From an uncultured bacterium (lineage in GTDB: Bacteria > Oederibacteriota > Oederibacteriia > Oederibacteriales > Oederibacteriaceae), in NCBI GenBank assembly GCA_965112635.1, contig OZ218778.1, forward strand, positions 2,016,001-2,080,000: DNA of 64,000 nt. Direction: 5' to 3'. The position numbers and the translations under genes are program-made. How positions within the stretch are numbered: position 1 is the stretch's first letter; each line of letters opens with the position of its first letter. This document shows positions 1 to 64,000 of this stretch, one piece after another. Below the pieces are notes generated by a model that worked only from the letters and a program-made list of their open reading frames with translations, searched no databases and was not told the origin of the DNA.

Positions 1-11
1 GATAGATAGGT

Positions 12-770
12 ATGCTAAAAAATAAAAAGAAATTTAATGAGAAAAAAATGATTTCATTAATAAAAGCCCTCTTGAAATCTGGCTCCAAAAAAGACCATGA
101 GGCAGCCATGAGGAGTCTCCCAAAAAATATACAAATTGAGGTAGCAAAGAAAATAAAAATAAAGCGTCAGTTGGAAAGATTTGTATTCCTATCAGATTTG
201 TTAAAAAAATGTGATGAATATCAACCAATAATAGCTATGGATAACAAACGTAGATCAATGGAAGATTTATATAAACTTATGCAGTATTCAAAAGAAGTTT
301 GGACTGTTGCCTGCTCTATGTATCGAAATGGTCGGTTCGCAATAGCTAAATTTTTAGGAATTGTTTGTATGGAGGAAGTGGCCAAATATTGGATATGTGA
401 ATTACAATTTCTATTTTCCTGGATATCTAATACAAATAACAGTACCAAATCCCAGAGGAAAACTAATACTGATAGAAACAGGAATCCTTTATTCTCACAT
501 CGAGATAAACATCTTATTTCTGTTCTCTCCGGATTGCTTATGAATTCACGAGCCGATAGGCGTTTAGGAATAGATAATATTAATGAATTCATAAAAATTG
601 TTGAGAATAAAAAGCTGGAATCTATTAGACAATCTTGTATCTATGCTGAATCATGTGATGGTAAGTTTTTGGTACCCCCTGAACGTCATGCTAAGCAAGA
701 CGCAGGATTCTATATTGCATTAGCTGGTGAGATTTTATTAGCGAATTCGGGGTCGCGTCTTGACATGTGA
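12..770 (+). CDS. AbiV-family abortive infection protein; last codons are contributed by the REP-like motif
   Basis: GRFAIAKFLGIVCMEEVAK, FSHRDKH and IRQSCIYAE match the AbiV pattern (LAxEExxK...HxxK...RQxxLY). The terminal NSGSRLDM is encoded by the repeat starting at 743. Confidence 0.7.
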   Translation: MLKNKKKFNEKKMISLIKALLKSGSKKDHEAAMRSLPKNIQIEVAKKIKIKRQLERFVFLSDLLKKCDEYQPIIAMDNKRRSMEDLYKLMQYSKEVWTVACSMYRNGRFAIAKFLGIVCMEEVAKYWICELQFLFSWISNTNNSTKSQRKTNTDRNRNPLFSHRDKHLISVLSGLLMNSRADRRLGIDNINEFIKIVENKKLESIRQSCIYAESCDGKFLVPPERHAKQDAGFYIALAGEILLANSGSRLDM

Positions 771-824
771 CATTCAAAAATTGAAGGTTCAGTAATCCCC
801 GCCTAATTTCGCAATTTTTCCGCC
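743..824 (+). repeat. REP-like motif A, copy 1 (GAATTCGGGGTCGCGTCTTGACATGTGACATTCAAAAATTGAAGGTTCAGTAATCCCCGCCT...)
   Basis: Near-identical to 5089-5149 and to the split copy 5896-5909/7257-7328; core also at 3121-3140. Confidence 0.9.
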
Positions 825-901
825 GGCGGGTTTTTAGCCCTGCCATACTTCCTAGCCAGACAATCATGGAGAGATTAAAAACAAGGAACTTCTTAAACCC
901 C

Positions 902-923
902 CGTGGTAAATTTATTTACCACG
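902..923. repeat. Palindrome CGTGGTAAA-TTTA-TTTACCACG (also 7398-7419 and 7492-7512)
   Basis: Three near-identical copies read directly from the sequence. Confidence 0.9.
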
Positions 924-973
924 ACCCCCAGCCCCCTGAAGGTCGCGCTACGCTTGCCTTCAAATGATCCCCG

Positions 974-1035
974 GGGTCCCTCTGTATACTTATTTATGGA
1001 AGGGACCCGTTGAAGGATCATTCAGATCCTTCAAC
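974..1035 (+). repeat. 35+27-nt double-hairpin unit, copy 1
   Basis: GGGTCCCT..AGGGACCC (974-1008) abutting GTTGAAGGATC-ATTCA-GATCCTTCAAC (1009-1035). Confidence 0.85.
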
Positions 1036-1330
1036 ACCTAGTGAAAAGGTGCCTGGTCTTCACATATAAGGTCGCCTCCCGCCTCCCCCCGACCCCTTTT
1101 CGCGATTTTTCCCCCGGCGGTTTTTTTAACCATTCGCCCCACCATCCTAAACATCAAATGCTTTAGATTCTAAATTTCCAGATTTGTCACTTTCACACTT
1201 GCGCAAACGTGGAAGTGACCTACCCGTTGTCCATAAGAATACTAATAGACAATAAAAATAATGACACCTATAGACAACAATATAATTGTATGCTAGATTT
1301 CAGGGTATAAAGGCAGGGAGAGGATGGGGG

Positions 1331-1768
1331 ATGGTGATGGTAAAGATTATTCATGGGGCAATAAAGGATAGGGAGCTGACCAAAGAGGAACAGGAGTTGG
1401 AGTCGCAGTTGATGCGGGAAGAGGATATTTACAGACGCGTTGCGCTCAGGATAAAGATGGAGAGGAAAGAACATGGCCTGACCCTGACCCAGCTGGCAGG
1501 GAAGACAGGATTGAACCTGAGCTTCATCGGCAATATTGAGCGGTGCAACAGCAAGCCTACCCTTTATACCCTGGAAAAGATCGCGAAGGCCCTTGGGCTG
1601 GAAGTATCTGAATTATTCATGGTCACCCACAGCAATCCCACGCCAAAGAGAACCCTCCAAAAATACAGCGTAGAGGCCAGATTAAAAGAAAAGATAGGCC
1701 ATTTATTGAGCGGGAAACCGGAAAAAGAACTGAAAAAGATCCATAAAATACTCAAACTGATAGTTTGA
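1331..1768 (+). CDS. XRE-family helix-turn-helix regulator
   Basis: RIKMERKEHGLTLTQLAGKTGLNLSFIGNIERCNSKPTLYTLEKIAKAL; start uncertain (1286/1331/1337). Confidence 0.88.
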   Translation: MVMVKIIHGAIKDRELTKEEQELESQLMREEDIYRRVALRIKMERKEHGLTLTQLAGKTGLNLSFIGNIERCNSKPTLYTLEKIAKALGLEVSELFMVTHSNPTPKRTLQKYSVEARLKEKIGHLLSGKPEKELKKIHKILKLIV

Positions 1769-1782
1769 GAGGGGGAGAGGCC

Positions 1783-3111
1783 GTGAGCGAATCAGACTTC
1801 CTTAAAAAAGAATATGGTGATTTCCTTGCCCAACATCCGCGCAAAGACGGATGGAAGGTTTACGAATGCCACGAAAGATTATCAAGAATGCTTAGTCTCT
1901 ATTATTTGCTGGATTTTATCAGAGACAAACATCCGGAAATTTTAAAAAAGCGTCATGCTCCTGCCGAGGTAAGGACAGAGGACATGATGGGAGAACCGGA
2001 TGATAGTCATCCAGTGGAAAAGGGCAATGAGTGGGATGAAACCAAGGAGCTGGATGCCAACGGCTGGATAGGGGACATTGAGGTCGAGTGGACGGGGCAA
2101 CCGATCCACTACCATGCTTTTTATGTCATCGGGAAAGATCAGATGCATGGCCGTATGGGAGAGATAATTTTGGTGGCCACAAAGTCCAATGCCGCTATGA
2201 GAGATATACACCGCTCCCTGGATGAATACAGTCTATCCCGTGAAAAGAAGGAAGAAAAGACCATCCGTGTCATCAATGGACTGGGTATACCCATCCTGCC
2301 TGTGTCCTGGAATGATATTTTTCTGGGTGAGTGGCTGAAAGAGGATATCCGCTCCAATGTGGATTCATTCTTTCAGAGCAAGGAAATATATCAGGAAGTG
2401 GGTATTTCCTACCGCCGGGGATTTTTGCTGACCGGCCCGCCGGGCAACGGTAAGACCCTGACCATCAAATGCCTAGCCTATAACATCAAGGCCTCTTTTG
2501 TTACCGTGATAACCAAGGCCGAGGTGGAGGAGGGTGAGATCGAGGCAGCCTTTTATCATGCCAGCAGAATGGCGCCCGCAGTGATCGTGTTCGAGGACTT
2601 GGACCGGCTGGTCGAATCAAAGGCTGTTTCCCTGTCCCATTTTTTGAATTTGCTGGACGGGTTTAAAGTCACCGAAGGGGTTTTGGTGATCGCGACCTCC
2701 AACCATCCGGAAAAGCTGGACCAGGCCCTGCTCCACCGGCCCAGCCGGTTCGACCGTATATTCAGGTTTCCTTTGCCGGGACTGATCCAAAGACAGGCTC
2801 TCCTGGAGAAAAAGGGGGCCAGGTATTTTTCGATCGAGACGATCAAGGCAGCGGCCAAAGGTTCCAGCGGGTTTTCCATGGCCTATGTGCAGGAGATCGT
2901 TATCAACGCCCTTTTGGACTGGCATTATAACGGTAGGGGGGATGATAAGGACCGATATTTGCTGAAAAGTCTGGAAACTCTGAAAGCGCAAAGGAAAGGC
3001 GCTTCTAAATTGGATGAGGAACTGGCTGACAGGGAAAATATTGGGTTCCTGACACCGGAGGGAAGATCTTTCGGGCCTGTACTCTCCCCAGAGCTGATGC
3101 CGGTATCTTGA
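1783..3111 (+). CDS. AAA+ ATPase (BCS1/proteasome-like clade)
   Basis: Walker A GPPGNGKT, Walker B VIVFEDLD, SRH TSNHPEKLDQALLHRPSRFD; GTG start after a GA-rich RBS. Confidence 0.88.
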   Translation: MSESDFLKKEYGDFLAQHPRKDGWKVYECHERLSRMLSLYYLLDFIRDKHPEILKKRHAPAEVRTEDMMGEPDDSHPVEKGNEWDETKELDANGWIGDIEVEWTGQPIHYHAFYVIGKDQMHGRMGEIILVATKSNAAMRDIHRSLDEYSLSREKKEEKTIRVINGLGIPILPVSWNDIFLGEWLKEDIRSNVDSFFQSKEIYQEVGISYRRGFLLTGPPGNGKTLTIKCLAYNIKASFVTVITKAEVEEGEIEAAFYHASRMAPAVIVFEDLDRLVESKAVSLSHFLNLLDGFKVTEGVLVIATSNHPEKLDQALLHRPSRFDRIFRFPLPGLIQRQALLEKKGARYFSIETIKAAAKGSSGFSMAYVQEIVINALLDWHYNGRGDDKDRYLLKSLETLKAQRKGASKLDEELADRENIGFLTPEGRSFGPVLSPELMPVS

Positions 3112-3120
3112 AAGAAACGA

Positions 3121-3140
3121 GAATTGGGGTCGCGTCTTGA
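3121..3140 (+). repeat. REP-like motif A, copy 2 (interrupted by the IS110 remnant)
   Basis: GAATTGGGGTCGCGTCTTGA is identical to 5089-5108. Confidence 0.88.
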
Positions 3141-3389
3141 TGTTATGAAAGCGCGCACTTCCTGGCAAGGGGTTTGATACCCTGATGCCAGAAGCAAAAC
3201 CAATCGGCAGCAACAGCTGCCACAGGGAGGCGCGTTATGGAACAGTATATCGCTTTCGATTCACACAAACACTATACCTTTGCAAGGGTTGAAACAGATA
3301 AGGGGAAGTTGGTGCAGGAGCAACGCATCCCCCATGAGAGAGGCGCCCTGAAAGAATTTCTTCAGAATAAAAACGGGGTCAAGTCTTGA
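3138..3389 (+). pseudogene. IS110-family remnant: left end plus truncated transposase (ORF 3237-3389, 50 aa)
   Basis: MEQYIAFDSHKHYTFARVETDKGKLVQEQRIPH resembles the DEDD N-terminus of 6086-7132 (HLGVDLHKKFSQVVAMDDKGKVLEKRRV). Left end TGATGTTATGAAA is 12/13 identical to that element's left end. Confidence 0.8.
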
Positions 3390-3477
3390 AACTTGAAAAT
3401 AACGTCATGGGGGCCAGGTCTTGATCGGCCAGTTTTTCTTTATAAATGTCAAAAACCGTCAAAGAAAGACCTGACCC
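3375..3477. repeat. REP-like cluster: GGGGTCAAGTCTTGA, GGGGCCAGGTCTTGA and inverted AAGACCTGACCC
   Basis: Two direct variants of motif A (3375-3389, 3410-3424) and one inverted copy (3466-3477). Confidence 0.75.
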
Positions 3478-3622
3478 TAAAACCAGGATAAATATTTGCC
3501 CACGAGTTCAATAAGCAAGTGCAACACTTAGGAGCAGGAGGGGGGAAAAAGCCTTGATCCGGGCGTGGACTGGAAAGAAATCGAACCAAGCCAGCCCGCG
3601 GTGCTGGGCGAGGGACAGCGCA

Positions 3623-3680
3623 GGATGTTCGGTGTCCTAAATTTGATGCTCGGCATCCCCGATTACTCCCTCCTTTTCCC
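3623..3680 (+). repeat. Direct repeat left of the TA module
   Basis: 40 bp (3623-3662) identical to 4422-4461; similarity continues about 18 bp. Confidence 0.92.
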
Positions 3681-3815
3681 CGCTCCCGGCAACGCCAACA
3701 AAGATGAACAATAATGCGTTCCCTTGTTGGCGTTGGCTGATCGCAACAGCCTTGCGAGCCTGGTCATCCTGCCTCGGAGGATGAGGAAATTAAGTAATGA
3801 GGCTGAGTGATCCTA

Positions 3816-3861
3816 TTGACAAAAGTTTGCTATTAAGTATAATTTGTACAGAATATACAAA
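3816..3861 (+). promoter_or_regulatory. Sigma70 promoter and operator of the TA operon
   Basis: TTGACA-16-TATAAT followed by inverted repeat TTGTA-N7-TACAA. Confidence 0.8.
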
Positions 3862-3888
3862 AGAGAGGGAACCAAAGGAGGCTAGGAC

Positions 3889-4152
3889 ATGACCAGTTTA
3901 ACGGCAGCGGAGGCGAGGACCCATTTTTCCGAGATCATCAATAAAGTGGCCTACGGAAAGGACAGGGTGCTCTTGACCCGGCACGGCAAGGGCCTGGCCG
4001 CCGTCATATCCATGCAGGACCTGGATGTGCTTAAAAAGCTTGAAGACAGCAGCGACCTAAGGGAGGCAGGAAAAGAACTGTTAAAAGCCAAAAACGAAAA
4101 AACAGTACCTTGGGACAAGCTAAAACCTTCGGCGGGCAAAAAAGGAAAGTAA
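3889..4152 (+). CDS. Phd/YefM-family antitoxin
   Basis: LTAAEARTHFSEIINKV...VLLTRHGKGLAAVIS. Confidence 0.92.
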   Translation: MTSLTAAEARTHFSEIINKVAYGKDRVLLTRHGKGLAAVISMQDLDVLKKLEDSSDLREAGKELLKAKNEKTVPWDKLKPSAGKKGK

Positions 4153-4409
4153 TGCCTTACGCGGTCGAGTTCACTAAAAACGCGGCAAAAGCTTTCAAAA
4201 AACTACCCCACCATGTTCAGTTGGACCTGGAAAAACCCATCACCAGGTTAACCGGCAATCCGAGAGGCTGCGGTTGCGAGAAGCTTTCGGGCGAGGAAAA
4301 TCTATACAGGATTAGACAAGGTGACTACAGGATCGTTTACCAGATCAGAGATGCTGTTCTTCTTGTTCTCATTGTAAAGCTGGGTCACCGCCGGGACATT
4401 TACCGATAA
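4152..4409 (+). CDS. RelE/ParE-family toxin
   Basis: YAVEFTKNAAK...LYRIRQGDYRIVY...GHRRDIYR; TAATG overlap with the antitoxin. Confidence 0.92.
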   Translation: MPYAVEFTKNAAKAFKKLPHHVQLDLEKPITRLTGNPRGCGCEKLSGEENLYRIRQGDYRIVYQIRDAVLLVLIVKLGHRRDIYR

Positions 4410-4421
4410 ACATCCTCCATT

Positions 4422-4479
4422 GGATGTTCGGTGTCCTAAATTTGATGCTCGGCATCCCCGACTACTCACTGCTTTTCCC
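4422..4479 (+). repeat. Direct repeat right of the TA module
   Basis: Identical 40-mer GGATGTTCGGTGTCCTAAATTTGATGCTCGGCATCCCCGA. Confidence 0.92.
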
Positions 4480-4603
4480 TGATCCTAATCACCCCATAAC
4501 AACCGATGAGGAAACAAAATAATGAAGGTTTGACATGAGGGGTGAGGGGGAGGAAAATTAGATCATTGCTTTATGATGAAATTAAATCTGGAGGATACAA
4601 AAT

Positions 4604-5140
4604 TTGGAACATGGTGTTGATATTCTGGTCACTCTCAGCAGAGACAAGAGATACTTTGCTGGATCAATTGAAAAAGAGCGTTCTAAATTAAAAGAATATG
4701 GTGGTAGTTCGTGGCCATTACAGGGGAAAAGGCTAGGCCGAATTTTAGGACAATGGATATACTTTGTTTGTGATGGCAAATTAGGTGGAAGGGCTGAGAT
4801 AACAGGTATAACAAGAAGTCCAAAGGTTCGAGAATCCGTGGGTGGAAAGAAGTTAAAAGCAGATCAGTGGCTTCAATATAAACCACCGCTATATCTTGCA
4901 AAAAAAGTTATAAATCAAAAAGGTTTTCGGGGTTATAGATTCCTCAGTTCAAGTGAATCAAAACTTTTTAATACAGCATTTTCTGCCATTGTAAAAGCGC
5001 CTAAAAATGCTGATATCCCATATTCAGAAGATGTGTATCTGGAGGGGAAAAGGTTTCTTACAACGCATAAGAGCGTTGAGCGAAACGTGAATTGGGGTCG
5101 CGTCTTGACATGTGACATTCAAAAATTGAAGGTTCAGTAA
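4604..5140 (+). pseudogene. Probably truncated HNH-type restriction-like protein (N-terminal PUA/EVE-like region retained)
   Basis: YLEGKRFLTTHKSVERN resembles the pre-HNH linker of McrA-like proteins; the ORF then runs into motif A at 5089. Confidence 0.55.
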
Positions 5141-5149
5141 TCCCCGCCT
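5089..5149 (+). repeat. REP-like motif A, copy 3
   Basis: Matches 743-804 except for one indel. Confidence 0.92.
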
Positions 5150-5553
5150 CCCCGACCTCTTTTAAAAAATATAGGCCCTGATCATTTTCATCCTGCTTAG
5201 AATATGCTACTCCATAGCCTTCAGATTGTTCATTTCCACGTTTTCGCAATTGCGAAAATGCGAAAGTGACAATTATTGGATTTGGTAGGGAACGATAGAG
5301 CAGGGAATAAGTTCATTAAAATCGAATGCTTCGCCTCCCCCCAAGCTTCCAAAATTTCCAGCCCTAAATCTTTGCTCCTAATTGTCCTGTAGCTAATGCC
5401 TTTTTTAAGCACTTCGGCCTTTTAGCAATCGCCGTAACGCCGAAATGGATAAAAGCGGATAAAGTTTGACACCGGTATAGCAGGGGATACAATTTAAGGA
5501 AAGCGCCAGAGTGGCGCATAAGAGCATTCGACATTTTGGGAGGAGGTGAAACA

Positions 5554-5886
5554 ATGAAATTTACCAAGATACTTTTTTTAGCCCTGATCCTGGACGCTTT
5601 TAGCGGAGCGTGTTTATTGACAGCTCAGACCGCGGCTGTCAGCCCGGCTGTGGATCAGGTGACCCTCAAGGCCGATTTAGCTGCTTTGGACAAAGATTTG
5701 GCAGCGGTCAAGGCTGATATGGCCAAATTAAATGCGGATCAGGCAGCCAAAAACACCACCGCTTTTTCGGCAGATCGTATCCAGCTTAAAAAAGACAGGG
5801 CCAAGATGTATGCTGATATGAAAAAGTACAGAGCTGACGGAGGAAAGGGGTACTGGGCGGGGAAAGGCAAAGTGAACGGAAGATAA
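5554..5886 (+). CDS. Small secreted helical protein
   Basis: AGGAGG RBS, signal peptide, Ala/Asp/Lys heptads; upstream TTGACA-16-TACAAT (5466-5493). Confidence 0.75.
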   Translation: MKFTKILFLALILDAFSGACLLTAQTAAVSPAVDQVTLKADLAALDKDLAAVKADMAKLNADQAAKNTTAFSADRIQLKKDRAKMYADMKKYRADGGKGYWAGKGKVNGR

Positions 5887-5929
5887 AAGGGGGTAAATTG
5901 GGGTCACCTATGAAAAAAGAAGTCAAGCC

Positions 5930-6085
5930 AAAAGCACACCCCAAATCCGTTCAGAACCTACAAAGGGTCTCTAGTTCCATTTAAGGACTAGGAAGCCAGT
6001 CACCTATAGATGCTCAAAGGCATATGATGAAGTAGGAACCGGTGGCACAATCACATCTTTCGGATTTAGCTGAAATAATCCTCAG
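5930..6085 (-). ncRNA. Candidate bridge/seek RNA in the non-coding region downstream of the transposase
   Basis: Closing stem AAATCCG/CGGATTT and internal hairpins; segments ATAGGTGA and TTCATCATAT match the predicted circle junction. Confidence 0.5.
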
Positions 6086-7132
6086 CTATTCCATGACCCC
6101 GGGGTGCTCGCCGGCCTTTTCCTGCCCTAAAGCAACAAGCCTAAAAGTTTCCTTGCGTTTGAGCATATACCAAATGACTTCTAGGAGTTTTCGAGCCACA
6201 GCAACTCTTCCTGTATTGGCGCCATGTTTACTTTTAACCCGTTCAAACAAATCCTTGAACCGCCGGTCTTTCTTGATTATATGATGACTGTTTTCCACTA
6301 GGATCCATCTGAGCCATTTAGAACCTTGCTTTGTTAACCCCCCGTGTCTTTCTTTATCTGCGGATTGATAGGTTGATGGTGCCAGTCCAGCGTACGAGCA
6401 TAACTTTTTTGGATTTGGAAACCTGTCTATCTCTCCAATCTCGCTCAAAATCAGCAGGGCAGAATAGATTCCAATTCCAGGAATGCTCTGCAACATTTGG
6501 CCTTCTTCGCTTAGCTGAATCTGTTTATTTAGTTTTTTTTTGTTCTCCAACAGTTCCTTGTTTACCGCGTCAATCAACCTCAAAAATCCATTTACTTCTT
6601 CACGATAGCTCTCTCTTAATTCAAGACCGGCTAGCCACTTACGGCCTTTCTTGCCGAAAACATCGCTCATTTCATCTTCGTGGCCATCCTTCATTAAAAC
6701 CGCGTGAATCTTGCACTTTAACATTGTCCTTTGTGAGACCAGGGAGGCGCGATATCGGAGCACCTCCCTCAGGTCCCTAATTTCTCTTTTGGGAATGTAA
6801 GCGCTAGGCACCAGGTCGGCTCTGGATAAGTGGGCCAGGGTCGTACTGTCTATGGTATCCGTTTTTATTCGTGCTGAGGCGATGGCTTTCACTTTCAAGG
6901 GATGCGCTAAGGTAACTAGGGGCAGATGCTTCTCTATCGTCTCGTAAAAGAACATCCAGTTTCCGGTTGCCTCTACAACAACCTTGGTATCCCTAGGATA
7001 TTTCCCGAAAAAACTCTCCATCTCCTCCCGGTTGTTATTTACTCTCCTTTTCTCTAATACCTTTCCTTTATCATCCATCGCTACGACTTGACTGAACTTC
7101 TTGTGAAGATCTACCCCCAGATGTATACTCAT
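6086..7132 (-). CDS. IS110-family transposase/recombinase
   Basis: GVDLHK, VEATG and KTDTID (DEDD); SIPGIG and YAGLAPSTYQS. Confidence 0.96.
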   Translation of the reverse strand: MSIHLGVDLHKKFSQVVAMDDKGKVLEKRRVNNNREEMESFFGKYPRDTKVVVEATGNWMFFYETIEKHLPLVTLAHPLKVKAIASARIKTDTIDSTTLAHLSRADLVPSAYIPKREIRDLREVLRYRASLVSQRTMLKCKIHAVLMKDGHEDEMSDVFGKKGRKWLAGLELRESYREEVNGFLRLIDAVNKELLENKKKLNKQIQLSEEGQMLQSIPGIGIYSALLILSEIGEIDRFPNPKKLCSYAGLAPSTYQSADKERHGGLTKQGSKWLRWILVENSHHIIKKDRRFKDLFERVKSKHGANTGRVAVARKLLEVIWYMLKRKETFRLVALGQEKAGEHPGVME

Positions 7133-7256
7133 TTTTGCCGCACCTCCTTAAAAGATTTGTTCCAGCCTTACGGCTGAGAACCCAGGTTCCCCAAGAACTT
7201 TGGTCCTTGAGACCCAGTATATCTTTTAGGATGTGCGGTTTTCCTTTTTCATCACA

Positions 7257-7423
7257 TCACCTCTTGAAAATTGACATGCAAAAATTGAAGGTTCATTGAT
7301 CCCCGCCTAATTTCGCAATTTTTCCGCCTTCCTTGAATTTTTAGCCCTCCATGCCCCCCATCATACATGGGTAGATACAAATAAGTTCTTGTACCCTCGT
7401 GGTAAATTTATTTACCACGAGGG
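7257..7423 (+). repeat. Right part of motif A copy 4 plus the GTGGTAAA palindrome
   Basis: Colinear similarity with about 755-923. Confidence 0.85.
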
Positions 7424-7528
7424 GTAGTGGTCTTTTAGGTCTTTGCAACAGGGAAGTGGTAACGGTAATCATTCCATGACTTCCAGAACTCCGTGGTAAA
7501 TTTATTTACCACATGGTATATAGGTAGT

Positions 7529-7813
7529 ATGAAAAAGATCAATGTGCCCAGGAACATGATGGAGAAGCTGTTTCCCAAAGATCCGGTGTGGCGGATCATA
7601 AGGGTTTTGGATCATTATCCCAACGGGACATCGGGAAGGGAACTGGCTAAAGACAGCGAGCTTTCCCATCCTACTGTCCATACAGAATTAAAGCGCCTGA
7701 TGGACACCGGTCTGATTCAACAAAAGAAAAAGGGGTCATCCTATATCTATTCGATCGATCGCGGGCATGACCTGTATAAAAAAGTTTTCGCGCCTATTCT
7801 AAATTGGAAATAA
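7529..7813 (+). CDS. Winged-HTH (ArsR/IclR-like) protein
   Basis: SGRELAKDSELSHPTVHTELKRLMDTGLI...GSSYIYS; palindrome 7492-7512 immediately upstream. Confidence 0.8.
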   Translation: MKKINVPRNMMEKLFPKDPVWRIIRVLDHYPNGTSGRELAKDSELSHPTVHTELKRLMDTGLIQQKKKGSSYIYSIDRGHDLYKKVFAPILNWK

Positions 7814-7912
7814 ATTTATCCGTTTTTTGGGAATTGTTGAGGCCATTGGAGAATGTTATAATCCCAGCATTTGAAGGGTTCTAAAAATAATTACCAACAA
7901 AGGAGAATGCCG

Positions 7913-8659
7913 GTGAAAAGATCATTACTAGGTTTTGTTTCCCTGGTTTTAATGCTGGCCGTGTCAGGTTGCGACATGGGTCCTTCTTTGATAATGAAAC
8001 CCCTGTTGGATCCGATAGACAGGTCGGCGATATCACCCCGGCTCTCCTCCCTGAAATTCACCAAAATTATGGTCATTCCAGCCGCGGGAACGGACAAGGT
8101 CGGGTATGAAAAAGATATTTTCCTGTTGGAAAAGGAGTTCATCACCGGCGGTTTGACGCCTTATGCCGCTACCGCTATCGGAGGGGCGTCCCTGGCCGCG
8201 AACGGGCAATCCGGCGCTGAGGCTGTCCTGGAGGTACTCAGTGTGGGCTGGGATGTGGAGGTCCGGACAGACGACAAAGAGGCAAAGGCCGCTCCCCTGG
8301 ACTCCGCGCTTATCCCGGAAACCAGGTTCTTTGTTTTTGACCGCACCAAGGGCAAGGAGTGTTTCCGAGAGGTATCGGAAAAAGAATACCAGGATTGTCA
8401 TGATGTAAAACAGGCCTTTCGTTCACCCAGGTACAGTTTTAAGGCCAGGCTGATCAGGGTCAGCGACGGCCAGGTCATGGCTCTTCTGGATATCCAGAGC
8501 CCGGCTAACTCCAACCTGAACAGGGAATTTAATTTAAACGGCTTTAATGACGAAGGGAATTATGTGTATACCAAAGGGGATTGGCTGAAAGCGGCTCAGC
8601 AGAAAACCCTAGAGCGGGTATTCCAGCTGGTGGCCAAAAAGGTTTCTGGCCGCAAATAA
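7913..8659 (+). CDS. Putative lipoprotein
   Basis: Lipobox LAVSG-C; AAGGAG before the GTG start. Confidence 0.7.
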   Translation: MKRSLLGFVSLVLMLAVSGCDMGPSLIMKPLLDPIDRSAISPRLSSLKFTKIMVIPAAGTDKVGYEKDIFLLEKEFITGGLTPYAATAIGGASLAANGQSGAEAVLEVLSVGWDVEVRTDDKEAKAAPLDSALIPETRFFVFDRTKGKECFREVSEKEYQDCHDVKQAFRSPRYSFKARLIRVSDGQVMALLDIQSPANSNLNREFNLNGFNDEGNYVYTKGDWLKAAQQKTLERVFQLVAKKVSGRK

Positions 8660-8774
8660 TCAGGAAAAATGTTCCCGGAAACGTGAATGAGGGTCTTCAC
8701 ATATAAGATTTTCCCGCCTCCCCTATAATAAAAATCCTCGCACTAAAGTGCGAGGTGAAAAAGGAATATTCCGG

Positions 8775-8837
8775 GGGCACTTTTACATAAGTAACTATGG
8801 ATTGTGCCCGTCGAGTAGAGTAGAAGGGGATTCGAAC
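8775..8837 (+). repeat. 35+27-nt unit with degenerate second hairpin
   Basis: GGGCAC..GTGCCC is exactly 35 nt, then GTCGAGT..ATTCGAAC. Confidence 0.65.
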
Positions 8838-8864
8838 TATTTGAGGTGTTAAAAGGAACAGAAT

Positions 8865-9644
8865 ATGAAATTTAAATTTGCTCTGGTAAATGGAGACAGG
8901 GCAGAAGCTCGGCCAGGGCTGCGAGGTACTTGCGCATTTTGCCAAAGTGAAATGATTGCTAAGTGTGGCCAAGTAAGAATTCGGCATTGGGCTCACAAAA
9001 GCAAGGCAGCATGCGATCATTGGTGGGAAAATGAAACAGAGTGGCACAGAAAATGGAAAAACTGTTTTCCTGCTGAATGGCAGGAAATAGTCCATAAAGA
9101 CACAGCCGGAGAAAAACATATTGCAGACATAAAAACAGATAAAGAATTCGTAATAGAATTTCAGCATTCTGCAATCAAATCTAGTGAAATGCGAAACCGT
9201 GAAGCTTTCTATAAAAATATGGCGTGGATTGTTGATGGGACATGCCTTAAGGGCGGCTACCTACGTTTTTGTAATGGAAAGAGTAGTCTCAGAAATTTAA
9301 TTAATGGCTTTTATCGTTCAACTTCCCCTGAAGCGTGTTTCCCTGCAAACTGGCTTACAAGTTCAGTACCAGTTTATTTTGACTTTCAGGCAGATAGCAG
9401 GATCGATGAGCTTTGGTGCCTATTTCCGGGACAAGTGGAAGGATATACTATAATTGCCTGTGTTTGGCAAAAACAATTTATAGAAGTCTCTTCAACAAAT
9501 CCTTATTTACTTCGACGTCAAGAGGATCTTTCTTCTATAGCGCAGTTTATTCGAGAAGAACGTGCAGCTATGACCCCAAAAGTAGATATCCTAGATCCAT
9601 ATATGCAACATACAAGACTATCAAGACGGAGGAGGCGTTTATGA
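8865..9644 (+). CDS. CoiA-like PD-(D/E)XK nuclease with N-terminal Zn finger
   Basis: CAFC...KCG...HWAH...CD, ETEWHRKWK, HIADI...VIEFQHS. Confidence 0.85.
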   Translation: MKFKFALVNGDRAEARPGLRGTCAFCQSEMIAKCGQVRIRHWAHKSKAACDHWWENETEWHRKWKNCFPAEWQEIVHKDTAGEKHIADIKTDKEFVIEFQHSAIKSSEMRNREAFYKNMAWIVDGTCLKGGYLRFCNGKSSLRNLINGFYRSTSPEACFPANWLTSSVPVYFDFQADSRIDELWCLFPGQVEGYTIIACVWQKQFIEVSSTNPYLLRRQEDLSSIAQFIREERAAMTPKVDILDPYMQHTRLSRRRRRL

Positions 9645-9889
9645 AGAATATTGTTACAGCCATTATTTTGGGCATAAGCCTTATAATATGCGCTGCTATC
9701 TTAGGAAATACAAAAGACCGATATAAAATTGTTATGAACGAGGGGCAGCCTGGCGGTTTAATAACTTTAAAATATGATGCCGTGTCAGGAGACGCTTGGC
9801 GATTAGTTTTACCAGGAAATTACTGGGTTAAAATTCCGGACTCTGGCCAGGAATATATCGTGCCTAAGCTTAATGAAAAAAATAAGTAG
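9641..9889 (+). CDS. Small membrane-anchored hypothetical protein
   Basis: GGAGG RBS, ATGA overlap, N-terminal TM helix. Confidence 0.7.
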   Translation: MKNIVTAIILGISLIICAAILGNTKDRYKIVMNEGQPGGLITLKYDAVSGDAWRLVLPGNYWVKIPDSGQEYIVPKLNEKNK

Positions 9890-9952
9890 AAAGCAAAAGG
9901 CCGTTTGGCATAGTGTTAAATAACGTAATCGGAGTAATGAGAATGATATCCG

Positions 9953-10079
9953 GGGTCCCTCAATATACTTAATTATGGAAGGGACCCGTTGAGCAGCTCA
10001 GGGTACTACTTTATCAGGAACTAATGAAACTACCCGTTGAGTGACCGTTCAGGTCACTCAACCTTTCAGCCTGCTCAAC
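9953..10079 (+). repeat. Two nested 35+27-nt units (10001-10062 lies inside the second hairpin of 9953-10079)
   Basis: GTTGAGCAG (9988) pairs with CTGCTCAAC (10071-10079) around a complete unit. Confidence 0.85.
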
Positions 10080-10186
10080 CCGCCTCCCCTCGAAGATATT
10101 TTCCGCAATTTTTCCGCCTTTCTTTTGGCCAAGAACTACTCAGATTTGCTACTCCATAATCTTGAACCCTCACTTGTACATTGGCT

Positions 10187-10248
10187 GGGCATCACTACAT
10201 AAAGAAATTTTGTAGATGCCCGTTGAATTACCGTTCAGGTAATTCAAC
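10187..10248 (+). repeat. 35+27-nt double-hairpin unit
   Basis: GGGCAT..ATGCCC (35 nt) plus GTTGAATTACC-GTTCA-GGTAATTCAAC. Confidence 0.85.
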
Positions 10249-10410
10249 CAAGCGAGAAAGTGGCAGTTTTTACGGTTTGACACAAAAGGGTAGGGGGAGG
10301 AAAATTAACATATTGTTTTAGTGAGCGGGCGGGGTGATAAATGCCGTATGTCCAATACGACCCCGGTCTCATGCGCCGTTATAGGGCTAGCACTAAGAAC
10401 AGGAGCATAG

Positions 10411-11301
10411 GTGATCAAAGGGCTTTCCTTGGTTCTGATGACAACGGTTTTGTGGGGAGCCATTGCCGTCATTTTTGACCGTGTCGCGAAAAAAAAAGTG
10501 AACATCCACGCTTTCTACGGCTGCAGTTTGCTCTTCGGGACCCTGTGCTCCCTGTTTTTTATCCACTGGGGCGTCCTTTTCCAGGGCCAGACGGACAGAC
10601 TGGCACAGCTGGTCCTCCTGATCTCCATCAGCGGCATACTCAATACCATAGCCATGCTCCTGATGATCATGGCCATGAGGAAAGGCCACAGCTCCCTGGT
10701 CTGGACAGTCACGCAATCAGCCATCGTGGTCCAGTTCATCTATTCAACAATAATTTGGAGTGAAAGCATCAGTCTCAGCCAGGTCCTGGGACTGTCAGCC
10801 ATTTTTTTAAACTTTATCCTGGTCTCCGCTGGAAACAACGGACCTAGCGCTAAGTCCAGCAAGGGATTAAGCGGGCAACAGCTTATTATCGTCCTCACCA
10901 GCTTTATCCTCATCGGCATCTCGCAGGTCATGTTCATTACCCCCTCCCACTGGAGCCAGTGGCAAGACGCCACGGGACTAAGGGTTCCTCTACTTTATAT
11001 TGTCCCTGGGATATTTATGGCGTGGATGACCTTCCGCTCAGGCCAAAATATCAGTAAAGCCGGCATGTGGCTCGGATTATTGCTGGCCTTGTTTGGAGTG
11101 GCCGGAATGCTTATGCTATCGGCGAGCCTGGATGCCTTGGCACCGCTTAAAATTTCCAAGATCGCCTATCCCATCGCCACAGCCGGCAGCATCGTGCTGT
11201 TCGCCTTGTATTCATTTACTTATCTCAAAGAGCCTTTTGGTTTAAAAAAATGGGCGGGTATTGTCCTGGGTATTGCGGGGATAGTATTGATCAGCATTTA
11301 G
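10411..11301 (+). CDS. EamA/DMT-family transporter
   Basis: About 10 TM segments in two repeats; LKEPFGLKKWAGIVLG. Confidence 0.85.
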   Translation: MIKGLSLVLMTTVLWGAIAVIFDRVAKKKVNIHAFYGCSLLFGTLCSLFFIHWGVLFQGQTDRLAQLVLLISISGILNTIAMLLMIMAMRKGHSSLVWTVTQSAIVVQFIYSTIIWSESISLSQVLGLSAIFLNFILVSAGNNGPSAKSSKGLSGQQLIIVLTSFILIGISQVMFITPSHWSQWQDATGLRVPLLYIVPGIFMAWMTFRSGQNISKAGMWLGLLLALFGVAGMLMLSASLDALAPLKISKIAYPIATAGSIVLFALYSFTYLKEPFGLKKWAGIVLGIAGIVLISI

Positions 11302-11323
11302 GGCAGGCCGGAAAAGGGGTCAA

Positions 11324-13229
11324 ATGGTTGAGTTAAAGAACAAAGCGCTTTATTTGGGTATTTCTGAGGACGGGACCCGCGTCATCGTCAGGGATAATGA
11401 ACGCGGCATGGAGTGGGAGTTGGATCCCTCGACCATATCCTACCGGCGTTATGCCGGTAAGGTTGACACGCTCAATGACCTCCCTGATCTGAAACGAATA
11501 CCTTTGGGACAGGGTAAAGCAGTGCGCCAGGGACAGGCGATCCGGGTGGAGTATCTACTAGCGGGCGGACAAGCAAGCTTTGTCTGGGTGCTGGGCCAGG
11601 ACCATCTGGAGGTCTCCCTCCAGGTGACAGCCCAAGACGCTGTCCTGGTTTCTTTGCCGGGTGCTTTTTACCCCAGCCAGGGCAAAAACGAGCTGCTGCT
11701 TCCGGTATCCCAGGGCATTCTCTGGCGGGGGACCAAAGAAATGCCGGAAAAGACCTATGAACAGGGCGGCCACAAAAAATGGTCCATGGCCATGGGAGCG
11801 GTGGTCGGTGACAAAGGGGCTTTGCTGGTCACCCAGGAAAGTCCGGCGGACTGGGGTGGCACGCGGGGCCAATCGGGCCGGGGCCCTTATTTCTTCTTTG
11901 AACAGATGAGATGCGAGGTCCACGGTTGGTATGAGCGCAAAGTCAGGATCTATCCGGTCGATAACAGCATCACGGCGGTCTGCAAAAAATACCGCGCCAG
12001 GGTCATAGAGCGGGGCGAATTTTTTTCCTGGAAGGAAAAGATCAGCCAGCGGCCCATGGTGAAAAACCTTTTCGGCTCGCTCCTGGCTTTTATCGGTTAC
12101 AACAAAACGGATGAGATCGATTACGCGGCTTCAGCCCGGAAACTCAAGGCATACGGCTTTGATAAGGTCTTTTATTATCCCGTCCGTTTTTGCCAGTTCA
12201 ATAAAAAAGAGTTCAAAATGGGCGGGGATACCCCCATCCACCTGGACGACGAGGTGCTCCGCTGTATCAAGGAGGTCCCGGGTTCTTTTATCGCTCCGTG
12301 GGGTGTTGCCTGTATGGCGCTCGACGACGGCGACCCCGGCGTGCAACAGCTCCTGCGGCATGATCCGCAGGGCCGTTTTGTCAAAGATTGGAAAATGGAC
12401 GACCTGCAGTTTTACCAGACCTGCCATTCCGGCGTAACCCAAGCCATGAAAAAACGCTTACAGGGCGACTTGAAAGAAATGGATTGGGTCCATTATGACG
12501 TCGAAGCCACCCACCCCGGCAGGCCCTGTTACAGCCTCAAGCACGGAGCGCACCCTGATAAACCCATGGCTGAGGGGAGACGCTCTAAAAGCCGAGGCCG
12601 AATTGCTGGGGTTCGAGACCAACGGCAACCGGGTGGTCTCCACCGAGGGATTTGTGGACCGTAATACAGGGAGCTTTGACATCGGTTCGCACAGGATGTC
12701 CCCCCAATGGGGGGATTATCCCTTTATCCCGGTTCCCCTGGTCATGCTGGTCTATCATGACTCCTGCGTGCATACCTGGTGGGAAGTGTATACCTACAAT
12801 ACCCACAATAAATTTTTTGACCTGGAAAACGACAGCTACGAGTTAGGAACGTCCAGCGCGGGAAAGCCTTGGAAAAAGGCGGCTATGGACGCGCTCTACG
12901 GCAGTCCGCCCCTTGTTTTCCCGTTTGGCAGGCAATATTCCTGGGTCAATGAGATACCGGGCGGGAATACCTACTCTTATCTGGTACGGCTGGAGGACGC
13001 TGCGGTCCAGGAAGCTCTCCAGGCGGCCTTGCCGGTGACCAAACTCCACGCCCAGGTGGGTATGCAGGAACTGGTTTCGTTTGATTTTGTGACTGAGGAC
13101 TACGCGGTCCAGACCACGGTTTTTGCGGACGGCACCCGCATCGTGGGCAATATTTCCGACCAGGACAAAATGACCCAGGATTACGGCGAAATCAAAGCCA
13201 ATACCTGGAAACAAGTTAAGTTCAAGTAA
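11324..13229 (+). pseudogene. Glycoside-hydrolase-like protein (DUF5696/GH101-129-like) split by a frameshift near 12569
   Basis: ORFs 11324-12664 and 12495-13229 overlap without an internal RBS; WVHYDV, VSTEG, PVPLVMLVYHD, QTTVFADGTRIVGN. Confidence 0.6.
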
Positions 13230-13346
13230 CCTGGTATAAAGGTAAGCTGGATTTTGGACAGGGCAGCGGGTCTATCACGCCGAATTTGATAGCCAGCACA
13301 GGAAAAAAGTAGTCAACAAAGTCATAGGCGAAAAAAGGAAATCGTT

Positions 13347-14213
13347 TTGAAAAAGAAAAAGGTTTTACTCAACGAGAATTATATTTTGATTTTGATTGTG
13401 GCAATACTGGTCTGTTTCTTTATGTTCAAAACCTGCCGCAAACCAGCCATCAGCACCAAGCCCATTGTCACCCCATACTATCCTGACCTGGCGGTCATGA
13501 AAGGCACGGACGGGATCAGGATCATCCGACGGAATTTGGGATGGTATGTCAGTGATGAATACAGTGACCTCTTGAAAATCGATGCTGGATTAACCGATGA
13601 TGAGGTTGAGTTTATTAAGAGCATCAAAATTGATGAACAGCAAAAACAGCAATTAATAAGGTCAGAAGAAGAAATAAAGTCCCAGCTCAGGGTCAGATAT
13701 ATTTCCAAGCCCAAAGCCGAGGGTGAATTAAAGAGCGTTCAGGGCCAGTATCAAGACATTTCCAGCCACACCATAGAGGAGGTGGAGGCCAAGCTGGGCC
13801 GGGAAAAAACAGAACTTCTTGTTGAATGGCTGAGTGAATGGGAGTTGGTGGGAGTGGTCCAGCCGCTCAGTCAAAATAGCCAGGACGCCGCCTTGCCCAT
13901 CCTGGTCCAAGAAAAAACCAGAAGATTGGCGGGGAACAGTAATTTTATCGGTGAAGAAAAATTAAAGCTGATCAAAAAAATGGTCGGGGAGCGGCTGAAC
14001 CTGTCCCTGGCTCTGCGAAGGAGGATCCATTTCTATAACGCCAGGACAGAGGGCGGCCCGTATACCCAGGAAAAGGCGGAGATGCTCAAAAAATACCTGG
14101 CTGATATCAGGAGCGTTGGTGATGAATTGAATCGGGCCCTGTCGCAGGCGGATAAGGAACAGATAAGAAAAATAGAGCCCATAAGGGCAAAAGTATTGTA
14201 TGGGATCAACTAG
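13347..14213 (+). CDS. Membrane-anchored hypothetical protein
   Basis: 288-aa ORF with an N-terminal TM helix. Confidence 0.7.
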   Translation: MKKKKVLLNENYILILIVAILVCFFMFKTCRKPAISTKPIVTPYYPDLAVMKGTDGIRIIRRNLGWYVSDEYSDLLKIDAGLTDDEVEFIKSIKIDEQQKQQLIRSEEEIKSQLRVRYISKPKAEGELKSVQGQYQDISSHTIEEVEAKLGREKTELLVEWLSEWELVGVVQPLSQNSQDAALPILVQEKTRRLAGNSNFIGEEKLKLIKKMVGERLNLSLALRRRIHFYNARTEGGPYTQEKAEMLKKYLADIRSVGDELNRALSQADKEQIRKIEPIRAKVLYGIN

Positions 14214-14308
14214 AAGGTGTTTTTGCTTCCCATTTTTTGCAGGCTAAATATATCCTTCAATAATTTTAGTCCAGTCGAAATAGGTATAAAATTTAAAGGG
14301 AGGGGATT

Positions 14309-17218
14309 TTGACGCCTGTTGTTCCTATTGATGAGGTTATCTTGCCGGTCATCGCGGATAATTCCATCTGCTGTTACCAGAACGACGCGAAAGGCGAGAA
14401 CGAGCGCCAGTTCAACCAGGGCCGGTCGCTACTGATAAAAATGAAAGGCGTGGAAAATCTGCTGGTCCTGGCTGTTGACCCGGCAGCCATCAAAAACAAG
14501 CTCATCACCAAGGCGGTCCTGCGCATCCGGGGCACAGAGTCCAACATGATGGTCAGGAGGGTCGGTTTTTCCACGATGGCCACGGTCTGGCCGGAAGGAA
14601 ATTCGGCCGTGGACGGGCCGGGCCAGCCGGGAGATTCTTGTTTTAGGACCCCTGAGCTGGGAAGCGGAAAAACCTGGGCCGGGCCCGGCTCGGATATTTT
14701 GGACACGGTGTGGGGCTACGGCGGCACCCTCTGGACGCAGAGCGGCGTGAGCCACGACAAAGACATGTGGTTCGACCTGGAGTTTGACCCCAGGATCCTG
14801 GAGGCCTGCGGCGCCGGCCTTTCCGCGGGCATCCTGGTCAGCGACGACAACGGCCAGACCGTGATGAACAGCAAAGAAGCCGACCCGGAGGGCAACTCAG
14901 GCAATAACTGGTTCTATTCCCGGCACAGCCCTTATCCTCCTTATTTTATAGTTACGGCCACTGACGGGCCGGATATGAAACCCCAGAACATGGAAGTCAG
15001 CGTCAAACCCTGGCCAGGAGGCGCTGAGTTTGACAGCGGCGGATTGGAAATATCCTGGCCAGGCCCCCAGACCGACGAGGAATACAGGGGTATTTTGGGT
15101 TACCGGATAAAGATGTCTTTTGATGGCGGAGAAATGAAAGACCTTAGCCGCTGGATGCATCTTGCTCCGGCGCTAGCGGGAACAAGGGCCAGGGCGCTAT
15201 TAAAGTTCCAGCCGGCTGGAGCAAAGGCAAAGGTTTTGGTCGAGGTCGTCACCCGGGCAGGCCGGATTTCCCAAAGCGGCACAGGGGAGGGAGCGGTATC
15301 GGCCAAACTGTCCCTGCCTCCAAAGTTTGTCCTAAAACATCACAGCCTAGGGGCCGGGTCTCCTCTATCCAATGGCCGTTCGCTTTTGTGGGCCGTGCCC
15401 GACTGCGTCAAGGTGAATCCCATCACCGGCAATGTTTTGGAAGAGGCTGGGACGGATTATAGCGGGGCGCCAACAGGCCGATACAGGCAGGCCAATCCAG
15501 TCTGGGATGGAGAAAGGCAGGCCGTAGTTTTAGCCGGCCTTAGGGGCGAGTGGGTCGGCTTCCAGCTTATTTGTGAAAATTTGGAACAGGGAAGTACGAC
15601 CTACAAAATAGCCGCGGCAGAGTTTAAGGGTCCTAGAGGTTTAACCATCCCAGCCGATGCCGTAGGTTTGTCCCGTTTGTGGTATCTCAAGGCGGACAGT
15701 TCTGAAAAAGGGTGGTATGCCGACCCCCTGCTGGACCTTGGGGCAGGCGAGGCTTTCTGCGTGCCTGACCAGAAAAACGCCGTGCCAGGACAAAAGAACC
15801 AGGCCGTTTACGCGGAAGTTTTCATTCCCCAGGACGCCGTCCCGGGCGATTACCAAGGCCGCTTCACGGTGTCCTTGCTAGGCGCGGAGGATATCTTCGT
15901 TCCCGTCAAACTGCGCATAGGCTCAGGCATCATCTCCAAAGAAGCGCATTTTGTCTGGTCCATGATGACCTATGACTCGCCGGGCATCATGTCCGGGCCG
16001 ATCTTCATGGACAGGACATATTTTCTTCCCTCGGAAAGCTCTTATTACAGGATGTGCCACCTCCACCGCGCCACTTTGTCCCCGGTTTACTACGGCCATG
16101 ATGGAACAGCTTCGGAAGACAGCGAGCCGCCCCTCACCGGCAAAGGCAAGAACATGCGGGTCAAGGACTGGACCCGGTGGGACAAGCGCTTTGGACGGTA
16201 TTTTGACGCCAGCGCGTTCAAAGGAACGCCCCGGGAGGGCGTCGGCCTGGACCATTTTATCCTGCCCTTGTGCGAACATTATCCGACCAGCATGAACGAA
16301 GGTTACCAGTGGAACAAGGTCAAATGGGAAGACCACTGGAAAACAGCCGGTCCCATCGAACAGGGGTTCAGCCAGATATATAAGGAACAGTGGGAGGCAA
16401 TAGCCAGGGACTTTATCAAGCATATTAAAGAAAAAGGGTGGAAGACCGGTTTTCAGGTCTACCCCAACGACAAATACGACTCCAAGCTCTTTGACTACAG
16501 GAAAAAGAACGGCAAGGAGGGTGTTTGTTTCTGGAGGTTGGACGAGCCCATGCATATGGACGATTTTTTGGCGGTCAAGTTTTTTGGTGAGCTTTTACGC
16601 CAAAGCCAGCAGGGTGAAGCCAAGACCATCCTGTACAGGGTAGATTTGTCTTATCCGCAGTGGGGCCGGGATACTTTGGATCCGGTCATGGATATTGATA
16701 ATAATGGAGGCGCTGCCAAATACCGGAGATTTATGGAGGATTGGCGGGAAAGAAATGGTCAGGTCATCTGGAACTACGGCGCTCCGCCGGAAATCAACCG
16801 AAGTGCTTTTGTCCTAGTAGGCCAGGCTTTGGACCAGTATTCCAGGGGATGCGACGGGTTTGTGGAATGGCTGGTTTTGGGAGGGCCAAAGGATTGGCAA
16901 AAACCAGCAGCCACCACTGTCCTATATCCAGGAGATGAGATGGGGCATAAAGGCGCTTGCGCCTCTTTGCGGCTAAAGGCGTTTCGCCGGGGTGAACAGG
17001 ATGTGGAGTATTTGTGGCTCCTGGCCAACAAGCTGGGGCTGTCCAAAGACGACCCCAACCGGCGCAGGCTCTACAAGCTTTTGGAAAACATTGTCCATCC
17101 CCCTAAAACCCAGCCTTATGACGAGACCGGCAGCTCCTATGACGAGCTTGGCCTGGTAAAGCTGGAAGATTTAGAAGGCCTGCGTTGGACTATTGCGGAT
17201 ATTTTAGAGGAGAAATAG
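14309..17218 (+). CDS. Large DUF4091/GH123-like glycoside hydrolase
   Basis: LRGEWVGFQL, VYAEVFIPQDAVPGDYQG, LDEP, LYPG...SLRLKAFRRGEQDVEY. Confidence 0.7.
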   Translation: MTPVVPIDEVILPVIADNSICCYQNDAKGENERQFNQGRSLLIKMKGVENLLVLAVDPAAIKNKLITKAVLRIRGTESNMMVRRVGFSTMATVWPEGNSAVDGPGQPGDSCFRTPELGSGKTWAGPGSDILDTVWGYGGTLWTQSGVSHDKDMWFDLEFDPRILEACGAGLSAGILVSDDNGQTVMNSKEADPEGNSGNNWFYSRHSPYPPYFIVTATDGPDMKPQNMEVSVKPWPGGAEFDSGGLEISWPGPQTDEEYRGILGYRIKMSFDGGEMKDLSRWMHLAPALAGTRARALLKFQPAGAKAKVLVEVVTRAGRISQSGTGEGAVSAKLSLPPKFVLKHHSLGAGSPLSNGRSLLWAVPDCVKVNPITGNVLEEAGTDYSGAPTGRYRQANPVWDGERQAVVLAGLRGEWVGFQLICENLEQGSTTYKIAAAEFKGPRGLTIPADAVGLSRLWYLKADSSEKGWYADPLLDLGAGEAFCVPDQKNAVPGQKNQAVYAEVFIPQDAVPGDYQGRFTVSLLGAEDIFVPVKLRIGSGIISKEAHFVWSMMTYDSPGIMSGPIFMDRTYFLPSESSYYRMCHLHRATLSPVYYGHDGTASEDSEPPLTGKGKNMRVKDWTRWDKRFGRYFDASAFKGTPREGVGLDHFILPLCEHYPTSMNEGYQWNKVKWEDHWKTAGPIEQGFSQIYKEQWEAIARDFIKHIKEKGWKTGFQVYPNDKYDSKLFDYRKKNGKEGVCFWRLDEPMHMDDFLAVKFFGELLRQSQQGEAKTILYRVDLSYPQWGRDTLDPVMDIDNNGGAAKYRRFMEDWRERNGQVIWNYGAPPEINRSAFVLVGQALDQYSRGCDGFVEWLVLGGPKDWQKPAATTVLYPGDEMGHKGACASLRLKAFRRGEQDVEYLWLLANKLGLSKDDPNRRRLYKLLENIVHPPKTQPYDETGSSYDELGLVKLEDLEGLRWTIADILEEK

Positions 17219-17314
17219 GCCTTATTCTTTAGTTAAACGAATATCTTGCTTTCAACTTGAATAAAAAGTCCTGCCTGTTAAACTTAAAATATTAAAATTC
17301 CCATAAGGAGCAAT

Positions 17315-18367
17315 GTGGGAAAAGTTTTGTGTTGGTGTTTGAAAAAACATAAAGACAAAGCTTTTTTCCGCTCCACCTGCCACGGCGCAGCGGATCTGAC
17401 CTTTATCCTAATTTTCTCTTTAGGTATTGCATTTATCCCCGCTGTCTTGCAGGCCGATTTGGTTTCTTTGGCCAATGGTACATCCGTCATTGGAACAGTG
17501 ACCCAAGAGACAACCTATGATATTACCGTCAAGCTTCCCAACGGAAGCGAGCAGGTCATTCCCCGTTCCCAAGTAGCTTGGATAAGCCGTGTCAGCACCA
17601 GCGAAGTGCTTACCTCGGACGGCCAAAAGATCATTGGGGTGATTACCCGGGAAACCTCGGACGGTGTGGTCATGCAAACCCAGGACGGAAGCACCCTTTC
17701 AATCCCCAGGAGCAGTATCACTAATTTGAATCGCGATGCTATAGCGGCGCCCCCTGAAACAAGCTACGAGAGTAACGCTTATAACGTTGAAAACAAGGAC
17801 GCCAACAATGCGGCGAACGGAGAATCTGAGCAGGGTTTAAATGGAGGAAAAATATTCCACATGGTCCTGACATTTAGTCCCGCTGAATTGGCAGTTGGAA
17901 TGTATGACATGGGGTTTGAATTAAGGAGCAACAAGACCTCTTCCCTTGCCTTACGGGTCTCTTACTGGAATTATAATATTACCCCGTCAGTGAATTTTAC
18001 GTCTTTTGGGGTAGACGCGGGGAGCCGACATTATTGGAAATCCAGCGCACCGGATAACCTTTATACCGGCATTTATGCGAGCCTGCTCGACGCGACCCTT
18101 AAGGATACCTACACTACTTATTCCTACTCTAATGGCCAGGAAACGACCAGCAAGTCCACCGACACCGCCACGGGTTGTTTGTTCGGGCCTGCTGCAGATA
18201 CTGGTTTCCAGTGGATCTGGCGGGAGACAGGGCTCACCTTTGATGTTGCGATAGAAGCCGGATACTATTTTGGAAATATCAGCGCTAACGCTGGTTCCTC
18301 TTCGGTGTCAATGCCTTTTGTGGGAATATTGACCAAGTTGCGGCTAGGTCTTGGGTTTGCCTGGTAA
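17315..18367 (+). CDS. Outer-membrane beta-barrel protein with duplicated N-terminal beta domain
   Basis: Repeat L.NG..V.G.VT.ET...V.L..GS...IPRS twice; C-terminal LRLGLGFAW; start uncertain. Confidence 0.7.
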   Translation: MGKVLCWCLKKHKDKAFFRSTCHGAADLTFILIFSLGIAFIPAVLQADLVSLANGTSVIGTVTQETTYDITVKLPNGSEQVIPRSQVAWISRVSTSEVLTSDGQKIIGVITRETSDGVVMQTQDGSTLSIPRSSITNLNRDAIAAPPETSYESNAYNVENKDANNAANGESEQGLNGGKIFHMVLTFSPAELAVGMYDMGFELRSNKTSSLALRVSYWNYNITPSVNFTSFGVDAGSRHYWKSSAPDNLYTGIYASLLDATLKDTYTTYSYSNGQETTSKSTDTATGCLFGPAADTGFQWIWRETGLTFDVAIEAGYYFGNISANAGSSSVSMPFVGILTKLRLGLGFAW

Positions 18368-18515
18368 GTTATGTTTAATTTTCAACGGTCACGATCAGGG
18401 ATATAAATATGAAGTTACTTTAATTTTTTAAAATGCCCTCGCCAAAAGCGGTTTCTTTAGTTTAAAATACCTTATTCCATTCAGCGTGTATCTTAAATTA
18501 TGAGGGAGAGACGAG

Positions 18516-19547
18516 ATGCTGGCAGCGGTGTTAAAGGATTTCAATAAACTAGTGGTAGAAGAAGTTCCTATGCCGGAGCCCGGAATGGGTGAGGTGATAA
18601 TAAAGATCAAATCCTGCGGCATTTGCGCCACGGACTATAAAGCAGTAAAGGGCATCCGGAAAAACGTGACCTTCCCGTTCATTCCCGGGCATGAACCCTC
18701 AGGAGTAGTGTCCGCTATCGGTCCAGGGGTCAGCGGTTTCAAAACAGGGGACGCGGTGATCGTACAGCCTTCCGGTTACTGTGGACAATGCAAGAATTGC
18801 CGCGAGGGCAAACAGCACTACTGCGAAAACGCTTTTACCACAGGCGGGGACGGGCCCGCGGATGTGAGGCCGGGAGCTTTTGCCGAGTATATGAAAACCC
18901 AGGCCTCCAGCCTTTTTCCCAAGCCTGCCAGTATTTCTTTTGATGCCGCTTCTTTGACAGAACCTCTTTCCGGCTCCTGGAAGGGAGTCATTCAATACAG
19001 CGAGATGCAGGTGGGCGACAATGTGGTGGTCATCGGGGTCGGGAGTATTGGTCTTCTTTGCATGATGGTAGCCAGGGCGGCCGGAGCCGGCACCCTGATC
19101 GCGGTGGACACGAGCGATTACGCCCTGAACAACGCTATGAAATTAGGTGCGACCCATGTTGTTAATCCAAAGAAAGAAGACCCCAAAAAAAGAGTGTATC
19201 AGATCATACCGGAAGGCCCGGACCTGGTAGTGGAAGCCGCAGGGCCGATCCAGGCAGTAAAATTGATGGTGGACCTGAGGCGGCGCGGCACCAGATGGAA
19301 CGTTTTCGGCATCACCACTCCGGAAAAGTTCGAGCTGGAAGGCGGTTTGACGCATTTTCTGGAAGGACGCATGGACGCCAGCTTCGGCACCAACCCCCTG
19401 GCCATGTCCAAAGCCATCCGGTTGATGGAAAAGAACCTCGTGAACACCGAGCAGATCATCTCCCACCGCTTTCCTCTGTCCAAAATTAATGAAGCGATGG
19501 ATATCATGTCCACCCCAGACCACAACAAGATCATCATCAACCCATGA
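18516..19547 (+). CDS. Zn-dependent alcohol/polyol dehydrogenase
   Basis: CGICATD, GHE, CGQCKNC...C, GVGSIG. Confidence 0.93.
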   Translation: MLAAVLKDFNKLVVEEVPMPEPGMGEVIIKIKSCGICATDYKAVKGIRKNVTFPFIPGHEPSGVVSAIGPGVSGFKTGDAVIVQPSGYCGQCKNCREGKQHYCENAFTTGGDGPADVRPGAFAEYMKTQASSLFPKPASISFDAASLTEPLSGSWKGVIQYSEMQVGDNVVVIGVGSIGLLCMMVARAAGAGTLIAVDTSDYALNNAMKLGATHVVNPKKEDPKKRVYQIIPEGPDLVVEAAGPIQAVKLMVDLRRRGTRWNVFGITTPEKFELEGGLTHFLEGRMDASFGTNPLAMSKAIRLMEKNLVNTEQIISHRFPLSKINEAMDIMSTPDHNKIIINP

Positions 19548-20516
19548 AAGCCTTTGTCAACACCGCTCCCCATAAATTGGAACTCCGGGAAATTCCTTTG
19601 CCCCAGCCGGGACCAGGCCAGGTGCGCATCCGTACCGGAGCCTGCGGTATCTGTGCCACAGACTTGCTGATGATCGCGGGCTGGGAGCGCACTGGGTTCC
19701 CCTGCATACCCGGACACGAATGGTCTGGGACCTGTGGACAGCCTGGGGCCGGGCGTGGACCCTAAATATCTGGGCCAGCGCTGCGTGGCCTACAATGTCC
19801 TGAAAGACGGCGGGGAAGTGGGCTTCGAGCACCCGGGAGGATACGCCGAGTTTTTCCTCACCGAGGCGGGAAACCTTCAGGTGCTAGCCGGGGACTTTCC
19901 CCTGAGCCGGGCGGCCCTGATCGAACCCCTGGCCGTGTGTGTGCGGGGGATGAAGCGCCTGGGAATGAGGGACAAAAGTTCCTGCCTCGTGTTCGGGGAC
20001 GGGCCCATAGGTTTTTTGATGCTCATGCTGCTGAAACGCCAGGGGCTGAAAAATGTCTGCCTGGTGGGCGGTCGCAGGGAAAGGCTGGAACTGGCCGGAG
20101 AACTCGGGGCCGGGCAAACCCTGAACTACCATGAGTTAAAAGGAGACCTGGCCAGGGAGATCAACAAGCGCTGCGGGGCGCGGTTTGCCAATGTCATAGA
20201 GTCTTCTGGTTCGGCGGCGGCCTTAAAAGCAAGCATAGAACTTGTCCAAACCGCAGGCAAGATACTGGTGATAGGCGATTACGGGACCAGTTGCGCCGAT
20301 TTTCCCTGGAACGACCTGCTGCACCAGGAAATGGAACTCATCGGCAGCAACGCCAGTGCCGGAGCGTGGCCAGAGGCGGTCTCCCTGGCCACGGCCAACA
20401 CACTCAGCTTGGACCGCTTGATCACCCACAAGCTACCCGCTTCCCAATGGCTGGAAGCAGTGGAACTAGTGCGCGGTAAAAGGGAAAACGTATTCAAAGT
20501 GGTCTTGGAGTGGTGA
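19544..20516 (+). pseudogene. Second Zn-dependent dehydrogenase with a frameshift at about 19733
   Basis: GHEWSGT and VDSLGPGV join in frame if T19733 is removed; GDGPIG. Confidence 0.8.
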
Positions 20517-20570
20517 AGATCAATGAAACAGCGGGAAAAACCGGCCCGCGGGCCTGGATCTTTTGGTTAC

Positions 20571-20752
20571 TTGACAAAAATAAGGGCGTTTTGTAAAGTA
20601 GCCCAACTACTGCCGTAGTTCTCAAAAAGCATTCAGCCAGCTATGCTGGCTGACCAAAGGAGTCCCCATACGGGGACTGAAAAGAGTAACCTCCTTTGGA
20701 ATCCTCTCGGAAAGGAAGCTGGTTATTGTAATAGCGCTTATGCGCTACCCCG
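20571..20752 (+). promoter_or_regulatory. Sigma70 promoter and structured leader of the yceD-rpmF-plsX-fab operon
   Basis: TTGACA-17-TAAAGT followed by five hairpins. Confidence 0.55.
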
Positions 20753-21229
20753 ATGAGAATAAATATAGCGTTGCTCAGTGCTGAACCAAAGGAATTTAAT
20801 AACGTAGAAACAGCGGATACGCTGCACTGGTCCGATCCTGAGGCCAGTTTGGCCGGCCCCGTGGCCGTGAATCTGCAAGTTTGGAAAAAGGACCCCAAAA
20901 CCTATATCGTTTCAGGGGGAGCCAAGGGCAAGGTCGAGCTTGTGTGCAGCCGCTGCGCCGAGACTTATACCACCGAGGTCAAAAGCGACCTGGACCTGGA
21001 ATTCCGCCAGGGCACGGAAAAGAAATTGACCGGAGATGTCGAGGTCACCGAAGAGCTGGCCAAAAGATGCTTTTTCGAGGGGGCGTTTTTTGACCCGGCA
21101 GAAGATATCAGGCAAAGCCTGGTGTTGGGCCTGCCGATGAAGCCTTTGTGCAAGGTAGATTGCAAAGGATTGTGCCAGAAGTGCAGGAAAAATCTGAATA
21201 CCGGCCAATGCCGGTGCAGCAAGGCTTAA
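20753..21229 (+). CDS. yceD: YceD/DUF177 protein
   Basis: CSRC, LPMKPLCKVDCKGLCQKC; upstream of rpmF. Confidence 0.9.
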   Translation: MRINIALLSAEPKEFNNVETADTLHWSDPEASLAGPVAVNLQVWKKDPKTYIVSGGAKGKVELVCSRCAETYTTEVKSDLDLEFRQGTEKKLTGDVEVTEELAKRCFFEGAFFDPAEDIRQSLVLGLPMKPLCKVDCKGLCQKCRKNLNTGQCRCSKA

Positions 21230-21252
21230 TTTAAAATAGAAGAGGAGCAGTC

Positions 21253-21423
21253 ATGGCAAACCCAAAGCGTCGTCATTCCAGGACCCGCAGAGATAAAAGA
21301 AGGGCGAATTGGAAGCTTGTCCCGCCGCAACTTTCGCTCTGTCCCCAGTGCCACGAGCCTAAGATGCCACACGTTATGTGCAAGAACTGTGGCTATTACA
21401 ACGGGAAACAGGTCATATCCTAA
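21253..21423 (+). CDS. rpmF: 50S ribosomal protein L32 (56 aa, absent from the ORF track)
   Basis: MANPKRRHSRTRRDKRRANW...CPQC...PHVMCKNCGYY. Confidence 0.96.
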   Translation: MANPKRRHSRTRRDKRRANWKLVPPQLSLCPQCHEPKMPHVMCKNCGYYNGKQVIS

Positions 21424-21446
21424 GCCAACCCAAGGAGGCTTTTATT

Positions 21447-22484
21447 CTGCCAGCCCAGTCTAAAGGCAGTCTAACCATTGCCTTGGATGCCATGGGAGGG
21501 GATAACTCGCCATCGGTCGAGGTCCAAGGAGCCGTGGAAGCGGTCAAGGAATTTCCCGGCCTTCACATCCTGCTGGTCGGCCAGGAAGAGGCGGTCAGAA
21601 AAGAGGTCCTCAGGCACCACGCCAGCCATCTTCCGCTTTCCATTGTTCCCGCGAGCGAAGTCATCTCCATGTCCGAATCGCCTATGGCCGCCATCAAAAC
21701 AAAAAAGAACTCGTCCCTGGTCGTCACCGCCAACCTGGCCAAGGCCCATAAAGCCGAAGCCATGGTCTCGGCGGGCAACACCGGAGCCACCATGGCGGCA
21801 GCCCTGATGTCCCTGGGCAGGATCAAGGGGGTCAGCAGGCCGGCCATTGCCACGCCCATGCCGTCTTTGGACGGCGGCAGCGTGTTCCTGGATGCCGGAG
21901 CCAACGTGGATTGCAAGCCGCCCTATCTGCTGGAATTCGCCGTGATGGGCAACATCTACGCCAGGGAGATCCTGAAAAAAGCCAATCCCCGGGTGGGGCT
22001 CCTCAATATCGGCGAAGAGCGGGGCAAGGGCAATCTCCTGGTGCAGGAGGCTTTACCTCTGTTCGAAAAGGCGTCGTTCAACTTCATCGGCAACGTGGAA
22101 GGCCGGGATATCATCAACGGGAAATGCGATGTCATCGTATGCGACGGTTTTATCGGCAATGTGGTCCTAAAATTCGGGGAGGGTCTGGCCAAGATCATCT
22201 TCGATGAGATCCGCAAAGGAATCATGTCCAATGTGTTCACCAAACTGGGCGGACTGCTGGTCAGGCCGGCTTTTAAAAACCTGAGGAAGAAAATGGACTA
22301 CAGCGAGTACGGCGGGGCGCCCCTCTTGGGCGTCAACGGCATCTGCATCATTTGCCACGGCAGTTCGTCTCCCAAGGCGATCAAGAACGCGTTGCGGGTC
22401 GCTTCGGAGTTCGTGCGCCACCACGTCAACGACCACATCAGAGAAGACATCAAGAGGTTAGAGGAAAGTCCTGCCCATGGCTGA
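21447..22484 (+). CDS. plsX: Phosphate acyltransferase
   Basis: IALDAMGGD, SAGNTGA, GGAPLLG; probable CTG (or ATT) start after AAGGAGG. Confidence 0.95.
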   Translation: MPAQSKGSLTIALDAMGGDNSPSVEVQGAVEAVKEFPGLHILLVGQEEAVRKEVLRHHASHLPLSIVPASEVISMSESPMAAIKTKKNSSLVVTANLAKAHKAEAMVSAGNTGATMAAALMSLGRIKGVSRPAIATPMPSLDGGSVFLDAGANVDCKPPYLLEFAVMGNIYAREILKKANPRVGLLNIGEERGKGNLLVQEALPLFEKASFNFIGNVEGRDIINGKCDVIVCDGFIGNVVLKFGEGLAKIIFDEIRKGIMSNVFTKLGGLLVRPAFKNLRKKMDYSEYGGAPLLGVNGICIICHGSSSPKAIKNALRVASEFVRHHVNDHIREDIKRLEESPAHG

Positions 22485-23487
22485 GAAAATCATTGCCGGC
22501 ATTACAGGCATCGGGAGCTACGTCCCCAAAAAAGTTTTGACCAATGCTGACCTAGAAAAGATCGTAGATACCACCGATGAATGGATCAAAACCAGGACCG
22601 GTATTGAGGAGCGGCACATTGCCGACAAGGATGAGGCAACTTCTGATATGGCCGTCAAGGCGGCCCATCTGGCTTTAAAGGACGCAAAGGTCAGCGCCGC
22701 TGACCTGGACCTCATCATCGTGGCTACTGTCACTCCGGACAACCTGTTTCCTCCGACTGCCTGCTTAGTCCAGCACCAGATCAAAGCCACCAAGGCCGCT
22801 GCTTTTGACCTGGAGGCAGCTTGCCCTGGTTTTGTGTACGGTCTGACCATAGCAACCCAGTTTATTCAGGCGGGTTTTTATAAAACAATACTCATTATAG
22901 GGGCAGAGAAGCTTTCCGCTATCACCAACTGGAAAGACAGATCTACCTGCGTGCTGCTGGGGGATGGAGCCGGAGCAGTGGTGGTCCAAGCTGTTGCGGG
23001 AAACAACGGTATCCTGTCCTGCTATCTGGCGGCGGACGGGGCAGGGGGGGAGTTTTTGCAGATGCCTGGGGGGGGCTCCCGCCATCCCGCCACGGTGGAA
23101 ACTGTTGAGAAGGGTATGCATTTTCTGCAAATGAACGGCAGGGAAGTTTACAAAATGGCCGCCAAGGTGATGGTGGAGGGAATCCATTCAGTAGTGCAAA
23201 GAGGCGGATATGCCATCGGCGACCTGCAATGGATATTTCCCCACCAAGCCAATATACGTATCATAGAAGCCCTAGCCGAAAAAATAGATATTCCTAAAGA
23301 GCGCATTTATATCAATATCCAAAAATACGGCAATACTTCCGCGGCCTCGATCCCATTGGCCTTAGATGAAGCCTACCAACAAGGCAAACTTAAACCCGGC
23401 GATTTGATCACTCTGGTTTCCTTTGGCAGCGGTTTTGTCTGGGGAGCCGTATTGCTGCGCTGGTGCAAGCCAGTTCATCGGTCCTAA
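22477..23487 (+). CDS. fabH: Beta-ketoacyl-ACP synthase III
   Basis: AACPGF, PHQAN, GNTSAAS. Confidence 0.96.
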   Translation: MAEKIIAGITGIGSYVPKKVLTNADLEKIVDTTDEWIKTRTGIEERHIADKDEATSDMAVKAAHLALKDAKVSAADLDLIIVATVTPDNLFPPTACLVQHQIKATKAAAFDLEAACPGFVYGLTIATQFIQAGFYKTILIIGAEKLSAITNWKDRSTCVLLGDGAGAVVVQAVAGNNGILSCYLAADGAGGEFLQMPGGGSRHPATVETVEKGMHFLQMNGREVYKMAAKVMVEGIHSVVQRGGYAIGDLQWIFPHQANIRIIEALAEKIDIPKERIYINIQKYGNTSAASIPLALDEAYQQGKLKPGDLITLVSFGSGFVWGAVLLRWCKPVHRS

Positions 23488-23500
23488 TCTGGAGGAGAAT

Positions 23501-24427
23501 CTGAAAACCGCCTTTATTTTTCCGGGACAGGGCTCCCAGTATGTGGGGATGGGCAAAACCTTTTATGACAACTCCAGCGAAGCCCGTTCCTGCTTCGAGC
23601 AGGCCGATAAGATCCTGGGTTTTTCTCTAAGCGCCTTGTGCTTCCAGGGGCCGGAAGAACAGCTGCGCCAGACCGAGAACGCCCAGCCGGCTTTATTCGT
23701 GGTGTCAGCCATTGCCACCTTACTCCTCAAGGCCAAAGGAATCAAACCCGACCTGGTGGCCGGACACAGTCTTGGGGAGTGTACGGCTTTGTGGGCAGCC
23801 GGGGCGTTTGATTTTGAGCAGGGTGTGCGGCTGGTCAGGAAAAGAGGCTCCATCATGGCTGAGGCAGGAAAGAAAAATCCCGGGTCCATGGCCGCTATTC
23901 TGGGATTAGACTCCCAAGCCGTCGCTGACCTTTGCCGGGAATGCTCGGATGCCGGGATCGTTGAGCCGGCCAATTATAACTGCCCGGGCCAAGTCGTTAT
24001 TTCCGGTCATAAACAGGCAGTGGCAAAGGCAATGGAAAAGGCCAAAGAAAAAGGCGCGGCCAAGGTCGTTGCTCTGGCGGTCAGCGGAGCTTTCCATTCA
24101 AAATTGCTGGAGGAAGCATCCGAAGAATTCGGCGAATTTCTTGGGACTTTTCCTTTTCAAGCTCCCAATGTTGGAGTTGTTTCCAATGCCAGGGCTGATT
24201 TTGTCAGGACCCCGGAGGCTATCCGGCAGGCCCTGAAAGAACAACTAAAATCGACGGTCCGCTGGGAAGAATGCGTCAAAAAGCTTAAAGAAAACGGGGT
24301 CGACCAGTTCTTCGAGGCTGGCGCGGGAAAGGTCCTGACAGGCTTACTAAAAAGGATAGATAAGGCCTCGAAATGCTATTATATTGGCGAATGGGAAGAC
24401 TTGGCTGATTTGGGAGCGAGACCTTAG
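23501..24427 (+). CDS. fabD: Malonyl-CoA:ACP transacylase
   Basis: FPGQGSQ, GHSLGE, AFHS; CTG start after GGAGG. Confidence 0.95.
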   Translation: MKTAFIFPGQGSQYVGMGKTFYDNSSEARSCFEQADKILGFSLSALCFQGPEEQLRQTENAQPALFVVSAIATLLLKAKGIKPDLVAGHSLGECTALWAAGAFDFEQGVRLVRKRGSIMAEAGKKNPGSMAAILGLDSQAVADLCRECSDAGIVEPANYNCPGQVVISGHKQAVAKAMEKAKEKGAAKVVALAVSGAFHSKLLEEASEEFGEFLGTFPFQAPNVGVVSNARADFVRTPEAIRQALKEQLKSTVRWEECVKKLKENGVDQFFEAGAGKVLTGLLKRIDKASKCYYIGEWEDLADLGARP

Positions 24428-24446
24428 CAGGAGAGAGGAGTTAGTG

Positions 24447-25181
24447 ATGAAATTGGAGAACAAAGTTGCTTTGGTGACTGGCGCGTCCAGGGGTATTGGC
24501 AAGGCTATCAGTCTGGCCTTGGCTAAAGAGGGCGCGGATTTGGCCCTTATCGATCTGGGCAATATGGACGAGGTCGCCCAGGAAGTCACGGCTTTGGGCC
24601 GACAGGTTTTTTGTTTCCAGGCCGACATAAGCCAGGAAGAACAAGTAAAATCAGCTGTAGATGCTATACTTGACAAATTAAAACGCGTGGATATACTCAT
24701 AAACAATGCGGGGGTCACCAGGGACAATTTGCTCCTGCGTATGAGCGTGGAAGAATGGGAAACTGTAATAAATATCAACCTTAAAGGGGCTTTTCTCTGC
24801 ACCAAGGCGGTTTCCCGGGTAATGCTCAAACAAAAAAGCGGTAGGATCGTCAATATTGCCTCGGTCATCGGTCTGATGGGCAATGCAGGCCAGGCTAATT
24901 ATGCCGCTTCCAAAGCCGGCTTGATAGGTTTTACCAAATCTTGCGCTAAAGAGCTGGCGTCCAGACAAATTACAGTAAACGCGATCGCTCCGGGTTTTAT
25001 TGAGACCCAGATGACCAAAGGTATGTCCGAAGACGTGAGAAAAGCCTTGTTGGAGCTTATTCCTCAAAAGCGCCTGGGGCAGCCGGAGGACGTGGCTAAA
25101 GCAGTTGTTTTTCTGGCTTCCGATGACGCGGCGTATATTACTGGTGAAGTGGTCAGGGTAGACGGCGGAATGGTGATGTAA
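24447..25181 (+). CDS. fabG: 3-oxoacyl-ACP reductase
   Basis: TGASRGIG, NNAG, YAASK. Confidence 0.96.
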   Translation: MKLENKVALVTGASRGIGKAISLALAKEGADLALIDLGNMDEVAQEVTALGRQVFCFQADISQEEQVKSAVDAILDKLKRVDILINNAGVTRDNLLLRMSVEEWETVININLKGAFLCTKAVSRVMLKQKSGRIVNIASVIGLMGNAGQANYAASKAGLIGFTKSCAKELASRQITVNAIAPGFIETQMTKGMSEDVRKALLELIPQKRLGQPEDVAKAVVFLASDDAAYITGEVVRVDGGMVM

Positions 25182-25239
25182 GGGTTCGAGCTACAAAGAA
25201 CGGTGCCAAATTTGATGATGAAAGCGAGGGGCAATAAAG

Positions 25240-25479
25240 ATGGCCGTTGAAGATAAAGTAAAAGAAATCATAATCGATCAGCTGGGGGTTGCCGCCAACG
25301 AGGTCACTCCTGAGGCTTCTTTTGTTGACGATCTGGGGGCGGATTCCCTGGATACCGTGGAGCTGGTCATGGCTCTGGAAGAGGAGTTTGACCTGGAGAT
25401 CCCGGACGAAGAAGCTGAAAAAATCAAAACCGTCGGAGAGGCGATTGACTATATCAAAAAGCACTCCGCGGCTTCGTAA
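25240..25479 (+). CDS. acpP: Acyl carrier protein
   Basis: [20 protein letters not shown]. Confidence 0.97.
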
Positions 25480-25506
25480 GAAGTTGTTTCGCTTAGGATG
25501 AAAAAT

Positions 25507-25540
25507 CGGGGCTAAAGGTTTTAGCCCCGTTTTTTTATTT
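25507..25540 (+). terminator. Intrinsic terminator after acpP
   Basis: CGGGGCTAAA-GGT-TTTAGCCCCG plus T tract. Confidence 0.85.
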
Positions 25541-25589
25541 ATGGACAAAATTGTTCAGAAGATCCCATGGAAAAAAGTGAGCTGAGGAA

Positions 25590-26837
25590 ATGAACCAAAA
25601 TATCAGAGTCGTGGTGACCGGCCTGGGGGCGATAACGCCCGTCGGCAATGATGTCCAGTCCTTCTGGGAGGGCATCTGCGAGGGAAAGAGCGGAGTGGGG
25701 AAGATCACCCTTTTTGATTCCACGAAGTTTGATTGCCACATCGCAGCAGAGGTCAAAGGGTTCAATCCCGAAAACTTCATGGAAAAGAAAGAGGCGCGCC
25801 GGTTCGACAGGTTCATCCAGTTCGCCCTGGCTGCTTCTCAGATGGCGGTAGATGACGCCAAGTTGAATATGACCCAGGAGGATGCGCACCGGGTCGGAGT
25901 GCTGCTTGGATCGGGTATCGGCGGCATCAAATACTTCGAAGACCAGTGCAAGGTCCTGTTTGAAAAAGGACCGAGCAGGATCAGCCCCTTCTTGATCCCC
26001 ATGCTGATCGTCAATATGGCCTCGGGTTTGGTCTCTATACGGGTAGGCGCAAAAGGAGCCAATCTGGCCGTGGCTACGGCCTGCGCTTCGGCATCCCATG
26101 CCATCGGGGTCTCCTATGATATTTTGAAAAAAGGAGATGTTCAGGTCATGATCACCGGAGGTTCGGAAGCGGCGATCTGCCAGGTCGGCATCGGCGGATT
26201 TTGCGCGATGGGTGCCTTGTCTCTTAGGAACGACGCTCCCGAGAAGGCCAGCCGGCCCTTTGAAAAGAACAGGGATGGTTTTGTGATGGGCGAAGGCGCC
26301 GGGATCGTAGTGCTGGAAACTTTAGACCACGCGGTCAAAAGAGGAGCCAAGATCTACGCGGAAGTGGTGGGATTTGGCATGAGCGGAGACGCCTATCATA
26401 TGACCGCCCCGAGCGAAGACGGAGAGGGCGCGATCCATTGCATGCAGATGGCGATGAAAGAAGCAAGAGTATCCCCGGCCCAAGTCCAGTATATCAATGC
26501 CCATGGGACTTCCACGCTCTTGAATGACAAGATCGAGACCCTGGCGATCAAAAAGATCTTTGCGGAACAGGCCGGGCAGGTAGCGGTCAGCTCGACGAAA
26601 TCCACTACCGGGCACCTGCTGGGTGCCTCTGGCGGTGTCGAATTTATCGCCTCGGTCCTTGCTATCACGCATGGCGTCCTTCCTCCGACTGTGAACTACG
26701 AGGAAAAGGACCCCGATTGCGACCTGGATTATGTTCCCAATAAGGCAAGAAAAAAGGACGTCGAGATGGCGCTATCCAACTCTTTTGGTTTTGGTGGTCA
26801 TAATGTTACCCTCGCTGTTAAAAAATATAGGGTTTAA
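25590..26837 (+). CDS. fabF: Beta-ketoacyl-ACP synthase II
   Basis: TACAS, NAHGTST, GHLLGA, NSFGFGG. Confidence 0.96.
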   Translation: MNQNIRVVVTGLGAITPVGNDVQSFWEGICEGKSGVGKITLFDSTKFDCHIAAEVKGFNPENFMEKKEARRFDRFIQFALAASQMAVDDAKLNMTQEDAHRVGVLLGSGIGGIKYFEDQCKVLFEKGPSRISPFLIPMLIVNMASGLVSIRVGAKGANLAVATACASASHAIGVSYDILKKGDVQVMITGGSEAAICQVGIGGFCAMGALSLRNDAPEKASRPFEKNRDGFVMGEGAGIVVLETLDHAVKRGAKIYAEVVGFGMSGDAYHMTAPSEDGEGAIHCMQMAMKEARVSPAQVQYINAHGTSTLLNDKIETLAIKKIFAEQAGQVAVSSTKSTTGHLLGASGGVEFIASVLAITHGVLPPTVNYEEKDPDCDLDYVPNKARKKDVEMALSNSFGFGGHNVTLAVKKYRV

Positions 26838-27612
26838 AAGAAGCCAGTCCTCGGTCAGCCCAGAGAGGAAGAAGGTCCTTCTGGAGCTCAAAAAAAAGCT
26901 GGGCCTGAATATCAAAGACCTGGACCTTCTGGAAAAATCTTTCAGGCATTCTTCTTATGTCCATGAGAAAAAGATGCCCGGGACCTCCAACGAGACCCTG
27001 GAGTTCTTTGGGGATTCTGTCCTAGGGCTGGTCGTCAGTGAATATCTGTATAAAAACTTTCCGACCCTGACCGAAGGTGACCTGTCCCAATTGAAATCTG
27101 TGGTCGTCAGCGCCGCAATCCTGGCCAAAAAAGCGAGGGAAATGGAGCTGGGAAAGTATTTGTTGCTGGGTAAAGGGGAGGAGCAAAGCGGGGCCAGGGA
27201 AAGGGGAACCTTGCTGGCGGACACCCTGGAAGCTTTGATTGGAGCGTTGTACCTGGACGGCGAATTGAAGGCGGTCCGGCCGTTCATACTGCAGCAATTC
27301 TCCAAGGAGATCGAAAAAGTTTACGGCGAGGGCCAATGGCAGGATTATAAAAGTTTGCTGCAGGAGATGAGTCAGCGTAAGTGGCGGGTCCCGCCCTACT
27401 ACCATGTCATTGCCGCTCACGGCCCTGACCACGACAAGACTTTCGTGGTGCGTGTTTCCATCCGGGATAAAGTGTTCGGGGTCGGCCGGGGTAAAAGCAA
27501 AAAAGAAGCGGAACAGATCGCGGCCCGGAAAGCTTTGGGCCATATAAAAATGGACAGCCATGAGCCGGCCAAAGGGACTGCACCCAGGCCCACAGGGAAT
27601 CACAATCCATGA
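26803..27612 (+). CDS. rnc: Ribonuclease III
   Basis: NETLEFFGDSVL, ADTLEALIGA, dsRBD; start uncertain. Confidence 0.94.
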   Translation: MLPSLLKNIGFKRSQSSVSPERKKVLLELKKKLGLNIKDLDLLEKSFRHSSYVHEKKMPGTSNETLEFFGDSVLGLVVSEYLYKNFPTLTEGDLSQLKSVVVSAAILAKKAREMELGKYLLLGKGEEQSGARERGTLLADTLEALIGALYLDGELKAVRPFILQQFSKEIEKVYGEGQWQDYKSLLQEMSQRKWRVPPYYHVIAAHGPDHDKTFVVRVSIRDKVFGVGRGKSKKEAEQIAARKALGHIKMDSHEPAKGTAPRPTGNHNP

Positions 27613-27630
27613 GGAAGGGAGCTAAGGCCA

Positions 27631-29640
27631 ATGAGTAGAGAAAAGCGGAGGCAATTAATAGCTTTTTTTATCGGGCTAGGCATCACCGTGTTGATCATTC
27701 TGGCAAGCTTCATGGATATCTTTGAAAGGCAAGAGCTCAAGCTGCTCGACCTGTGGTTCACCACGCGAGGTCCGCTTTCTGTCCAAGACAAACCGAGTTT
27801 GAGCCGGATTGTCATCGTATCCATTGACGACGCTTCCTTCAGGGAACTTAACCGGCGCTGGCCTTGGCCGAGGCAATGGCACGGCGAGCTTGCCAAAAAA
27901 CTCAAAGCAATGGGTGCCCAGATCACCGCCTTCGATGTCGCTTTTACAGAGTCGACCGAGCAGGAAGACTTCAACCAGAACTTGCTCGGTAACCTGAAAG
28001 ATTCCACGGATAGTTTGATCGCAAAACATTTGGCCAAGGTCAAAGGGTCCGTCCTCAAGCCGTTCAAGGAAGATCTGGACCAGCTTTTCATCAAACCAAA
28101 GACGGGGATGCAGGACCAGCTCTTTGCCCGCGATATCAAGGAGGCGGAAAATGTCATCCTGAGCGGGATGTATTCTGAAGACGACCAGCGGCTTGAATTG
28201 CCGGTTCCGGTCCTGGCCGAAAGCTGTCTGGGGGTTTCACTGGCGAATGTCAATGAGGATTTGGATAGCTTTAACAGGCGGATGGGGGCTTTGCGGAGCG
28301 TCGATAATAAATTGTACCTTCCAACCGCCTTAAAGGTCTATTTGGTCTCCGAAAATAAACAGCTGGAAAAAGCGGAACTTCAGCCAGGACAACTAGTCCT
28401 CAGCCTGGCCGAAGAAGAGGTGTCCGCCCAAAAAGAGAAGATCCTAATCCATCAAAAGTTGCGCATTCCCGTTGACGCCAAAGGACAGATGTTGATCAAT
28501 TTCGCGGGGGTGTCAGGTTCGATCTCCACGATCCCTTTTTACAAAATTTACAATAATGAGATCGGCGCGGAGCAGATCAAGGATAAGGTCGTATTCGTGG
28601 GTTCTACAACTCCGATCTTGCATGACGTTTTTTCAACGCCTTTCAAGCACATGCCAGGGGTGGAGCTCATCGCCAATGCCTATCGGACGCTGGTGGACGA
28701 AGATTTTATAAGGAAGATCAAGCCATCCACCCAATTCTGGGCGTTACTGTTTCTCGGCGCGCTGACCAGCATTTTATTGCTCAGCTTCAATCCTATTTTG
28801 GGTTTGGTCTTTACGGGTGTAATCATGCTCGGCGTTTTATTCACTGCCTGTTATCTGTTCCTTGCGCAGAATGTCTGGTGGCCTATTGCCGATGCCCTTT
28901 GGCTTATCTTTTTATGTTATGTCGGCATTATCCTTTTCAAGGTTTTGATCGAAGAAAGAGAGAAAAGGAAGATCAGGGGGGTGTTCAGCCGTTATGTCTC
29001 GAAGCAGGTCGTGGAGGAGCTGTTGAAAAATCCCGAGGAGTTAAAAATGGGCGGCAATAAACAGCACGTGACCATCCTGTTCTCGGACATCCGTTCTTTT
29101 ACCTCCATGTCGGAGAAGATGGCCCCTGAAGAAGTTGTCCACATCCTGAATGAGTATCTTGCGGCGATGGTGGATATTGTGTTCAAAAATGGCGGGACTT
29201 TGGATAAATTTGTTGGCGACGCGGTCATGGCAACGTTTGGAGTGCCCAAGCCTCATCCGGATGATGCTTTTAGGGCGGTCAAGACAGCTATGGATATGAT
29301 GGCGGAATTAGGGAAGCTTCAGGCCAAGTGGCGTTCTGAGGGGAAGAATCCCTTTGATATTGGTATCGGGATCAACTCGGGCGATGTTGTCGTGGGCAAT
29401 ATGGGCTCGCCCCAACGGATGGAATTTACCGTTATAGGTGATAATGTTAACCTGGCCTCTAGAATGGAGAGCTTGAATAAAGAGTTTCACGCTCATGTCC
29501 TTATCAGCGGACAGACCTATGAACTGGTCAAAGATAGGGTAGAGGTCCGTTACGCCGGCGAAACAAAGGTGAAGGGCAAAGAAGAGTCTGTGCACGTTTA
29601 TGAGCTATTAAAAATGCTAGAGGCCCCAGCAAAGGCGTAA
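27631..29640 (+). CDS. CHASE2-domain class III adenylate cyclase
   Basis: WPWPR, PGVEL, three TMs, FSDIRSFT, DKFVGDAVMA, TVIGDNVNLASR. Confidence 0.92.
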   Translation: MSREKRRQLIAFFIGLGITVLIILASFMDIFERQELKLLDLWFTTRGPLSVQDKPSLSRIVIVSIDDASFRELNRRWPWPRQWHGELAKKLKAMGAQITAFDVAFTESTEQEDFNQNLLGNLKDSTDSLIAKHLAKVKGSVLKPFKEDLDQLFIKPKTGMQDQLFARDIKEAENVILSGMYSEDDQRLELPVPVLAESCLGVSLANVNEDLDSFNRRMGALRSVDNKLYLPTALKVYLVSENKQLEKAELQPGQLVLSLAEEEVSAQKEKILIHQKLRIPVDAKGQMLINFAGVSGSISTIPFYKIYNNEIGAEQIKDKVVFVGSTTPILHDVFSTPFKHMPGVELIANAYRTLVDEDFIRKIKPSTQFWALLFLGALTSILLLSFNPILGLVFTGVIMLGVLFTACYLFLAQNVWWPIADALWLIFLCYVGIILFKVLIEEREKRKIRGVFSRYVSKQVVEELLKNPEELKMGGNKQHVTILFSDIRSFTSMSEKMAPEEVVHILNEYLAAMVDIVFKNGGTLDKFVGDAVMATFGVPKPHPDDAFRAVKTAMDMMAELGKLQAKWRSEGKNPFDIGIGINSGDVVVGNMGSPQRMEFTVIGDNVNLASRMESLNKEFHAHVLISGQTYELVKDRVEVRYAGETKVKGKEESVHVYELLKMLEAPAKA

Positions 29641-29701
29641 GTTCAAGGCGTATGGTTTGGGGACCATCGAGACCGGATTTTCTTGTTCATGAGGAGCTAT
29701 T

Positions 29702-32700
29702 TTGTATTTTAAAAATTTGAGGATCAGTGGATTCAAATCTTTTGTAGATACCACCGAGATCAATTTTGAGCCGGGCATTACCGCGATCGTGGGGCCCAAC
29801 GGATGCGGGAAGAGTAATATTCTGGATTCCATACGGTGGGTCCTTGGCGAGCAGGGTTTAAAAGCCATCCGCTGCAACCAGATGGAAGATGTTATTTTTA
29901 ATGGTTCAGCACAACGCAAGCCCATCGGTATGGCCGAAGTTTCCCTGACCATCAACAATGAAGCAAAGGTCCTGCCAATTGATTTTTCCGAGGTCACCGT
30001 GACCCGTCGTTTGTTCAGAGGCGGGGAAAGCGAATATCTGATCAACAAAGCTCTCTGCCGCCTGAAAGATGTCCAGGAATTGTTCATGGATACCGGTCTG
30101 GGAACCGACGCTTATTCGATCTTTGAGCAGGGGAAGATGGATTTCATTCTCAATTCAAAACCCACGGAACGGCGCTCTATATTCGAAGAGGCGGCAGGTA
30201 TCAGCAAGTATAAGTTTAGACGTGAAGAGACCCTGCGGAAGCTGGAAGCCACGGAACAGAATTTATTGCGGATCAACGATATCGTTCTGGAGAACCGGAG
30301 GCAGATCAATTCGCTCGAAAGGCAGGCAAAAAAAGCAGAAAAGTTCCGACAACTCAAAAATGAGCTGGAACAACTTGACCTTAAACTGGGACAGTTCAAG
30401 GTCAGGGCCATGTCCAGCGAGTTGGCCGGGCTTCAAGAGGTCGCAAAAAATTTGCAGGGGGAATTGCACCGGATAGAACTGGCCAGTTATGAGAAAGAGA
30501 ACGAACAAAAAGCAGGCCAGGAAAAACTCAGGAAAGTACAAGATTATCTTTCGGAACTGCAGAAAGATATTTATCTGGCCAGTTCGCAGGAGCAGAGTTT
30601 ACAGACACAAAAAGAGGTCTCGCGGGAGAAGATCAATAACCTTGACAATAAGAGACAGGAAACTTTCCGGTTGATTGAGGTCACCAAGGTGCGGGCTCAG
30701 CAGTTAAAAGAATTGCTGGAAACCCTTAAAGAACAAGATCTTGTGCTGACCGCCCAGATCAAGCAGGATGAGGAAAGCTCCGACAAGTGCCAACAAGAGA
30801 TCAGTGCCTCCAAAGCGGAAATCGAGAGGTTGAATCAGGAGAAAAACAGGATTGCGGCGGAAGTGACCGAGTTAAGACAAAAGCAGTTTTCCGCCAAGAA
30901 CGAAATAGTTCGGACGGAACAGAGTATCCGGCACGAAGAGCTGGAGATCAACCGGTTCACCCTGGAAGTCAACAAGGTCAAAGAAAAAAGGGACCAGGGT
31001 GATGTTTTCATCAACAGGCTCTCCCTGGAAGATGAAGCCTGCCAACAGCAGCTGGATCAGATTGAAGCCAAATCCAAGGACCTGCAGGAGCAGTTGTCGC
31101 GCCTTGAGCAGGTTTTAACGACTTTGGAAACCATGCTGGAGCAGCTACGGAAAGAATATGTCACGACAAGTTCGAAGCTAGAGTTTCTTGAGCAGATGGA
31201 AAGTTCGCAGCAGGGAATTGAAGAGGGGGCCAGGAATTTATTAAGGACTCCCCCGGATCAACTGAAGGATGTTTTTAGGGTTCTGGCCGATGTCGTTTCC
31301 GTCGATGCCGACAAAGAGAAGGTGCTTGAGGTTTTCCTCGGCCCGAAATTGCAAGCGCTCCTTACCGATGATGCAGAGATGGTCTGGTCGGCCATGATGT
31401 ATCTAAAGGAGAAAAAACTAGGACGAGCATTTTTTGTGGACCCCGAGTTCCTCAAAACATTCTCCCCCAAAGAGAACCTCCCGGAAGTCATCCTGCAGTC
31501 ATCCGGTGTCCTTGGTTGTCTGAGGGATTTTGTCAAAGTAGAAGAGGATTACAAACCAATTGTCGAAGGCCTGCTGGGAGAAACCCTTTTGGTGGAAGAC
31601 CTAGAAAAAGCCAGAATTATCCTCCATGGAGCCACCGCACCGCTTTCAATCGTGACCCTTAATGGCGAGGTGTTGCGTCAAGATGGCATTGTTGAAGGGG
31701 GGCTATTTGCTCCTGTTCACGGCGGACTTTTATCTAGAGAGAGGGAAATCAGGAATTTAAAACAGGAATCAGAGAGGCTGCAGAGGGCAATCCTGGACTC
31801 CGAGGGCGAACAAGCCAAGACTTTGACCCAGGCAAAGGCGCTGGAAGAAGAACTCAATGCTTTAAAAGCGAACCAGCAAGAGACGCAGATACTAGTCGCC
31901 AAGCTGGAGAAAGAAAAGAGTTTAGGGCTAGAACAAAAACAAAAGGTCGGCGAGGAGGAGACAGTTCTTCTGGCCGGAATCAAGGAAGCAAAAGGCAGGT
32001 CCGCTCGTTTAAGCGAACAGATATCTGAATATCAACAATCCCTCCTTGAGCTGGGGAACCAAGAGTCCGGGCTTTTACAGATGGAACATGATGCGCTCAA
32101 TAAATTGCAACAGGCGGAAGCCCATTATACGAATTTAGGAAAGACCCTGTCCGCGATGAATATTCATTTGGCCCAAAACCAGGAGAAGAAAGCCGCGGTC
32201 ATGAAGGAAAGGGAAGAGAAGGTCCGTCAAGGCGATGAAGTCGAGCAGCAGCTCAATGATATGAATGTTTTCATCAATGAAAGCAAGGCCAGCCGGGATC
32301 AAATTGAGGAGATGATCGGGAAGCTAGAGCAGGAACAGGAAAAGCTCAGGAATAATAAACAGAAGAAAGAGGAAAAATTAAAGGAAGAAGAGGGTTTGAA
32401 AGACCAGGTCGCCGAAGAGTTGGTCGCCATTGATAATGAAGTTGTTGCTATGCGAAAAAACAAGGAAGAGGTGCAGCGTCAACTTCAAGAGGAGAAGATG
32501 AAAGTTGAGAAATTGACCTGGAATGTGGAGCAACTAACTGGCCGGCTCAAGGCCGAATACAATTGGAGCGAGCAGGATTTTCAAGCCTTTGAGGAGAATT
32601 ATTCTCTGGAATCCAATGAGACGCGCGTCAATGAGCTGAGAGAGAAAATTAAAGACCTCGGTGAAGTCAGCCAACTTGCAATCGAAGAGTATGACGAGCT

Positions 32701-33253
32701 CTCCAAAAGGCTTACGTTTCTCGAGGAGCAGCAAAAGGACCTTGTAGAATCAAAAGCTTCGTTGCTCAAGTTAATACAACAGATCAACGCCAACAGCCGT
32801 GAGCTTTTTAAGGACACTTTTGAAAAGGCCCGGCAGAATTTCAAGGAAATCTTCACGCGTCTTTTCAATGGAGGCGAGGCGGACATCACGTTGGTTGAGG
32901 GCGAAGACGTTTTGGAGGCAGGGGTGGAAATCATGGCCCGTCCACCAGGGAAAAAGCTTCAGTCAGTCAGTCTGTTGTCTGGCGGCGAGAGGGCATTGTG
33001 CGCCATCGCCATCCTTTTTTCATTGTTTTTGGTCAGGCCTTCGCCTTTTTGCGTGTTGGATGAAGTAGATGCCCCATTGGATGATGCCAATGTCCATCGC
33101 TATACACGCTTGCTTGAGCAGTTTCTCAAAACCACGCAGTTTATCTTGATCACTCACAGCAAGCTGACTATGGAGATCGCGGACGTTTTATATGGCGTGA
33201 CAATGCAGGAACAAGGAGTGTCTAAAATCGTTTCTGTCAAATTCAAAGAGTAA
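29702..33253 (+). CDS. smc: Chromosome segregation protein SMC
   Basis: GPNGCGKSN, hinge, LSGGE, LDEVDAPLD. Confidence 0.97.
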   Translation: MYFKNLRISGFKSFVDTTEINFEPGITAIVGPNGCGKSNILDSIRWVLGEQGLKAIRCNQMEDVIFNGSAQRKPIGMAEVSLTINNEAKVLPIDFSEVTVTRRLFRGGESEYLINKALCRLKDVQELFMDTGLGTDAYSIFEQGKMDFILNSKPTERRSIFEEAAGISKYKFRREETLRKLEATEQNLLRINDIVLENRRQINSLERQAKKAEKFRQLKNELEQLDLKLGQFKVRAMSSELAGLQEVAKNLQGELHRIELASYEKENEQKAGQEKLRKVQDYLSELQKDIYLASSQEQSLQTQKEVSREKINNLDNKRQETFRLIEVTKVRAQQLKELLETLKEQDLVLTAQIKQDEESSDKCQQEISASKAEIERLNQEKNRIAAEVTELRQKQFSAKNEIVRTEQSIRHEELEINRFTLEVNKVKEKRDQGDVFINRLSLEDEACQQQLDQIEAKSKDLQEQLSRLEQVLTTLETMLEQLRKEYVTTSSKLEFLEQMESSQQGIEEGARNLLRTPPDQLKDVFRVLADVVSVDADKEKVLEVFLGPKLQALLTDDAEMVWSAMMYLKEKKLGRAFFVDPEFLKTFSPKENLPEVILQSSGVLGCLRDFVKVEEDYKPIVEGLLGETLLVEDLEKARIILHGATAPLSIVTLNGEVLRQDGIVEGGLFAPVHGGLLSREREIRNLKQESERLQRAILDSEGEQAKTLTQAKALEEELNALKANQQETQILVAKLEKEKSLGLEQKQKVGEEETVLLAGIKEAKGRSARLSEQISEYQQSLLELGNQESGLLQMEHDALNKLQQAEAHYTNLGKTLSAMNIHLAQNQEKKAAVMKEREEKVRQGDEVEQQLNDMNVFINESKASRDQIEEMIGKLEQEQEKLRNNKQKKEEKLKEEEGLKDQVAEELVAIDNEVVAMRKNKEEVQRQLQEEKMKVEKLTWNVEQLTGRLKAEYNWSEQDFQAFEENYSLESNETRVNELREKIKDLGEVSQLAIEEYDELSKRLTFLEEQQKDLVESKASLLKLIQQINANSRELFKDTFEKARQNFKEIFTRLFNGGEADITLVEGEDVLEAGVEIMARPPGKKLQSVSLLSGGERALCAIAILFSLFLVRPSPFCVLDEVDAPLDDANVHRYTRLLEQFLKTTQFILITHSKLTMEIADVLYGVTMQEQGVSKIVSVKFKE

Positions 33254-33300
33254 GTTCTTGCCAGTCAACGCTCGCCAACCGCAGAAGGACAGATGTCGCA

Positions 33301-34209
33301 GTGAGTTGGATAGACAAATTTAAAAATGTATTAAGCAAAACCCGCCAAAAAATATCCGATTCGCTTTTCCCGTTCCTCTTAAGCCAGACTTTCCCTGAGA
33401 CTTTTTGGGAGGGTTTGGAGGACGCTCTTTTATCATCCGATGTCGGCGGTCCTTTGACCGAAACCCTGCTCACGGAAGTTAAAAAAGAGTTGGCCCAGCG
33501 AAAAGTCCAAACTGCCCAAGAGGCCGTTGATATTTTAAAAGAGGTCCTTAAAAAGTTGTTTCCTCTGCCGTTGAAATTGCAAAACAAAATTCCCCAAGTC
33601 ATCCTTGTTGTAGGGGTTAATGGAAGTGGAAAAACAACCACCATAGCAAAATTGGGCCACTTTTATCAAAAAAACGGGAAGAAAGTCCTATTGGTAGCCG
33701 CAGACACATTTCGGGCCGCTGCCCAAGCACAGCTAAAAATATGGGGGGATAGGCTTGGGGTCCACGTGTTTTCCCTGGATGGCAACGCAGGCGCTTCTTC
33801 GGTCATCTTTGAGGCTCTTAAAAAATGCTATAACGAGAAAGTGGATGTTGTCCTCATTGATACCGCTGGCCGTTTACATACAAAATTGCCTTTGATTGAA
33901 GAGATGAAAAAGATCAAAAAAGTGATTCAAAAGTTTGATCCCGATGGTCCCCATCAGATTTTATTGGTCATTGACGCTTCCACCGGACAAAATGGGCTGA
34001 CACAGGCAAAGGTTTTTTATGATTCGCTTGGAATTACCGGGCTCATTTTGACCAAACTTGATGGAAGCGCTAAGGGAGGGATGGTTTTTTCTGTTGTCAG
34101 TGAGTTGAAAGTGCCGATTATTAAAGTGGGCATTGGTGAAGGGGTAGAGGATTTGGATGATTTTAGCGCAGATGATTTTATTGAAGCTATATTTTCTTTT
34201 CAAATATAA
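33301..34209 (+). CDS. ftsY: SRP receptor
   Basis: GVNGSGKTTT, DTFRAAA, DTAGR, TKLDGSAKGG. Confidence 0.96.
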   Translation: MSWIDKFKNVLSKTRQKISDSLFPFLLSQTFPETFWEGLEDALLSSDVGGPLTETLLTEVKKELAQRKVQTAQEAVDILKEVLKKLFPLPLKLQNKIPQVILVVGVNGSGKTTTIAKLGHFYQKNGKKVLLVAADTFRAAAQAQLKIWGDRLGVHVFSLDGNAGASSVIFEALKKCYNEKVDVVLIDTAGRLHTKLPLIEEMKKIKKVIQKFDPDGPHQILLVIDASTGQNGLTQAKVFYDSLGITGLILTKLDGSAKGGMVFSVVSELKVPIIKVGIGEGVEDLDDFSADDFIEAIFSFQI

Positions 34210-34296
34210 AGTTTAAGTTATTTATTAGTAATTATGAGTTTTTCAAATATTTTTATATAAAATTTGTGAAGCTCCATGCATTATATTGGACGTCTA

Positions 34297-34324
34297 TTGA
34301 CAGATGTGATTACGGTGATATCAT
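34297..34324 (+). promoter_or_regulatory. Sigma70-type promoter of the flgF operon
   Basis: TTGACA-16-TATCAT with TG extension. Confidence 0.65.
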
Positions 34325-34339
34325 TACGTCAGAAGGTGG

Positions 34340-34410
34340 AAACTAGTAAGGTAGGCTGGACTGCTTTGCAGAAGCCTGTAATTGCCGATTGACTGAGGCA
34401 ATTTTTTTAC
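34340..34410 (+). ncRNA. Flagellar leader RNA motif, copy 1 (riboswitch/attenuator-like)
   Basis: AGGCT-GGA-CTGC-TTT-GCAG-A-AGCCT plus AATTGCC-GATTGACTGA-GGCAATT; shared with 53116-53189. Confidence 0.75.
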
Positions 34411-34429
34411 AGCGATTTAGTTCGAGCCG

Positions 34430-34467
34430 ATCCTTACTGGTTTTTTACCAGTAAGGATTTTTTATTT
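34430..34467 (+). terminator. Leader terminator upstream of flgF
   Basis: 12-bp stem ATCCTTACTGGT/ACCAGTAAGGAT plus TTTTTATTT. Confidence 0.85.
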
Positions 34468-34483
34468 AGAAGGAGGGCTTCAA

Positions 34484-35272
34484 ATGATCGCTGGTATTTA
34501 TACCTCTGCTTCAGGAATGATCGCCTATCAAACCCAAATGGATGTTGTGGCGAATAATCTTGCCAATGTTTCCACGACTGGTTTTAAAAAAGACGAAGCC
34601 GTCTTCACGGCCTTTCCTTCCTGGGTCATTCATCGTGTCAATGACAATATCGTTCCCATGGGAAGCGGTGCATTAGATTTGAGGCCTGCCATCGGCGTGA
34701 GAGGCGGAGGCGTGCAAGTCATGGACAATAATGTCATCCCGCGTTTTGATCAAGGCTCTTTGCAAGGAACGGACAATCCTTTTGATCTTGCCATTGAAGG
34801 GTCCGGTTTTTTTTCAGTGCAGACTCCCCAGGGGATCCGGTATACCCGTAATGGAAATTTTACGCTAAGCAGCAATAAAGAGCTTGTCAATATGGAGGGG
34901 TGTCAAGTTTTAGGAAATGATAACAAGCCCATAGTCATAAATGGTGACAAGGTCAACGTGATCGGGGACGGCTCGGTCTATGTTGACGGCATAAAGACCA
35001 ATCAGGTCGCCCTGACCGAGTTTGCTAACCCCCAATCTCTGACCAAACAAGGCGATGGGTTGTTCATTGCTCCGCAGGGGGTGGCACTAAACACCGGGAC
35101 GCCACAGTCCAGAGTCCACCAGGGCTCTCTAGAGTCATCCAATGTCAATACAATTGGGGAAATGGTCAAAATGATCGCTACGATGAGAGCGTATGAGGCA
35201 AGCCAACGCATGATCAGTTACCAGGACAGCACGCTCGGACACGCGGTCAACGATATTGCCAGAATGGCTTAA
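34484..35272 (+). CDS. flgF: Flagellar rod protein FlgF/FlgG-like
   Basis: ANNLANVSTTGFK, YTRNGNF, LESSNV. Confidence 0.85.
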   Translation: MIAGIYTSASGMIAYQTQMDVVANNLANVSTTGFKKDEAVFTAFPSWVIHRVNDNIVPMGSGALDLRPAIGVRGGGVQVMDNNVIPRFDQGSLQGTDNPFDLAIEGSGFFSVQTPQGIRYTRNGNFTLSSNKELVNMEGCQVLGNDNKPIVINGDKVNVIGDGSVYVDGIKTNQVALTEFANPQSLTKQGDGLFIAPQGVALNTGTPQSRVHQGSLESSNVNTIGEMVKMIATMRAYEASQRMISYQDSTLGHAVNDIARMA

Positions 35273-35314
35273 AGAAGAAATTATTAAAATCTTAAGCAGA
35301 GGAGGAACGGTTAG

Positions 35315-36112
35315 ATGATGAGGACATTGTGGTCAGCTGCGTCAGGCATGTTGGCCCAGCAATTGAATATTGATACAATCAGTAATAACCTGGCGAATGT
35401 GAGCACGACAGGTTATAAGAAAAGCAGGGTGGAATTCCAAGATCTGTTGTATCAAACCATTCGACCTTCAGGTGTTCCGCTTTCTACGGGCACGCAAACA
35501 GCCATTGGGGTGCAGGTAGGCACAGGTACAAAACCTGTGGCTATCCAAAAGCTGTTCACCCAGGGAGAGACCACGATTACCAACAATCCTCTGGACCTAG
35601 AGGTTGACGGAGATGGCTTCTTCCAGGTATCCCAGCCTGATGGAACTATCGCCTATACAAGGGACGGGAGTTTCAACCAGGATGCTGCCGGGCATATCGT
35701 TACGCCAGACGGCAATTATTTGCAGCCTGAAATTTCTATTCCGCAAGATATAACCAGCGTCAGCATCAGCTCGGAAGGCAAGGTTTTTGGGACGGTCCCC
35801 GGACAAACCGACCAATCGCTTTTGGGCGAAATTGAGTTAGTGAAATTTGTCAACCCTGCCGGGCTTAATGCTTTGGGGGGCAATCTGTACGCCGCCACCT
35901 CTGCTTCCGGTGAACCTATCCAGGGTGTCCCCGGTGTCAATGGGTTCGGGTCCATCGCCCAAGGTTCCTTGGAAAATTCAAATGTGCAAGTCGTGGAAGA
36001 AATGGTGAACATGATCATATCCCAAAGGGCTTATGAAGTTAACGCCAAGGCCATCACGACGGCGGACCAGATGCTTTCGTTGGCCAATAACCTCAGGGGA
36101 CAGAACGCATAA
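35315..36112 (+). CDS. flgG: Flagellar distal rod protein
   Basis: SNNLANVSTTGYKKSRVEFQDLLYQ, YTRDGSF. Confidence 0.95.
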   Translation: MMRTLWSAASGMLAQQLNIDTISNNLANVSTTGYKKSRVEFQDLLYQTIRPSGVPLSTGTQTAIGVQVGTGTKPVAIQKLFTQGETTITNNPLDLEVDGDGFFQVSQPDGTIAYTRDGSFNQDAAGHIVTPDGNYLQPEISIPQDITSVSISSEGKVFGTVPGQTDQSLLGEIELVKFVNPAGLNALGGNLYAATSASGEPIQGVPGVNGFGSIAQGSLENSNVQVVEEMVNMIISQRAYEVNAKAITTADQMLSLANNLRGQNA

Positions 36113-36127
36113 TAGGGGGGCTGTAGC

Positions 36128-37114
36128 TTGAGACTCAGGATCGGTAGTTTATTAATTTTAGCTTTAGTGGCCCTCTGCGGTGCGGGGCAAACCAAAGATG
36201 GGTCGGGGTCGATATCCATCAAACTTAAAGCGGGCGCTTTAGTCAACGGCAAGGTAGTTTGTCTTAAGGATATCGCGTCCGTGGAAGGGGACGAGGCCCG
36301 GGTATCGCAGTTATTGGAGACCCCTCTCATCGACGCGCCTGCCCCTGCTGAAAGCGTCAAAATGACAGAGCAGCAGCTGGAAGCCATCCTGTTCAGGAAG
36401 GGCATTGATGCAAGCAGTTTTGCTATCAGTGGGGCCAGTGAGATCCAGATCACAGCAAATTTTAAGGAAATAAAGCATGATGATTTTATCGCCATGGTCA
36501 AAGATTACCTCCTCAAAACCATCAGGGTTGATCCCAACGAGCGCCTTACTTTGGACCCCATCTCTTTGCCTGGGGAAGGCGATCTTGTCCTGCCGCATGG
36601 CAACATTTCCGTTGAAGTGACCGGCGAGGTCAATCCGAAGAGCAAGCAGATCATGGTACCCGTAAGGATCAAGGTTGATGGGGTCTATTACAAACATTGT
36701 TCCGTTGCTTTTAAAGTTCACCGCCTAGCGGATGTCGCGGTGGCTAAAAGGAAGATGGAGCGGCACAAGGTCTTGGAGAACGAAGACATTACCATTGAAG
36801 AGAGAGATCTCAATGCCATGTCAGGCGAAGCGATCACTGACATCGGTAGTATTGTTGGAAAGAGGACCACGAGAGCCGTTGCCCCAAAACAGCCCGTGGT
36901 GGCCAGTATGGTCGAGATGCCTCCCCTGATCAAAAGGGGGGATGCGGTCACCGTGGTAGCTCGTTATAAGAACTTGCGGATCACCACTTTGGCCGAAGCC
37001 AAAGATGACGGTCGTTTAGGGGAAACCATTCGTTTGGAGAACGTGGATTCCAAGAAAGAGGTTAAGGCGATTGTAACCGGGGATAAGCAAGCAGAGATAG
37101 AAGTGAAATTATAG
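36128..37114 (+). CDS. flgA: P-ring chaperone
   Basis: SAF domain, IKRGDAV...DGRLGETIRLEN..SKK. Confidence 0.88.
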   Translation: MRLRIGSLLILALVALCGAGQTKDGSGSISIKLKAGALVNGKVVCLKDIASVEGDEARVSQLLETPLIDAPAPAESVKMTEQQLEAILFRKGIDASSFAISGASEIQITANFKEIKHDDFIAMVKDYLLKTIRVDPNERLTLDPISLPGEGDLVLPHGNISVEVTGEVNPKSKQIMVPVRIKVDGVYYKHCSVAFKVHRLADVAVAKRKMERHKVLENEDITIEERDLNAMSGEAITDIGSIVGKRTTRAVAPKQPVVASMVEMPPLIKRGDAVTVVARYKNLRITTLAEAKDDGRLGETIRLENVDSKKEVKAIVTGDKQAEIEVKL

Positions 37115-37130
37115 ATTCGAGGGGGTTTGT

Positions 37131-37757
37131 ATGAAAAAGTCGTTCGTTGTTCCGAAGATAATCCTTGCGGTCCTTCTGGCCAGTGTTTTAGGGTCCATTG
37201 CATTCGCGGACTCTTTATGGAGCCCCAATGGTTCAACGGATACCCCGAATTCCCTGTTTTCGGATAAAAGGTCTTTTAAAGTTGGCGATACGGTGGTGGT
37301 GCAGATCGTCGAGTCTGCCCAAGCGTCCCAGAACATTTCAACTTCAACACAAAAAGACGGATCACTCAGCGGCGGTGTGGGGACCAATCTAGCCGGCTCT
37401 ATGAACAATGCGGGCGGTGGTACCTGGTCGGGGGTGGGAGCTAATGAAACCTATAACGGGTTAGGAAAAAACTCGCGGAGCGGCTCTTTTCAAGGCACCA
37501 TCTCGGTAACGATTAACAAGGTTTTGCCCAACGGGAACCTGGAAATCAAGGGTAGCAGGGTCGTCACCATCAATGATGAGAAAGAGAATATCGAGGTTTC
37601 AGGGATAATACGTCCCTGCGACATCAATTCTTCCAATACGGTCCTTTCTACAGCGATCGCCGAAGCCCGGATATTATACGAAGGCAAGGGACCCTTGGGA
37701 GAAAAGGCACGCCCTGGCTTTTTGACCCGGTTATTGGATTGGTTGTGGATATTTTAA
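37131..37757 (+). CDS. flgH: L-ring protein
   Basis: LFSDKR...VGDTV, VLPNGNLEIKG, SGIIRP.DI. Confidence 0.92.
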   Translation: MKKSFVVPKIILAVLLASVLGSIAFADSLWSPNGSTDTPNSLFSDKRSFKVGDTVVVQIVESAQASQNISTSTQKDGSLSGGVGTNLAGSMNNAGGGTWSGVGANETYNGLGKNSRSGSFQGTISVTINKVLPNGNLEIKGSRVVTINDEKENIEVSGIIRPCDINSSNTVLSTAIAEARILYEGKGPLGEKARPGFLTRLLDWLWIF

Positions 37758-37779
37758 GAAGGACAAGGGGAGTTCAATT

Positions 37780-38901
37780 ATGTTGAGACGGCATTCAAGC
37801 ATAATAAAAGTTATTCTTTTCTTGCTGGCTGTCGGAGTCATGGCTCAATCTGCCGACGCCGGTAATGTGCGTGTTCGCAACGCAGCCAGGATACAGGGGG
37901 TCAGAGAGAATCAACTTTTAGGCTACGGGCTTGTCGTGGGGCTGCAGTCCACGGGTGACCGTCCTACCAGTATATACAGCACCGGCAACGTCACGGTTCA
38001 GACCGTAGTCAACATGCTGCAAAAATTTGGTGTGGTCGTCGCTCCAGGCCAGATCAAGCCGAACAATGTGGCCGCCGTGATGGTTTCAGCGACCTTGCCT
38101 CCTTTTGTTAAATCAGGGGATAAAATTGATGTGACCGCATCCTCAGTCGGGGACGCCAGAAGCTTGCAGGGAGGCACTCTGTTGGAGACGCCGCTTTTGG
38201 GAGCAGACGGAAATGTCTATGCCGTGGCCCAGGGGAGCGTCTCCGTAGGCGGAGCGGAAACGCAGCCTGGTTTTATTTTCCAAAAACTACCCGTCAACGC
38301 GGGCCGTATCCCTGAGGGGGCTTTGGTAGAAAAAGAAGTCCCCACCAGCATCGTAGAAAGAGGGACCTATTTAAATATTATCCTCAACAGGCCGGATTTC
38401 ACCTCGGCGACAAATCTTACGGATGTTATCAATAAGCAGTTCTGGGGACCTATTGCCAGCGCCAAGGATGCTGCGACCATCAAGATCGAGATACCCTTGG
38501 ATTATCAAAAGAATATCGTCGAATTTATTGCGGCCTTGGAAGGGCTGGATTTCGATGAAGAGGAGGTTTCCAACAAAGTCGTTATTAATGAACGTACGGG
38601 AACCATTGTGATGGGCTTTGACGTACGGATCGACACGGTCGCTATTTCACACGGGAACCTTAGTGTTTATATCTCTCCAGCGCAAGCCATTGTCAATGGA
38701 GGCATTCCCGGCGAGACCGTTAAAGTTCCCAAGGGCGATGAGGGCAAGGGGAACTTGTTGGTCATCCCCGGGGAGGCCGTATCGCTTTCGGAAGTTGTCG
38801 GAGTTCTGAATAGCATTGGCGCAACTCCCAAAGAAATGATTGCTATTATTCAGGCTATCAAAGACGCTGGCGCGTTGCACGCGACATTAGAGATCATGTA
38901 A
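37780..38901 (+). CDS. flgI: P-ring protein
   Basis: GVRENQLLGYGLVVGL, NVAAVMV, AGALHA. Confidence 0.95.
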   Translation: MLRRHSSIIKVILFLLAVGVMAQSADAGNVRVRNAARIQGVRENQLLGYGLVVGLQSTGDRPTSIYSTGNVTVQTVVNMLQKFGVVVAPGQIKPNNVAAVMVSATLPPFVKSGDKIDVTASSVGDARSLQGGTLLETPLLGADGNVYAVAQGSVSVGGAETQPGFIFQKLPVNAGRIPEGALVEKEVPTSIVERGTYLNIILNRPDFTSATNLTDVINKQFWGPIASAKDAATIKIEIPLDYQKNIVEFIAALEGLDFDEEEVSNKVVINERTGTIVMGFDVRIDTVAISHGNLSVYISPAQAIVNGGIPGETVKVPKGDEGKGNLLVIPGEAVSLSEVVGVLNSIGATPKEMIAIIQAIKDAGALHATLEIM

Positions 38902-38928
38902 ACCCAATAAATTTGGGGAGGCCACTGC

Positions 38929-39273
38929 ATGGACGGCATAAACAAAATCTCTTTGAACGCAAGTTCTTACGGGATACAAAAAATGTACGGCGCTAATTCC
39001 TCATCGCGTCGTCAGGCTGAGTCTGTTTCTCCCGCCCAACAAAAACAATTGGACAAATTAAAGGAAACTGCTCAAGAGTTTGAGTCGCTTTTCCTGTCTT
39101 CGATTTTAAATAAAATGAGTGATGTTATTTTCAAATCGGACCTGACCGAGGAAAGCAACGCCACGACAATTTTCAGAGAGATGCGCAACCAGGAGTTGGC
39201 GCGGTCGATGTCTAAAGCCGGCGGAATAGGGCTGAGCAAAATCCTATACGACCAATTATCGAAAAATATATAA
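38929..39273 (+). CDS. flgJ: Rod-binding FlgJ-like protein (no muramidase domain)
   Basis: LKETAQEFESLFL...GGIGLSKILYDQL. Confidence 0.85.
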   Translation: MDGINKISLNASSYGIQKMYGANSSSRRQAESVSPAQQKQLDKLKETAQEFESLFLSSILNKMSDVIFKSDLTEESNATTIFREMRNQELARSMSKAGGIGLSKILYDQLSKNI

Positions 39274-39294
39274 AAGGAGTTATCGGGGGCCGTT

Positions 39295-39591
39295 ATGGCG
39301 ATGGTGAATTGTACCAAGTGCGGAAAATTATTTCTCCAAGCGGGGGACAAGCCCATTTGTCTCGAATGTTTGTCTCTCGCGGCCAAAGATTATAAAAAGG
39401 TTCATAGTTTTCTAAAACAACATCCGGGAGCCAGGGTGGATGAGGTGAGCGAGAAAACAGGCATCAGCGAAACAATGATCCTGGATTTTTTAAGGGAAGG
39501 CAGGCTTTCTTTGCGGGTAAGCAAGAGTTCCGTGTGCCAGTCATGCGGGGTGCCGATCGATAAAGGAAGTTATTGCGATAAGTGTTCCTAA
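39295..39591 (+). CDS. YvyF-like flagellar operon Zn-finger/HTH protein
   Basis: NCTKCGKLF...ICLEC...FLREGRL...CQSCG...CDKC. Confidence 0.82.
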   Translation: MAMVNCTKCGKLFLQAGDKPICLECLSLAAKDYKKVHSFLKQHPGARVDEVSEKTGISETMILDFLREGRLSLRVSKSSVCQSCGVPIDKGSYCDKCS

Positions 39592-39612
39592 TAAATTACT
39601 GGGGAAGATACA

Positions 39613-40128
39613 ATGCAAAACAAATTACTTAAAGACCTTTGGAGCGTATTGCAGGAGGAAATAAACGTTTATAAGGAGCTCTACAAGCTTTCCGAAGAGG
39701 AGAACCGCTTGTTGGTCAACAACGACCTGGAAGCTTTCCAAAAAGTCGTGCAAAAACAGGAGAAGCTGATTTTGGAGATCCATACGATGGACAACGTGAG
39801 GCAAAAAGTGGCTTCGACCATGACCAAAGAACTAGGGGATTCATCCAAGGCGGCCAACATCCCCGACCTTTTTGACAGCTTGGAAGAAGGTGACAAAGCG
39901 AAATTAAAGCAGTTGCAAGGGCAAGTCGTCCAATTAAAAGAAAAGCTTGATGCGATCAACAAGACCAATGGCGTGCTGATATCCAATGCCCTCCAATATT
40001 TGAAGTTTTCCCACAGGATCTCAGGCGGCAAGCCGGAGAAAAATCCCCAGGGAGAGGTTTATAGCGATCTGAAGGAACCGAAAAAAAAGACACCACGCAA
40101 ATCTTCGACGATTGATACGAAGATCTGA
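39613..40128 (+). CDS. flgN: Flagellar export chaperone
   Basis: Helical FlgN pattern (L...N..N..LI); precedes flgK. Confidence 0.8.
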   Translation: MQNKLLKDLWSVLQEEINVYKELYKLSEEENRLLVNNDLEAFQKVVQKQEKLILEIHTMDNVRQKVASTMTKELGDSSKAANIPDLFDSLEEGDKAKLKQLQGQVVQLKEKLDAINKTNGVLISNALQYLKFSHRISGGKPEKNPQGEVYSDLKEPKKKTPRKSSTIDTKI

Positions 40129-40146
40129 GAAAAGGAGGTCGTCACT

Positions 40147-42351
40147 ATGAATTTCAGCGGATTGGGTTTCAGTATCGCCAACAGCGCTTTTGGGGCCTTG
40201 TCACAAGCCCTGGATGTTTACGGAAATAATGTCGCCAATGCCAACACGCCGGGTTACAGCCAGGAGGTCGCAGACCTTTCCGAGGGGATACCGCTTGACG
40301 GGTCCGGCGTCGCAGCCGGGCAAATAGGGACAGGAGTCCGTCTGGTCAGTATTTCAAGAATGAGGGACGAGTATCTCGATCTGCAGACCTATTATCAAAA
40401 TATGATCCTGGGGCAGAACGAGTCTTTGAACGACGTTTATAACCAGTTGAAAGTGATATTCCCCGATGCGGTTTCCATGACCGCCACCGGTCTTTCCGCC
40501 GCGATGAGCCAATTTTTTACCGACTGGTCAGCTTTAGCCGCGGATCCCTCCAGCGGGACTTTGCGTTCCAATTTAATGAATGACGCAGTCAGCATGTCCT
40601 CTCTGTTCAATAGTACAGCCAAGCAGTTGGTTTCCGAGGTTACCACAGTAAATCAGCAAATTTCATCAGATATAAACCAGGTCAATAGCTATTTGACCCA
40701 AATTGCATCTCTGAATCAAAGTATTACGGTAGCCAGCGGTAATGGGCAGAATCCCAATCAATTGCTGGACCAGAGGAATCTCCTAATAACCAACCTTTCG
40801 GAGTTGATCAATTTTTCTACAGTTACGCTTTCCGACAATACCATTACTTTACAAATTAACGGTATCGCTTTGGTGCAGGGCGGAACTGCCAACCAATTAA
40901 GCGCCTGCGCCGATCCGAATAATCCGTCTTTTATTGATGTAGGATGGAGGCAGGGGTCGGCTAGTTCTACGCCGACCTATGATCTGACCAGCAAGATCAC
41001 CGGCGGGAAGATCGGGGGGCTCATCCAAAGCCGTACCAGCGTTTTGTTGCCTTTGCAGTCAGAACTAAACCAAATCGCGAGCAGTATGATAACCCAGGTC
41101 AACACTTATCATGAGGCCGGTTATAATACGACCGATGGGACAACCTATGGTATTGGGATAAATACTGAGATACCTTTTTTTGATGGAACCAATGCTCAGT
41201 CCATCTGCGTGAATCCAGCCATTCAGGATAACGTTTCTTTGATCGCGGCTAGCAAAGACCTCAATCCAGTTACCGGCGCTGTGGATGGCCAGAATGCAGA
41301 TCTTATTGCCGGGTTGCAAGATGTGCTTCTCAACAGCAATGAGCAGTCCGTGATCGCGATGAATTTTGGGAAGCCCGGCCGGATCGATCCGGCTATGCCT
41401 ATGAGTTGGGGGGTTACGACTGCGATCAATGGCGCAGGGACCAACCTCACCAATTTTTCTCTTGCTCCCAACCCCGCGGGAGGGACCCTTTCAGTGGACG
41501 GCGTTGCGGTGCCGTGGTTGGCCGGCCAATCTTTGAACACTATCATCAATAACATCAACCTTGCTTTGGGCGGCCAGGCGTTTGCCTGCTTTAATACCAC
41601 AACGCAAGAAGTCACTTTTACGGGCAGCCAGCAGGTAATCCTTCGCGATGTGTCAGGAAACTTGACCACAGTGTTCAGGGCGGCCTTGCAGCTCTACAGC
41701 GCCACTAATATCAACATTGAACCAGGGCCGAACCAGATGCGCGTGGACCCGGCCATGCCTATGAATATTAATCCATCTCCGGCCACGGACCCGGTGAATT
41801 TATTGGGTTATAATGAGATCAATTTCTTTGTCGCGCCCAGCCAGTTTGGGACGGTCAGTGTCAATAACAACCCCATCGCCTATACCGATGCCACACCTAT
41901 TAATACGATTGTCGGCGCTATCCAAGGTATCCCAGGATTCGGCACTTCCTTTTTTAATACTGCGACACAGCAGTTGGTTCTGCGCACATCGCCGGCACAG
42001 GGGATAAGCGTGGAAGATATTGGCGGAAACTTTAACGAGTTCATGCAAATGCCTCCGACAGGGGATTTCAGCGATGTTTATAACGACCTTATTTCCAAAG
42101 TCAGTGATGGGGCCACCGCTGTCACCAACAATCTTACGACAGCCAACGGGGCTTTGACCCAGATCCAGAACAACCAGGACAGCGTCGCCAAGGTGAATAT
42201 TGACCAGCAGGACGCGATCATTGACCAACTGGGCAAAACCGCTGAAGCGGTTTTACGTTATGAAGAGACCCTTAATGAATTGCTCAATGTCTTGATAAAC
42301 GGTATGGGGTCAAACAATAATAATAATCCATCTTCTTCCTCTCCAGCATAG
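40147..42351 (+). CDS. flgK: Hook-associated protein 1, divergent
   Basis: GNNVANANTPGYSQ, QIGTGV, NQLLDQR, GGKIGGL. Confidence 0.88.
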   Translation: MNFSGLGFSIANSAFGALSQALDVYGNNVANANTPGYSQEVADLSEGIPLDGSGVAAGQIGTGVRLVSISRMRDEYLDLQTYYQNMILGQNESLNDVYNQLKVIFPDAVSMTATGLSAAMSQFFTDWSALAADPSSGTLRSNLMNDAVSMSSLFNSTAKQLVSEVTTVNQQISSDINQVNSYLTQIASLNQSITVASGNGQNPNQLLDQRNLLITNLSELINFSTVTLSDNTITLQINGIALVQGGTANQLSACADPNNPSFIDVGWRQGSASSTPTYDLTSKITGGKIGGLIQSRTSVLLPLQSELNQIASSMITQVNTYHEAGYNTTDGTTYGIGINTEIPFFDGTNAQSICVNPAIQDNVSLIAASKDLNPVTGAVDGQNADLIAGLQDVLLNSNEQSVIAMNFGKPGRIDPAMPMSWGVTTAINGAGTNLTNFSLAPNPAGGTLSVDGVAVPWLAGQSLNTIINNINLALGGQAFACFNTTTQEVTFTGSQQVILRDVSGNLTTVFRAALQLYSATNINIEPGPNQMRVDPAMPMNINPSPATDPVNLLGYNEINFFVAPSQFGTVSVNNNPIAYTDATPINTIVGAIQGIPGFGTSFFNTATQQLVLRTSPAQGISVEDIGGNFNEFMQMPPTGDFSDVYNDLISKVSDGATAVTNNLTTANGALTQIQNNQDSVAKVNIDQQDAIIDQLGKTAEAVLRYEETLNELLNVLINGMGSNNNNNPSSSSPA

Positions 42352-42453
42352 GATAAGGCGTAAAGCAGGTTTTTCGTCCTTTTGAGGGGTTTTTTGTTGC
42401 CAGAAAAGAAAAAAGGACGCCCCACCAGGTGTCATATTTTATTCCTAGATTTA

Positions 42454-42481
42454 GGAACTTTTGTTTAAGTATTGCGTCTAA
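42454..42481 (+). promoter_or_regulatory. ECF (sigmaE/AlgU-like) promoter
   Basis: GGAACTT-16-TCTAA, 42 nt upstream of the next gene. Confidence 0.55.
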
Positions 42482-42523
42482 TATATAATAGAAGTAAGGG
42501 AAAAGTTAGAGGAGGGGCGCGAG

Positions 42524-44338
42524 GTGAAAAATTTACTTAAAAAGCGTATTTTGGTCCTGGGGTTTGTTTTGACTTTTGGCTGGTCATCCTCTGTTTGGGC
42601 TGCGGATTGGCCGATTTTTCATTTTGACGGCAGTTCCGGTTTTACCACGGACAGTATTGGGGCGCAGAATCTGGAGAGGTGGAATCATCCTTGTCCCAAT
42701 GCACCCACTTCATGCGTAGTGATTAATGGTTTCACCTATTACACCACCCAAGCAGGAGTTTATAAACTGGACAGCACCGGAGCTCTATCCTCCACTTGGC
42801 CGATAAATCCGGTCAATCCTTCCAGTCTTTCCACAACCTACTACACGATGCCGGCTTACTGGAATAGCGTGATCTATGTCGGGGCCTGGGACCCTACCCA
42901 ATCCAGTAAGAACGGCGTTTATGCGATCAAAACTGCTGATGGCTCTGCGTATTGGACCAATCCGCCGACCTGTCCTGGTTACTGCAACTACAATACCTCC
43001 CAGATCAATACCTACGCGGCTCCCATAGTCGGAAATGCCGGAGCGGTGGAGGCTGTTTTTGTGGGGGATACTGGCGGTAATATTTACGCTTTTGACACGA
43101 CCAAAACAATCCCTACCGCTCTCTGGAGCCACAACCTGGGAACCATGGGACTTTATTCCACTCCGGCTTATTGGACAGATGGAACAGATGCCTGGGTCTA
43201 TTTTGCAATGGTTGCCAGTAACCCCATCAATAGCAAGATATACAAAGTTTTTGCGTCCAGCGGTTTTTGGTTTGGCCCGCCCTTCGGTGTTCATTCCAAT
43301 CCCTGGGCTTGGCCGGCGGTAGGGACCGTAGAAGGTTTTTATTCCTCGCCGGCTGTGGACAGCAGCGGCAATGTATATGTTGGATGCGATAACGATAATG
43401 TCTATTCTATATCTTTGACCGAGACGATGAATTGGACCTTTACGGCTGGGGATGTCGTAAGATCGAGCCCTGCAGTAGCCACGCTGGGCGGGACTCACTA
43501 TGTTTTTGTGGGTTCCAACGACGGCAATCTCTATGCGCTCAATGCGAATACTGGAGCGCAGATATGGAATTATCAGGTGGGAGTCCCTGGTTACGCCGCA
43601 TTGGGTGCTCCGGCAATCAGCCGGGATGGCCTGGTTTATTTTGGCAGCGGGAGTCTCTCGGCTAATATGTATATTTTTCAGGGCAATCCACTTCCATCCA
43701 CTACGCCTCAAGTGGTAGCCACGGTAGGCCCGTGGGGTGTTAACAGCATATTATCCCCAGCACTCAGCGATACAACCGCAGGCGGCGGATTTCCTGCCGC
43801 TTATGTTGCCGCGGATAAAATCTATTGCTTGGGACCGACCTATACTTTGACCCAGTCGGCTACGCCTACGGTGACTGGGACGCCCGGCCCGCCTAGCACT
43901 TCAACGCCAACTTTGACGCCCTTGACTCCGTTTAATACTCCCACTATTACCGTAACATTCACCTGCACTTTGACTCCCACAATTACCACGACGGCCACTG
44001 CCACTCAGACAACTACCATGACCCCCACCATCAGCCCCACTAGTACTCTTACCCTGACATTGACGCCGCCCCCGTATATCATCGTATATCCCAATCCGAT
44101 GAATTTCAGCCAATATAAAGGGGTTAAGATCATCGGAACGCCTATTCTTGGCGCCGATATTGCCATCTATACTATTTCAGGAGAAACAGTGAGAAAGGTT
44201 TCCAAAAATACAGCTTACCCATTTATTTGGGACGGTAATAATGACGACGGTGTACCTGTGGTCACGGGCCTTTATCTCTATATCATCAACACCGCTGACG
44301 GCAATAGCATCAAAGGCAAGTTAGCCATCATTCGTTAA
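42524..44338 (+). CDS. Secreted PQQ-like beta-propeller with Thr/Pro linker and T9SS-like/FlgD-Ig C-terminal domain
   Basis: Signal peptide, SSPAV...VYVG repeats, TPT tract, VYPNP...IYTISGETV...WDG...GLYLY...KLAIIR. Confidence 0.85.
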   Translation: MKNLLKKRILVLGFVLTFGWSSSVWAADWPIFHFDGSSGFTTDSIGAQNLERWNHPCPNAPTSCVVINGFTYYTTQAGVYKLDSTGALSSTWPINPVNPSSLSTTYYTMPAYWNSVIYVGAWDPTQSSKNGVYAIKTADGSAYWTNPPTCPGYCNYNTSQINTYAAPIVGNAGAVEAVFVGDTGGNIYAFDTTKTIPTALWSHNLGTMGLYSTPAYWTDGTDAWVYFAMVASNPINSKIYKVFASSGFWFGPPFGVHSNPWAWPAVGTVEGFYSSPAVDSSGNVYVGCDNDNVYSISLTETMNWTFTAGDVVRSSPAVATLGGTHYVFVGSNDGNLYALNANTGAQIWNYQVGVPGYAALGAPAISRDGLVYFGSGSLSANMYIFQGNPLPSTTPQVVATVGPWGVNSILSPALSDTTAGGGFPAAYVAADKIYCLGPTYTLTQSATPTVTGTPGPPSTSTPTLTPLTPFNTPTITVTFTCTLTPTITTTATATQTTTMTPTISPTSTLTLTLTPPPYIIVYPNPMNFSQYKGVKIIGTPILGADIAIYTISGETVRKVSKNTAYPFIWDGNNDDGVPVVTGLYLYIINTADGNSIKGKLAIIR

Positions 44339-44353
44339 CCTGGGGGAATCTGT

Positions 44354-45469
44354 TTGAAAATTTTATTGTGGCCGGCAACAATATCCCGTCCTAAGGCCGA
44401 GCCCCAAAACCATAGAGGTGTTTTAGTCGGCAGTGCCGCAATGAACCCAGCCACAATCCCCGATATCAAACCTTGTCCACGGTGGACATCACGACTGCTT
44501 CTGGGAATAGCAGTTTTATTGGTATTCCCGGCTTTAAACGCTCAGAAGGCCATGGCTCAAGAGTCTCGTGGGGGGACAACGGCCGCCAATTTTCTGAAGA
44601 TAGGTGTGGGGGCCAGGCCGCTGGGCATGGGCGGAGCCTACGTGGCTATTGCCGATGACTCGAGCAGCGCTTACTGGAACCCGGCGGGATTAGCCAATAT
44701 GGACGCTCAAGTCATCCAATTGGAGCACGCGGAATGGTATGAAGGCATACAATATGAATATTTTGTCGTTGCCCAGCCCGCAGAGTCCTTCGGCCTTCCT
44801 ATTTGGGGCGCTATGGCCTTCTCTTGGTATTATTTGCACATGGGTGATATCCAGCGGACCTTAGAAGACAATATGAGCGGCGACGTGGTCATTCCAGGCG
44901 GCTCCTATTCCGCGGCAGACAGTATTCTTGCCATTTCGTACGGGGGCCAGCTGACCAATTTCCAGGCTTTTGGCATTGGTCTGAAATTCCTGAATCAAAA
45001 GCTGGATTATCTAAATAATAGCGGGATGGCATTTGATTTTGGGATCCAAAGCGCGGCGCCATTAAAAAATTTAAAGATAGGCCTGACCCTGTCCAATATG
45101 GGCCAGGATTTTATGGGCAGCCCGTTACCCACTACATTTAAAATGGGTGTTAATTATAAACTTGCCGGGAGGGGATTCCCCGGCGAATGGAACAACGAGA
45201 TAGACGGGTTGCTGCCGCTGATCAATAGCGATCAAATACCCCAGGCCCTTTTTGGCTCGGAATATGCCATCAACATGAGCACTCAAAAATATTCGTTCCG
45301 GGTCGGGTATGACACGGGTAGAGAGATTGGAACTGCTTTTACAGGGCTTTCCCTTGGCCTAGGATACCTTATCCGATTGGGAAGGTTGGACCTGGGAATA
45401 GATTACGCCTATCTATTTCAGGGAGACTTTGGCGCGACCCACCACTTTACTCTCAATTTAACTTTTTAA
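44354..45469 (+). CDS. PorV/PorQ-family beta-barrel protein
   Basis: FLKIGVGARPLGMGGAYVAIADD...YWNPAGL; C-terminal DYAY...THHFTLNLTF; true start probably downstream. Confidence 0.85.
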   Translation: MKILLWPATISRPKAEPQNHRGVLVGSAAMNPATIPDIKPCPRWTSRLLLGIAVLLVFPALNAQKAMAQESRGGTTAANFLKIGVGARPLGMGGAYVAIADDSSSAYWNPAGLANMDAQVIQLEHAEWYEGIQYEYFVVAQPAESFGLPIWGAMAFSWYYLHMGDIQRTLEDNMSGDVVIPGGSYSAADSILAISYGGQLTNFQAFGIGLKFLNQKLDYLNNSGMAFDFGIQSAAPLKNLKIGLTLSNMGQDFMGSPLPTTFKMGVNYKLAGRGFPGEWNNEIDGLLPLINSDQIPQALFGSEYAINMSTQKYSFRVGYDTGREIGTAFTGLSLGLGYLIRLGRLDLGIDYAYLFQGDFGATHHFTLNLTF

Positions 45470-45588
45470 TTTTCCAGTCAAATTATCTTTAGAAAGTTGT
45501 TGACAAAAAAAGAAGTTAAACTAATGTATGGGTAAGATATTTCTTATGTTTTGGTTTCATGAAGGTTTTGTTAAGATGATTTTCGATT

Positions 45589-46056
45589 TTGCAGGGAGAA
45601 GATATTTTGAACCAAGAACTCATTACCCGCAGCGTTGAAAACCTTTATAATAACTTCCAAAAAGAAATTGTTTTGTATGAAGAAGTATTCCAACTCACTC
45701 AACAGGAACATAAAAGCATAGTCAACGGCGCCCTGGATGAAACGCTAAAATATGTTAATGAAAAGCAGGATATCCTCAATAAAATAGAACTTATTGAAGA
45801 GGAACAAAAGGATCTAAAGAAGATTTGGGTCCAATCGCGCTACAAAGTCACAGAGGAGATCAGGAAAAAAATAAGGGAAAGCCTGGCGGTATTAGGGAGA
45901 CTCCTGGAAGACTTGATTAATTTGGAAAAACAAAATGAAAGAACATTGTCAGATCAGATCGGAATGTTCAGCGTTTTAAAAAGTGACAATAAGATAGCCC
46001 CTAAAAATGCCGCGGATGCCTATAAAAAGAACGACGACTCGCCGATAAAAAGCTGA
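45589..46056 (+). CDS. FlgN/FliT-like helical protein
   Basis: Helical pattern similar to 39613-40128; C-terminal AY. Confidence 0.6.
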   Translation: MQGEDILNQELITRSVENLYNNFQKEIVLYEEVFQLTQQEHKSIVNGALDETLKYVNEKQDILNKIELIEEEQKDLKKIWVQSRYKVTEEIRKKIRESLAVLGRLLEDLINLEKQNERTLSDQIGMFSVLKSDNKIAPKNAADAYKKNDDSPIKS

Positions 46057-46153
46057 ATTAAAATTTTCAATTTCAATCTCCAATTTATTCCGAATATAAA
46101 TTTTTTCTTAATATTATCTCTGTTATTGTTAAATTTAGTGTAAGGCTTCCGCC

Positions 46154-46181
46154 TTGACACTTGTTGCCTGTCTGTTATAAT
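46154..46181 (+). promoter_or_regulatory. Sigma70 promoter of the flgB operon
   Basis: TTGACA-16-TATAAT with TG extension. Confidence 0.8.
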
Positions 46182-46250
46182 TTGGCTCAAATCATTTTTT
46201 AGATGGTTTTTTCAGTTTTTTTATTAAAAATTCAGGGAAATGTGTGGAAA

Positions 46251-46670
46251 ATGGTTGAAAAAATATTTTCTGGTGAAGCATTAACGATCCTACGAAAAGC
46301 CTTGGATGCCGCTTCATTAAGACATCAGGTTTTGTCAGATAATATTGCCAATGTTAATACGCCTGGATTTAAGCGTTCGGATGTAGTATTTCAACAGGAA
46401 TTGAAAGCTGCACTTTCCGCCAACGAAGGGGTATTGCCTTTAAATACAACTGACCCTAAACATATTCAATTTCCAGAAGAAATTCAGCTTGATAAAGTTA
46501 GCCCGAAAATCATTCTGCAAAACGACACAATTTCCCGTAACGATCTCAATAATGTCGATATTGATACCGAAATGGCGAAGTTGGCAGAGAACACTATCTA
46601 TTATAATTCCCTGGCGCAAATGACTTCATTGAAACTGACGAGTTTAAGGTCTGTCCTCAACAACCAATAG
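46251..46670 (+). CDS. flgB: Proximal rod protein
   Basis: NIANVNTPGFK, NNVDIDTEM. Confidence 0.95.
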   Translation: MVEKIFSGEALTILRKALDAASLRHQVLSDNIANVNTPGFKRSDVVFQQELKAALSANEGVLPLNTTDPKHIQFPEEIQLDKVSPKIILQNDTISRNDLNNVDIDTEMAKLAENTIYYNSLAQMTSLKLTSLRSVLNNQ

Positions 46671-46689
46671 CAATAGATGGAGGGGTTAA

Positions 46690-47136
46690 GTGAGTTTTTT
46701 TAACTCATTAGCGATTAGTGCTTCTGGGTTGTCAGCGGAGCGCTTGAGGATGGACGTTATTGCCAACAATCTGGCTAATGTGAATACCACGCGTACCCTT
46801 GAAGGCGGCCCCTATAGAAGGCAGAGGGTTGTTTTCGCCCCTAGGACTCCCAGACCCCCGTTTTTTGTTCCTTCGTCACCAGCTCCCGAGGTGAATTTTT
46901 CAGGTACTGGCGTCAAGGTCGTGGGTATTGTCCCGGATCCCAGTCAACCAAAGCGGGTCTATGATCCCAACCATCCAGATGCGAACGCTGAAGGTTATGT
47001 TTTAATGCCCAATGTGAATACTGTAACGGAAATGGTAGATATGATCTCGGCCTCTAGGGCTTATGAGGCCAATGTGACCGCCATCAATTCAGCGAAGAGT
47101 ATGGCAAATGCAGCTTTGCAGATAGGGAAAGCTTAA
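46690..47136 (+). CDS. flgC: Proximal rod protein
   Basis: GGPYRR, YDPNHPDA, PNVN. Confidence 0.96.
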   Translation: MSFFNSLAISASGLSAERLRMDVIANNLANVNTTRTLEGGPYRRQRVVFAPRTPRPPFFVPSSPAPEVNFSGTGVKVVGIVPDPSQPKRVYDPNHPDANAEGYVLMPNVNTVTEMVDMISASRAYEANVTAINSAKSMANAALQIGKA

Positions 47137-47179
47137 TTAATTTCAAAAAATGATTTTGATGTTCTAGGGAGGTAGTTCA

Positions 47180-47485
47180 ATGGACATTAGTCCCATAAAC
47201 GGCAACGAGCTATTGCCAGAGATGACGCCGATCAAAAATACGAATTTGGTTCCTGAAAATAAGGCTGTGAATTTCAAAGATCTGTTGGATACCGCCATGA
47301 GCCAAGTCAATGATTTGCAATTAAAGTCCGATCAGGCCATAAAGGCGTTTGCCACTGGTGAACCGATTGAATTGCACGATGTTATGATTTCCATGGAAAA
47401 AGCGAATCTTGCTTTGCAGCTAACTGTTCAGGTCAGGAATAGACTGGTCGAAGCATATCAACAGCTCAACCAAATGCAGGTTTAA
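47180..47485 (+). CDS. fliE: Hook-basal body protein
   Basis: LHDVMISMEKA...VRNRLVEAYQ. Confidence 0.95.
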   Translation: MDISPINGNELLPEMTPIKNTNLVPENKAVNFKDLLDTAMSQVNDLQLKSDQAIKAFATGEPIELHDVMISMEKANLALQLTVQVRNRLVEAYQQLNQMQV

Positions 47486-47521
47486 TAAAATAAGCAATCC
47501 TTTAAGGTGCTTTCATAAAAA

Positions 47522-49231
47522 ATGATGAACTTTCTGCGGCAATTTTATAATCAAATGTTGTCAGTCTGGAATAGACTGAGCACCCCCCAAAAAGTGATCG
47601 TTACGGTCATTCCGTTAGTTGCAGTTGGGGCGATAATTTTTCTTATTGTTTGGCTCTCCCATCCAGGTTATGCCATCCTATATTCCAATCTATCGTCCCA
47701 AGATGCAGGGGCTATCGTTAATAAACTTAAAGAGATGAAGTCCCCCTATGAATTATCTGACCAAGGGGCAGCCATCGCGGTACCCACCAATAACGTTTAT
47801 GAGATAAGGTTGCAACTGGCGAGCCAAGGTTTGCCCCAAGAGGGAGGGGTTGGTTTTGAGATATTTGACCGCAGTTCGCTGATGCCTCCGACCGATTTTG
47901 TCCAGAAGTTGAATTACCAAAGGGCATTGCAGGGGGAACTCGCGCGGACCATTATGAGTTTAGAGGCCGTTAAAAGAGCCAGGGTCCACTTGGTCATTCC
48001 TCAGCCAGAACTATATACCGACAAAGAGAAAGACACCACAGCTTCAGTCGTGGTTGAGTTGCGGCCTGAAACAAAATTGAATCTTGAGCAGATCAAAGGC
48101 ATCATCCATCTTGTTTCCAGCAGCGTCGAAGGCTTAAAACAAGAGAATGTCACGGTTGTTGATGTCACGGGGACGGTCCTCTCCGACTATGTCAAAGATG
48201 AACTTATAGCTGAGCAAAACCCGCTCAAGTCTGGAGCGGGGCAGCTTAAGCTCACTGCGCAGCAAATCGAGATCCAGCAAAGCCTAGAGCACGAATTGGA
48301 GAAAAGAATTCAGTCGATGTTGGAAAGGGTCGTGGGGAACAATAAAGCGACCGTCAGGGTCAGTGCTGTTCTGGATTTCAACACAGTTGAAACCCAGAAG
48401 GAAACCTATGAGCCTGTTTTGGCGAACGGCGGCATTACACGTAGTCAGCAAAAAAAGGAAGAAAAATATGAAGGGGTAGGGAATGTTCCCGGAGGCGTAC
48501 CAGGCATTGAGTCCAATGTGCCCGGTTATCAAGCCGTAACCTATGGAAATGCCCGTTATTCGAAGAGTGAGGAAATCAATAACTATGAAATTAACAAGAG
48601 ATTGGATCATATTGTAAATCTTCCAGGCAGCATCAAAAGGCTTTCGGTTGGTGTCATTGTTGACAATTTGCAACCGCAGCAAGTAGATGCAATCAAAGCG
48701 GCTGTTATTGCGGCGGCTGGTCTGGATCTTGCCAGGGGCGATAATATAGCCGTGGAAAATATGGCCTATAACACGTCAGAAGTGGACAAGGTTCAGAGAG
48801 AGTGGAACCAGGAAAAGAAAGAAGAGTTCTGGTTCGCTGTTAGCAAGATTGCCGTCCTATTTTTATTGGCAATTTTCACCCTTTTCTTTGTCAGAATGAT
48901 CCTTAAGCCTAGGGAGATCAGGCATCCTTATCCATTAATTCCGAAGGAAATATTGCCTCAAAAGGAACCGTTTTTCATTCGTTTGAAGGATGGGTTCATT
49001 GCATTTTTAAAGAAGTTCAAGCGAAAGAAAAAAGAGGAGCCAAAGATTGAAGAAGAGGAAACCATTGCTACAATAGAAGAGATACGGCCTATCGAGGAAG
49101 TGGTTTTAGAAAAGACCTCGCTGGAACAACAGCGCAAAGAACAGATCAAGCAGAAATTGATCACTACTGCGCAAGAGAACCCAGATGTCATTGCCCAGGT
49201 CATCAAGGGCTGGATGTCCGAAGAAAAATAG
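47522..49231 (+). CDS. fliF: MS-ring protein
   Basis: GFEIFD, RALQGEL, ARVHL, ASV. Confidence 0.96.
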   Translation: MMNFLRQFYNQMLSVWNRLSTPQKVIVTVIPLVAVGAIIFLIVWLSHPGYAILYSNLSSQDAGAIVNKLKEMKSPYELSDQGAAIAVPTNNVYEIRLQLASQGLPQEGGVGFEIFDRSSLMPPTDFVQKLNYQRALQGELARTIMSLEAVKRARVHLVIPQPELYTDKEKDTTASVVVELRPETKLNLEQIKGIIHLVSSSVEGLKQENVTVVDVTGTVLSDYVKDELIAEQNPLKSGAGQLKLTAQQIEIQQSLEHELEKRIQSMLERVVGNNKATVRVSAVLDFNTVETQKETYEPVLANGGITRSQQKKEEKYEGVGNVPGGVPGIESNVPGYQAVTYGNARYSKSEEINNYEINKRLDHIVNLPGSIKRLSVGVIVDNLQPQQVDAIKAAVIAAAGLDLARGDNIAVENMAYNTSEVDKVQREWNQEKKEEFWFAVSKIAVLFLLAIFTLFFVRMILKPREIRHPYPLIPKEILPQKEPFFIRLKDGFIAFLKKFKRKKKEEPKIEEEETIATIEEIRPIEEVVLEKTSLEQQRKEQIKQKLITTAQENPDVIAQVIKGWMSEEK

Positions 49232-49240
49232 GAGACAGGA

Positions 49241-50263
49241 ATGCCCCAACCTCAAGCAAAAGCTACAGCGTTAACTGGAGAGAAAAAGGCAGCTATGCTG
49301 TTGATCTCCTTGGGCCAAAGACTGGCTGCTGAAGTATATAAAAGACTCTCTGAGGGCCAAGTAGAGCAGGTTACTTTACAGATAGCGAACATTAAAAAGA
49401 TCACCGTGCAAGAGCGAGACCAGGTTTTAGAGGAAGCGTATGAAATAGCAAAGAACAAGGACATTCTTCCCCAGGGCGGACTTGATTATGCCAGAGATAT
49501 TCTTGAGCACGCTTTGGGCAACCATAAAGCGATGGATATTCTGAACCGTCTGCAGGGTTCTCTGCGGGTGACCCCTTTTGATTTTATCAGACACGCTGAT
49601 GCCCAACAGATCATCAACTTTATCCAAAATGAACATCCTCAAACGATTGCATTGATCATCGCCCATTTAAGCCCCGACCAAGCCGCGATGATCTTGGCGG
49701 CCCTTCCCAATGACGTGCAGGTTGAAGTCACGAAGCGTATTGCCATGATGGACCGTGCGACCCCGGATGTCATTATGGAAGTCGAAAGGATCTTAGAACG
49801 CAAAATGTCTTCGGTCTTTACGCAGGAGATCACCCAGGCTGGCGGCGTCAGAGCTGTTGCTGAAATTCTCAACCGAACCGACAGGGGAACTGAAAAAGGC
49901 ATTATGGAGAAATTGGACGAAGAAAATCCGCAGCTCGCCGATGAGGTCAAGAGATTGATGTTCGTGTTCGAAGACATCATTCTCCTGGACGACAGGACTA
50001 TTCAGCAAGTTTTGAGGGAGATCGATACCAAGGACCTCGCCGTGGCCTTAAAAGGCTCAAGCGAAGAAGTCAAAATGAAGATCTTGAAGAATATGTCCTC
50101 AAGAGCGAAAGCGATGATTTTGGAAGATATGGAAGTTATGGGGCCGGTAAGATTGAAACATACAGAGGAAGCGCAGCAGAAAGTTGTAAATGTTATCAGG
50201 CAGCTTGAAGAAGCAGGTGAAATCATCATCGCCCGCGGCGGGGAGGAAGAAGTTTTTGTCTAA
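49241..50263 (+). CDS. fliG: Motor switch protein
   Basis: EHPQTIA, GGV, MFVFED. Confidence 0.97.
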   Translation: MPQPQAKATALTGEKKAAMLLISLGQRLAAEVYKRLSEGQVEQVTLQIANIKKITVQERDQVLEEAYEIAKNKDILPQGGLDYARDILEHALGNHKAMDILNRLQGSLRVTPFDFIRHADAQQIINFIQNEHPQTIALIIAHLSPDQAAMILAALPNDVQVEVTKRIAMMDRATPDVIMEVERILERKMSSVFTQEITQAGGVRAVAEILNRTDRGTEKGIMEKLDEENPQLADEVKRLMFVFEDIILLDDRTIQQVLREIDTKDLAVALKGSSEEVKMKILKNMSSRAKAMILEDMEVMGPVRLKHTEEAQQKVVNVIRQLEEAGEIIIARGGEEEVFV

Positions 50264-51146
50264 GGTTGAATTTGCCAAAAGCATCCTTGTAAAAAGAAAT
50301 TATTTTTACCAGAAAGAAGCTTTTTTTTTGCAAAATATGATGTGGGAGAGGCTGAAGGCTGCTGCTCTCAGCGGTGAAATGTCCTCTGATTCTGAAGATG
50401 GGGCCGCAATCACCGAGAAAGACCAAGAAGTTGCCCAAATAAGGCGGGCAAAAGATATCTTCCGTGAAGCCACAGAGAAATCAGCTCAAATAATAGAGGA
50501 AGCAAAAGGCGAAACCCAAAAGATCATTAAAAAAGCATTAGCCGATAGCCAATCCCAAGCTGAACAAATCACAGCCGAAGCTGAAGCAAAAGCACAAAAA
50601 TTCATTGCGGAGTCAGAAAAGCAGGGCAAAGATATCAGAGAAAGCGCCTATGGGAAAGGTTACGAAGAAGGTTTTTTAAAGGGCATCAAAGAGGGCAGTT
50701 TTCAGGGTGAGTCCAAGGGTTTTGAAAAATGGCAAGATTGCATTAATCGCTGGGAAGAGGCCTTAAAGGGTATTTTGGCGCAGAAAGAGATCTTTCTAAA
50801 GCAATCCGAGTCGTCCCTATTTGAATTGGCGATCGCCATTGCTGAAAAAGTCATTGCAGGGTCTGTTCCATTGGACAAGAAGATCATTCTAAGGCAGGTC
50901 CAAGAGGCCATAAAACAGTCCATAGACAAAGAGTGGGTACTGGTGAGGGTGAACAGCGAAGATTTTGAAACCCTTAAAAAAGCACGCACAGACCTCGTGG
51001 AAAAAAGCGGGATACAAAAGATCGAAATTATAGAGGATGATTCCATTGGGGCTGGTGGGTGCATTATTGAGACGCCGTCAGGCAATATCGATTCGCGTCT
51101 TACCGAACAAATGAATGCAGTTGTCAAAGAATTGAGAGAGGTTTAG
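50256..51146 (+). CDS. fliH: Flagellar export protein
   Basis: GxxxG repeats, GGCIIET; TTG start overlapping the fliG stop. Confidence 0.88.
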   Translation: MSKVEFAKSILVKRNYFYQKEAFFLQNMMWERLKAAALSGEMSSDSEDGAAITEKDQEVAQIRRAKDIFREATEKSAQIIEEAKGETQKIIKKALADSQSQAEQITAEAEAKAQKFIAESEKQGKDIRESAYGKGYEEGFLKGIKEGSFQGESKGFEKWQDCINRWEEALKGILAQKEIFLKQSESSLFELAIAIAEKVIAGSVPLDKKIILRQVQEAIKQSIDKEWVLVRVNSEDFETLKKARTDLVEKSGIQKIEIIEDDSIGAGGCIIETPSGNIDSRLTEQMNAVVKELREV

Positions 51147-51148
51147 TC

Positions 51149-52504
51149 ATCAAAGATATCACTCCTAGATTTTCAAAATATCATGAAAAGTTAACCGAAG
51201 TAAAACTCAGACAACTCCATGGTAAGGTCGAAGATTTAATTGGTATTGTTATCGAGGGTGTAGGGCCGAAGACTTTTATCGGAGAAATTTGCGATATTTG
51301 CTCTCCTCTCGACGGGCAGCGAGTCAAGGCTGAGGTAGTAGGTTTCAAGGGCAACAGAATGGTCCTCATGCCTTTGGGAGAAATGAGAGGTATTTCTCCG
51401 GGTAGCGAGATCATCCCCACCGGAAGTCCATTTGAGGTAGTTGTCGGCGATGATTTATTAGGCAGAGTCATTGACGGACTAGGAAACCCTTTAGATGACA
51501 AAGGACCCATCAGGGGCCAGTCCACTTATCCTGTCCACCAGTTTCCCTCTCATCCCTATAGCAGGCAGCGTATCCATGAGATCCTTGTCACTGGGGTACG
51601 CGCGATCGATGGTTTGTTGACATGTGGGCAGGGCCAGAGGATCGGTATATTTTCCGGCAGTGGTGTTGGAAAAAGCACGCTGCTAGGTATGATCGGAAGA
51701 TATACTGAAGCTGATGTCAATGTTATTGCACTAGTCGGTGAGAGAGGCAGGGAAGTCAGGGATTTTATTGAGAAGGACCTTGGCGAAGCCGGGCTGAAAA
51801 GATCCGTGGTGGTGGCGGCCACCTCTGACCAACCCCCGCTGGTCAGAGTGCAGGGCGCTTTTGTTGCAACCGCCATTGCAGAATATTTTAGAGATCAAGG
51901 GAAAAAGGTCATTTTAATGATGGATTCTGTCACACGTCTGGCGATGGCCCAAAGAGAGATAGGCCTGGCGATAGGTGAGCCACCCGCAACAAAAGGATAT
52001 ACCCCTTCTGTATTTTCAATGTTACCCAGATTGCTAGAACGAGCGGGTACTACTTCACACCAAGGCAATATTACGGGAATTTATACTGTTCTGGTCGAGG
52101 CGGATGATATCAATGAGCCAATCTCAGACGCGGTGCGTGCTATTTTGGATGGTCATATAGTTCTATCCAGGGAGTTGGCCTCCCAGAATCATTATCCCCC
52201 TATTGATATCCTCGAAAGCATCAGCAGGCTCATGAACGACCTAGTTCCGAAGTACCACAAGAATATCGCGGGGCAGATCCGGGAATATTTGGCTGTTTAT
52301 AAAAACGCGAGGGATTTGATAAATATCGGGGCCTATGTCTCTGGCAGCAACCCCAAAATTGATGCTGCTTTGCATTATGTGAATACAATAGAATCGTTTT
52401 TGAAACAGGCTGTTGAAGAAAAGTCTTCATTCCAAGAAACCATAGATGGGATGGGGAAATTGTTCGTTTCGGCCCCTTCTGACCAAAAACAACCTGCTTT
52501 ATAA
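51149..52504 (+). CDS. fliI: Flagellar export ATPase (frame open upstream of 51359; non-canonical start)
   Basis: GSGVGKS, GERGRE, DSVTR; N-terminal GKVEDLIGIVIEGVGP in frame. Confidence 0.94.
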   Translation: MKDITPRFSKYHEKLTEVKLRQLHGKVEDLIGIVIEGVGPKTFIGEICDICSPLDGQRVKAEVVGFKGNRMVLMPLGEMRGISPGSEIIPTGSPFEVVVGDDLLGRVIDGLGNPLDDKGPIRGQSTYPVHQFPSHPYSRQRIHEILVTGVRAIDGLLTCGQGQRIGIFSGSGVGKSTLLGMIGRYTEADVNVIALVGERGREVRDFIEKDLGEAGLKRSVVVAATSDQPPLVRVQGAFVATAIAEYFRDQGKKVILMMDSVTRLAMAQREIGLAIGEPPATKGYTPSVFSMLPRLLERAGTTSHQGNITGIYTVLVEADDINEPISDAVRAILDGHIVLSRELASQNHYPPIDILESISRLMNDLVPKYHKNIAGQIREYLAVYKNARDLINIGAYVSGSNPKIDAALHYVNTIESFLKQAVEEKSSFQETIDGMGKLFVSAPSDQKQPAL

Positions 52505-52531
52505 ACTCAAAAATCGGGGTATTGAGCATAA

Positions 52532-52978
52532 TTGAAAAAATTTAGCTTTTCATTACAGCCTGTCTTGGATTATCGGAAAACTATCGAAGAAGCCTTAAAA
52601 AGGGAGTTTTCTGCCTCCCAATCAGTTTTGCAAGAGGATATGCGTCATCTCGAGGTTTTGGTTGATAAAAAGGATGATTGTCAAGACGAGTTGGCCAAGA
52701 AAAGAACTAAAGATATGGGAATACAGGAATTAAGCGAATATCAAAATTATCTGGATCTGATAATGCAGAATATTAGGGGACAAAAAGTTAAAATACAGGC
52801 AGATTTAAAGGAAATAGACGAAAAGAGGACCCAACTAACAGAAGCTTCAAAGAAAAAGAAGGTTTTAGAGCGTCTGAGAGAAAAACACCTGTTATTGTTT
52901 ATGAAAACACTGGATAAGTGGGAACAGCATTTTCTCGATGAAATCTCGAGAAATCGGTATATTAGCGAAAAGCTTTGA
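52532..52978 (+). CDS. fliJ: Flagellar export protein
   Basis: MKKFSFSLQPVLDYR...EQHFLDE. Confidence 0.92.
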   Translation: MKKFSFSLQPVLDYRKTIEEALKREFSASQSVLQEDMRHLEVLVDKKDDCQDELAKKRTKDMGIQELSEYQNYLDLIMQNIRGQKVKIQADLKEIDEKRTQLTEASKKKKVLERLREKHLLLFMKTLDKWEQHFLDEISRNRYISEKL

Positions 52979-53064
52979 TATTGCTGGGGTTGTAGGATTT
53001 TCAGGGTTAAATTCATTTTATAAAGTTTTTTTCAGGGTATTTCAGAGACTTTTAAGGGGTACCC

Positions 53065-53092
53065 TTGACAAAGCTGGATCTAGGAGTATAAA
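53065..53092 (+). promoter_or_regulatory. Sigma70-type promoter of the fliK operon
   Basis: TTGACA-16-TATAAA. Confidence 0.6.
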
Positions 53093-53115
53093 TAAGAATA
53101 GAAACAGAAAAATTT

Positions 53116-53206
53116 AGGACATAAATGGCTGGACTGCTTAGCAGAAGCCAATGGTTGCTGAATGAATGAAGCAATCAGTTTTATGTCCTCACGTTGCAGG
53201 TGAGGA
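53116..53206 (+). ncRNA. Flagellar leader RNA motif, copy 2
   Basis: P1 AGGACATAAA/TTTATGTCCT encloses TGGCT-GGA-CTGC-TTA-GCAG-A-AGCCA and TGGTTGCT-GAATGAATGA-AGCAATCA. Confidence 0.75.
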
Positions 53207-53366
53207 AAATGAGAGCGGTCAATTTAGATCTCAAAAAAGATTTCCTAACCCACCAAAGTTTTTTTCTTGAAGTTTATCTTTCTCAATTCATGAAGAATAT
53301 ATTTGATGATTGTTTGTTGCTGCCTCATTGTTTTTGTTTGATTCCTGCAGAAGGGAGGCAGATCAA

Positions 53367-55646
53367 ATGATTATCAATCAACCCTCCCAGGCACTACCTA
53401 TCTTGAATTTCCTTGATGGTGCTGGCAATCAATCGCAGCAGGGAACACCTGGTGGCCAGACATTCAGTGATGCTTTCATTGCGGCTAGCCAGGGATTGGC
53501 TGGCCTGCCTATTTCACCCGCCATTCAAAATAGTCCCAACACAATAAATGTCGATCCTGAAAAAATAAACCAGGCTACCATGCAGTTAATAAGCGACGTT
53601 AATTCGATGCCAGTCTCGAATCAAAATCATGCCTGGAATAATGTTCCTGATCAGTTAGTCCAATCCCAAAAATCCAATGAGGTCAATTTATTCGGAAATG
53701 GCTATAATGCCATGACAATAGATAATCTGCAGGTCCAGCAAAACAGTGTTCCCTCCAATCAAGGCGTGATGAGTAACGGCGCACCCTCTTTACCTTACAT
53801 TGATAACGAGAGTGAGGCAAACGGTTCATTTGAGCTTAAGACCCAGGGCGTATTTGGCAGCAACAATATCGTGCCGCAGCAAGGTCAAGAACAGCAGGGT
53901 CTTGTGGTAAGCCAAAAGCAAATGCAGGTGTCCGCTTCAGATTCCATAAAAGAGAATAGCTCTATTGATGCTGCGACAATGTCGCCCGCGAGTGAAAACA
54001 TCCTGGGCAGCCAGATTGATTCAGTGAGCCAGGATATCTTCGCTTCCTCAAATCTAAGTGCATTGACAGATTCCAGCAAAGTTAGTCCAGTTGCTAGTTT
54101 AATTTATGGACACGAACTTGGCTCTCCAGCTGTTTCGCAGTTCTCCGGACCAAGCGCAGATCCTTTATTAAGTACTGCCGGACCCAATATCCAAGTTCAA
54201 CCGCAAGCAGTTGCTTCGCCTGTTCCACTATACCGGGGAGATCAGCCAGTTCTCTATTCAGATAGCGGAAGCATGGGAACATTTGGGACGGAAAATTCGG
54301 TAACTCTTAGCCGGCAAGATAGTGATGGACAAACGAAGGACATGGCTCAACCGACAGCTACCCAATCGAGCATCATGGCGGGAGCTTTGTGGGCCAGTGC
54401 TGTCAATCAGGGAGCCTATTTTATTCCTGAGGCTGAGAGCAATTCTATTGCTACTAATAATGCGACTTCGTCAGAAGCACTTACGAGCAATGCAGCGGGA
54501 GCTGGGTTAAACGTAGTAACTGACGACCAATTGAGTAGCCAAGGTGCCTTAAATAATGACGCTGTGCTGAATGTGAGCAGTACGACGGAAGGTCAAAATT
54601 TGGATTTATCAAATTATCAAGACGTATTTAATCAGGTTACTGGTACGCAAGCGGGAACCGGCTCCCTCAATAATTCACCATCAGAAAAGATGCTTTCTAT
54701 GCAAAGCAGCTACGATATAAATAAGTCGATTGATGATGAGCTGCCGGTTGTTTCAGAGAATGTTTTAGGTGCACCGCAGTCTTCCAATACCCCAGTTATA
54801 CCTGCATCAAATTACGTTGTTGCAGCGAACACCCAGGTTCCCGCAATAAACGCAGTTCTTTCCGGCCAGTTTGGCCAGAATATAGGGGTAGCCAACGCAA
54901 AATCCAATATTGTGGTGCTAAATCAAAATCACGAGGTTCTGCCCGAGACCGTTTCTTCCCTAGATAATAATGGCAACAACTTCGTTCAAAATCCTCAAAA
55001 TACCGGAAATCCCCTTGAATTAAAGGCATTTGTTGGCCTTATGGGCAGTGGCGGCCTGTCAATCTCCGGAGGCAATAATTTTAACGGAAGTAGCAGCTTG
55101 CCGATCATAGCTCCCCAAGTGAAACCGGAGGACCTGCAGATTGGCTTAAACCCCAGCGTTGTGGATTTAGCCAGCAGCCGGCCTGGTAACAGTGATATGA
55201 AAATCCTCCAAAATAATGTGCAGAAATCGGTCAATGATGAGGTATTCAGCCAAATTGTTGAAAAGGCTAACCTTATGATAAATGCAGGAGTCAGTCAGAT
55301 CAATATTGTGCTTAAACCAGAACATTTAGGGACCCTGTTGCTCCAAGTCACTCATACCCAGAATGCTCTTTCCGCCTCAATCCAAACCCCCAATGCTGCG
55401 GTCAGCGATGTCCTTAAGTCCCAGTTGGGAGCTTTAAAGACATCTCTTGCGGCTGAGGGAGTCCATCTGCAAAATTTAAATGTTTTCACGGGGAGCAATT
55501 TTAACCAGAACGGGAACAATGCGGGTAATTGGGAAAGGGCGGATTACCCTAACATTTTGCCGGTTTCATTGAGATCTATTTCTAGCGAAGATAATTATTC
55601 CCTGAACCGTATCGGCAGCGACAGTTTAGTGGATGTTTTTGCTTAA
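53367..55646 (+). CDS. fliK: Hook-length control protein (759 aa)
   Basis: Low-complexity S/N/Q region; C-terminal LKPEHLG...LKTSL..EG; precedes flgD. Confidence 0.88.
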   Translation: MIINQPSQALPILNFLDGAGNQSQQGTPGGQTFSDAFIAASQGLAGLPISPAIQNSPNTINVDPEKINQATMQLISDVNSMPVSNQNHAWNNVPDQLVQSQKSNEVNLFGNGYNAMTIDNLQVQQNSVPSNQGVMSNGAPSLPYIDNESEANGSFELKTQGVFGSNNIVPQQGQEQQGLVVSQKQMQVSASDSIKENSSIDAATMSPASENILGSQIDSVSQDIFASSNLSALTDSSKVSPVASLIYGHELGSPAVSQFSGPSADPLLSTAGPNIQVQPQAVASPVPLYRGDQPVLYSDSGSMGTFGTENSVTLSRQDSDGQTKDMAQPTATQSSIMAGALWASAVNQGAYFIPEAESNSIATNNATSSEALTSNAAGAGLNVVTDDQLSSQGALNNDAVLNVSSTTEGQNLDLSNYQDVFNQVTGTQAGTGSLNNSPSEKMLSMQSSYDINKSIDDELPVVSENVLGAPQSSNTPVIPASNYVVAANTQVPAINAVLSGQFGQNIGVANAKSNIVVLNQNHEVLPETVSSLDNNGNNFVQNPQNTGNPLELKAFVGLMGSGGLSISGGNNFNGSSSLPIIAPQVKPEDLQIGLNPSVVDLASSRPGNSDMKILQNNVQKSVNDEVFSQIVEKANLMINAGVSQINIVLKPEHLGTLLLQVTHTQNALSASIQTPNAAVSDVLKSQLGALKTSLAAEGVHLQNLNVFTGSNFNQNGNNAGNWERADYPNILPVSLRSISSEDNYSLNRIGSDSLVDVFA

Positions 55647-55675
55647 ATATTCTTAATCTTAAGGAGGTGAGTGAG

Positions 55676-56104
55676 ATGTCTACAGGCATTGGCAGTATCT
55701 TGAGCAGTTTGACCAGTAGTGCAAACACCACAAAGGACACTAATGCGTTAGCTTCTGGCCAAGCATTGACCGAGTCTGATTTTCTGAATATGCTGATCAC
55801 AGAGCTGGAGAACCAGGACCCGACCAATCCGGTGGATGATACGCAGATGGCCTCGCAAATGGCCCAATTCAGTTCCCTGGCAGCCATGACCAATATGTCG
55901 ACGACCCTGCAGTCCATGAGCAATTCCGAGTCTTTATACAGCGGAGTGGCGATGATAGGCAAAACTATCGCGGCGACAGACCCCAAGACCGGAGCAGTGA
56001 CCCAGGGAGTCGTCAGCCAAGTCCACATTGACGGCACCGGCAATACGACGCTTTTGGTGGGGAATTCGACCGTACCTTTATCCAATGTAACAACCGTAAT
56101 GTAA
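55676..56104 (+). CDS. flgD: Hook capping protein
   Basis: FLNMLITELENQDPTNP...QMAQFS. Confidence 0.94.
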   Translation: MSTGIGSILSSLTSSANTTKDTNALASGQALTESDFLNMLITELENQDPTNPVDDTQMASQMAQFSSLAAMTNMSTTLQSMSNSESLYSGVAMIGKTIAATDPKTGAVTQGVVSQVHIDGTGNTTLLVGNSTVPLSNVTTVM

Positions 56105-56137
56105 AGAAACATAAACCATTAAAGGAGGTGATATCAG

Positions 56138-56527
56138 GTGGTAGATAGGATCCAGTCCCTAGGACAGACTCAAAACATTCCAGATTTGCTAAAAGACAGA
56201 GCTGTCAAAAAGCCCGCTAATGCTGGACCCTCATTCCAGGATGTTTTCCAAGGTGCGGCGGATAAGACCTCCCCGGTCAAATTTTCCGCGCATGCGCTAC
56301 AAAGGCTGCAAATGAGGAATATCCAGCTCAGCCCCCAGGATCTTTCCAAGATTGATGGGGCAGTCAATAAGGCAGCGAGCAAAGGGGCGCGCGAGTCATT
56401 GTTGGTAATGAACAATAATCTGGCGTTAGTGGTCAGCGTCAAGAACCGCACGGTCATTACGGCTGTGGACGGCCAGAGCATGAAAGACAATGTGTTCACC
56501 AACATTGATAGTGCGGTGATTCTATAA
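56138..56527 (+). CDS. TIGR02530-type flagellar operon protein of unknown function
   Basis: KFSAHALQRLQMRNI...KGARESL...VVSVKNRTVITA...NVFTNIDSAVI; between flgD and flgE. Confidence 0.88.
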   Translation: MVDRIQSLGQTQNIPDLLKDRAVKKPANAGPSFQDVFQGAADKTSPVKFSAHALQRLQMRNIQLSPQDLSKIDGAVNKAASKGARESLLVMNNNLALVVSVKNRTVITAVDGQSMKDNVFTNIDSAVIL

Positions 56528-56547
56528 AGTTAGAAAAATTATGTATT

Positions 56548-56609
56548 GTTCAAGCTGGACCTCGTTGAGGAAGCTTGAATCGGGGAGCCCAATAGTAAAT
56601 TGGGACTCC
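56548..56609 (+). ncRNA. Flagellar leader RNA motif, copy 3 (first hairpin with compensatory changes)
   Basis: TTCAAGCT-GGA-CCTC-GTT-GAGG-A-AGCTTGAA, then a different second hairpin GGAGCCCAAT/ATTGGGACTCC. Confidence 0.7.
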
Positions 56610-56633
56610 AAACTCAAAAGGAGGTTGATCGAT

Positions 56634-58373
56634 ATGGCGTTACTAGGAGCAATGGGAGCAGCAATATCAGGATTAGGTTCGTTCAACCAGTGGATGACTG
56701 TCATCGGTAACAATATCGCCAATGACAACACCACGGGTTATAAGTCGAGTACGGTAGAATTTTCAGATCTATTCAGCCAGACCCTCTCTGGCGCCAGCGG
56801 TTATGACTCATCATCCAACACGGGTGGTATTGATCCGCGGCAGATCGGTTTAGGCACCCAAATCTCATCGGTTTCTATGAATATGACCCAGGGTGCCATC
56901 CAAACCGCCAGTAGTCCTACGGATATGGCTATCCAGGGTAATGGTTTTTTTGTCACCAAGACCGGGCTGAACACCACTTATACCCGCGATGGGAGTTTTA
57001 GTTTTGATAATGACGGCAATTTGGTCTCTCCGAGTGGTGCTATTGCTCAGGGTTGGGTGGCCAGTGAAATTCAGGACGGCCTCAACATACCTGCTGCTCC
57101 TGCTGTGGCGGTTAATACGGTAATTCAAGGGGATAGTATCACAATGAATACTTCTGATACTTCTGCTATAACAAATATCAATATCCCTCAGCATGGACTG
57201 ACCATCGCTCAACAGACAACCCTTGTTGATATTCAGGGTAATTTGGATCAGAATACCGCCGCTAATGCAACAGACGCTGATATAACAGCGATGATTGGTC
57301 TTGGAGGGACCGATGTTTCAACGCTGCAAGGTGGGGGATTAGTTATACCTAGTGGGGATACAAATCCATTTGCTAATGTGACTCCTGATGCCACTACATC
57401 AACCACTGTTTATGATTCGCTGGGAAATCCTCAGGAGGTAACATTCTGGTACCTCAAAGATGCCAATAACGCCGATAATTCACCGACGTGGGATTGGTAT
57501 GCTTTTGATACGACCGGTGGAGTAACCCCTTCTAATACTAATTGTATCGGTGGGACTGGGTTGGAATACACTAATGCCAATGCCCCGAATCCTAATGGTT
57601 TGCCTAATGTAGTGACCGGCAAGGTTTGGGGTACCATACAATTTAATGCTGATGGTTCGTTAGCAAATAATGGGGGATTCCCAACTGCCGGTGCAAATGC
57701 TATGCAGGCAGACCCAATTCTTTGCTTCCAGCCAGCTCCACCTGATGCTGGGACCTTGGTTCTAAACGACGGCGCTATTTCTTCAATGAACTTTCAGGTA
57801 CATTTCGGCACCCCCAATACATGGGCAAATGCTGGAAATAATTTGGCGGGTGGAGACCCAGTTGCCCAGGTTAACAATGTGTTTGAGTTTGGGAAACGGG
57901 ATGGTTTGACTGGCGATGTAACTGGATCCTATCAATTGGAAAATGGAGTAGAAACATATGTGCCGAACAGTGACCCCAATGTAAAGGACCAGAATGGATA
58001 TACAGATGGTACCCTGAATGGGGTCAGTGTGGACCAATCAGGGAATATTGTTGGTTCCTTTACTAATGGGAAAAATATCACTCTGGCCAGGGTGGCGTTG
58101 GCGAATTTTGCCAATCCAGATGGTTTAACAAGGGTAGGCGGGAATCAATATATGTCTACCTCTAACTCTGGATTACCAGTAGTGGGTTCAGCCGGAACCT
58201 TTGGCCTGGGCAATATCGAGGGAGGTTCTCTGGAAGGGTCCAATGTGGACCTGGCCACCGAGCTGACCAATATGATCATTGCCCAGAGAGGCTTTGAATC
58301 CAACGCCAGGGTAGTTACCGAGGTAGATAATATGCTCGGTACCCTGGATTCGTTGGGTCAAGGCGGGGTTTAA
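56634..58373 (+). CDS. flgE: Flagellar hook protein
   Basis: GNNIANDNTTGYK, YTRDGSF, VYDSLG, LEGSNVDLATELTNMI. Confidence 0.94.
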   Translation: MALLGAMGAAISGLGSFNQWMTVIGNNIANDNTTGYKSSTVEFSDLFSQTLSGASGYDSSSNTGGIDPRQIGLGTQISSVSMNMTQGAIQTASSPTDMAIQGNGFFVTKTGLNTTYTRDGSFSFDNDGNLVSPSGAIAQGWVASEIQDGLNIPAAPAVAVNTVIQGDSITMNTSDTSAITNINIPQHGLTIAQQTTLVDIQGNLDQNTAANATDADITAMIGLGGTDVSTLQGGGLVIPSGDTNPFANVTPDATTSTTVYDSLGNPQEVTFWYLKDANNADNSPTWDWYAFDTTGGVTPSNTNCIGGTGLEYTNANAPNPNGLPNVVTGKVWGTIQFNADGSLANNGGFPTAGANAMQADPILCFQPAPPDAGTLVLNDGAISSMNFQVHFGTPNTWANAGNNLAGGDPVAQVNNVFEFGKRDGLTGDVTGSYQLENGVETYVPNSDPNVKDQNGYTDGTLNGVSVDQSGNIVGSFTNGKNITLARVALANFANPDGLTRVGGNQYMSTSNSGLPVVGSAGTFGLGNIEGGSLEGSNVDLATELTNMIIAQRGFESNARVVTEVDNMLGTLDSLGQGGV

Positions 58374-58398
58374 AAGTAATATCAATATAAAATGGGCG

Positions 58399-58439
58399 CC
58401 CTCTAGGCTGTAAAAAAACAGCCTAGAGGGTTGCTTATT
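58399..58439 (+). terminator. Hairpin after flgE (terminator or mRNA stabiliser)
   Basis: 13-bp stem CCCTCTAGGCTGT/ACAGCCTAGAGGG with an imperfect U tract. Confidence 0.65.
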
Positions 58440-58448
58440 AGGAAAAAT

Positions 58449-58679
58449 ATGATTAAATTAACGAGATTAAATAATCAGGAATTTGTTACTAACGCCGAAT
58501 TAATCGAATTTATTGATTCCACCCCGGAAACAATAATCTCTTTAACAACCGGGAAGAAAATTGTGGTCAAAGAAACAGCGGCAGAAGTTGTTGCAAAAGT
58601 GATTGAATATCGCCAAAAGGCATTTCCAATTGTTCGAAAACAGGAGTATTATACCCAGCAAGAACAAGGAAACAGTTAA
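58449..58679 (+). CDS. flbD: FlbD/SwrD-family flagellar protein
   Basis: MIKLTRLN...NAELIE....PETIISL..GKK.VVKE. Confidence 0.9.
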   Translation: MIKLTRLNNQEFVTNAELIEFIDSTPETIISLTTGKKIVVKETAAEVVAKVIEYRQKAFPIVRKQEYYTQQEQGNS

Positions 58680-58705
58680 AAAGTTTATAAAAGGGGAGTG
58701 ATAAC

Positions 58706-59497
58706 TTGGATCTGTCTAGTGTTTTGGGATTGGTTGTTGGTTGGGGTTGTTTATTGGCAGCTATTCTGATAGGCGGGTCGCATCTTGGTACTTTTTTTAA
58801 TATTGAAGGTGCATTAATCGTTTTGGGCGGCACGGCAGGAGCGGCAATTGTCAGTATCCCCTGGGCACAATTGAAGGAGATACCAGGAGTTTTGCGAAAA
58901 ACTTTTACCACAACAGAGATGAATCCCATGGAAGTTATCACCATCCTAGTAGGTTTTGCCACCAAAGCCAGGAGGGAAGGCCTACTCGGGCTGGAAGATG
59001 AAGCAGGACAACTGGAAGACAAGTTTTTGCAGAAAGGCATCCAGCTAGTGGTCGATGGAACAGACATGGAATTGGTACGCAATATCCTTGAAACCGACCT
59101 GGCCTTTTTGGAGGAAAGACATAAGCTAGGTGAAGGGATGTTTGGAACCATGGGCGGTTTTTCGCCAACTATGGGGATTATAGGTACTGTCATGGGTCTT
59201 ATTCGAGTGTTGGGTAGTTTGAGCGACCCGAGCAAGTTAGGTCCCGCCGTGGCTGTTGCTTTTATCGCTACCTTCTACGGGATTTCGTTCGCCAATCTGA
59301 TTTTCCTTCCTATTTCTTTCAAGTTAAAAGCTAAAAGCGCGGAAGAAGTGCTCGTGCGGCAGGTTATGATCGAGGGGGTCCTTTCAATTTCGGCAGGGGA
59401 TAATCCCAGGATTGTTGAAGAGAAATTGAGAGCGTTTATTCCGCCCAAAATCAAAGGCGCAATGACCAAAAAGCCTGCAGAAGAGGAAAAGAAATAG
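58706..59497 (+). CDS. motA: Stator protein
   Basis: ARREGLLGLE, PTMGIIGTV, ATFYG. Confidence 0.95.
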   Translation: MDLSSVLGLVVGWGCLLAAILIGGSHLGTFFNIEGALIVLGGTAGAAIVSIPWAQLKEIPGVLRKTFTTTEMNPMEVITILVGFATKARREGLLGLEDEAGQLEDKFLQKGIQLVVDGTDMELVRNILETDLAFLEERHKLGEGMFGTMGGFSPTMGIIGTVMGLIRVLGSLSDPSKLGPAVAVAFIATFYGISFANLIFLPISFKLKAKSAEEVLVRQVMIEGVLSISAGDNPRIVEEKLRAFIPPKIKGAMTKKPAEEEKK

Positions 59498-60300
59498 TGG
59501 CCCGTCCTAAACCAGGTGGCGGCGGCAAAACGGATATGGAATCCGCAGGAATGATGCGGTGGCTTCTCACTTATGCGGATATGATCACCCTGCTGCTTAT
59601 ATTTTTTATCGTAATGTATTCGGTTGCTGCTGAAAACCAAGAAGATATTAAAAAGCTTCTGGAAAATTTAAGGGCCACGTTTGGCGGCATCATGACGGGC
59701 GGAAAGGCCCCCATGAACACAGGGTCGGCTTCTGAAATATTGCCTTTTTCTCTATCCGATTACAATGTCCAGTATAGCCAAGCCAAGATAAAGATAACTG
59801 ATTTGACCAAACGTGGTTTGCCGGGCCATGTCCTGGTGCGGTATAATGAACGCGGTTTGGTTATCAGTTTGTTGACAGATGAAGTAGTTTTTGATAAAGG
59901 AAAAGCTGATTTGAAGCCGGCGGCAAAAAAGGTCCTTTCTGATGTGGCAGACGTCATTAAGAAAATGCCTAATCAGATTGCTGTGGAAGGCCACACGGAT
60001 GACTCTCCCGTAAAAGGAGGACTGTATCCCTCCAATTGGGAACTTTCTACGGCGCGGGCTTCAAGCGTGGTCAGATACTTGATTGAGCAGAAAAATATTC
60101 CGCCGTCACGGCTTTCTGCGGCAGGTTATGCGCAGTATAAGCCTCTGCTTCCGAATACGGTTGAATCAAATAAGACATTGAATCGGAGGGTCGATATCGT
60201 TCTCTTGCAAATCGAGCCGTCTAAGAAAACTGGTGAGGTCGCAGTGCCGCAAGCTCCATTTTTATCACCAGAAGAAGCTATTCAAGTAAATTGGAAATGA
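59497..60300 (+). CDS. motB: Stator protein
   Basis: WLLTYADMITLL, EGHTD, NWELS, NRRV. Confidence 0.95.
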   Translation: MARPKPGGGGKTDMESAGMMRWLLTYADMITLLLIFFIVMYSVAAENQEDIKKLLENLRATFGGIMTGGKAPMNTGSASEILPFSLSDYNVQYSQAKIKITDLTKRGLPGHVLVRYNERGLVISLLTDEVVFDKGKADLKPAAKKVLSDVADVIKKMPNQIAVEGHTDDSPVKGGLYPSNWELSTARASSVVRYLIEQKNIPPSRLSAAGYAQYKPLLPNTVESNKTLNRRVDIVLLQIEPSKKTGEVAVPQAPFLSPEEAIQVNWK

Positions 60301-60335
60301 TTTTTTCTAAATAATCTTTAAGGAGGTTTGAATTT

Positions 60336-60833
60336 ATGGCTGACGTTCAGCAAGGCGGGGAAGTTAAAAAACAGATGACGCTGGTGACGGTTTTGTTGCT
60401 AGCGATTGTTTTGATGCTCATTGGTGTCATTATCACGATTTTTGTGATGAACACCAAGGCTCCGGAGGTAAAGAAGGTTGTCGTTAAAGAAACGCCGGAA
60501 ATAGGCCCGGTCAAATCCTTGGGTGATTTCATTTTGAACCTTGCTGACGCGGGCGAGCCTCGTTATGTTAAGTTGGGTATCAGCTTCGAGATCAAAAGAC
60601 AACAAACCGGAGCTGAGGGGACTGGGGATGATAATGCTAAAGCTGAACTTAAAATGAGAGACGCACAGTTGAAGGATATAGTGGTCGTCGTTGTTAGCAG
60701 TAAGACATCACAAGAACTTTCCACTCCAGAAGGTAAAGAGGCGCTGAAGAAAGAACTGAAGCAAAAATTGAGCGCAGTTTTGACAACCACTGAAGTTGTG
60801 AATATTTTCTTTGACAATTTTGCAATTCAATAA
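60336..60833 (+). CDS. fliL: Basal-body associated protein
   Basis: TM, FILNL, EGKEALK, FAIQ. Confidence 0.92.
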   Translation: MADVQQGGEVKKQMTLVTVLLLAIVLMLIGVIITIFVMNTKAPEVKKVVVKETPEIGPVKSLGDFILNLADAGEPRYVKLGISFEIKRQQTGAEGTGDDNAKAELKMRDAQLKDIVVVVVSSKTSQELSTPEGKEALKKELKQKLSAVLTTTEVVNIFFDNFAIQ

Positions 60834-60859
60834 AGTAATTTACTGATAAGGGAGGAAAT

Positions 60860-61900
60860 GTGGCAGCTATTTCTCAAGAGGAAATGGATGCCCTTTTAGG
60901 GGTTCTATCACAAGAGGCAGCAGGCAGCCAGAAAGAAGGGGAGGATGCTAGTGGTGTTTCCCCGGCTTCCCAGCCAGGTCTGGAACCTAGAGAGCGGAAA
61001 GTAAAAATTAAGCCCTATGATTTTCGTAGGCCGGACCGCTTTTCCAATGAACAAATGCGTACCTTGCAAATGTTGCATGAAAATTTCGGCCGTTTATTTG
61101 CTGCATCGTTATCTACTCATTTAAGGACCGTGGTAGAAATCAAGGTTTTGTCAGCTAACCAGATTACTTTTGAAGAATTTTTGAAAAGTGTTCCAAATCC
61201 TACTAATGTTAATATTTTCAGTATGTCCCCATTACAGGGAACTGCAATTCTTGAAATGAACCCTGTTTTGGTTTTTACTCTGATAGACCGTATTTTGGGT
61301 GGGCCAGGAAACCCGCCTTTGAAACAGAGGGATTTTACCGATATAGAGATGACCATTCTGGAAAAAGTCGTAAAGCGGGCTTTGGATAATCTCAAAGAAG
61401 CGTGGCAGCATGCTGCTTCTTTAAATTTTAAATTAGAGGCTATGGAGAGCAATCCTCTTTTTGTACAAATCGTGTCGCCGGACGAGACTGTTGCTCTTAT
61501 AAACCTTGAAGTAAAGATCAAATCCGTGACCAGTACGATGAATGTGTGTATACCTTATGTTGTACTAGAAACAATAATTTCCAAATTAAGCGCTCATCAG
61601 TGGTTCACCGTTGTAAAAAAAGCTGAAAGCGGGATTTCTGCTGAAGATTTGAAAAAGAATTTGAAAACAACTTTTGTCCGGGTCAGCGTCCAGCTTGGCG
61701 TTACGCATATCACGATCAGGGATTTGCTTAGTCTGAAAGTTGGGGATGTCGTCAGATTGGACAACGGGATTAACGAGGATTTAAAAATCTATGTTGGGGA
61801 TAGGCACACATTTAGTGGGCGACCTGGTTTGATCAGAAAGAGGAAGGGAGTGCAAATTGTTTCGATTTTAAAACAACAAGAGGAGGGGTTAGATGGGTAG
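60860..61900 (+). CDS. fliM: Motor switch protein
   Basis: ISQEEMDALL, YDFRRP, LGG.G. Confidence 0.95.
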   Translation: MAAISQEEMDALLGVLSQEAAGSQKEGEDASGVSPASQPGLEPRERKVKIKPYDFRRPDRFSNEQMRTLQMLHENFGRLFAASLSTHLRTVVEIKVLSANQITFEEFLKSVPNPTNVNIFSMSPLQGTAILEMNPVLVFTLIDRILGGPGNPPLKQRDFTDIEMTILEKVVKRALDNLKEAWQHAASLNFKLEAMESNPLFVQIVSPDETVALINLEVKIKSVTSTMNVCIPYVVLETIISKLSAHQWFTVVKKAESGISAEDLKKNLKTTFVRVSVQLGVTHITIRDLLSLKVGDVVRLDNGINEDLKIYVGDRHTFSGRPGLIRKRKGVQIVSILKQQEEGLDG

Positions 61901-62867
61901 CCTACTGGAAGCAGAAAAAAGCAAATTATTGAGTGTTTTTAAAACTGCAATTATTCCAGTGGCTTCGAATCTAGCCGCTTTACTGGGGAAAAATGTGGAA
62001 CTTAACCCCAGTGAGGTTGTCGAGGTGCCTTGGGCTGAACTTAAGAAAGATGCTAGCCGCTATGTGAATATCCGTGTTCAACTTGGCGGTGATTTGGAGG
62101 GTTATCAATTAGTTCTTTTTAAAGAAAAAGATGCGGCCTTAATGGCCAGCTTGATGATTGGTGAGGCAGGCGGGAAAGCTCCTGAAACCCTCGATGACCT
62201 TTATTTTTCAGCAGCGAGTGAAATTCTTGGCCAGATGATGGATTCACTTGTTACGTCGTTATCTATGACCACATCAAGAAAGATTACGAGCAGCGCTCCG
62301 GATATTCGCAAGATTACATTGGATAGTGAAAGTAATGCTATGTCGCGATTGGTAGGAGGATCCGAAGCTGTTAAAATGGGAATAAATTTTTCTGTCGAGG
62401 GCTTTGCTGACAGTAATATTTACCTAATTTTAAGCGCTGCTATGGCAAAGGAGCTTGCAACTTCTTCCACGGTAGCAACGCAAGCAATGGAGGCGCAGGC
62501 CGGTATGTCTAAAGTAGGTGTTAATACTAGCAGTTTTCAAGAAACTTCAGCTCCAGTCGTGCAACCTGTTCAAATGCCACCTTTGTTGAACAAAACTTTG
62601 GGTAGTAAGGAAAGCAATATTGATCTCCTGATGGATGTTTCGCTTCTTGTGTCTGTAGAGCTTGGAAGGACCCATAAGTATGTTAAGGAAGTTCTCAGCC
62701 TAGGATCAGGGTCTGTTATACAGCTGGATAAATTGGCTGGAGAACCCGTGGATGTTTTGGTCAATGAAAAACTAATTGCTAAAGGTGAAGTAGTGGTTAT
62801 TAATGAGAATTTTGGCGTGAGAATAACTGAAATTATCAGCCCTCAAGAGCGAATTGAGCATCTTTAA
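61893..62867 (+). CDS. fliY: FliY/FliN switch protein (CheC-like plus SpoA domain)
   Basis: C-terminal VELGR...LDKLAGEPVD...GEVVVINENFGVR. Confidence 0.85.
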   Translation: MGSLLEAEKSKLLSVFKTAIIPVASNLAALLGKNVELNPSEVVEVPWAELKKDASRYVNIRVQLGGDLEGYQLVLFKEKDAALMASLMIGEAGGKAPETLDDLYFSAASEILGQMMDSLVTSLSMTTSRKITSSAPDIRKITLDSESNAMSRLVGGSEAVKMGINFSVEGFADSNIYLILSAAMAKELATSSTVATQAMEAQAGMSKVGVNTSSFQETSAPVVQPVQMPPLLNKTLGSKESNIDLLMDVSLLVSVELGRTHKYVKEVLSLGSGSVIQLDKLAGEPVDVLVNEKLIAKGEVVVINENFGVRITEIISPQERIEHL

Positions 62868-62877
62868 AGGTTTATGA

Positions 62878-63495
62878 ATGAAAAAGTTAATTGTATTCCT
62901 GTTTTCTTGCAGTGTTATTTTATCGAGCCTTTCCGTGATCGCTAGAAATACCAGCGTTATAAATAGCGTTACCCCTACCGTTCAAGCCGCTTACCTAGAA
63001 AAAGAAATCCAAAATGTCGAGAAAGGCCCCGTAGCACCGGAAGTCCTATCTTTAGGCTTTTTTGTCAGGGTTGTATTTTCATTAGTATTTGTTGCTGCGG
63101 TTATTTATTTTTTTTCTTTTATTCTAAAAAAAGTGGGTACTAAAGATTTATTTCAACAGCAAGTTCGAAATATCAAGGTTCTGGAAAAAATAACACTGGA
63201 ACCTAAAAAGAACCTTTATTTAATAAGAGTGTCTGGCAGTTTTTTTATCATTGGTTCAAGCGAAAACAAGTTGTTCTTGCTGTCCGAGATTAAAGGAGAT
63301 AAAAATATAAAGGAAATATCAAGTTCTTATGACGAGAAAGAGTCTAGCAAAGCTTTTCAGGATCACTTAGAACATTATAATGCTCTTAGTAAAAGGAATC
63401 TTTGGAGCGATACATATAAAATTACTAACCAGGTTAACGGTGTTCTCAAGGAGAAGATTAAAGGGCTAAAAAAAACTAATGGAACTGGTGTTTAG
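62878..63495 (+). CDS. fliO: FliO/FliZ-like export protein
   Basis: TM followed by IKVLEKITLEPKKNLYLIRV...IIG. Confidence 0.82.
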   Translation: MKKLIVFLFSCSVILSSLSVIARNTSVINSVTPTVQAAYLEKEIQNVEKGPVAPEVLSLGFFVRVVFSLVFVAAVIYFFSFILKKVGTKDLFQQQVRNIKVLEKITLEPKKNLYLIRVSGSFFIIGSSENKLFLLSEIKGDKNIKEISSSYDEKESSKAFQDHLEHYNALSKRNLWSDTYKITNQVNGVLKEKIKGLKKTNGTGV

Positions 63496-63599
63496 CAGTA
63501 TTTATTAGTTTAGTAAATAATTTCTTGTGTTTTTTCCCTAAAAGCTTAAATTAGTATTACTTTATAAAGACCTAACTCGCCTACTGAGAAAGAAGAATA

Positions 63600-64000
63600 A
63601 TGGCCAGAAAAAAGATTGCTTTTATTGTCTTGTTAACAATATTTATTGTGTGCATTCAAACACAATTATCATTTTCTCAGAATATCCCCATCCCTAAAAT
63701 ATCCTTTGAAATTGGTCAAGCTAAAAATCCATCGCAAGTTTCATCAGCTTTAGAAGTTTTATTTTTACTGACCCTTCTTTCTTTGGCTCCGGCCATTTTA
63801 ATAATGACAACATCATTCACCAGAATAGTGATTGTCCTTTCATTCTTAAGACAAGCTTTGGGTGTTCAAACAATTCCCCCTAATCAAGTCGTGGTTGGTT
63901 TATCTTTATTCCTAACATTTTTCATTATGCTTCCTGTTGGCCAAAAAATTAATGATAATGCCCTTACTCCCTATTTGAATGGAAAAATAGAACAGCGAGT
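63600..64000 (+). CDS. fliP: Export gate protein (runs off the window end)
   Basis: LLTLLSLAPAILIMTTSFTRIVIVLSFLRQALG.Q..PPNQ. Confidence 0.95.
   Translation, partial: MARKKIAFIVLLTIFIVCIQTQLSFSQNIPIPKISFEIGQAKNPSQVSSALEVLFLLTLLSLAPAILIMTTSFTRIVIVLSFLRQALGVQTIPPNQVVVGLSLFLTFFIMLPVGQKINDNALTPYLNGKIEQR

What the first reader, a model, noticed from the sequence alone, without database searches (positions are those of the whole stretch)
34340..56609. Covarying RNA motif in three flagellar leaders (flgF, fliK, flgE): candidate undescribed riboswitch or protein-responsive regulon
Seen: the same hairpin RGCT-GGA-C(NNN)-NNN-(NNN)G-A-AGCY occurs at 34352-34378, 53126-53150 and 56548-56580. The 3x1 internal loop (GGA/A) and the 3-nt apical loop length are invariant, while the stems covary (CTGC/GCAG vs CCTC/GAGG; GGCT/AGCC vs AGCT/AGCT). 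Copies 1 and 2 add a second hairpin with the 10-nt loop GAWTGAMTGA and a compensatory closing pair (C-G vs T-A). They are enclosed by sequence-unrelated P1 stems (GTAAGG/TTTTAC; AGGACATAAA/TTTATGTCCT), giving a three-way junction. All copies are intergenic, sense-oriented and 5' of rod or hook genes; two follow sigma70-like promoters. Knowledge: by eye it does not match the c-di-GMP-I/II, c-di-AMP or M-box consensus, and CsrA sites usually have GGA in apical loops. Inference: a cis-regulatory RNA coordinating rod/hook synthesis.
Basis: partly seen in the sequence, partly recalled or inferred. Interest (0 to 1): 0.88.

Follow-up and report, generated by a model that had tools for sequence, protein, structure and literature searches.

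The report
Conserved RNA hairpins before flagellar rod/hook genes
A small two-hairpin RNA structure sits just upstream of flagellar rod and hook genes in this genome and in well over a hundred others, matches no catalogued RNA family, and probably lets the cell tune how much rod and hook protein it makes.

Summary
The hairpin H1 (GGCY-GGA-C…G-R-RGCC) occurs 3 times in the window against 0.22 expected, upstream of flgF, fliK and flgE. A fourth copy lies elsewhere in the genome.

It is a conserved RNA. Covariance models found 82 instances in 94 loci: 96.4% of cells paired against 82.7% shuffled and 39-49% slid, and 14 of 15 pairs show double changes. RNAalifold on an independent MAFFT alignment gave the same two hairpins.

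Of the 82, 53 lie between flgF and flgG and 20 between a TIGR02530-type gene and flgE. All 20 further flgE leaders fetched from 12 families carry H1. In a second, larger phylum 98 of 151 sampled genomes have it.

No Rfam 15 family matches and five literature searches found no description.

CsrA and FliW are not found in this genome.

Mechanism is unresolved. I favour a binding site for an unknown trans-acting factor, acting here partly through an intrinsic terminator (copies 1 and 4). The rivals are a riboswitch and an mRNA-processing or stabiliser element.

The parts
34297..34324 (+). Sigma-70-like promoter upstream of copy 1 (TTGACA, 16 nt, TG-n-TATCAT)
   Evidence: 11 of 12 positions match, with an extended -10. 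This is a consensus match only; no transcript data exist.
34343..34351 (+). 5' flank of copy 1 that can pair with the 5' arm of the downstream terminator (candidate antiterminator strand)
   Evidence: Read: 9 complementary positions, one of them G-U. The centroid fold shows this long-range pairing, whereas the MFE shows the terminator. Inference.
34354..34376 (+). Copy 1, hairpin H1: 4-bp outer stem, GGA/A internal loop, 4-bp inner stem, 3-nt loop
   Evidence: CM R1 scores 80.7 bits and R2 61.7 bits.
34380..34403 (+). Copy 1, hairpin H2: 7-bp stem and a 10-nt loop of the form GA-NN-GA-NN-GA
   Evidence: H2 is in the MFE. The loop type recurs in most of the 82 instances.
34429..34466 (+). Intrinsic-terminator-like hairpin plus U run between copy 1 and the flgF ribosome-binding site
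   Evidence: 13 pairs, 5 of them G-C, followed by a T run. It is present in the MFE. A nearly identical terminator follows copy 4.
34484..35272 (+). flgF (proximal rod), the gene downstream of copy 1; flgG follows at 35315-36112
   Evidence: Pfam Flg_bb_rod, LlgE_F_G_D1 and Flg_bbr_C.
53065..53092 (+). Promoter-like TTGACA-16-TATAAA upstream of copy 2
   Evidence: Read by eye. The scan does not list it, because it requires T at position 6 of the -10.
53127..53149 (+). Copy 2, hairpin H1
   Evidence: in the MFE and the centroid. R1 scores 82.5 bits.
53153..53176 (+). Copy 2, hairpin H2 (10-nt loop)
53310..55646 (+). fliK (hook-length control). The likely start is the ATG at 53367, which follows a GGGAGG Shine-Dalgarno.
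   Evidence: Pfam Flg_hook. ORF and translation. The start is inferred from the sequence folded.
56138..56527 (+). TIGR02530-type 'flagellar operon protein' (Pfam Flagellar_put). It is the gene immediately upstream of the flgE-type motif in nearly all genomes.
   Evidence: (sources name relatives TIGR02530 family).
56549..56579 (+). Copy 3, hairpin H1 (8-bp outer stem, GGA/A loop, CCTC/GAGG inner stem)
   Evidence: It is syntenic with the flgE leaders of 20 of 20 other genomes.
56584..56609 (+). Copy 3, second hairpin with a 5-nt loop (variant H2)
   Evidence: in the MFE and the centroid.
56634..58373 (+). flgE (hook), the gene downstream of copy 3
   Evidence: Pfam Flg_bb_rod, FlgE_D2 and Flg_bbr_C.

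Best explanation
This is a previously uncatalogued, widely conserved structured RNA element carried in the mRNA just upstream of flagellar axial-structure genes. These are chiefly flgE and flgG; in this genome they are flgF, fliK, flgE and one unknown gene. Its core is hairpin H1, whose asymmetric internal loop (GGA on the 5' side, one purine on the 3' side) and flanking G-C pairs are almost invariant. H1 is usually followed by hairpin H2, which has a GA-rich loop.

I read the invariant unpaired purines as a recognition site for a trans-acting factor. A protein is more likely than a small ligand. This factor would adjust output of rod and hook subunits.

In this genome two of the four copies (flgF leader and copy 4) are followed by a strong intrinsic terminator, and the 5' flank of copy 1 can pair with that terminator's 5' arm. 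Control there would therefore act on transcription read-through. Where the element lies 15-60 nt from the start codon, as in copy 3 and most relatives, control would act on translation or mRNA stability.

Shown: the structure, its conservation, its gene association and its absence from Rfam. Inferred: that a factor binds it, which factor, and the direction of control.
For: Structure.
- 82 instances: 96.4% of cells paired against 82.7% shuffled and 39-49% slid; 14 of 15 pairs have double changes.
- RNAalifold on an independent MAFFT alignment of 23 sequences gives the same two hairpins; 12 of 16 pairs are compensatory.
- Many G-U pairs are present (UG 20 at pair 13/48, UG 18 at pair 75/105). 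These would be C-A mismatches on the other strand, so the structure belongs to the sense RNA.

Invariant unpaired bases.
- G9 82 of 82, G10 82 of 82, A11 79 of 82.
- The closing C-G pair 82 of 82.
- The 3' loop base is A in 49, G in 32 and C in 1.

Gene association.
- 53 flgF|flgG, 20 TIGR02530|flgE, plus single cases before flgD, flgB, flgF and fliK.
- 20 of 20 further flgE leaders from 12 families carry H1.
- A copy precedes a flagellin gene in one genome (L243).

Portability, meaning different upstream genes but the same class of downstream gene.

Terminators.
- 13 bp plus a U run after copy 1, and a near-identical one after copy 4.
- The alternative pairing appears in the centroid fold.
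- A long hairpin with a U-rich tail follows the motif in L083.

Range: 50 of 99 genomes of the window's own phylum at E<=0.1 and 98 of 151 sampled genomes of a second phylum at E<=0.01.

Precedent: in Campylobacter jejuni, CsrA co-immunoprecipitation enriches flgE and flgG2 mRNAs (PMC4894983, table passage read). This shows that rod and hook mRNAs can be protein-bound targets.
Against: - No binding factor is identified.
- In most relatives no terminator and no Shine-Dalgarno-sequestering helix follows the motif. My loose scan found terminator-like sites after only 17 of 82 instances, most of them weak. A switching mechanism is therefore not evident there.
- In two genomes a well-conserved copy sits after flgF, is followed by a terminator, and has no flagellar gene downstream (L241 and L247). 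This fits a 3'-end or stand-alone RNA role as well as a leader role.
- The intercistronic position before the more abundant subunit also fits a constitutive stoichiometry device.
- No transcript data exist.
Confidence: 0.5

Rival explanations
1. Constitutive RNA processing and stabilisation element. The operon mRNA is cut near the motif, and the stable hairpins protect the flgE or flgG segment (or the upstream segment). This raises output of the abundant subunits relative to their neighbours, with no sensing involved.
For: - The motif lies before flgG and flgE, which I recall are needed in many more copies than FlgF, FlgD or FliK.
- 53 and 20 of the 82 instances are intercistronic.
- An A-rich unstructured spacer and a strong Shine-Dalgarno follow H2 in flgE leaders.
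- Most instances lack any switch-like platform.
- Precedent: stem-loops set subunit stoichiometry in the cip-cel operon of Ruminiclostridium cellulolyticum (PMC10311766; only the title and the start of the abstract were seen, in the listing).
Against: - A mere stabiliser does not need an invariant GGA/purine internal loop or a conserved GA-NN-GA-NN-GA loop across two phyla.
- Copies 1, 2 and 4 in this genome follow promoter-like sites rather than genes of the same operon.
- Copies 1 and 4 are followed by terminators.
Confidence: 0.25
2. A new riboswitch class. H1 and H2 form an aptamer for a small molecule or second messenger that governs motility, with terminator or translational expression platforms.
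For: - The conserved structured domain has different downstream arrangements: a terminator in copies 1 and 4, and close apposition to the Shine-Dalgarno in flgE leaders.
- Alternative folds exist around copy 1.
- Flagellar genes are known riboswitch targets: the table of GEMM-associated genes in PMC1950547, read.
Against: - There is no multi-helix junction or pseudoknot.
- Sequence is conserved inside the stems.
- Most instances have no recognisable switching helix.
- The motif sits inside operons and only before certain structural genes, rather than at the head of the flagellar regulon.
- There is no similarity to any Rfam riboswitch.
Confidence: 0.15
3. A CsrA (FliW-controlled) binding site, as in flagellin leaders of Bacillus and Campylobacter.
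For: An invariant GGA. CsrA binds many flagellar mRNAs, including flgE, in C. jejuni (PMC4894983).
Against: - CsrA (PF02599) and FliW (PF02623) were not found in this one-contig genome, which is 96.9% complete, while the control genomes gave hits.
- GGA lies in an internal loop between two helices, not in a hairpin loop or over the Shine-Dalgarno.
- It lacks the upstream A of the C. jejuni motif (C/A)A(A/T)GGA quoted.
Confidence: 0.03
4. A DNA-level signal: an alternative-sigma promoter or a palindromic operator.
For: H1 is an imperfect inverted repeat. The start of H2 resembles a sigma-28 -10 box, and H1 has GG…GC spaced somewhat like a sigma-54 promoter. Both consensus sequences are recalled, not taken from a call.
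Against: - G-U pairs and compensatory changes preserve pairing only on the sense strand.
- The asymmetric 3x1 loop misaligns any half-sites.
- The GG-to-GC spacing is about 8 nt with the usual 3-nt loop and varies with stem length.
- No TAAA lies at the right distance from the H2 box.
Confidence: 0.02

Closest known systems
Termite-flg (RF01729) and flg-Rhizobiales (RF01736) RNA motifs
   Same: These are candidate cis-regulatory structured RNAs found by comparative genomics upstream of flagellar genes. They are listed in PMC2864571 (passages read).
   Different: Neither model, nor any other Rfam 15 model, matches the window or 20 diverse instances. Their reported ranges (termite hindgut metagenome, Rhizobiales) differ from the Firmicutes-type genomes found here.
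CsrA-bound flagellin leaders (Bacillus hag, Campylobacter flaA)
   Same: These are short leader hairpins with an essential GGA that give post-transcriptional control tied to flagellar assembly. In C. jejuni, rod and hook mRNAs are also CsrA-associated.
   Different: Here the GGA is in an internal loop. The genome lacks detectable CsrA and FliW. The main targets are flgE and flgG, not flagellin.
c-di-GMP riboswitches before flagellar operons (GEMM)
   Same: A structured leader RNA controlling flagellar genes, often through a terminator (gene table in PMC1950547).
   Different: There is no sequence or structure match. There is no conserved junction. The position is inside operons, before single structural genes.
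Autogenous ribosomal-protein leaders (for example the L10 and S15 leaders)
   Same: Small, phylum-wide conserved hairpins with invariant loop bases in front of structural-protein genes, bound by a protein to match synthesis to assembly. This describes how I think the element works; it is not a membership claim.
   Different: The only Rfam hits to such leaders are weak and off-target: L10 at 19.9 bits against a gathering score of 44, and S15 at 22.8 bits elsewhere in L227. No binding protein is known here.
Selective RNA processing and stabilisation stem-loops (cip-cel operon, Ruminiclostridium)
   Same: Intercistronic stem-loops that set subunit stoichiometry (PMC10311766; listing only).
   Different: As far as I recall, those are stability hairpins without a conserved loop sequence. 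This element has invariant unpaired bases across phyla.

Membership tests
Any Rfam 15 family (including c-di-GMP-I/II, Termite-flg, flg-Rhizobiales) | Score at or above the family's gathering threshold with its covariance model | tested here: not met
   - 0 matches on the whole window at gathering score.
- At E<=10 on 34200-34500 there are 6 weak matches, the best being the L10 leader at 19.9 bits against 44.
- 20 diverse instances (58,947 bases) at E<=1 give 1 unrelated match away from the motif.
Riboswitch | Conserved structured domain with covariation in the 5' region of the regulated gene | tested here: met
Riboswitch | Expression platform with mutually exclusive helices (terminator/antiterminator or Shine-Dalgarno sequestration) linked to the aptamer | tested here: inconclusive
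   A clear terminator with a possible antiterminator is present in copy 1, and a terminator in copy 4. There are 17 loose terminator-like sites among 82 instances. No Shine-Dalgarno-sequestering helix is seen in the printed leaders.
Riboswitch | Ligand pocket formed by a junction, pseudoknot or docked loops | tested here: not met
   The consensus is two separate hairpins. P1 is absent from the folds of copy 2 and from relatives. No loop-loop complementarity was found by eye.
Riboswitch | Direct, specific binding of a small molecule | not testable with these tools
   Needs in-line probing or ITC.
CsrA/RsmA target | CsrA encoded in the genome | tested here: not met
   PF02599: 0 matches in G000, while 3 control genomes give hits. 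FliW (PF02623): 0 matches.
CsrA/RsmA target | GGA presented in a hairpin loop and/or overlapping the Shine-Dalgarno | tested here: not met
   GGA is in the 3x1 internal loop in 82 of 82 aligned instances.
Selective processing/stabiliser stem-loop | Intercistronic position adjoining the segment to be stabilised | tested here: met
   53 flgF|flgG and 20 TIGR02530|flgE among 82.
Selective processing/stabiliser stem-loop | A mapped endonucleolytic cut and differential segment stability | not testable with these tools
   No RNA run was listed for this organism.
ANTAR- or RAT-type protein-dependent antiterminator target | Two hexaloop hairpins (ANTAR), or a single RAT hairpin overlapping the terminator; these definitions are recalled | tested here: not met
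   The H1 loop is 3 nt and the H2 loop 10 nt. Neither hairpin overlaps the terminator at 34429-34459.

The most novel reading that the evidence does not exclude
The element is the RNA receptor of an unrecognised flagellar assembly feedback. An unknown protein reads the GGA internal loop and the GA-rich loop, and couples synthesis of rod, hook and sometimes filament subunits to the state of export. Candidates are the always-adjacent TIGR02530 protein or an unexported axial subunit. The promoter-motif-terminator units of this genome (copies 1 and 4) and the flgF-motif-terminator units of other genomes would yield short decoy RNAs that titrate that protein. This would give a mechanism for the assembly-stage-dependent post-transcriptional control of FlgE reported for Salmonella. 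I saw that report only as a title in a reference list.
Probability: 0.2. Interest if true: 0.85.

Novelty: new member of a known kind. Interest (0 to 1): 0.7.

Why it matters
Flagellar assembly is a textbook case of ordered construction. Known post-transcriptional control, however, centres on flagellin (CsrA/FliW, FlbT) and on whole-regulon switches such as c-di-GMP. How cells match the very different copy numbers of rod and hook proteins encoded in one operon, and how hook-protein synthesis responds to assembly stage, is largely open.

This element is about 60 nt long and strongly covarying. It precedes flgE and flgG in two phyla of Firmicutes-type bacteria and is absent from Rfam. It gives a concrete handle on that question: it can be mutated, used as bait for its partner, and probed for ligands.

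It also adds a widespread family to RNA catalogues and would improve annotation of flagellar loci in uncultured lineages.

Tried and rejected

2. RNA evidence: the look-up of sequencing runs listed no RNA holder, only five small-share DNA metagenome rows. I did not lay reads. This says nothing about expression.

3. CsrA/FliW as the partner is rejected for this genome.

4. SRP-RNA mimicry. I considered this because ftsY lies upstream and FlhF is an SRP-type GTPase (recalled). I fetched the genome's SRP RNA. By eye, its helix-8 region does not resemble H1, so I rejected the idea.

5. Sigma-54 promoter, sigma-28 promoter and palindromic-operator readings are rejected on spacing, asymmetry and G-U pairs. 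The consensus sequences were recalled.

6. K-turn, K-loop and loop-E readings of the internal loop and the H2 loop were considered from recalled consensus rules and do not fit. No tool tested this.

7. The TIGR02530 protein as an RNA-binding candidate.
   - Pfam gives only Flagellar_put plus a sub-threshold DUF4258 match (E 0.21, 15 residues).
   - The PDB profile search found nothing below E 0.9.
   - The AlphaFold2 model has mean pLDDT 76 with a well-folded C-terminal half.
   - Foldseek against the PDB gave no match with E<=0.001; the best was 0.2.
   - So there is no support either way.

8. Co-occurrence. Families f5 and f9 are flagellated but lack TIGR02530 (0 of 4 and 0 of 11 genomes). 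The two flgD-flgE junctions I read there have an intergenic gap of about 20 nt and no motif. With only two junctions and adjacent features, this is not evidence of partnership.

9. The 161-aa ORF after copy 4 has no Pfam family at E<=0.1. Atlas look-alikes are unnamed or 'cell wall anchor' clusters at 0.93-0.94 with recognition below the stated bar. I left it as unknown.

10. My relaxed hairpin scan of the whole genome returned over a hundred loose hits. Only the four known copies have the full pattern, so the scan is too permissive to add members.

11. In one search my strand list was wrong for 8 of 30 loci, which were printed as reverse complements. The 7 'no context' rows there are therefore artefacts. 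I use that call only for the 23 rows with context.

12. In one search the choice of 'nearest hit' confused paralogous rod and hook proteins. It was redone by best score.

13. Literature.
   - Searches, plus term look-ups in PMC1950547, PMC5737381, PMC2864571, PMC1913097, PMC11109978, PMC8632094, PMC6429828 and the 2026 bioRxiv preprint 10.64898/2026.10.21.760802, found no description of this motif.
   - Supplementary tables of those surveys are closed and could list it.
   - PMC94591 (Bonifield et al. 2000) is not held. I saw only its title in a reference list.

Full report
WHAT IS IN THE WINDOW

The three sites exist as described. H1 reads outer stem GGCT/AGCC (AAGCT/AGCTT in copy 3), then GGA on the 5' side and a single A on the 3' side. 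The inner stem is CTGC/GCAG (CCTC/GAGG in copy 3), closed by a 3-nt loop.

The pattern GCTGGAC-N9-GAAGC matches three times, all on the + strand, against 0.22 expected. None of 100 shuffles reaches three.

Pfam places the copies as follows:
- Copy 1 lies between ftsY and flgF-flgG-flgA.
- Copy 2 lies between fliJ and fliK-flgD.
- Copy 3 lies between a TIGR02530-type 'Flagellar_put' gene and flgE.

Copies 1 and 2 carry H2, a 7-bp hairpin with a 10-nt loop. Copy 3 carries a different second hairpin at 56584-56609.

In the whole genome (one contig, 2.88 Mb) the exact pattern occurs five times. Four of these can form the inner stem. The fourth is at G000:C1:1010349. It has H1 and H2, a third hairpin, and a terminator almost identical to the one after copy 1. 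It precedes a 161-aa low-complexity ORF with no Pfam family.

IS IT A REAL RNA STRUCTURE?

A covariance model built from the three two-hairpin copies found matches at E<=1 in 43 of 99 genomes of the window's phylum. A second model built from 56 hits found 50 of 99 at E<=0.1.

On that alignment:
- 96.4% of cells form standard pairs, against 82.7% after shuffling (0 of 500 shuffles reach this).
- 39-49% pair when the 3' partners are slid.
- 14 of 15 pairs show changes on both sides, in 177 cells.

That alignment is fitted to the model. I therefore also ran RNAalifold on a plain MAFFT alignment of 23 diverse instances. It predicts the same H1 with its 3x1 loop and the same H2, and 12 of 16 pairs have compensatory changes.

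G-U pairs are frequent. The structure therefore exists only on the sense strand as RNA.

The unpaired bases are nearly invariant:
- G9 and G10 in 82 of 82; A11 in 79 of 82.
- The C-G pair that closes the inner stem in 82 of 82.
- The 3' loop base is A in 49 and G in 32.
- The H2 loop follows GA-NN-GA-NN-GA in most instances.

WHERE IT OCCURS

Context by best blastx hit:

| Context | Instances |
|---|---|
| flgF and flgG | 53 |
| TIGR02530 gene and flgE | 20 |
| After a TIGR02530 gene at a contig end | 1 |
| Between two tandem flgE paralogues | 1 |
| Before flgD | 1 |
| About 260 nt before flgB | 1 |
| Window copies before flgF and fliK | 2 |
| No recognisable neighbour (L001, L178, L179) | 3 |

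In the flgF-flgG cases the motif ends a median of about 48 nt before the flgG start.

The model favours the two-hairpin form. I therefore fetched the TIGR02530-flgE junction from 20 genomes of 12 families, most of which had given no hit. All 20 carry H1. The inner stems are 3-10 bp long and covary freely. H1 is followed by a short hairpin, an A-rich spacer and the Shine-Dalgarno.

The flgE leader is therefore the general home of the element. The flgG form occurs in a subset of families.

In families without a flgG-type hit, the FlgF and FlgG match coordinates leave roughly 40-65 nt between the two genes in the genomes I compared. That is little room for the two-hairpin form.

Two flagellated families lacking TIGR02530 have flgD abutting flgE, with no motif in the two junctions read.

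Outside the phylum:
- 24 of 80 flgG loci from named public records carry the motif at E<=0.0012. All are labelled Bacillota, Firmicutes, Clostridia, Limnochordia, Sporomusaceae or Veillonellaceae, except one MAG labelled Betaproteobacteria. None of the loci labelled with other phyla carries it.
- In the phylum of one of these genomes, 98 of 151 sampled genomes have a hit at E<=0.01, often two.

Twelve extra copies from multi-copy genomes of that phylum lie as follows:
- Four before flgE.
- One before a short FlgE/FlgG-like gene.
- Four before flgG.
- One before a flagellin gene.
- Two after flgF, followed by a terminator, with no flagellar gene downstream.

IS IT KNOWN?

Rfam 15 has no matching family:
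- No hit on the window at gathering score.
- Only weak, unrelated matches on the copy-1 region at E<=10.
- One unrelated match over 20 diverse instances at E<=1.

The two catalogued flagellar motifs, Termite-flg and flg-Rhizobiales (PMC2864571), and the c-di-GMP classes are all in that library.

Five full-text searches, plus term look-ups in eight motif-discovery papers, found no description.

HOW IT MIGHT WORK

Shown:
- Copy 1 follows a near-consensus promoter and precedes a 13-bp terminator with a U run, then the flgF ribosome-binding site.
- Copy 4 has the same layout.
- Nine bases just 5' of H1 in copy 1 are complementary to the terminator's 5' arm. The centroid fold shows this pairing, whereas the MFE shows the terminator.

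Inferred: whatever stabilises H1 and H2 decides between these folds.

In most relatives I see no terminator and no helix covering the Shine-Dalgarno. Any control there would be by occlusion, recruitment or stability.

The near-invariance of unpaired purines and of the adjoining pairs, within two otherwise independent hairpins, looks more like a protein site than a ligand pocket.

CsrA is the obvious GGA reader, and in C. jejuni it associates with flgE and flgG2 mRNA (PMC4894983). However, neither it nor FliW is found in this genome, and the GGA is not in a hairpin loop.

I tested the always-adjacent TIGR02530 protein for an RNA-binding fold and found nothing significant.

The position before the abundant subunits, and the copies left behind after flgF, keep a constitutive processing or stabiliser role alive. 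They also keep alive a decoy-RNA variant of the factor model.

VERDICT

This is a genuine, widespread and apparently uncatalogued structured RNA family tied to flagellar hook and rod genes.

Its three-way-junction and riboswitch picture is the weaker part.

I put 0.5 on a factor-binding regulatory leader, 0.25 on a constitutive processing or stability device, 0.15 on a riboswitch, and a few per cent on CsrA or DNA-level readings.

Noticed in passing
G000:C1:1004000-1018000 (L181); motif copy 4 at L181 about 6345-6402, ORF at 6559-7044: The fourth motif copy and its 161-aa Ser/Thr/Gly/Gln-rich ORF, which has a run of seven His, lie between two Mutator-family transposase genes in opposite orientation (L181 1513-2745 on + and 8227-9459 on -). 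The two transposases have the same length and the same Pfam scores. A PMT_2/YkcB-type glycosyltransferase lies beside them. It looks like a composite-transposon-like island that carries a flagellar-type leader.
   Followed up: partly
window 39295-39591 (+): A 98-aa protein with Cys-X2-Cys pairs at both ends and a helix-turn-helix-like middle. Pfam gives only sub-threshold DZR_2 and HTH hits. It sits between a Rod-binding (FlgJ-like) gene and flgN, where an anti-sigma factor gene is often found. It resembles what I recall of the YvyF 'flagellar operon protein' of Bacillus (recalled, not tested).
   Followed up: partly
window 42524-44338 and 44354-45469 (+): Two non-flagellar-looking genes lie between flgK and a second FlgN-like gene. 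One is a 604-aa protein with beta-propeller (PQQ_2-like) matches and a weak FlgD_ig/CHU_C-like C-terminus. The other is a 371-aa protein with weak PorV/outer-membrane barrel matches. No flgL was recognised at this position.
   Followed up: no
whole genome G000: No CsrA and no FliW were detectable in a flagellated, one-contig genome. As far as I recall, this is unusual among Firmicutes-type flagellates.
   Followed up: partly
L241 (G211:C56) and L247 (G144:C45): Well-conserved motif copies lie directly after flgF and are followed by a terminator-like hairpin with a U run. No flagellar gene lies downstream. In the same genomes flgG sits elsewhere with its own copy (L242, L248). These are possible stand-alone or 3'-UTR RNAs carrying the motif.
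   Followed up: partly
L243 (G211:C6): A motif copy lies upstream of a gene whose product begins like a flagellin. This was recognised by eye from the N-terminal sequence; no Pfam run was made. If confirmed, it extends the gene set beyond rod and hook genes.
   Followed up: no
window 56138-56527 and relatives (A9): The TIGR02530 protein family (4,673 relatives at E<=1e-5) has a disordered N-terminus and a conserved C-terminal domain with invariant His, Arg, Lys and Asn residues. There is a sub-threshold DUF4258-like start. The model has mean pLDDT 76, and blocks from residue 51 on average 86-95, but it has no significant PDB neighbour. The function of this widespread flagellar gene appears unknown.
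   Followed up: partly
L072, L073, L074, L077, L079 (high-GC MAG records): In these genomes the motif lies 190-380 nt upstream of flgG. My loose terminator scan flagged weak hairpin-plus-T-rich sites with similar 3' arms after the motif in all five. I read the full spacer only in L072. This may be an attenuator plus an internal promoter.
   Followed up: no
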